A stretch of DNA of 33,143 bases from Chiloscyllium plagiosum (lineage: Eukaryota), in the NCBI RefSeq assembly GCF_004010195.1, contig NC_057718.1, forward strand, positions 95,027,994 to 95,061,136. The letters are read 5' to 3'. This document shows positions 1 through 33,143 of the stretch, piece after piece. The notes under the pieces were generated by a model. The model worked only from the letters and a program-made list of their open reading frames with translations. It was not told the DNA's origin and made no database searches. Both the position numbers and the translations under genes were made by a program. The stretch's first letter is position 1. Each line of letters opens with the position of its first letter.

Positions 1-345
1 GAAGGCTGAGGGAGGAGTGTGATAGAGGTGTACACAGGGGGGTGCATGAACAGGATGGATAGGAAACAGCTGTCCCCTTTACTTGAAGGATTGATAACAA
101 GACAGGGCATTATTTTAATGTGAAGGGCAGGATGTTCACAGGGGATTTCAGGAAAACGATTTGCACCCAGATGGTGCCAGGAATCTGGGATGCACTGCCT
201 CGGAGGGTAAGAGAGACTGGTCATCTCACAACATTTAAAATGCATGCGGAGGGGTGCGCTCATTGTCATAACATTCAAGGCTGGATAGTGGAATTAGCGG
301 AGATAGGTCAGCTAGACAGGATAGGCTGAAAGCCCTCTTCTGTGC
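1..345 (+). mobile_element. CR1 LINE 3' fragment
   Basis: GAAGGCTGAGGGGAG...GATAGAGGTGTA, then TTCACCCAGA-like and GGAAT...CTGCC blocks, ending GGCTGAAAGCCC...TGTGCTGTATGATTATG. This is the typical CR1 ORF2 end and 3' tail, shared with other copies here. Confidence 0.8.
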
Positions 346-389
346 TGTATGATTATGTGAGGGAAATCTTATTTGGTCCGAACGAGACA

Positions 390-500
390 TACAGAAATGC
401 AGTGGACTCTTGTATGTTACTCAATTCAGGGGCAATTAGGGATAGGCAGGAAATACTGGCCTTACCAGAGACAAACAAATGCCGTAAAGGAATAAAGATG
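390..500 (+). mobile_element. Degenerate 3' tail of an L2/CR1-group LINE
   Basis: GGGCAATTAGGGATAGGCAGGAAATACTGGCC...GGAATAAA resembles the tail at 20430-20497. Confidence 0.55.
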
Positions 501-539
501 TGGGATGGAATGCAGGGTGGAATGGGATGTGGGATGGAA

Positions 540-622
540 GCAGAAAAGCCCGAAATGTTGACTCTCCTGCTCCTCAGATGCTGCTTGATCAGCTGTGCTT
601 GTCCAGCACCACACTCTGACTT
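540..622 (+). mobile_element. Short Penelope-like terminal fragment
   Basis: GCCCGAAATGTTGACTCTCCTGCTCCTCAGATGCTGC...CCAGCACCACACTC is the same motif as at 21160-21230 and 25735-25800. Confidence 0.75.
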
Positions 623-1333
623 GAGAATGTAGGAAAAAATAGAATATTGTTCATTGTCACGTGTACTCAAATACAGACGTACAGTGAAAAGTGAACAATG
701 TCACCACTTATAACACCATGTTGTTAGGTACAAATCCTAGATACAAAAAGAGGACTAAAAATGAATAGTAGTAACATTACTTTGCAGTGATCTATTGTAT
801 AAGTTAGAAATATGACAGCTATAGATCTCTCTCTAAACCTGCTACATTGCTGAATTTAATACTCCCCCCAGGCCAAATTCCAAGTCTGCAAGGCAAAGCT
901 TTCACATGCCAGAAGCTAATGTAAGTTTAGAAAAAGAGAGGGGTCTCCATTAAAACTCAGCACAGCATGCCCTCTGAATGTCTGCTGCAGCTGGGTCTAT
1001 CACAGCTGGTTCTCCTCTCCCTTACAAAGCAGGTGGTCTGGTTCAAACCTGGTTTGGAGAGCCGTGTAAATGCTTGGTGCATGATGCTTGTTTCTGTGAT
1101 AAAGTCAGCCACAGATCAGCCAATATCTTTCGTTTGCGGCTCAGAGCAGGGACACGCTGCCGCAAAGCCACTTGCTTCTGAGCAGTTAAAGCAAGAGCTG
1201 GAGAACAATTAGAGGTAGAGGGACCAAAGTGCTTGAGGAAGAGTTAATATGATTCTGTTTCTCCCCCTCACTTGAACAAAATGTCTGAATAAGTAAATCA
1301 GGCAGGAGCTCGGCAATATAAAGGGTCACCTAC

Positions 1334-1450
1334 CTTGTGGGTCTGCCTTCTTGTACGCATTCCCAGCATCCACAAAACTGGTGGCAGCATCGTGTTTGCT
1401 TTGTAACTGGAGGTGCAGTTTGGCGGCTTGGCAAAACGCATTCCCTGCAG
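1334..1450 (-). CDS. NAPB: Beta-SNAP coding exon 3; the gene continues beyond the left edge of the window
   Basis: Acceptor ttttctttgcattgaccag|C, 117 nt, donor AAG|GTAGGT. It encodes (A)[46 protein letters not shown] and NAYKK are beta-SNAP diagnostic. No exon encoding EAINCL... was found in 1-1333. Confidence 0.97.
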
Positions 1451-1609
1451 CTGGTCAATGCAAAGAAAACAGTAACATCTACTGCACGTCAGCACATGGT
1501 GAAATAGCAACATTATCTATGGAATCTAAGGAGAGTCAGAACATCTAAACACGTTATAAGTTATGACTTTGGCAATGATTAAATGCTCTCAGGCTGATCA
1601 ACAGTTCTA

Positions 1610-1822
1610 AATGTAGGAGTAAATTACTGCAGATGCTGGAATCTGTACTGAAAACAACAAATGGTCAGACAGCATCCTTGAATAGAGAGCAATCTAACAT
1701 TTTTTAGTCTAGATGACCCTATCATAGCTGACTCTGAAGAAGAGTCAACTAGACTCAATGTTAGCATGCTCTCTCTTCATGGATGCTGTCTGACCCACTG
1801 GGATCTCCAGCATTTGTTGTTA
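1610..1822. mobile_element. Palindromic PLE-derived short insertion with TSD and a degenerate hammerhead
   Basis: Inverted arms GGTCAGACAGCATCC...AGTCTAGATGAC / GTCAACTAGACT...GGATGCTGTCTGACC, with CTGAAGA at 1734-1740. Flanked by GCTG(A)TCAACAGTTCTA (about 1593-1609 and 1823-1838). Confidence 0.75.
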
Positions 1823-1939
1823 GCTGTCAACAGTTCTACCCTACAGTATCGCACAGTAGCAGGACACATGGACATGTTTTGATGTGTATTTTAATTTGTC
1901 AACACAACAGCATTACTTCATATCAACGATATTATAATA

Positions 1940-2812
1940 TCTGCTCTTCATAGTTCCTCTGTGCTGCAGTGTATGATGGCTCATTTAAATAATGAGCTCA
2001 TGCAGCTTCGTTTGTGGGTGTTGGGATGGTTGCTCTGTAGTTCAGTATTTGGTCCATATGTTTTTTCCTGTAGATGTTGGTTTTGTCTACACACTGCAGT
2101 GTAGAAGAAAATCATCTACATTGTGTATTCAAAAAGAACGGGTCAATGACCACAGTCCACCAATTTCTCAACAAGCCCAAACGAGCAGACAAAACACATC
2201 CAGAAACCCTAGCCACTCGACCCTACATCAAGGACATATCAGACACGACTGCCAGACTACTCAGACCTCTTGGCATCATGGTAGCCCACAAACTCACCAA
2301 CGCACTAAAAACAGTGACTAACGAACTTAATAGACCCTATACAGGCAACTAGCAAAACAAATGTCATGCAAGAACTGTAGCAAACACTACATTGGACGAA
2401 CAGGCAGAAAACTAGCCACCAGGATACAAGAACATCAACCAGCCACAAAAAGACATGACCCACTCTCACTAGTATCCTTTGACTGAGATGACACATCCAT
2501 CCCAGGACAAGCCAAACAGAGAGAGACACGAGAATTCCTAGTAGCATGGCATTCCAAATGGAACTCGATCAACAAAACATGTCGATTTGGAACCCATCTA
2601 CCACCCTCTGAGAAAAAGAACAGGAAATGACATCACCAACCCAAGGAAAGAAACAGCTAAACAGAAAGCAGGATATAGCACCAGTGCTTCATTAGACGCT
2701 CACTGAAGATGTTACCTAGTTGACGAAATGTTTGAAAATGAACCTTCCAACTCAGCGAGCAAACTTACATCCAGAACCTCAACCGGAGCTAAAAATCTTC
2801 TCAAAACTCGCA
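1940..2812 (+). mobile_element. Penelope-like element fragment (RT thumb-linker-GIY-YIG) with an inverted 5' segment
   Basis: The plus strand encodes VFKKNG...PYIKDISDTTARLLRPLGIMVAHK and HYIGRTGRKLATRIQEH (GIY-YIG YIG motif). 1940-2085 carries the preceding RT-thumb region (IYRK...DQILNY...HPNTHKRSC) on the minus strand. The terminus has a hammerhead-like core at 2703-2732. Confidence 0.9.
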
Positions 2813-2824
2813 AACTTGGATTGT

Positions 2825-3175
2825 GTTTGCTAAAGCATTGGAGGTGGGGAGGACTACCTGGTGGAAGTATATAAAGTTATGAGAGGATAGATAATGGGAG
2901 TCCTTCTCCCCCAGAGTGGAAATGTCAAATAACTTGGGGGCATAGGTTTAGAGGAGATGTGCAAGGTAAGTCTTTTTGTTAAAAACACAGAGGGTGGTAA
3001 GTGCCACTTATACACTGCCATGGGAAATGTTGGAAACAGTTATGATGGCAACATTTAGACATGAGCAGGCAGGGGATAGAGGGATATAAACCACGTGCAG
3101 ATAGATGGGGTTAATTTAGAATGCACCACAGTCAACACATATACAGTAGGCTGAAGGCCTAGTCCTGTCCTACAT
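2825..3175 (+). mobile_element. CR1 LINE 3' fragment, degenerate
   Basis: GGAAGTATATAAAGTTATGAGAGG...ACACAGAGGGTGGT...GGCTGAAGGCCTAGTCCTGT. Confidence 0.75.
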
Positions 3176-3644
3176 AATATCTTTATGAGATATCCTCTGT
3201 CCAGAATGAATGTGATTTTTAGTCTACAATGTTTATAAATGCCCATAAAAATATCTTGGAAATTCCAGAGTGTCTAATTCCATCATTTACCTCTTCAATC
3301 AATATAATTTACCCACAGCAACAAACTGGTATTAAACACAATTATCTCATTTAGTCACCAGTCTGAACACGATTTTTACCAAAAATGTTCACAGGATTGT
3401 AATTCATTTGTATTTTGAAAGTTTAAAAATCCTGAATCACAACCAAAGGGTATGGGGGTTGCTAATTTTTATGACCTGTTATTATCTGATCATCAGAATA
3501 TGCAGCAATTTTGTGATATCTTCACATGTTCTATTGCAAGCATTTCCTGTACTGAAAATGTTTATTTTTAACCTTTTGTCACTTTGTTTTCCTGTTTCAA
3601 TCACTAAGTGACTGCTTAAATCAACTTACAAGATGAACTATGCT

Positions 3645-3760
3645 GGAGATCAGTTTGCTCACTGAGCTGCAAGGTTCATTTTCGTGAAAATGACCCTTCC
3701 AGCTCAGCAAGCAAATTTACATCCAGAACCTCAACCTGAGCTACAAATCTTTTCAAAATA
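3645..3760. mobile_element. Short hairpin PLE terminal fragment with a 9-bp TSD
   Basis: GTTTGCTCACTGAGCTGCAAGGTTCATTTTC / GAAAATGACCCTTCCAGCTCAGCAAGCAAA are inverted. The right arm matches the terminus at 2733-2810. AACTATGCT occurs at 3636-3644 and 3761-3769. Confidence 0.8.
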
Positions 3761-4177
3761 AACTATGCTTTCCTAATGGCTCTGCTTATTAAGGTTAGGA
3801 TGTTTCACTGTGTTATGCAGAGACGTCCTTGTTAGAAAAATGAAAGGCCTCAAAAGTTCCCTGGATAAGAGGTAAATAAAGTTGTAGGGCTTTTGAGGCA
3901 TTGTGGGAGTGTCCCTATCTCTGGGTCAGATGGTCTAGGTTTAAGTCCTACCTATTTCAAGCATGTGACATAACATTTCTGAACAGGTTGATTAAAAATA
4001 GCTAAAGCAAAATAGTTAATCAGCCCAGGGTTCCTGCTGCTGATGATATGCAATAATACTGCTCGGGATTTGCGTTTGTGAAAGCAGGTGAAGATTTTGA
4101 TTACCTTCCCGCACACAGTCAAACTGTGAGCACACATCGACTATCCAAACTCACAAGGGAGTGGCTAAAAAAGCATG

Positions 4178-4272
4178 AACTCTGAAGAGTCATACCAGAC
4201 TCAATACCTTAGACTTGTTTCGCATTCCAGAGGCTGCCAGGCCTGCTGAGTTTTTCCCAGCATTCTCTGTGT
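4178..4272 (+). mobile_element. Short PLE terminal fragment
   Basis: CTGAAGAGTCATACCAGACTC...GCTGCCAGGCCTGCTGAGTTTTTCCCAGCA. Confidence 0.65.
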
Positions 4273-4510
4273 TGGTTACGGAAAGGTTATATTTGGGTGA
4301 TCTTCTTAGAGAAGGATTGGTGCCCTGCTATAAAACCCTAGAAACCAAGCCAATACCTTTAGGGGAAAAGGGGAAGAAACCAGTGAAATATTCACAGTAA
4401 AAGCAGAGAGGGAAGAAAGCAAGTGTGACAAATGGTGTTTGTAACTGGAGATTACATGCTGTCCTCACAGGAATGGTCAACTATAGAAAGCATACATATT
4501 TATTAATCAA

Positions 4511-4597
4511 GAAGGGCTTATGCCCGAAATGTCGATTCTCCTGCTCCTTTGATGCTGCCTAACCTGCTGTGCTTTTCCAGCAACACATTTTTAAGCT
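4511..4597 (+). mobile_element. 5'-truncated PLE terminal insertion with a 15-bp TSD
   Basis: GAAGGGCTTATGCCCGAAATGTCGATTCTCCTGCTCC...CCAGCAACACATTTT, flanked by ATATTTATTAA(T/C)CAA at 4496-4510 and 4598-4612. Confidence 0.85.
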
Positions 4598-4637
4598 ATA
4601 TTTATTAACCAACCCAATATCACTCTCAATCCCTCCC

Positions 4638-4923
4638 TAGAATTTAGAAGAATGAAAATGGATCTGATAGAAACCCATAAAATTCGAACAGGACTAGATG
4701 AAAGATGGATGTTTGCAATGGTGGAAGAGTCCAGAACCAGGGTTTATAGTTTAAGAATAAAGGGGTAAACCTTTTAGGACTGAGATGAAGAGAGATATCT
4801 TCACCCAGAGAGTGACAAGCCTGTGGAATTCACTACCACAAAAAGTGGTTGAGGACAAAACACTGTTTTCGAGAAGGAGGTAGATATAGCACTTGTGACT
4901 AAGAGGATCAAGGGATATGGGGA
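4638..4923 (+). mobile_element. CR1 LINE 3' fragment
   Basis: AGAATTTAGAAGAATGA...TTTAGGACTGAGATGAAGAG...TTCACCCAGAGAGTG...GGATCAAGGGATATGGGGA. Confidence 0.85.
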
Positions 4924-4924
4924 A

Positions 4925-4988
4925 GAGAGAGCGCGAGGGAGAGAGAGCACGCGAGGGAGAGAGAGCACGCGAGGGAGAGAGAGCACGC
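4925..4988 (+). repeat. 18-bp tandem repeat (GCGAGGGAGAGAGAGCAC) x about 3.5
   Basis: Directly visible and translates as RGREST repeats in ORF 4895..5251. Confidence 0.9.
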
Positions 4989-5876
4989 TAGTTAATAATA
5001 TTTTAACTAGCTTGAAATCTTGGAAACCTCCACATGCTCCAATCAATTCTGGCCCGTCCTTGCAAACATTGCTGAGGGGACCTCAGCACTCCTCACTAAA
5101 TGTTGGTGGTGACACCAGTTTCAAAGACCCTTTCACTACATTTTCAACTATCCCCAACCCCACCAGCATGTCCCTCAACCCCTCTAACATGGCCCAGACC
5201 ATTTTCAAGATAGATCTAAACAAAAATTTTACACAAAGGTACACACTATGATAAAGACTGGAGAGAAGGAGATTAAATCTCAATCATTCCTTGCATTAGT
5301 TGTTCTTTAAGAGACAACCGAGGCTGAAAACAATGACTTACTGGCTCAAATTACAGCTAGGTGGTGTATAAATATAAGCCCATATTTGCAGATAATATTA
5401 CTCATCTATAATGCTCTAACCATTGTGCTTGTGATGGCACGAGCAAGTGAGCAGGAGTCCCCCAAGAGGGAAGTGATGGTACTGCATTAGATTTGAAGAT
5501 CTGGCTGAAGTTTGTTGGAAGCCGAAAGGAGATATAGTCACTAAATAAATAAATGCACAAAATGGTTTCTAATCGAGAGAAGGTCAAGGAGAGACCCATT
5601 AGCACCATTCTAAATCAGGAGAAGTCTTCTTGAGCAAGAAAATATTTCCTCTGCTAAGTTGGTAACCAAACGTTGTAGATCTAAAGCTCAATGGAAGTCA
5701 ATTATATTGTAGATGGTGAAGGTCCAAAGTGTGAGATTATGTTTTAACCAGACTGTTTTAACTTTTTTTAAAAAAATGCTTATATTCTCAAATTCTGACA
5801 AGCAAAATTAAGATTAAAATGAAGGTTTACTTCTTGTTGGGAGCAATGAGACTTACTGGACATAAGGGAATTTAGT

Positions 5877-5957
5877 TCTGAGGAATGTTACCTGATTTCT
5901 CTCCACAGATGCTGCCAGACGTGCTGAGTTTTCTAGCAATTTCTGATTTTGTTTGTG
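5877..5957 (+). mobile_element. Short PLE terminal insertion with a 13-bp TSD
   Basis: CTCTCCACAGATGCTGCCAGACGTGCTGAGTTTTCTAGCAATTTCTG, flanked by AAGGGAATTTAGT at 5864-5876 and 5958-5970. Confidence 0.8.
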
Positions 5958-6144
5958 AAGGGAATTTAGTGGTTAACTGAACCACATTGTAATGGATTTA
6001 GATTATAATTGACAAGAAAAAGCTACAGAATAATTAAAACAGTCTCCCCTCACTCACACAGAATCATTACCTTAAAGGCATTTCAAGAATGGACAGTGAG
6101 ATCAGATTCTACTCCGAGTGACTGAAAGGCAATTGGACACTGCA

Positions 6145-6440
6145 AGGGGGTTCAATTCCAGCCTCGGGCGACTGTCTATGTGGAGTTTGCACATTCTCCC
6201 CGTGTCTGCATGGGTTTCCTCTGGGTGCTCCTGTTTCCTCCCACAGTGCAAAGACGTGCAGGTTAGGAGAATCGGCCATGCTAAATTGCTCAAAGTGTTT
6301 GGCGCATTAGTCAGGGGTAATTACAGGGTAGGGGAATGGATCTGGGTGTGAGACTCTTCAGAGGGTCGGTGTGGACTTGTTGGGCTGAAGGGCCTGTTTC
6401 CATACTGTAGGGAATCAAATCTAACCTAATCTAATCCAAT
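6145..6440 (+). mobile_element. HE1-type SINE (elasmobranch)
   Basis: B-box GGTTCAATTCC, central TGTGGAGTTTGCACATTCTCCCCGTGTCTGCATGGGTTTCC, GGCCATGCTAAATTG, and a CR1-like tail ending in (CTAAT)n. Confidence 0.9.
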
Positions 6441-7344
6441 CCAAAAAAAAAGGAATTATTTGCAGGGCAATTGGGAAGAAAAGTTAGGATGTGGGATGAA
6501 ACTGGGTAGCTCTTTCAACAAACTGACACTGCTCCTGTACAAGGAGCCCAAGGGGCATCATTCTATGCTGCCAGACTTCATCTGTCACCAAAATTCCATA
6601 TCAGTGCTGAGAACAATAAAGCAGACTGATAGGAAACCAACTGATTATGTAACCAATTTCAACAAAACACACTACCCTCATGATCTTACAATGGCAGAAC
6701 ACGATGGTGATAACACTCTATAATCCACTGCAATCCTAGATTTTGTACAAAACTTGATTTCAGACTTAAAGCAACAGAATCAGAAAATACACAGAGGAAA
6801 TGGGGATATTAATTTCAGGAAAACAGCAGAGATAAGAGAACACAATGAAAAGATTTGCAAAATAAATTCATTTTGAATTTGCAATTGGATTGACAAACGA
6901 TGGATGAAATGGAGCATTGTGAAAACATAACAGTAAACACAGAACAAAAAAAAACTGCAATCACAAGTGTACACATTTTAGCACGGGAGGGCAAAATGTG
7001 TCAACGCAGGCTTGGAAGGCCAAAGGGAATGTTCCTGTGTTGTATTGAATGGAACAGATTCATCCTGGGAAAAATCAAGGGAAAGCTGGTAGCAATGGTT
7101 GGCATGTCACTCAATGTGCAGATCACATACTAAAATTAATCAATGCTATGGTTAATGGCATGTTAAGTTTACCATTAAGTTTAAGAATATAGAACTGAAA
7201 GGCACTGATGGAGTAGATACTTGGTCCATGTGGCATAGATTCATCCACAGTGATGTTAGAAAGAGAATAAAAGCTTGTGAGCCATTGACAATGGAATGGC
7301 GATGGGGTTAATTCCATATCTTGGTAATGTGGATTGAAGGGGAG

Positions 7345-8012
7345 CCTGCTGGTTAACAGCCTACACATTAACAGCACAGAGGTGGAATAAGTGGAGAGCG
7401 TCAAGCTCCTGGGAGTGGCCATCCACAACAAGCTTTCTTGGACTCTTCATGTAGACGCACTGGTTACAAAGGCCCAACAACGTCTCTTCTTCCTCAGGCA
7501 GCTGAGGAAATTTGGCATGATGGCGAATACCCTTGTCAATTTTAATAGGTGCCCCATCGAGAGCATCCTGCCTGGATGTATCACTGCCTGGTATGGCAAC
7601 TGTACCATTCAAGATCGGAGACGGTTACAGAGAATGGTGAACGCGGCCTGGACAATCACAAAGGCCAACCTCCCATTTATAGAATCCAATCCACCAGGCC
7701 CACTATCAAGGAAAGGCCACTAGCATTCCCAACCTGGCAATGTCTTTCTACAACCTCTACCACTGGGGAGAAGGTACAGAAACCTGAACACTCGCACCAA
7801 CCGGTTTTGTAACAGTTTCTACCCTACTGTTGTTAGAATACTGACTGGACTCAAACTCTTAGCATTCGCCTGTATCTGTGTTTTTATTTTTGCCACTGTT
7901 TATCTATTATTTACTATCTATGCTACTTAACTCTGATCTGCCTGTGTTGCTCACAAGACGAAGCTTTTCAGGGTGCCTCGGTACATGTGACAATAAATTC
8001 AATTCAATTCAG
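7345..8012 (+). mobile_element. Rex1/Babar-type LINE 3' fragment
   Basis: ORF 7391..7723 reads KLLGVAIHNKLSWTLHVDALVTKAQQRLFFLRQLRKFG...IESILPGCITAWYGNCT..DRRRLQR, the Rex/Babar C-terminal pattern. The element ends AATAAA(TTCAA)n. Confidence 0.85.
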
Positions 8013-8607
8013 GTGATGGGGTTTCTATGTGCCACTACCCTTTGTGCAGAGTGCTACATGCAATCAGTGGCAGGATTTTTCCCTCTGATCCCCATCAACC
8101 TCTGTTTTGCCAGGGCTCACTGATGTCCCACTCTGTCAAATAGTGCTTTAATGACAAGAGCAACCATTCGAACCACATCTGCTTTATATACATTGGAAAG
8201 GTTTTTTAAAAAACAATTAAAATAGTGAAACTAGGAATGTAGAGGAAAGGATATCTCCTGTGAGCAAAGAATAGATAATCCTTAAGACTTGCAGTCCAGA
8301 AGGAAAGTAACTTAGAAAGGGGATTTTGTGGGGTTGGGAAGGGGTCATGAAAAAATATTAAACATATTAACATGGTGAATCCAAATTACTACTATAAAGC
8401 TAGCTTTGTAAGTAGAACAAAATGGCACAAATGGGAATTGGTAAGAATCCAAATGAAATTACGAAAAATCTCTACTTAATTAGTCCTAAATCATTGAGAT
8501 ATAATCAGTTAGTAACATTAGCAGATGCTCAAAAATCAAATACTTAGGATATTGAAATGAATGTTGATAGTCCAAATTATTTTCTCTCATTTCCTTGCCC
8601 TTGTCGC

Positions 8608-8712
8608 AGTTCTGAAGAAGCACCACATCAGACTCAAAACGTGACTGCTGCTTCTCTCCCGACAGATGCTGTCAGACCTGCTGAGTTTCTCTAGAGCTTT
8701 CTGTCTGTATTC
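8608..8712 (+). mobile_element. Short PLE terminal fragment with a degenerate hammerhead
   Basis: CTGAAGA 8612-8618...GACTCAAAACGT...CAGATGCTGTCAGACCTGCTGAGTTTCTC. Confidence 0.7.
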
Positions 8713-8934
8713 TTGTCCCTGACTTCCCTGTAAAGGGGCAGGGTTGCGTGTAACAATGTTCAAAACATACCGTACTGTAACCAAATATAATCAATCTCCC
8801 GTAAAAGATTATGTATAATCTAGTTTATTATAACACCGGGTATTTCAACATTGACCAGTGAAGCTGTTGCAGTGACACGTCCAGCAAGCCACCTCATTGT
8901 GGTTCTGATTCATTCTGGCAAATAACAAGAACAG

Positions 8935-9490
8935 AATGGGACTGTACAGGACATCGGGTGGGCCACGTTTAGAATGCAGCATTCAGATCCAGTTTCCCTG
9001 CTACAGGAAAGATGCTGTGAAACTTGAAAAGGTTCAGAAAAGATTTACGGTTTGAGCTGCAGAGAGAGGCTGAATAGGCTGGGACTTATTCACCTGGAGC
9101 ATCGGAGGCCGAGGGGTGACTTTATAGCAGTTTACAAAATAACGAGGTGTACAAGGAAGGTGCATGGCAGAGGTCTTTTACCTATGGTGAGGGATTTCAA
9201 ATCTAAGGGACTATTTTTAAAGGTGAGGGGAGAAAGAGTTTTAAAAAAGACATTGGGACAATTTTGTTTTTACATGGCATGGTTTATGTATGGAATGAAC
9301 TTCCAGAGGAAGTGATGGATGCAGGTACAGTTACAACATTTAAAAGATATTTAGAGAAGTTCATGAATACGAAATATACAGAGGGATATGGGCCAAGCAC
9401 AGGCAGGTGGGACTAGTTTAGTTTGGGATTAGGGTCAGCATGCACTGGTGGAACTGAAGGGTCTGTTTCCATGCTGTATTACTCTATGGC
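8935..9490 (+). mobile_element. CR1 LINE 3' fragment
   Basis: ORF 9052..9315 reads SCRERLNRLGLIHLEHRRPRGDFIAVYKI, the CR1 ORF2 end. The tail GGGACTAGTTTAGTTTGGGATT is shared with 14815 and 24870. Confidence 0.9.
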
Positions 9491-10610
9491 TTTAGTCATT
9501 ATTACAGATGAATAGATTGACTGTAGGTAAACAACTATGAACTGTCAATGCGTAATACTACTAATTTAAGACTCTTCATTCCCTCCACACAGACAGAGAT
9601 ACACAAAGAAAAATTGGTGTTATGGATGGAGGTGAAATAAAAGGATGGGGGAGCATTCCAATGGTACCAGTACACCGGGTTTGCTCAGATGATCATTTTG
9701 TTTTCCAGGATTTTCTGCTTTTCATTCTCTTCTCCAGGTACTTTTTACTTCTCCGCAGGAGTCTCAGGCAATTGGTACATTAACTACAAAGTCTCTTTGT
9801 TACTTCCTAAAAGCCATAGCTTACAGTAATTGGTGAGGAGAAATAAATTATCTTTCTTTAGGCTTTAAGTTATTTACTGGAGAAAAAAGATGCACCTCCT
9901 CTCTTTTCAGCTGTGCAAAGTCTTTTGCCAGTATCATTCACAGCCACAAGTTGATCATCCCTACACGAATCAGATCGTTCTCACCATGCCTATGGCATTC
10001 ACAATTGGTCACAACTCCACAGACCAATCAGCACCCTGTTGCTGGCTGAATCTTACTTGATACCCATCCCCTTGCTTCTGGTCCATCAACAAACAGCCTT
10101 GAACACTGAACATGAATTAGAATAACTTAGTTTCAGCAGCACTTTTATCCCCAAAATGTCAGCAATTCCTCCCTCAGTTCCTTGCTCTAGGACAGTCCTT
10201 ATTCCATTTCAGTAAACAATTACGCTTACAGAAAAATAAAACATTGTGCTTACATTAAAGAAAGTATGTCCATTTACTTGACAGCTGGACTAGTCTTGTT
10301 GACCTCTCTCAATTCATGCTCCTATTCAACAGATGGATTATTGGGGGGCTTTGCAGAGAAATCAGAAAGAAGCAATATCTCCAGAATAAAAAAAAGAAAC
10401 AAATCTACATATTCCAAAAAGGAGGAACAACATTTGGAACTAACATTCCAGGTCAATGACTTTTGTCAGCAGTTCTGGCAAATGGTCAACAATGTTACAT
10501 GTTAACTGCATTTCTCTCTTTCCTGAAACCTGTTGAATACTCCCAGGAGTTTCTGTTTATAATTTCAAATTTTGAAGTATCTCCAATATTTAGAGCTTGG
10601 CCTCTCTGTG

Positions 10611-11456
10611 GGGCAGCACAGTGGTTAGCACTGCTTCCTCTCAGCACCAGGGACGCTGGTTTAATTCCAGCCTCTGGCGACTGTGTGTGTGGAGTTTGCA
10701 CATTCTCCCCGTATCTGCATGAGTTTCCTCTGGGTGTTCTGGTTTCCTCCCACAGTTCAAAGGTGTGCAGATTAGGTGGATTTGCCATGTTAAATTGCAC
10801 ATAGACTCCAGGGATGTGCAGGCTACGTGCATTAGTCATGGGAAATTGAGTCATAGTCATAGACATAGAGACGTACAGCATGGAAACAGACCCTTCGGTC
10901 CAACCGCCCATGCTGACCAGATATCCCAACCCAATCTAGTGTCACCTGCCAGCATCCAGCCCATATCCCTCCAAACCCTTCCTATTCATATACCCATCCA
11001 AATGCCTCTTAATTGTTGCAATTGTATCAGTCTCCACTACTTCCATTGGCAGCTCATTCCATACACGTACCGCCCTCTGAAAAAGTTGACCCGTAAATCT
11101 CTTTTATATCTTTCCCCTCTCACCCTAAACCTATGCCCTCTAGTTCTGGACTCCCCTACCCCAAGGAAAAGACTTTGTTTGTTTGCCCTATCCATGCCCC
11201 TCAATTTTGTAAACCTCTATAAGGTCACCCCTCAGCCTCCAACTCTCCAGGGAAAACAGCCCCAGCCTGTTAAGCCTCTCCCTACAGCTCAAATCCTCCA
11301 ACCTTGGCAACATCCTTGTAAATCTTTTCTGAACCCTTTCAAGTTTTACAACATATTTACGAAAAGATAGGGGGATGCTCTGGATGCTCTTTGGAGGATC
11401 AGTATGGACTCAATGGGCTGAATAGCCTGCTTCCGCACTGTCGGGATTCTGTGATT
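10611..11456 (+). mobile_element. HE1-type SINE split by a CR1 insertion (5' part 10611-10847, 3' part about 11368-11456)
   Basis: tRNA-like head GGGCAGCACAGTGGTTAGCACTGC and central TGTGGAGTTTGCACATTCTCCCCG. The sequence resumes at GGATGCTCTTTGGAGGATCAGTATGGACTCAATGGGCTGAAT. Confidence 0.85.
10848..11360 (-). mobile_element. CR1 LINE 3' fragment nested in an HE1 SINE
   Basis: Begins with the reverse tail GAGTCATAGTCATAG...ACAGCATGGAAACAGACCCTTCGGTCCAAC and contains ACCTCTATAAGGTCACCCCTCAGCCTCC. Confidence 0.9.
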
Positions 11457-12547
11457 TCATGAATTTATTTGTGTGGAGGAAGGAAGCAAAATTCCCATAT
11501 GAAAGGACAGTGAAGAAAATTAAATGCTGAAGCTAAATTGGGAAACCTACGTTTGTTTTCGACATAGTACACTGCCATGTTGTATGATAATCCATCTGAA
11601 TGGCAAACTGTGTTTCAAGCTATAAGTTGAGTCATCAGCTTGAATGCATGTAGCTACACACATAATGCCTGTAAATTCACAAGCAGAAAAATACAAATAT
11701 TAAAAATAATCAAGATTGAGTTGAAGTTATTTTCAATAAGATCAAGCTTAACAATAGATTGTGCAAATTGGTGTCAAAATCCAAGAGATAATTTAGTGCT
11801 TCAAGTTGAATTTCATTTCACATCTGCTGGCATGTGGTGGATGATGTTATTTTGAAATCCCGTTTTTACAGAAGATCTCAATCATAGCCCATTGTTGTAG
11901 CTCAATTTATACAGTGTGACATTATACACACTAAGGCTACTTAACAGTAATGCCCAAGAATGCAAATTCTTGGTTGGTTTGGAACATGATGAACTGGGTT
12001 TACATGTCTTCATGTCTGGTCTAAACACCTCTAAGCACAATACACTGACATTTAAAAGACAAGACGTATTTGAATAAATAACACTGATTAAAACCCGAAT
12101 TGCCTTCCAAACTCTCAGAACGCTTCACCGATTCATTGGTGTATGATTACTGCCAAACATCACTGTTAATCCTCTAATCTCCTTTCATCCATTTTGTGGT
12201 TTCTTAACATCCTTCCTACTGCAGATTTATTTTTATGTTTAACTCCTAAAGTAGATCTATCTTTTTTAAAAAAAAATCTGTTCTTCCATCAACCCACGAG
12301 ATCCTAAATACTGCACATGCTTGTTTGATGTTAAGTTTAGCTTGCAAATGGATGATGATTGCAAGAATATTATTTACAGATACTTCATTTAAAAAATATT
12401 TAAAGCCCCTCCCTTCATGCTTTGAAATCAATTACTTCCAGAAATAAGCAATTAACAAACAGAAACAAAATCAACTGTGAGGTGCATTCTAATTGATGAA
12501 ATTGGCAAGCAGTACCAGGAATATCATTCTGCGGTGTTCCCTTATTA

Positions 12548-12826
12548 GGGCAGCACTGTGACTCAGCGGTTCCATTCTACCCTCAGGCAACTGTCTGTGT
12601 GGAATTTTTACATTCTCCCACAGTCCAATGATGTGCAGGTTAGGTGGATTGGCTGTGCTAAATTGCCCCGTGGTGTCCAGGAATTTCCAGGCTAGGTGGA
12701 TTAACCATGGTAAATGCAGAATTATGGGTATAGAGTAATGGGTCATATTTGGACGAGATGCTCTTCAGAGGGTCCGTGCAGACTTGGTGGGCTGAATGGC
12801 CTCTTTCCACACTAAGGATTCTATGG
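12548..12826 (+). mobile_element. HE1-type SINE, internally deleted
   Basis: GGGCAGCACTGTGACTCAGCGG...CTGTCTGTGTGGAATTTTTACATTCTCCCACAGTCC...GGGCTGAATGGCCT. Confidence 0.8.
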
Positions 12827-12834
12827 ATCAGTAG

Positions 12835-13175
12835 TCAACAAGGGTGGTGCTGGAAAAGCACCAGCAGGTCAGACTGCATCAAAGGAGCAGGAGAGTTGAC
12901 GTATCAAGCATAAGCAAGTCGTGAGGAATGTGGAGGGGGAAGATATGGATGAGAGATAAATAGGGGATGGGGGAGGGGGCAGGTGTGAAGGCGATAGGTG
13001 AATGCAGGTGCGAGGCAACTGTGATAGATTGGTAGGGAAGGTGGAGCAGATAGGTGGGAAGGAAGATGGATAGGTGGGATAGGTCAAGGCCAGGGTAGAT
13101 CTAAGATGAATTGGGGGGTGCGGAGATTTGGATACTGGTGAAGTCGACGTTGATGCCGTGTGGCTGAAGGGTTGA
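12835..13175 (-). mobile_element. Penelope-like element 3' terminal region
   Basis: GTGGTGCTGGAAAAGCA...CAGGTCAG..GCATCAAAGGAGCAGGAGAGTTGACG followed by a purine-rich GATAGGTGG tract, homologous to 18911-19170. Confidence 0.8.
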
Positions 13176-13199
13176 GGATCAGTAGTGACACATACAAAA

Positions 13200-13300
13200 T
13201 ACAGTCACTAGACCGGAAACATTAACCCTGATTTCTCTCCACATACCCTGCCAGACCTGCTGAGTTTTCCCAGCAATTTCGGTTTTTGTTTCTGATTTCC
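13200..13300 (+). mobile_element. Short PLE terminal fragment
   Basis: GTCACTAGACCGGAAACATTAACCCTGATTTCTCTCCAC...CCAGACCTGCTGAGTTTTCCCAGC, the same family as 16905-16990. Confidence 0.75.
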
Positions 13301-13924
13301 ATAGTTGTTTATTTTTTTCCCAGTAGCCACACACATGCTTGACTGCACTGTGATTTACTTTTGACAGAAAGCCAGTGGTACAATGACATAAAACCACAGG
13401 CAGTCTGTGCATCTGTCACTCCAGCAGATGTGGAAGGAGGCAGCAAGCTCCACATCTGCAAATCAACTACATAATCACTTCCTCTGAAATGCACAAACTT
13501 CGCAGAATTTTAATTCCAGAATTTAAATCTCGACCGTGTCTTGCACCAGATCTATCGATTACAGCTGCACTACAAATGCTAAGGGTTTATGTTACTGGAG
13601 GCAAACTGCAGATCATAAAGGTCTCTTCAGTGATCACTTGACGGGCCTATAGAAATATGGGGAATCCTCAGAAACAGTATACAGGTAGCCATGGATTACT
13701 TCAACCACTGTAATATCACCAATGATAATTTCAACTATAAATTATGAGGCCCATGCGGCTTAACCCTACTTAATAGACAGAAATCTTATTCTCTTAGAAC
13801 ATCAAATGCTGGGCCTAATTGTTTAAGTGTAATGATCACTTTTGCTTTGAAACTTTTAATAGCAGCAACATTGAGATAGCAATCACCCTGTAAATTGTAA
13901 TCCAGGTTGAAATAAGCAACTCAC

Positions 13925-14004
13925 CACTCCAGTTTTTAGCCATCTTGAACATGTTTGCAGCTCTGGCGAACATTTCACATGCCTCTTCCACTCTTGTGTT
14001 GCCT
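13925..14004 (-). CDS. NAPB: Beta-SNAP coding exon 2
   Basis: Acceptor tttttcttaacag|A, 80 nt, donor G|GTGAGT. It encodes (G)[26 protein letters not shown](A), in phase with exons 1 and 3. GNTR..EM is beta-type (alpha-SNAP has GSSK..EI). Confidence 0.97.
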
Positions 14005-14391
14005 CTGTTAAGAAAAACAACATTAAAGATTTAACATACCACGAAATTTTGTTCCATTTTAATGCCTGAAGAGTTCTGCCTTGCCCCTCGACTTTCCAAA
14101 CATTGTCGCAATCAAGATTGGAGATGTGTTTGTACAACATACAAATTCTGCCCTTCTGCTGTTGCTTGACTCAATAAAGTCACATCTGATCTGTTTGGGT
14201 TTCAAATTCCACACTCCTGTCTGCTCCTAATAACCTTTGATTCTCTCCTAACAAGAATCTAATAAACTCAGATCAAGTATATTCAGTGACCCACCACTTT
14301 GAGGCAGAGAGTTCCAAAGTTCCACAACCCTCAGAAAAATAATTCTCCTTATCTCTGTCCTAAAAAAAAGTGACCTAAAACCCTGTACTAT

Positions 14392-14886
14392 GTCCAGTTC
14401 TGGTCACCCTGTTATAGGAAGGATATTATTAAGCTGGAGAGGGTTCAGAAAAGATTTACCAGGATGTTGCCAGGAATGGAGGGCTTGAGTTATAAGGATA
14501 GGCTGGGACTTCTTCCACTGGAGTGTAGGAGGTTGAGGGGTGACCTTATAAGGTCATGAGGGGTATAGATAGGGTTAATGGTAGATACCTTTGCCCTAGG
14601 ATGGGGGATTTCAATGCTAGGGATGATATTTTTAAGGTGAGAGGATAAATATTTAAAAAGGAGGGGCAATTTTTAAGACAGTGTGGTTCTTATGCGTAAT
14701 GAACTTAGAGGAAGTGACAGATGCAGGTACAGTTACAATGTTTAAAAGAGGTTCAGATAAAGTACATGAATAAGTATTGTTTGGAGGGGATGTGGGCCAA
14801 GCACAGGTGGTGGGAACTAGTTTAGTTTGGGATTATGGTCAGCAAGGACTGGTTGGATCGAAGGGTCTGTTTCTGTGCTGCATCAC
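14392..14886 (+). mobile_element. CR1 LINE 3' fragment, apparently nested in an older minus-strand CR1 remnant (about 14270-15130)
   Basis: CAGTTCTGGTCACCCTGTTATAGGAAGGATATTATTAAGCTGGAGAGGGTTCAGAAAAGATTTACCAGGATG. The flanks GGCAGAGAGTTCCAAAG and ATCAAGTCACCCCTC are reverse CR1 motifs. Confidence 0.85.
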
Positions 14887-16500
14887 TCCCCAGTTCAGAA
14901 TTCATCCACAAGAGGTAATATCCTTACACATCCATCTTGTCGAGAAAATTTGGATCTTATACACTTCAATCATCAAGTCACCCCTCCCTTGAGTGGAAAC
15001 TAACCCAGTCTGTTCATCCTCCCGTCGAAAATAAAACCCAGGCATCAATCTCCTCTCAACTGCCTCTAAAAGTAATTACATCCTTCCTTAAAATGAAGCA
15101 ATCAAAACTGCACACAGTGATGTGGTTCTCACCAATTCTGTTCCTCTCATAATAATGAATAGCATGCCAGCAACCATTTTAATCACTTGCTGTAGCTGCA
15201 TACGAACTTAAATTGAGACAAACAACATTAAGTGTCCCAGTGTCGCTGCACCTAAGTGCACTCCTACCAATCCCACGTGATCCTTGATGGAAATGCATGT
15301 ATTTGATCCAACTGCAATCACAATTACGTTGATGAGTTCTCGGACACACCTCAACAGTGTGTGTTTCCCAACAGATGATCAGCAGACTGATCTTTGCTTT
15401 CTTCAACCATTTCTACATTGATGCCTATTCAGTAGCAATCTTTGCTGACATTGTGCCCAAAATAATAAAGCCCATGCAAAGTCAGGGATGAAATATAATA
15501 CATTAATAAAGTAAGTCTAAAGTGCAAGAGGCATTAGTGGTCCCAGTCTAAGATAGCTGCATTATTGGTACCTCAAGGCTGTGGAGGTACAGTGCAGATT
15601 AGAGACAGGGGCTGTCCAAAATACAGCTCACAAAATTCAGGAAGTTCAATACTATCTATACTTACATATCTTTATCATTAGTTTGCCCTGTTTGAATTTT
15701 AGGAGATTAGGGATTTAGATTTCACATAGACGCATTCAGAAGACTTTTTTTTTTAAATGTTAAGAGTTTAAAGTAGATGCAAATGAATGGAAACATGGAC
15801 TTGAACTTTCTGTGTGACAGTAAAGCTTCTCAATATTAAGTGGTCTATGAAAACAATCAACTTGAGCACTCAGGATCAAACCAGGTTCTGCTCGCTCAGG
15901 AAAGATATGGTTCCCTCAGAGAGTGAACACAACAAAGGTTCACTGGATTGATTCCTAGGCTGAGAGGATTGTTCTGTGAGAAGAGTTTGAATAGAACTCA
16001 AGAGGATGCTGAGACCCCATTTCCTACTCTGGAGAGTTCAGGAGTAAGGGGCACAGTCTCAGTTATAGACTGATAGAGATGGCTCAAATGTATAGAATAG
16101 TATCTTAGCAGAATAATATTTTTGAAAATGTGGTTATATGACAAGAATTTAGCCAGACCTGCCAATGTCTCAGAACACTTTATATAATAGCGCTTTGCTA
16201 TTATATAATCAACATTTTAGTTTCAATATTAATTTAAACTTTGAAAATAATGTACTTGCAAGAAAGTGCTTAGTTGCTCTTAGGTCTTAATAAGAACAAT
16301 GTGGTGTAATATCCCTCATTAATCACCTCAAGGAATTTCCATTGCCTGAGCAAGAAAATCCAACAAGTAGCTGGAACTTATGAAAGTCCAAAGTTCAAGG
16401 ACTTGGTCTTTGTTTGAATTTATGATATCTGCTAAGGCAAATGTAGCAGCACTAAAGTTAGGTTAGAGAGGGAATGGCTTATCTGTTCCTGCTGCTAATT

Positions 16501-17005
16501 ATTATCTCTCCAACAAAAACAGAAATTGTTGGAAAAGCTCAGCAGGTCTGACAGCATCTGTGGAGAGAAATCAGAGTTAATATTTCAGGTTGAGTGACCC
16601 TTATTATCCAGTGTAACCACAACTCCCATCGCGCGAGTGTGTGTGTGTGTGAGAGAGAGAGTGAGGGGGAGGGATGTATGTGTGGGGGATGTGGGGCGGT
16701 GTGTGTATGTCAGGGTGCATGTATGTGTGGGGGAGTGGTGCCTCTATTTGGTGAATACATTATTGGAGTAGGTTATGATGGCCACTCAGGTCAAATACCA
16801 GAATGGTGCACACACCTACATCATTCACATAAACAATTACCGCTTTGATGATTCAGTGGGTATATTGCTGGAAGGAAGCAGGAAGACAGAAAAGGGTTCC
16901 GAGCAAGGGTCACTCAACCTGAAACATTAACTCTGATTTCTCTCCACAGACGCTGTCAGACCTGCTGAGCTTTTCCAACAATTTCTATTTCTGCTGGAGA
17001 GAAAA
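16501..17005. repeat. About 100-bp inverted repeat arms (PLE termini) around a 300-bp GT-rich spacer
   Basis: 16501-16602 is the near-exact reverse complement of 16905-17005 (...CAGAGTTAATATTTCAGGTTGAGTGACCCTT / AAGGGTCACTCAACCTGAAACATTAACTCTG...). Confidence 0.9.
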
Positions 17006-17329
17006 TGGGCACTTTTAGCCATTTCTTACTTTAATGGGCAAATAAGCTTTAAATTTTTTACTTCACACTTGGAGACACTAATAGGAGCATTATAGATAAA
17101 CAACACTGCACTTTAGTAGCACCATTTACTTTACTCTAACTTCCAAATAATATTATTGTATTAAAAATGCTGATATAACAGATTTACATTTCAATTAGTT
17201 GCCTTCAGTTCAAATACACTAGAGTCTTTGTAGCAGCAAATTCGTTTCCTTAAAACCATAAGCGCTTGCGAGCTTTTCAGGGATTTATTAATTTACATGC
17301 GACTATTGAGGGGTGATTTAGGACAGCTA

Positions 17330-17535
17330 TGAGGGGTAGTTTCTTCACCCAGAGTAGTATGGGCATGGAACATCCTGCCTGCGACAGTAGACTCGTCGAC
17401 GTTAAGGGCATTGGGCATGCATATGGATAATAATGGAACAGTGTAGGTTAGATGGGCATCAGATTATTTTCATAGGTCGGCGCAACATCAAGGGCTGAAG
17501 GGCCTGTACTGCGCTGTAACGTTCTATGTTCTATG
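17330..17535 (+). mobile_element. CR1 LINE 3' end
   Basis: TTCTTCACCCAGAG...GGTCGGCGCAACATCAAGGGCTGAAGGGCCTGTACTGCGCTGTAAC(GTTCTAT)2. Confidence 0.85.
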
Positions 17536-18241
17536 TACTCCTGGTCAGCAGCCGTACAACTCGCGAACTGAATCCCAAATCAGGAGTGTATCGAGAGGCG
17601 AAGATGCAATGTTATGCAATGGAACCTCACACATCCAGTAACAGTGCCAGAACAGCTTCCAACAGCCAGCACTAGGGACTGGACAGCTACCGTAATCTTG
17701 AACTGCTACACTTGACGCATAGAGCCTCTGCAACTGGCCTTTGTTGCAATCTTGCTGGACAGAATTAAAATATTATCCCCACCCACACCACACCCCCAAA
17801 CAAGAAAAAGATGTTTAATTCCCAATGAGTCTCGATTATATAATTTCCCCGTACGGTCCTGACACTGCAGGTTGTCAGAAAGGAGAAATATTACCAATCC
17901 TCTGAAATCCCTTCATACCCTAGTAAAACAAAACACATATATCTGAAATTATCCCACTACCCTCCTCTGGGGAGGTTAAAAAAAAATGGCAGCCAGCGAG
18001 CACTGCAGTATTTTCAGTGAAGGCTCCGTCAGCGGAATGCTTCGGAATAACTCCCCCACAGATGCAATATTTAAAAACAAAACCCTGGAATATTTGGTAT
18101 ATCTCTTGTTGAAAAATGCATGACTTGACAATGCAAAGAGTCAGTGTGTATTAACCCCAAGACTGTTTGCTAGAAGGGCTGTCCTCCCCCCCCTTAAAAT
18201 AAAACACAAGATACACAAAACTAAACTGATGCTGCTCTTAC

Positions 18242-18339
18242 CCAAACAAACCTCCAAGAAAGGAATGCGATGATTTCACCTTTTTCTCTGCATCAGCCAT
18301 CAGTTGCATGGCTTCTTTCTCTTTACCGGAATTATCCAT
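18242..18339 (-). CDS. NAPB: Beta-soluble NSF attachment protein (beta-SNAP), coding exon 1
   Basis: Manual translation of the minus strand from ATG at 18339 gives [32 protein letters not shown](G). It is 98 nt long and ends at donor GG|GTAAGA. It matches the SNAP N-terminus (human NAPB recalled as [33 protein letters not shown]). Confidence 0.96.
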
Positions 18340-18479
18340 TTTTTTTTAAATGTTGCGTCTCTTCTTTTTCAATGCAACATATAATTTATTGCTAACGCAG
18401 GCTCAATCCTTCGCCTAGCTTTGCAGATGCTACAAGCTATTTTCTCTCTCTATCCCTTTTGCCCAGTTAAGAGCTGAGC

Positions 18480-18720
18480 CTCTTTAATCCGCCCACAGGA
18501 CAAGACAGCGCAGCGACTGAGCCCCTGACTCCGCCAGCTGATCGGAGGCCACGCCCCCTCCCCGTGGACCAGCCGCCGCACGAAGCATGCCGGCTATTGT
18601 AGTCCTATCTCTCCCAGCGCTTCCAATACTTCCGGCGCTCGACCGGCAGCTACAGGACTACAAGTCCCAGAGGGCCAATCGCGCCCTGCCTGCCCAGACG
18701 CCAAAGAGCGAGAGATTGTA
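18480..18720. promoter_or_regulatory. CpG-rich NAPB promoter with bidirectional architecture
   Basis: Local CpG/GC enrichment about 150-380 bp upstream of the NAPB ATG. Motifs: CCGCCC 18489-18494; GGCCACGCCCCC (KLF/SP) 18547-18558; minus-oriented GGACTACAATAGCCGGCATGC 18585-18605; CCAAT 18623 and 18675; ETS ACTTCCGG 18628-18635; plus-oriented ACTACAAGTCCCAG 18657-18670. Confidence 0.85.
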
Positions 18721-18757
18721 TTGAGTTTGGACAGCATAAAGACAGATTGGTGTTCAG

Positions 18758-18774
18758 ATGACTGTTCATGTCAG
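18758..18774 (+). CDS. Speculative exon 1 of a divergent small ORF (MTVHV-R)
   Basis: ATG at 18758 lies just beyond the promoter and is followed by CAG|GTAGCA (phase 2). Both the Kozak context and the donor are weak. Confidence 0.2.
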
Positions 18775-18961
18775 GTAGCAAGGTTTTTTTTAAAATGCAG
18801 ACTACAGAATAAAACTTGCATCGGATAAAATGCAAGTTTTGTTTTTAATCCTTCCTTACCTCTGGTCAATAATAACCTGAGGGTTACCATTGACTAGAAA
18901 TCAAGTTGGAAATGTGTTGCTGGAAAAGCGCAGCAGGTCAGGCAGCATCTAGGGAACAGGA

Positions 18962-18999
18962 GAATCGACGTTTCGGGCATTAGCCCTTCTTCAGGAATG
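18962..18999 (-). ncRNA. Minimal hammerhead ribozyme motif, intact core
   Basis: The minus strand reads CATTC-CTGAAGA-AGGGC TAAT GCCC-GAAA-C-GTC-GATTC. It has the CUGANGA and GAAA cores, a 4-bp stem II and a GUC site. Helix I pairing is only about 2 bp. Confidence 0.7.
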
Positions 19000-19231
19000 A
19001 GGAAAGTTGGTCCAGCAGGCTAAGATAAAAGATAGGGAGGAGGGACTTGGGGGAGGGGCGTCGGAAATGTGATAGGTGGAAAGAGGTCAAGGTGAGGGTG
19101 ATAGGTCAGACTGGGGTGGGGGAGGAGAGGTCGGGAAGAAGATTGCAGGTTAGGAAGGCGGTGCTGAATTCAAATTCAGCACCGCCTTCCTAACCTGCAA
19201 TCTTCTTCCCAACCTCTCCGCCCCCACCCCA

Positions 19232-19706
19232 NNNNNNNNNNNNNNNNNNNNNNNNNNNNNNNNNNNNNNNNNNNNNNNNNNNNNNNNNNNNNNNNNNNNN
19301 NNNNNNNNNNNNNNNNNNNNNNNNNNNNNNNNNNNNNNNNNNNNNNNNNNNNNNNNNNNNNNNNNNNNNNNNNNNNNNNNNNNNNNNNNNNNNNNNNNNN
19401 NNNNNNNNNNNNNNNNNNNNNNNNNNNNNNNNNNNNNNNNNNNNNNNNNNNNNNNNNNNNNNNNNNNNNNNNNNNNNNNNNNNNNNNNNNNNNNNNNNNN
19501 NNNNNNNNNNNNNNNNNNNNNNNNNNNNNNNNNNNNNNNNNNNNNNNNNNNNNNNNNNNNNNNNNNNNNNNNNNNNNNNNNNNNNNNNNNNNNNNNNNNN
19601 NNNNNNNNNNNNNNNNNNNNNNNNNNNNNNNNNNNNNNNNNNNNNNNNNNNNNNNNNNNNNNNNNNNNNNNNNNNNNNNNNNNNNNNNNNNNNNNNNNNN
19701 NNNNNN
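19232..19706. other. Assembly gap (475 N)
   Basis: Run of N. Confidence 1.
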
Positions 19707-19939
19707 GGGTAATGCCCGAAACGTCGATTCTCCTGTTCCCTAGATGCTGCCTGACCTGCTGCGCTTTTCCAGCAACACATTTCCATCTCTGATCTCCAGC
19801 ATCTGCAGACCTCACTTTCTCCTCATAGAAATCAAGTTGGACTAGCCAATTCTATAAGATCATATCAGAGACTATGAATCCTCTGGTGAGAATTCCACCT
19901 CTTCCCAAAGCCCTGTCCACCAAAACACAAGTTAGGCGT

Positions 19940-20497
19940 GTGGCAGAATATTCCCAACTTGCCTCGGTGAATGCAGTGTCAATAAAGTGCAGAGCTGGAA
20001 AAACCATAGCACTCAAGCAGCATCAGAGGAGCAGGGGAGCCGATGTTTCAGGTCAGGATCAACAATACAATGCCAACCATCTCAAAGCAGCCCACTTAAC
20101 AGGCACCACATCCACAAACATTCACCACCTCCATTAATGCTCAGCAATAATGGTATTACCATCTAAATGATGCATCGGTGAAATTCACCAAGGCTCCACT
20201 GACAGCACCTTCCCAAGAAACTGCCATCTAGAACAATAAGGGCAACAGAAACATGGGAGCATCACCACTGCAATTCCCCTCCAAGCCATCACCGTACCAA
20301 ATATATTATCATTCCTTTAGCGTTCCTGGGTCAAAATCCTGGAACTCCCTCCTGTACAGCTTTGTAGGTCTACCTACAGCAAATTGAGTGCAGCCATTCA
20401 AGGCAAATTACCAACACTCTTTTCAAAGGCATTTATGGTTGGGCAATAAATGCTGGCCCATTCCAATGATTCCTACATCCCATGAAGGAATAAAAAA
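19940..20497 (+). mobile_element. L2/CR1-group LINE 3' end, with a short PLE fragment at about 19990-20060
   Basis: CAAAGCAGCCCACTT...GGCACCACATCCACAAACATTCA...GGGTCAAAATCCTGGAACTCCCTCC...GGGCAATAAATGCTGGCC...CATCCCATGAAGGAATAAAAAAAA. Related tails occur at 21485-21565(-), 25095-25230(+) and 26225-26300(-). Confidence 0.7.
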
Positions 20498-21067
20498 AAT
20501 CCTTGAATCCCAAATATTCCAATGCCCTCTACATTCTACACTTTATAAACTAGGTACCATCCAAAACATCCAGTTCTCTTATCACCTCTGTGTTCACTGA
20601 CCTATTTGGATTAACCCATTCAATTCTCATCTTCGTTTTCAGCTCTTTCCAAGTTCTGTCTGCAGACCTGACCCCAAGCTTCCAGAGTCCTACCACTTCA
20701 TCAGAATATCTCTAATTTCTCCCAGTTCTAATAAGACATCATCGACCAGAAATGTCAGCTCAGTTTCTCTCTCTCTCCATAGATTACACCTGATCTGTGA
20801 TCACTTGCAGCATTTTCTATTTTTAATACCATACTGAGAAAAAAACAGATCAAGTCTCACAAAAGTGTGTAGCAGCTTGGGCAGTGCATTCTAGTGACAG
20901 CCAGGTTCCATGAAAACACGTACTAATGGAGCACACATATTTGTAGGCATCCAATCCCTTATTATATACTGCTTACATTTGACACGAGGCTACATTATTC
21001 CTTTGCAAACTCCAGGATCCTGTTTGGGAGGTGCAAGGATTCAGATTATTGGCACTATAATTAAATT

Positions 21068-21271
21068 GGAGAGTGTGGTGCTGGAAAAGCACAGCAGGTC
21101 AGGCAGCATCCAAGGAGTAGGAGAATTGACGTTTCAGGCGTAAGCCTTTCATCAGGCTTCTGCTCGAAACATTGATTCTCCTGCTCCTCAGATGCTGCCT
21201 GACCTGCTGTGCTTTTCCAGCACCACACTCTCAACCCCGATCCCCAGCATCTACAGTCCTCACTTTCTCCT
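21068..21271. mobile_element. Palindromic PLE-derived short insertion with a degenerate 14-bp TSD
   Basis: GAGAGTGTGGTGCTGGAAAAGCACAGCAGGTCAGGCAGCATC / GATGCTGCCTGACCTGCTGTGCTTTTCCAGCACCACACTCTC form a perfect 42-bp inversion. ACTATAATTAAATT at 21054-21067 compares with ACTACAAGTAAATT at 21272-21285. Confidence 0.9.
21123..21158 (-). ncRNA. Minimal hammerhead ribozyme motif, intact core
   Basis: The minus strand reads CTGATGA-AAGGC TTAC GCCT-GAAA-C-GTC-AATTC. The 5' helix I partner has been lost at the inversion junction. Confidence 0.6.
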
Positions 21272-22208
21272 ACTACAAGTAAATTATTTTAGTTACTCAC
21301 ACTGGTCCACTTACAACATTGTTTCCTGCCCTCCAGTATATACAACATGAGTTATTCTCTACTGAGATTTCATTGAATTCCTTAGTCCTATTTTGTTTGG
21401 GAGGATAAAAGGATGAGATTTCCTCTGTTCTCTATTTGTATAATTCCATTTGAGTTTGAGGGAAAGCATGTGGTGCAGTGACCTTTTGTTTATTCATATG
21501 TGGGATGGAGGCATCACTGGCTGGCCAGCATTTGTCACGTCTCTCTATTGCCCTTGAGAAGGTCCCTAGTTCTAATCCAGAGGCTCCAGTTTCTAGTCCC
21601 ACTCGGAATTTGATAGTTAAGGAAGTTGTGTTTACAGTGTGGTTATACTGGTTGACCATCAACTTGTAAATCCTTCCAATATCTCCATGACAGGGGATAA
21701 GAGCAGGGGAATCTCCTGTTCAAACAAAATGCTACATGTAGTAACTGCAGCACCATAGCTTCCACATGTTTAAAGACCCCTTGTGCAGCTTCTTGCCACA
21801 GAGTATTCCATGACAAAGTCCTCCTTGCTTCGAAGGGCTACGAGAACAAAGCAATTGAGCTTTTATTGAAACATAATTTTGATTCTGTGCACCAAAGAAG
21901 TGAGACAAGAGAGCAGAGCATTGGACAGTAAGAAAACATTAGATTATCAAAATAAAAGAGCCAAGGAAATTGGGAAAGGCAGGAAAATAAATCTGAGACA
22001 GATACAGGAACAAAACAAATGTGGCACGTATGGGAGCATTGCTTCAAAATGATCTTTAATGGAAGGATATAACCACCCAGACTCTGGATCTCTGATTCTT
22101 GATGGTCAAATGTGTACAACTCAAAGCCATTCTAAACTGTTAGGCAACACATTAATGGTTATTCCTAAATAAAACAAAAAGGTAACATTGAAATTCTTCA
22201 CTTCCAAG

Positions 22209-22332
22209 ATTATTGACCCTGGTCCAGATCATTATCTTCTGCTGTAGCGCCAATGACATCCACGTGACTGAGAAAATCTATAATTTCCACACCTTTTCTG
22301 CTCAGTGTGCTGGATGCCTTTTCATTCCAGAG
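22209..22332 (+). CDS. Speculative exon 2 of a divergent small ORF
   Basis: Acceptor ttcttcacttccaag|A and donor GAG|GTAGGC bracket 124 nt, open in phase 2: LLTLVQIIIFCCSANDIHVTEKIYNFHTFSAQCAGCLFIPE. The sequence is not recognisably repeat-derived. Confidence 0.25.
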
Positions 22333-22505
22333 GTAGGCTGTTTGACTTACTTTTAATAGCTGATCTCATGTTGTAGAACTGGGCTGAATATGCCCAAGTT
22401 ACAGTCACTCCCCCGGTGGACAATCCTGTCACTTGGGATGCTTCCTTGCGCCACAACATCAGCACTTCAAAATGGCGCCTCCTGCCTTTTCCTCATTTAT
22501 GACAG

Positions 22506-22622
22506 GTTTCCTGTTGCAGAGACAAATGCCTTTTGGGCCTAACTTTGGGTCAAGTTTCATCCAGGCTTTGCAGTTTGCACCAACATTTGCTTTATCCATT
22601 AGCACATTTGCTCTACCGTTAA
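22506..22622 (+). CDS. Speculative terminal exon of a divergent small ORF
   Basis: Strong acceptor cctcctgccttttcctcatttatgacag|G. The phase-0 frame is open for 38 codons, VSCCRDKCLLGLTLGQVSSRLCSLHQHLLYPLAHLLYR*, with TAA at 22620-22622. Confidence 0.18.
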   Translation, partial: VSCCRDKCLLGLTLGQVSSRLCSLHQHLLYPLAHLLYR

Positions 22623-22624
22623 TA

Positions 22625-23750
22625 GCACAGAGGCCGTTATCCTGTCACCAGGTCACTCTTTATTTACTTGGTGCACAGTGCACTGGCTGTGGCCAGCCAG
22701 CTCAGAGTCAGTCTCCTGAACTGAGGAGATTCTAAACCCCTTGTTTATATTTTGTACTTTTTTTCTAAATCTCACTGTTATATCTTTTATTTTAAGTCTC
22801 CTGGCTATAAATATTTTTTTTTCAATTCCCCACACTATTGCCTAACTGCGGTAGTGCTTACATTTTCCCCAACACCCGTGTTGTGTGCGTGCAGGTATGA
22901 GACACAGTGAAAGACAACAGGTGAATAAATCTTTATTCAATTTCCACCATCAGGAAGAAAGGAAACACCAGAGTATCCTTTGTTTTTTTTTTTAGCTGCT
23001 TGTGCATTCAGTACAGCCTGGTAAAAGAGAAAGAGAAACCCAAAAACCAAAAAAAAAACAAAAAAATGAAAACCAGAAGTCAAAATGTCTCTTCACTCAA
23101 AGACTGCTCCTCCTCTTCTTCTCCCTCCTCACAGTACACTGGCTGTGACCGGCCAGCCAGCACAGAGTCAGTCCCCTCCCTGACACAAAATGGAGAGTTG
23201 TTGATACTAATCCAGCTCCCTTAGAGCCAGCTCTGAGTGAACAGAACTTCTGGCACACCTGTATTTTCTTGTCTGACATTCCTGTTTTTTTTCTTTTTTC
23301 TTTTACAGAATCCCTGACTTTCCTTTTTTTAATGCTCATCCCTACACTACCGCCTAACTGCGCTAGTGCTTATTTATTCCCCAGCACCCATGTTGTGTGT
23401 GTGCAGGTGTGAGACACAGTGAAAGACACAAGGTTTACAAATCTTTATTCAATTTCCACCACCAGGAAGAAAGGAAACACCAAAGTATCTCTTGTTTATG
23501 TTTTTTCTTTGTTTTTACCACAGAAACCTAACATGAAATAACTCCACTGATCCAGCTTCCCCAGAGCCAGATCTCAGAGTGAACAGAACCTCAGACATCT
23601 CTCTTTATTTTTTTTTCCAGTCTCAGAGTGACAGGAGTTCTTATCCCTTGTTTATATTGATCAGCAAATGCCTCCTGATTGGCCCAGGTTAACAACCCCA
23701 ATCAAGGATCTCATAATCAATGAGATCCATTTGGTCCCAATCACTCCAAT
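22625..23750 (-). mobile_element. Probable solo LTR (Gypsy-type) with an internal duplication of about 450-500 bp
   Basis: Both ends match the LTR at 26640-26804 (AGAGGC..TATCC..TCACCA.GTCAC.CTTTATTTAC and GTTAACA.CCCCAATCA.GGA.CTCATA). The block at about 22675-23000 is repeated at about 23130-23510. Confidence 0.65.
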
Positions 23751-24599
23751 TGTCAAGTTGTATTTAGGCTGCAGTAAAACAGAGAGCATGCCCTCACGAA
23801 TGCGTATAAGCTTACCCCTCAATATTTCATCATCACACGATAGAGCTGCCTTTTATAAATTTTCAACTGTCTGTAACAAGGCCTTTGGCTGTTCTGTATC
23901 ATGTTCTAGGTGCGTTCATGAATGAAATCCTTGAGACTAAGGTAAGCATCAAAGGCTTCTAGGACTGACTGAAAATCCACCCAGCACTCATCAGCACCTC
24001 GCCTGTTCATGGTCTCTTCAGCAATAAGGCCCAATTTGTCTAAGAAAATACTGATCTGGGGCCTGGAGCTGATTCAACTGGAGATCTGCGGCCACTTGTG
24101 GAACTGCACTTTCCCACCTAAGTGCATGTATCACATCATCGGTAGAACCAAAGGGCTTTGGAAGTGGCCAGGATTGGTGATCTGACGCAGACACTATCAC
24201 TTCAGAATGCACTTCCCTTCAGGTCAGTGTTCAACCATTTCACTTGGAGTTAATATACTCCAAAAATCCTCTAAGGATTTTTGACTTGTGATCCACCCTT
24301 GCCATGTGGTTATTCAATGTTGTCTTGTGGCTGTTCAGATTCCTCAAAAGAAAACAACTTAATCAACTCTGTTGGTGCTATTACTTTACAATATGAGTTC
24401 TTTAGAGTCAGCTCTGAGCTGACTTCTAGTTTCCTTTTAAATGAGGTTTATTAACCTTCCAGGTATTCCAGATTTTACCATTCCAGGTGCAATGTCCCTT
24501 TGCAATACAGAGATAAGAACGTTCTTAGCTGTTGGGATTCCCACCTTCTAGCAGGGTATTAGGACACGTCTTGATCAATTGGGTCAATGGGTTGATGAG

Positions 24600-24948
24600 T
24601 TGTTTATAAAATAATGAGGGGTGTAGATAAGGTGAAAGGCGGGTGTCTTTTTCCCTCAGATTTCAAGACTCAAGGGCATATTTTTAAAGTGAAAAGTGAA
24701 AGATTTAAAGAAGGTGTGAGGGGAAATCTTTTTGCAGAGAGTGGTTTGTGTGTGGAATGAGCTTCCAGAGAAAGTGATGGATGCAGGTACAGTTACAACA
24801 CTTAAAAGACAGTTAAATAATTACATGAATAAGAAATATTTGGAGTGATATGGGCCAAGCACAGGCAGATGGAACTAGTTTAGTTTGGGATTATGTTCAG
24901 CATGGCTGGACCAAAGAGTCTGTTTCAGTCATCTATGACTCTATGACT
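24600..24948 (+). mobile_element. CR1 LINE 3' fragment
   Basis: GTTTATAAAATAATGAGGGG...TGGAATGAGCTTCCAGAG...ACTAGTTTAGTTTGGGATT...(CTATGACT)2 tail. Confidence 0.88.
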
Positions 24949-25250
24949 ACCGAGGGAACAGTTACATCACAACTTAGCACACAGGCTTAAACATATTCAC
25001 TAAACCTTCTCTGTATGGTCTTTGCCTGAAAGTTTTTGAATCACCATCAGATTCTGTAGCAGACACCATCACAGGAGTGTCACAGAAGGGTCAGAATCCT
25101 GAATTCCCTCCCTCATGGTATTGTGGATCAACCCACTGCAAGTGAAATGCAGCGGTTCGAGAATGCAGCTCACCATCACATTCTCCGGGTAATTAGGGAG
25201 GCCCACATCCCACAAAATCAATAAATTAAAAACAATATGATGTTAGACAT

Positions 25251-25810
25251 ATTGGGGAGGCAGGCCGCCTACTTGCGGAACATTTCAGAGAACACCTCTG
25301 GGACACCCGGACCAACCAACCCAACCACCCCGTGGCTCAACACTTCAACTCCCCCTCCCACTCCACCAAGCACATGCAGGTCCTTGGACTCCTCCATCGC
25401 CAGACCATAGCAACACAACGGTTGGAGGACGAGCGCCTCATCTTCTGCCTGGGAACCCTCCAACCACAAGGGATGAACTCAGATTTCTCCAGTTTCCTCA
25501 TTTCCCCTCCCACCACCTTGTCTCAGTCAAATCCCTCGAACTCAGCACCGCCTTCCTAACCTGCAATCTTCTTCCTGACCTCTCCGCCCCCACCCCTACT
25601 CCGGCCTATCACCCTCACCTTGACCTCCTTCCACCTATCGCATTTCCAACGCCCATCCCCCAAGTCCCCCCTCCCTACCTTTTATCTTAGCCTGCTGGAC
25701 ACACTTTCCTCATTCCTGAAGAAGGGCTCATGCCTGAAACGTCGATTCTTCTGCTCCTTGGATGCTGCCTGACCTGCTGCGCTGTTCCAGCAACACATTT
25801 TCAGCTCTGG
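25251..25810 (+). mobile_element. Penelope-like element 3' fragment (GIY-YIG C-terminal half plus terminus) with a 10-bp TSD
   Basis: Encodes IGEAGRLLAEHFREH...HPVAQHFNSPSHS...RLEDERLIFCLGTLQPQGMN. TGTTAGACAT occurs at 25241-25250 and 25811-25820. Confidence 0.92.
25711..25748 (+). ncRNA. Minimal hammerhead ribozyme motif, intact core
   Basis: CATTC-CTGAAGA(25716-25722)-AGGGC TCAT GCCT-GAAA(25736-25739)-C-GTC-GATTC. Confidence 0.7.
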
Positions 25811-26629
25811 TGTTAGACATGTCCCTTGTACTGTATCTGGGATCTGAGTGTCATCCCGCAGGTCCACCTGACACTCTTGGCTGGACCCAGATGCTGAGGC
25901 TCTTGGATACTACCTACCAAAGCTCCCTCCAAACAGTCCCCAAAATGCTGAAGGTGAAGTCTCAAAATATCCACAAGGGGGCTCACTGCCTGTTTCAGGA
26001 AGTCTCCCTGTCAGCAGACAAGCAGTGTAGCTGATCGTGGTTCTGCCATCTGCTCAGTTAATGGTGAAATGTGTCAAATCCTTCCATGCATGCGGCTCTG
26101 AAGAATAATATTGAACTTCACCATGACCCTTCCATCTGTTTTAATTACTGTAAGGCACATTTCAAAACTGCCATGTGACGACAATGCAGATCTCGCCTCT
26201 GAGATCTGCTGTGTTTTCTCTCTTTGCTCGTTCATTCAGGGAATGTGGCTGTCACCAGCAAGACTGGCATTTATTATCCGTTCCTAATCAGCTTTCAGAG
26301 GTTGACATTGAGCTGCCAAGTTTCACTGTGTGGGTGCAATCCCAGGCATTTCAGCTGCAATGTCTCTTTGCAATTCAGGAGAAATGTCTGTAAACTGGTT
26401 AGGAACTAAGACACCTTTCAGGTCACTACCAACATCCCAAGAAAGAGGTGACTGAAAATAAACTGTTTTTAGCTGAAATATAGTTGTGGTATTTTGATGG
26501 ATGTAATTCAAAATTCTGGCTTTGGATTCTATTCACAAGAACAGGAAGTTCTTGAATCATTTCTTACCGGCCTAGTTAGTTACCTTGCATTTCTTGTCTT
26601 TGAGAATTAGTGCAAAACAAAGGATAATG

Positions 26630-28420
26630 AGACTTCTGGAATAACTCCACAGAGGCAGTATCCCATCACCAAGTCACCCTTTATTTACACATGAACAGGC
26701 CTTGGCGATAGTACTGCCTCATTCAGAGTCAGCTACTGCGTTAACAGCCCCAATCAGGGAACTCATATTCTATACACCTGGCTGACCCCATTACACTCAC
26801 TACATCCCTCCCACTCTGAGTCTGAGGAGATAGGTCAGTCCTTTTTCTTGGAGACCCTCCTGGGGTGTTTTAGCACCAGGTCAGGTTCCTCTGTCTCTGT
26901 GTTGCATACCGACAGCGTGTAACACATGGGAGTTCGCCTCTTGCACCTAGAGGGCCTCTGGAGAATTTCGTTCCCTTCTTTCGGTAGCAAAGACATCAAG
27001 GTGGCTACACATCCATCATGTCCACCTCGGATTCTGAGCACTCGACAACATTTGAGGTAGAGGGTGAAGCCAGAGGTTCCTGCAGCCTTTCCAAATGTTC
27101 CGAGGGTCAGGACACATTTTGCGCCAACACTGTTGGCAAATTCATAGCTTTCATACGGTCCACATCCTTGTTCAGCACCACCATGCCTTCATGAAGTTTA
27201 AACATCACTGACCGTGACCTTGCATCAACCATTCCTCTTACCATCACTAGGCCATTTCCATGATTCACACCACAAACTTCAGCCCCAATATCAAACTCTC
27301 TCTCTCACACTTGGCAGAGTCCTGTTTCTGATATTACCATTCCTGATGCCGTAATACCTTCACCCCCAGGTCCGTGAATATCAGACTTAACCTGATGGCA
27401 ATTCATCTACCTTAGCAACTCTGTCAGTGCTATCCTTGTAGTTACATGTGGAATGGTCCTATAATCAAAAAGGAACCGGGACAGTTTAGTATCTAGGGAT
27501 AGTTTGGTATCTCGGGTCAGTTTGGTACCTGGGGACAGTTTGGTATCTCAGGTCACTTTGGTATCCAGGGAGAGTTTGGTACCTAGGGACATTTTGGTAC
27601 GTAGGGAAAGTTTAGTACCAAGGGTCAGTTTGGTACCTGGGTCATTTTGGTACCGAGGGACAGTTTGGTATCTCAGGACAGTTTGGTATCTCGGGACAGT
27701 TTGGTACCGAGGGACAAATTGGTATCTAGGGAGGCTGTAAGTTGTTTCTTCACTCCAGCCTTCAAAGTTTGGACTGCTCTTTCTGCCAAGCCATTGGATG
27801 ATGGGAGGTATGGAGTTGTCCTTATATGTCGAATCCCATTCAACTTCAAGACATAATCAAACTCCCTGCTGGTAGACAGTGGCCTGTTATCTGTGACCAA
27901 TACTTTCAGGTCTCCATAAGTTGAAAAAGATGTTTCTTCTATCATCATCCCAGTGTTTGACAAATGGACCTTGTGTACGTCCAACCACTTTGAGTGGGCA
28001 CCTACAATGACTAAGAGCATTGAACCCACAAAAGAACCTGCATAGTTGATGTACAACTGAGTCTAGTATTTACCCAGCCATTCCCATAGATGTGGGGCAG
28101 CTCCTGACTGTAAATTTTGTCTTTGTTGGCACTCAGGACACTGCCCCACCAAGGCAGCCAAGTCTGCATCCAAGCTTGGCCATCAGACATCACTCCTCAC
28201 CATTTTGGAGATCTCTAGATGCCCCTGGTGGAGTTCAGCCAGTTTTTGACCCAGACCTCCCAGCTCAGAGGCAGGGTCACTACCACTGTGCCACAAGAGG
28301 CCACAAAAGTGTTAGAAAACAACAACAAAGAGCCACACGTCAGCCAGAATCACAATAAATGGATCGCATGACTAACTTTGTCATCCTCTAGTATTATGCC
28401 ATTGGGAATACTTAAGTGTT
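26630..28420 (-). mobile_element. Gypsy LTR retrotransposon remnant: integrase, polypurine tract and 3' LTR
   Basis: ORF 27673..28056 reads INYAGSF..SMLLVIVGAHSKWLDV...VLVTDN...NGIRHIRTTPYLPSSNGLAERAVQTLK (rve core), continuing as LSRFLFDYRTIPHVTT after the minisatellite. On the minus strand the PPT GGGAGGGA directly precedes TGTAGTGAG (LTR start at 26804). Confidence 0.92.
27478..27732. repeat. 18-bp minisatellite, 14 units, consensus GGGACAGTTTGGTA(T/C)C(T/G)N
   Basis: Units counted directly from 27478. One unit (27622-27638) is 17 bp. Confidence 0.97.
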
Positions 28421-28789
28421 GCAAACCTTTCAGTTGTATGCTGTGATTGAAATATGTGCCCCAAAAATGTCCATGATGCAAAAGAGGGCTGGAGCATTTC
28501 TTAACTTCAATCTCAGATGGAGAAGAAGTAAAGATGGGACAGGCTTTAACAAACAGTGCATTAAGTAAAAATACATAGTGTCCAGTAGTTTCACCCTGCC
28601 TGATTCTTCCAAAGTAGACTGCATTATTATCATTTCCCTGCTCTGGGTGTCTTTGATCAAGGAGAGCTGGAAGCTATACTGCTGCAAACTAGTGAACATT
28701 TATTGTCTGCTTACAAAGTAGAGTGTGGCAGGGCTTCATCAAAACTTTTCTCTCTCAGGTTCCGGCTATATGTGACCTGACCTTTGTAA

Positions 28790-29120
28790 ATTCATCCCTG
28801 GGATGTGGATATCCTTGGCTGGGCCAGAATTTACTACTCACCCCTAATTATCCTTCAACTGAGTGACTCGCTATCCCATTTCAGACAGCAGTGAAGAGCC
28901 AACCACATTGCAGTGGGTCCGGAGTCACGTGCAGGCCAGACCAGGTAAGGGTGACAGATTTCCTTCCGTAAATGGGGTTAGTGACCATCCACAGTAGTCA
29001 TATAGTCAACTTAAGGCTGCTTTTTGCGGAATTCTGACACCAAGGTTGGCTTTGAACCCTTGTCCCCACAGTGTAAGTCTCAGTCTCTGGAGTACTAGTC
29101 TCGCAATGTTGCCACAATGC
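28790..29120 (-). mobile_element. L2/CR1-group tail or related SINE, degenerate
   Basis: GGGATGTGGATATCCTTGGCTGGGCCAGAATTTA...CCCTAATT is the reverse of the tail at 20430-20497. Confidence 0.55.
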
Positions 29121-29251
29121 CCCTATTTGTCCTTCATCTGACCTCACTGACCCGATATATCTCATGATTTGGAGATGCCGGTGTTGGACTGGGGTGTACA
29201 AAGTTAAAAATCACTCAACACCAGGTTATAGTCCAACAGGTTTAATTGGAA

Positions 29252-29289
29252 GCACTAGCTTTCGGAGCGACGCTTCTTCATCAAGTGAT
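29252..29289 (-). ncRNA. Minimal hammerhead motif of a different PLE family, with one core mutation
   Basis: The minus strand reads CAC-TTGATGA-AGAAGC GTC GCTCC-GAAA-G-CTA-GTG. Helix I is CAC/GTG and the site is CUA. C3 has been replaced by T. Confidence 0.6.
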
Positions 29290-29663
29290 AGTTGAGGGCT
29301 CAATCGTAACACACAGAATTTATAGCAAAAATTTACAGTGTGAAGTAACTGAAATTATACATTGAAAAATTGATTGTTAAGTCTTTCAGCTGTTTGAATA
29401 CCATGAAATTTTCACTTCTTTCATGTGTAAATCACCAAACCTTTTTTTAAAAATTGCATTCTCAGGTTAGCTGTTAACAATGGGTGATAGCTAGACAATA
29501 TGTTGAAGGTGTTAACCCCTGTGTTCTCTGTCTATGCCATGAAGTTTAGATTGATTCTAATCTAAAAAATGAGATAACAGAGTTTTACATGAATTCATGT
29601 AAAACATGAGTTTTTGAGCAAAGTACAATGTAACCCTGCAAGTACAAATTCACCCCACAAAAT

Positions 29664-29930
29664 ATATGTGTGCATGTGGGTCTTTGTGTGTGTGTCTGTC
29701 TGTTTGGGTTGGGGGTGAGAGTGTGAGAAAGTGTATGTGTGTGTGTGTACTAAGTGTGGAGTGTCTTAAGTCTGTGAGGGGGTGCATGTGTGAGTGTGGG
29801 AGTGTGTGTATCTGTAAGGGTGTGTGTGGGTGTCTGTGTGCGCATTTGTGTATATGTGTGTCCGTGTGTATGCGTGTATAGGAGTGTGTGTGTGTGTGTG
29901 TGTGTGTAGGAGTATCTGTGTGTGTGTATA
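29664..29930. repeat. Degenerate (TG)n microsatellite region with a pure run at about 29884-29906
   Basis: Directly visible. Confidence 0.95.
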
Positions 29931-30796
29931 GTGCAATGGTGGTCATCTGTAGCGTTACATGAACCCAAGGTCCCGGTTGAGGCCCTCCCTATGGGTACCA
30001 AATTTAGCTATCAGCCTCTGCTCGGCCACTTTTCGCTGCTGCGTGTCCTGAAGTCGGCCTTGGAGGATGGTCACCCGAAGGTCCGAGGTCGAATGTCCTG
30101 GACCACTGCAGTGTTCTCCAACTGGGAGGGAACACTCCTGTCTGTTGATTGTTGTGCAGTGCCCATTCATCCGTTGTTGTAGCCTTTGCTCAGTTTCCCC
30201 AATGTACCATACCTCAGAGCATCCTTGCCTGCAATGTATAAGATAGACAATGTTGGCTGAGTCACATGAGTACCTGCCACATACATGATGGTGGTAATGG
30301 TGGTATCCACATCCACACTCTGATACGTCTTGCAGCGCCTACCGTGACAGGGTTGTATGGAGTTGTCCTGAAAGCTGGGCTGCTTGCTACAAACAATGAT
30401 CTGTTTGAGGTTTGGCGGTTGTTTAAAGGCAAGTAGTGGAGGTGTGTGGAAGGTCTTGGTGAGGTGCTCATCCTCAATGATAATGTGTTGCAGGTCATGA
30501 GGAACATGGTGTAATTTTTCAGCTCCTGGGAAATACTGAACAACAGAGGGTATCCTGTCGGTTGCAGCACGTGTCTGTCTCCTGAGGAGGTCATTACGGT
30601 TCCTTGCTGTGGCACGTCGGAACTGGCGGTCGATGAGTTGGGCATTGTACCCCATTCTTGTGAGGGCATCCCTGAGTACTTCCAGGTGCCCGTCACGTTC
30701 CTCCTCATCTGTGCAGATCCGGTGTATGCGTAGGGCTTATCCATAGGGGATGGCTGTTTTAATATGTTTTGGATGGAAGTATTTCCCAGGAGCTGG

Positions 30797-30935
30797 TGAA
30801 TTGGCCATGCTAAATTGCCCATAGTGTTCGGTGCATTAGTCAGAGGGAAATGGGTCTGGGTGAGTTACTCTTTGGAGGGTCAGTGGACTGGTTGGGGTGA
30901 AGGGCCTGTTTCCACACTGTAGGGAATCTAATCTT
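30797..30935 (+). mobile_element. HE1-type SINE 3' half
   Basis: TGAATTGGCCATGCTAAATTGCCCATAGTG...GAAGGGCCTGTTTCCACACTGTAGGGAATCTAATCT. Confidence 0.85.
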
Positions 30936-31139
30936 ATTGAGTTAATTCAATTGCAATTGGCCAATGGAAGAAGACTGAAAGGAACATGGGCTTCTCTGCT
31001 TGATAAAATGCAGTGTTCATAGTGATGGCATCCTGAAAACCAGTGACCTCCCTCCCATTGCACTGAAACATAGCGTGAATCTGGCCTCGCACCCTTAGTG
31101 GAATACTTCCTGTGCCATGACATTGATGGAAGACGGTTG

Positions 31140-31500
31140 GAAAACTTTAGCCTTCAGTCATGGTGTGGCCACTAACTCCTGCTCCTGAGTCAAGTTTCAA
31201 CTTTGTGTGCCAGCCATTAAGCATGACATGTACATACCAAAAATCCTCCGGTGGATCCATTGTGTCCAGGGTGATGGTGACCCTCATACCTGTTGACTGT
31301 TTTGTTGCTGGCGCATTAGCAGCATTGACAAACTGGACTGAGTCAGAGTGGACAGTCTGGTCCCACACACCCTCTCTATCCTTCCAGCTGAATAGCTTGT
31401 TCAGTTTGTGAAGTTCAGCCTGCCTGGTAAACAGCCTTGGCCAACATAAGGTCCTTTTTAGACTGCAGGAATTCTGATAAAGTTTCCTCCAACATCCTCA
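31140..31500 (-). mobile_element. Gypsy gag-protease remnant
   Basis: ORF 31147..31368 reads WYVHVMLNGWHTKLKLDSGAGVS, a retropepsin D-S/T-G motif in a typical context. Confidence 0.7.
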
Positions 31501-31905
31501 CTCTGATACGATCTCTCTTGAGCTCCTCTGTCAATGTCCAATATTCGTGATGTGGCATAGTAACTTTATAAAGAAATAAATGTTTTCACTGGGTGCACCA
31601 TGGTGAATTGTGCCTAATCTATTGTAGTGCCATGTTGAAAACTAAAGTCTGAAATAAAAGCTTTGAGGGCTTCTTTGTAGTTGGCACGTTCATCATTGAT
31701 GCAAATAAGAATGACAAAATGCTGCTGATTGTCTTCTTTAACAAGACCCCCGACAGGCATGGCCTCCAATTTCATAAAATTGATTTTATACCCCGAGACA
31801 GAACCAAATAGATTGATCACTTGTATTAAACGGGGCACAGATATCGTTGGGTTTGTTAGAAAGAGAAGAACATCATCTACATAAAGGGTGATCTTATGCC
31901 CTCCT

Positions 31906-32106
31906 GAGTCTAGATTATGGTGGTGCTGGAAAAGCACCATTCCTGATGAAGGGCTTTTGCCCAAAACATCGATGTTCCTGCTCCTCAGATGCTACCTGAC
32001 CTTCTGTGCTTTTCCAGCACAGCCCTTCATCAGGAATGGTGCTTTTCCAGCACCACTCCAATCTAGACTCTGGTTTCCAGCATCTGCAATGCTCACTTTT
32101 GCCTGA
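31906..32106. mobile_element. Rearranged palindromic PLE-derived short element
   Basis: GAGTCTAGATT..GTGGTGCTGGAAAAGCACCATTCCTGATGAAGGGC and its reverse complement GCCCTTCATCAGGAATGGTGCTTTTCCAGCACCAC..AATCTAGACTC. Hammerhead CTGATGA is at 31943-31949, with GAAA decayed to AAAA. Confidence 0.88.
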
Positions 32107-32244
32107 GGAGAAAGTGAGGTCTGCAGATGCTGGAGATCAGAGATGGAAATGTGTTCCTGAAGAAGGGCTAATGCCCGAAACGTCGATTCTCCTGTTCCCT
32201 AGATGCTGCCTGACCTGCTGCGCTTTTCCAGCAACACATTTCCA
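32107..32244 (+). mobile_element. Young PLE-derived short insertion with a perfect 14-bp TSD
   Basis: TCACTTTTGCCTGA occurs at 32093-32106 and 32245-32258. The body is essentially identical to 19710-19822 and has an inverted copy of the 3' end at its 5' side. Confidence 0.92.
32153..32190 (+). ncRNA. Minimal hammerhead ribozyme motif, intact core
   Basis: TTC-CTGAAGA(32157-32163)-AGGGC TAAT GCCC-GAAA(32177-32180)-C-GTC-GATTC. Confidence 0.7.
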
Positions 32245-32615
32245 TCACTTTTGCCTGATCCTACCTCCGGCAGTTACACTGGGCTCCCTCTGGATGGCCC
32301 CTGCCAGTGGCTCAATCACTAATGTAAATAGCAACTGTCAGGAGGCACCCTTGCTGGCTGCCTCTAATAATATTAAAATTATCCGACCGTATACCATTAG
32401 TGAGAACCGTTGCTTTAGGGTGACGATGTAACACTGCCACCCACCTGGCAAAGACCCTTCCAAGACCAAACTGCTCCAGGACATAAAAGAGGTACGGCCA
32501 CTCCACCCGGTCAAACACTTTCTCTGCATCCAGGGAGACTACCAAGCCCAGCATCTCCTCTTGCTTGCGTACCTGAACCATATTTATTATTCTGCTCATG
32601 TTGTTAGAAAATAAG

Positions 32616-33143
32616 GATTCTGGGTAATCCAAGATGGAGGATGGGAAAAAATTCTGGCTGTAAGAGCTGCTCCTTTTTTTGAGGTATTTTAGGTTTTGGA
32701 GGAGATTTCCTCGAATCCCAGGAGCAGCAATTACTGTTTTATATGCTGTTGCATTGTTTTGGAACTTTGGGGAAACAAAAGTCAAAACAACAGCAGTTTT
32801 AAAAGGGAGAAGCGCAGACAAAGAAAGCACATAGTGAGGACAGTGCAGGAGAGAGAGAGAGAGAGAGAGAGAGAACCTGCACAGTTACCGCCTTTGCTGT
32901 TTTTGAATTCATGTGTCGCTGGACATCGGAGTGCATCTGGGAAAATTAACAAACAGTGAACTTCACAACTAATCTTGGAGGAACCAGTTTGGATGAAGTT
33001 CACAACACAGAATCAGATAATTTAATCGTTGTTTTAAGTCTGTCCAATAGAAAGGCTGCAGTAGTGAGTACAGTGGGTTCTTTCTTGATTATATGTGTTT
33101 GGAGATAAATCTCTTGATTAAACTTAAAATATAAGCCATAGCT
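32616..33143 (+). mobile_element. Interspersed repeat, probably the 5' UTR of a LINE (CR1-like), containing (GA)n at about 32849-32873
   Basis: It abruptly truncates the L1 RT and begins with the YY1-like CCAAGATGGAGG. It has no credible ORF. The family assignment is from recollection only. Confidence 0.4.

Follow-up and report, generated by a model that had tools for sequence, protein, structure and literature searches.

The window, by which we mean the whole stretch of 33,143 nucleotides analysed here, from the genome of the shark Chiloscyllium plagiosum, carries 21 insertions of Penelope-like element (PLE) ends, with end-pieces spanning 90–250 bases. The first-pass annotation had described short, non-coding, TSD-flanked copies from at least four PLE terminal families, and four families, A, B, C, and D, are indeed present. 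The size and flanks hold for much of the set (16 of 21 insertions are shorter than 250 bp, and a script located a direct repeat of at least 8 bp for 11 of the 21). Three of the listed motifs, at 2703, 25716, and 29252, terminate long copies retaining GIY-YIG or RT coding remains. Seven of the 21 insertions are two-armed, head to head, with a TSD found for six of these seven. In what follows, 5' offsets are counted from C3 of CUGA, so that position 25712 is -4. Family A is represented by the following features.

545..620, plus strand: old short copy starting in stem II; TSD not found, ends approximate
4511..4597, plus strand: short copy broken within the core (CUG missing); 15-bp TSD with 1 mismatch
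12836..13175, minus strand: old long copy with EN C-terminus and pLTR; decayed core; 11-bp TSD
18911..19825, no single strand: single head-to-head insertion; 12–16 bp TSD; tail 19786–19825; arms join at 19171, about 177 nt upstream of C3; second arm interrupted by a 475-base assembly gap
18967..18994, minus strand: intact minimal core
19994..20052, minus strand: old A-like short copy starting in stem II; TSD not found, ends approximate
21068..21271, no single strand: head-to-head insertion, 204 bp; 14-bp TSD with 2 mismatches; predicted to fold as a single long hairpin; minus arm begins at -1, plus arm begins inside stem II and carries the tail
21128..21155, minus strand: intact core, base of helix I broken
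25251..25807, plus strand: 5'-truncated, putatively Neptune-type long copy with GIY-YIG C-terminus and pLTR; 10–13 bp TSD
25712, plus strand: A at -4 from C3, start of helix I; best-supported mixed-flank 5' junction among the rows listed
25716..25743, plus strand: intact minimal core; predicted cut after 25743
31903..32106, plus strand: older short insertion, doubly inverted; forward arm begins at -4/-5; mutated core at 31943–31970 (G12, G16.2)
32107..32244, plus strand: two-arm mini insertion, 138 bp; 13–14 bp TSD; lies within the tail of the 31903 copy; inverted tail arm 32107–32155; forward arm runs from -3 as far as the first 3' end
32157..32184, plus strand: intact minimal core with a 4-bp stem II and the palindrome ACGU; helix I of 2 bp + U.U + G.U

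Every one of the nine family B insertions in the window is short, and upstream of -4 they have nothing in common.

1610..1826, no single strand: head-to-head insertion; both arms start at about -4; decayed cores; exact 12-bp TSD
4178..4270, plus strand: short copy starting at -4; mutated core; 3' end approximate
5877..5957, plus strand: short copy; exact 13-bp TSD; 5' end ambiguous (-4 with internal deletion, or stem II) and excluded from the 5'-end count
8608..8710, plus strand: short copy with a mutated GAAA; starts at -4; 3' end approximate
10384..10577, no single strand: old head-to-head insertion; arms start at -4 and -1; 8-bp direct repeat
13205..13300, plus strand: short copy starting in stem II; ends approximate
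16507..16600, minus strand: short copy broken within the core; 8-bp TSD
16896..16995, plus strand: short copy starting at -3/-4; mutated core
20726..20825, plus strand: old short copy starting at -4; ends approximate

Families C and D contribute three insertions.

2074..2812, plus strand: family C truncated copy with no Zn-finger linker, putatively Penelope/Poseidon-type; GIY-YIG remains; 5' end approximate; carries the core 2703–2732
3645..3753, no single strand: small head-to-head insertion of family C, lacking a ribozyme core; both arms start where cutting is predicted, corresponding to 2733 and 2734 in the long C copy; 16-bp TSD, 2 mismatches
29164..30777, minus strand: family D truncated copy of 1.6 kb, putatively Neptune-type, with RT C-terminal region, GIY-YIG, and pLTR; linker CxxxxCxxC; hammerhead 29256–29284 with C3 mutated, AGCU palindrome, and 3-bp helix I; ends approximate

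Strict minimal hammerhead cores (CUGANGA, a bulged base, a stem II of 4 bp, GAAA, a two-base helix III, and UH) occur five times in the window, whereas 200 dinucleotide shuffles averaged 0.06 and never exceeded 1; looser matches occur six times, against 0.67 on average and at most 3 in the shuffles. The four cores earlier taken as intact, at 18967–18994(-), 21128–21155(-), 25716–25743(+), and 32157–32184(+), all have the exact sequence, and the fifth is at 2703–2732(+), where the palindrome is lost. This fifth had been listed among the mutated or partial motifs, a list that stands for 1734, 4182, 4511, 8612, 29256–29284, and 31943, but not for 19707, which is cut by the assembly gap and is the second arm of the insertion carrying 18967–18994, the two forming one insertion of about 0.9 kb, as a single 16-bp direct repeat (18895–18910/19826–19841) encloses both. 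The identification of the motifs as PLE minimal hammerheads is upheld by agreement in the core, the bulged base, the palindrome, and the pLTR position. A single lead base is unpaired between positions 9 and 10.1 in all five strict cores, and helix III is a loopless palindrome, ACGU in four of five intact cores and AGCU in family D. The pair 10.1–11.1 is G-C in three of five, G.U at 25716, and A-U at 21155. Helix I consists of 2 bp, U.U, and one pair in family A and of 3 bp in families C and D; in 21128–21155(-) the two pairs adjoining the core do not form, the core itself being intact. Helices I and II covary between families, and stem II, described earlier as varying while staying paired, is predicted to pair in family A arms with a probability of 0.78–1.0. 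In naked RNA, the predicted probability is below 0.03 for helix I pairing and below 0.005 for intermolecular ACGU pairing, and the head-to-head arms of 21068–21271 are predicted to fold into a hairpin of -143 kcal/mol, abolishing the ribozyme fold; if folded so, head-to-head arms cannot work as a ribozyme dimer. Only the minimal form, rather than a canonical type I hammerhead with a looped helix III, was found in the window, and none of the Rfam hammerhead families matched the window at E up to 10.

As to the host elements, the pLTR lies 3' of the RT/GIY-YIG ORF for families A, C, and D, and the window has no long family B copy. A Zn-finger-like linker between RT and EN separates Neptune from Penelope/Poseidon (Craig 2021, PMC8557442). 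Family D has such a linker, as do relatives of A and D, and none was seen in C; by this criterion A and D would be Neptune-type and C Penelope/Poseidon-type. All the motifs sit in the terminal module (pLTR and tail) of Neptune-/Poseidon-type PLEs, a known arrangement. Family A arms stop at two 3' places about 37–40 nt apart, at about +88 and +125 from C3, and a tail of about 37–40 nt is present on a single arm only in the insertions 18911–19825, 21068–21271, and 32107–32244. Tandem head-to-tail units with a complete hammerhead each are absent from the window.

The motif itself was already known; many copies, however, start four bases before it, neither at random nor at the cut site. Among the 14 insertions retaining C3, nine start between -6 and 0, five reach more than 170 nt upstream, and none falls between, while 6 of 21 insertions are broken inside the core or 3' of C3. 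Random 5' truncation fits the five long copies, not the short class, and the proposed check for shared 5' ends thus comes out in favor of the short copies having a defined 5' end, piled up at one place, against random truncation alone. Among host-DNA arms in a metagenome control, of mixed unknown hosts and preselected for an intact core, only 4 of 50 start in the same interval (Fisher p = 4e-5), and for family A alone the comparison is with 3 of 6 (p = 0.02); 23 of 77 control arms stop within 12 nt, many of these at 6–7 nt.

The same edge is present in sequencing runs carrying two species labels. Among the best 18 of 1589 loose-end rows, position 25712 is the best-supported mixed-flank 5' junction in three runs (X1, 288 contigs, agreement 0.32, these being less than 3% of 10251 partly aligned contigs; X13, which carries the second species label, 300, 0.32; X21, 170 reads, 0.41), and 7 of the 12 joints with extra letters listed, of 75 such rows, fall at 25711–25713. 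Depth in X21 rises 3.1-fold from 25695–25714 to 25715–25734, the biggest step between interior bins (upstream median 81), with an increase beginning already at 25615. Part of this step comes from long copies of subfamilies with other upstream sequence, the copy at 12836 being unaligned upstream, and the 3' depth peak may come partly from family B. An untemplated G at the junction is the expected signature of a copied cap. The base preceding 25712 is G by consensus in both DNA runs, in flanks otherwise AT-rich, and the extra letters end in G in three of five joints to 25712 among those listed; this hint is weak, as the preceding letter cannot be C by construction and is T in X21. The sequence TCATTCC at 25712 we take to be an initiator-like motif with A as +1, and CATTCC is retained in three long A copies with differing upstream sequence. 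No DPE-like match was seen by eye at +28 to +32, and no pile of molecule starts was listed from X21, a single-cell polyA library and so a weak test of RNA 5' ends. A splice junction at -4 was rejected, as the upstream side has no exon in common and -4 is not preceded by AG.

We lean toward the view that autonomous PLEs generate the short copies, already dead on arrival, as a by-product of their transposition, and that these copies, whose 5' end is fixed, are run-off cDNAs primed inside uncut PLE RNA. The PLE protein would nick both strands of AT-rich DNA, and reverse transcription would start inside the element RNA, at two neighboring sites 3' of the hammerhead, the tail being the stretch between them, both steps being drawn from the literature. 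Many of the arms start with the A located four bases ahead of CUGA rather than at the cut site, and most copies start about 32 nt upstream of that site, so the template was uncut. The start at -4 is probably the 5' end of the RNA that was copied, and the simplest origin of that end would be a capped transcription start. If the enzyme primes in the transcript's first pLTR, it would run off after roughly 92 or 129 nt; from a pLTR farther downstream it would yield long copies truncated at random, and priming of both nicked strands, one per site, would give two cDNAs joined head to head in a single TSD. Lying between where the RNA starts and where priming occurs, the hammerhead would be carried along; it would not drive the short insertions and is probably silent in most. 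One observation that sits poorly with the preferred view is from the D. virilis PLE (start 371, intron 416–491), whose mapped start is about 120 nt upstream of helix I, across the intron.

The copies had also been proposed to form an independent non-autonomous class. While the short copies are not just random truncations, a separate lineage is not apparent, as the young short copy 32154–32244 matches one arm of a longer pLTR copy at 91 of 91 positions, and its inverted tail at 49 of 49; the lack of tandem arrays, the uncut template, and the predicted inability of head-to-head arms to form a ribozyme dimer also speak against such a class. A true SINE-like family, in which short masters starting at -4 are transcribed and mobilized in trans by the PLE protein, seems to us rather unlikely overall and most plausible for family B, a candidate non-autonomous family, considering the fixed 5' end, the uniformly short B insertions, a short unit that contains the priming sites, and the non-autonomous PLE derivatives in the literature (Craig 2021, PMC8557442; Li 2026, bioRxiv 10.64898/2026.07.22.740005). 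Besides the identity just cited for family A and the window being free of a tandem array, each two-arm copy has its own junction and arm lengths, so the inverted half was not inherited from a master. A retrozyme-like cycle, with the ribozyme cutting as a dimer and cut or circular RNAs serving as templates, we regard as the least likely of all. The C insertion 3645–3753, one contig joining 25809 to 25744, and the covariation of helices I and II agree with it, but the cut-site start is found in only 1 of 21 insertions, no 25744 row is among the top loose ends listed, head-to-tail joins outside the window are hinted at by single contigs alone, the only close same-strand pair (31943, 32157) includes one dead core, and the low predicted helix I and ACGU pairing and the predicted 21068–21271 hairpin would further disfavor it.

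Ordinary 5' truncation biased to short products, and sharpened at -4 by microhomology joining, helix I pairing, or alignment loss where subfamilies diverge upstream, is unlikely in our opinion. It would account for the insertions that break inside or beyond the core, the early climb in depth, and the many metagenome arms ending at 6–7 nt, and Cervera 2014 took single motifs as truncated PLEs. However, the interval from -7 to -170 is empty in the window, the base is identical in the three runs, the loose ends at 25712 have low-agreement AT-rich flanks with no common upstream sequence, and a structure would be expected to stall the RT at its 3' side, not once passed. Self-priming on an antisense template or DNA hairpin, with a preferred fold-back at the hammerhead edge, is very unlikely: antisense self-priming from palindromes has been argued for (Arkhipova 2013, PMC3846280), in keeping with the seven head-to-head insertions, but the single-arm copies 4178, 8608, and 20726 have the same -4 edge, the arms are often very unequal (49 and 91 nt in 32107), and the 25712 row is dominated by mixed-flank junctions. 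A joint reading of these data, which we put forward tentatively, is of a PLE "strong-stop"-like product, in which a protein dimer would prime both nicked strands at two internal sites of a capped RNA whose 5' end coincides with the hammerhead's first base; the transcription start, the cap, and both priming sites would then be recorded by hundreds of thousands of insertions in the shark, family B would since have become a PLE-mobilized SINE, and the minor cut-site class (3645–3753) would record hammerhead cleavage in vivo.

PLE replication, the origin of pLTRs and of inverted ends, and the role of the hammerhead are open questions in the field. If the short copies end at the RNA 5' end, the shark genome would be a very large natural record of template ends, the counts of -4 versus cut-site junctions would give the share of templates cut in vivo, and an untemplated G would locate the PLE promoter without an RNA experiment. 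As a warning, "genomic ribozyme" counts in such genomes would mostly be counts of passengers. Earlier work has already described the ribozyme type, the host element, and the inverted architecture, and our increment is modest.

Among known systems, non-LTR retrozymes represent non-autonomous hammerhead elements from PLE ends, including one chondrichthyan example (Cervera and de la Pena 2020, PMC7229834; Li, Clavereau, Pollet 2026, bioRxiv 10.64898/2026.07.22.740005), and, like the copies here, are short, non-coding, carry type I hammerheads, and are derived from or related to PLE pLTRs. They form head-to-tail tandem arrays, mostly with canonical hammerheads, and circular RNAs, while the copies here are scattered and flanked by TSDs, stand alone or head to head, and have minimal hammerheads only, and we therefore rejected tandem retrozymes. 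Published PLE minimal hammerheads, of which there are thousands per vertebrate genome, agree with ours in the core, the bulged base between 9 and 10.1, the loopless palindromic 15.2–16.2, and the pLTR location, and likewise are mostly single dispersed motifs, with opposite-strand pairs 100–700 bp apart; stem II here is 4 bp, unlike theirs, helix I of family A is weaker than the 4–5 bp described, and a fixed 5' boundary of solo copies is absent from the part of that description considered here. The PAc Poseidon element in vitro has two internal RT start sites that bound the tail, with both strands cut and extended, and uncut RNA is the main substrate, no RNA-seq ends being reported at the cut site in the sections consulted (Frangieh 2024, PMC11167929). 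The likeness is in the two internal start sites bounding the tail, the priming of both strands, and the uncut template; families A and D differ in being putatively Neptune-type, and the 5' ends of genomic copies are not a topic of the same sections. Finally, insertions of EN+ PLEs have a pLTR, an inverted 5' copy, and a tail of 30–40 bp (Arkhipova 2013, PMC3846280; Craig 2021, PMC8557442), and the copies here resemble them in the head-to-head arms within one TSD, the tail at one end only, the self-nesting, and the TSDs of 8–16 bp, but differ in that both arms are often shrunk to 50–130 nt, ending at the front edge of the hammerhead.

Self-comparison and alignment of the window give, by our own count, 21 insertions in four Penelope-like element (PLE) terminal families, A to D, in line with the at least four families claimed in the first-pass annotation. 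Most of these insertions are short (16 of 21 are below 250 bp), direct repeats of at least 8 bp surround 11 of the 21, and the coding remains match proteins of other sharks (Chiloscyllium punctatum, Hemiscyllium ocellatum) at 80-83%, which places the window in a near relative of these two. The families are represented as follows:

25251-25807, long copy of family A (9 insertions), following a GIY-YIG C-terminus
29164-30777, minus strand, family D, with a cysteine linker as in the family A relatives
2074-2812, family C, without a cysteine linker
family B, 9 insertions, no long copy within the window

The named relatives of family A combine a reverse transcriptase, GIY-YIG and the cysteine linker. 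As the linker serves as a clade criterion in Craig 2021 (PMC8557442), families A and D are assigned by this criterion to the Neptune type and family C to the Penelope/Poseidon type. The tails of families A (19786-19825) and D (29164-29200) end in pyrimidine-rich, splice-acceptor-like tracts, that of family D at an ATG; an intron and an ORF start may possibly lie downstream of the hammerhead.

The left 18 kb of the window consists of introns of a minus-strand SNAP (alpha/beta NSF attachment protein) gene, and further repeats are found across the window:

18241-18339, 13926-14003 and 1335-1451, minus strand, first three coding exons of SNAP
27673-28062, minus strand, remnant integrase core from an LTR-type element (a weak match to rve), overlapping an 18-bp tandem array at 27460-27750
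6149-6420, 10620-10850, 12550-12830 and 30800-30930, SINE-like repeat copies, unrelated to the PLE ends
~8940-9480, 10870-11360, 14390-14890 and 24600-24950, LINE 3' fragments
22814-22993 and 23326-23505, 180-bp direct repeat pair (84%) inside a ~512-bp tandem duplication

The sense strand of the SNAP gene carries no intact hammerhead core, so that nothing points to an effect on its pre-mRNA. A G+C-rich stretch at ~18480-18700 is a putative SNAP promoter; the young insertion at 18911-19825 is located ~200 nt beyond it.

As to the hammerheads themselves, a descriptor scan of both strands finds five exact minimal cores in the window, compared to 0.06 on average and never more than 1 in 200 dinucleotide shuffles. 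The four cores previously called intact were all recovered at their exact positions, the fifth being 2703-2732, and the degraded sites had been described correctly, except for 19707, which is broken by an assembly gap. All five exact cores have a bulged base ahead of stem II, a typical trait (Cervera and de la Pena). Rfam, searched with the window at E up to 10, returns 26 weak matches, none of them a hammerhead. In 79 arm contexts from metagenome host-DNA contigs, helix I positions 1-3 are paired in 64, 69, and 62, exceeding all of 1000 shuffles, which argues that structural selection acts on this motif class. The hammerhead pattern has no match in viral contigs, and patterns specific to the shark 3' ends have none in either metagenome or viral contigs. 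Nine prokaryote assemblies (L121-L129) do match the minimal-hammerhead pattern, and these may be chance matches, true ribozymes or host contamination.

Whether short copies share defined 5' ends, a check originally framed genome-wide, was assessed on the window and on public sequencing runs, and here a shared start emerges near -4, four bases upstream of C3, the first base of CUGA. Fourteen of the 21 insertions retain C3 on one arm or both and 6 break 3' of it, while the 5877 copy was left out of the tally, its 5' end being ambiguous. Nine of the 14 start 0-6 nt before CUGA, five reach over 170 nt upstream, and the interval between is empty; the short class thus departs from the random 5' breakpoints that would mark simple truncations. 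Copies of family B align starting at -4 (the A of AGTT), with nothing common upstream. For a rough control we clustered 124 hammerhead arms found in the host DNA of metagenomes (mixed hosts; 120 loci matching the pattern). Of the 50 control arms whose long form is known, 4 end within 6 nt, versus 9/14 in the window (p=4e-5) or 3/6 for family A alone (p=0.02), though an end within 12 nt is found for 23/77.

Four public runs were aligned to 25235-25834, of which three gave matches (X1 and X13, DNA; X21, single-cell polyA RNA) and one, X22, gave 0 reads. The loose-end rows listed (18 of 1589) hold a single mixed-flank 5' position common to the three, namely 25712, the A at -4 in family A. Loose ends are found there in 288 contigs of X1 and 300 contigs of X13, which bears a second species label (agreement of 0.32 and an AT-rich consensus in each), as well as in 170 reads of X21. 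The X1 count is partial, X1 is possibly the source sample itself, and the 288 are less than 3% of its 10251 partly aligned contigs. Joints with extra letters fall at 25711-25713 in 7 of the 12 listed of 75. The raw reads of X21 give a median depth of 81 across 25255-25614 and depths of 245, 350, 1097, 1726, and 2213 in the next bins, the largest interior-bin step (3.1-fold, with a contribution from diverged subfamilies) being at the core. Loose ends at 25736/25737 were rejected as breakpoints, their consensus being another subfamily's stem II.

What does this boundary mean? Cleavage is predicted after 25743, which is 32 nt further downstream, and templates of the -4 class would therefore have been uncut, and a splice junction is unlikely, as both an AG and a constant exon are absent upstream of -4. 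Helix I begins with the A at -4, and this A is also the +1 of TCATTCC, a sequence that fits the initiator consensus, with CATTCC conserved in three long family A copies. The letter preceding 25712 has the consensus G in both DNA runs, and extra letters end in G in 3 of the 5 joints to 25712 among those listed. A G is the trace left by a copied cap, and here it hints weakly at one, as the construction rules out C and the letter in X21 is T. Taken together, the uncut template, the lack of a splice junction, the initiator-like start and the G hint incline us, somewhat beyond an even balance, to view the short copies as run-off cDNAs of ~92 or 129 nt, made where reverse transcription would reach the 5' end of the PLE RNA. 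Two observations oppose this reading: no RNA start is seen in the run data, for which a single-cell polyA library is a weak test, and the start in D. virilis, unlike the one proposed here at helix I, lies well upstream of that helix, on the other side of an intron (Schostak 2008; Cervera 2014).

An alternative is the independent, non-autonomous ribozyme-bearing class suggested in the first-pass annotation, with short copies descending from a master lineage of their own. In family A, the young short copy 32154-32244 is identical at 91/91 positions to an arm of the longer 18911 insertion, the inverted tail of the 32107-32244 insertion is identical to the 18911 insertion at 49/49, and junctions vary among two-arm copies, all of which favors by-products rather than a master lineage. 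Family B is kept as a candidate for an independent lineage, at low probability. A minor class from cut templates is hinted at by the family C mini insertion 3645-3753, the only one of the 21 with both arms beginning at the predicted cut site, and by one contig joining 25809 to 25744, though these may be due to chance. Single contigs also join 25806 and 25801 to 25712 among the joints listed; the three joints are most simply read as the 3' end of one short unit running into the next unit at its -4 start or its cut site, and could possibly be candidate head-to-tail template jumps, a seed of tandems or pLTRs.

With regard to activity, equilibrium prediction for RNA without magnesium or protein gives stem II pair probabilities of 0.78-1.0, helix I pairing below 0.03, and an intermolecular ACGU duplex below 0.005 in naked RNA. 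Head-to-head arms were rejected as a ribozyme dimer, as the predicted hairpin (-143 kcal/mol for the 21068-21271 insertion) abolishes the ribozyme fold. The sole close same-strand pair (31943, 32157) includes a dead core.

Head-to-head two-arm structure is found in 7/21 insertions, with 18967 (minus) and 19707 (plus) being arms of a single insertion with one TSD. In family A, one arm ends at the first 3' end and the other continues for ~37-40 nt through the tail (the 18911, 21068, and 32107 insertions). The 32107 insertion is nested in the tail of an older copy (31903), itself inside its target, a broken non-LTR reverse transcriptase (31614-32884, minus strand, weak RVT_1 matches). Similar pairs occur in metagenome host DNA (L004, L044, L051, L078, L099, L119, L120), most with the junction within ~20 nt upstream of CUGA, and an inverted arm is present for 15/77 metagenome arms.

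The motif, the host element and the inverted architecture have already been described. In the literature outside subscription papers, repeat databases and unreadable supplements, we found no account of a constant 5' boundary or a cap-derived G in short copies of PLEs, and none of hammerheads in shark PLEs. Tandem retrozymes derived from PLE pLTRs, present in one chondrichthyan among others, are described in a recent preprint, with one of nine Xenopus dimers cleaving in vitro (Li, Clavereau, Pollet 2026, bioRxiv 10.64898/2026.07.22.740005). Retrozymes as defined are tandem and carry the canonical motif, whereas the window copies have no tandem units and a minimal motif, and thus they are not retrozymes. 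The inverted pLTR with a one-sided tail is, instead, as described in Arkhipova 2013 (PMC3846280) and Craig 2021 (PMC8557442). The Anolis element has a ribozyme that cut only when protein was present and a protein that cuts and extends both strands, using mainly uncut RNA (Frangieh 2024, PMC11167929). The family A arm ends agree with this element, in which reverse transcription starts at two internal sites flanking the tail.
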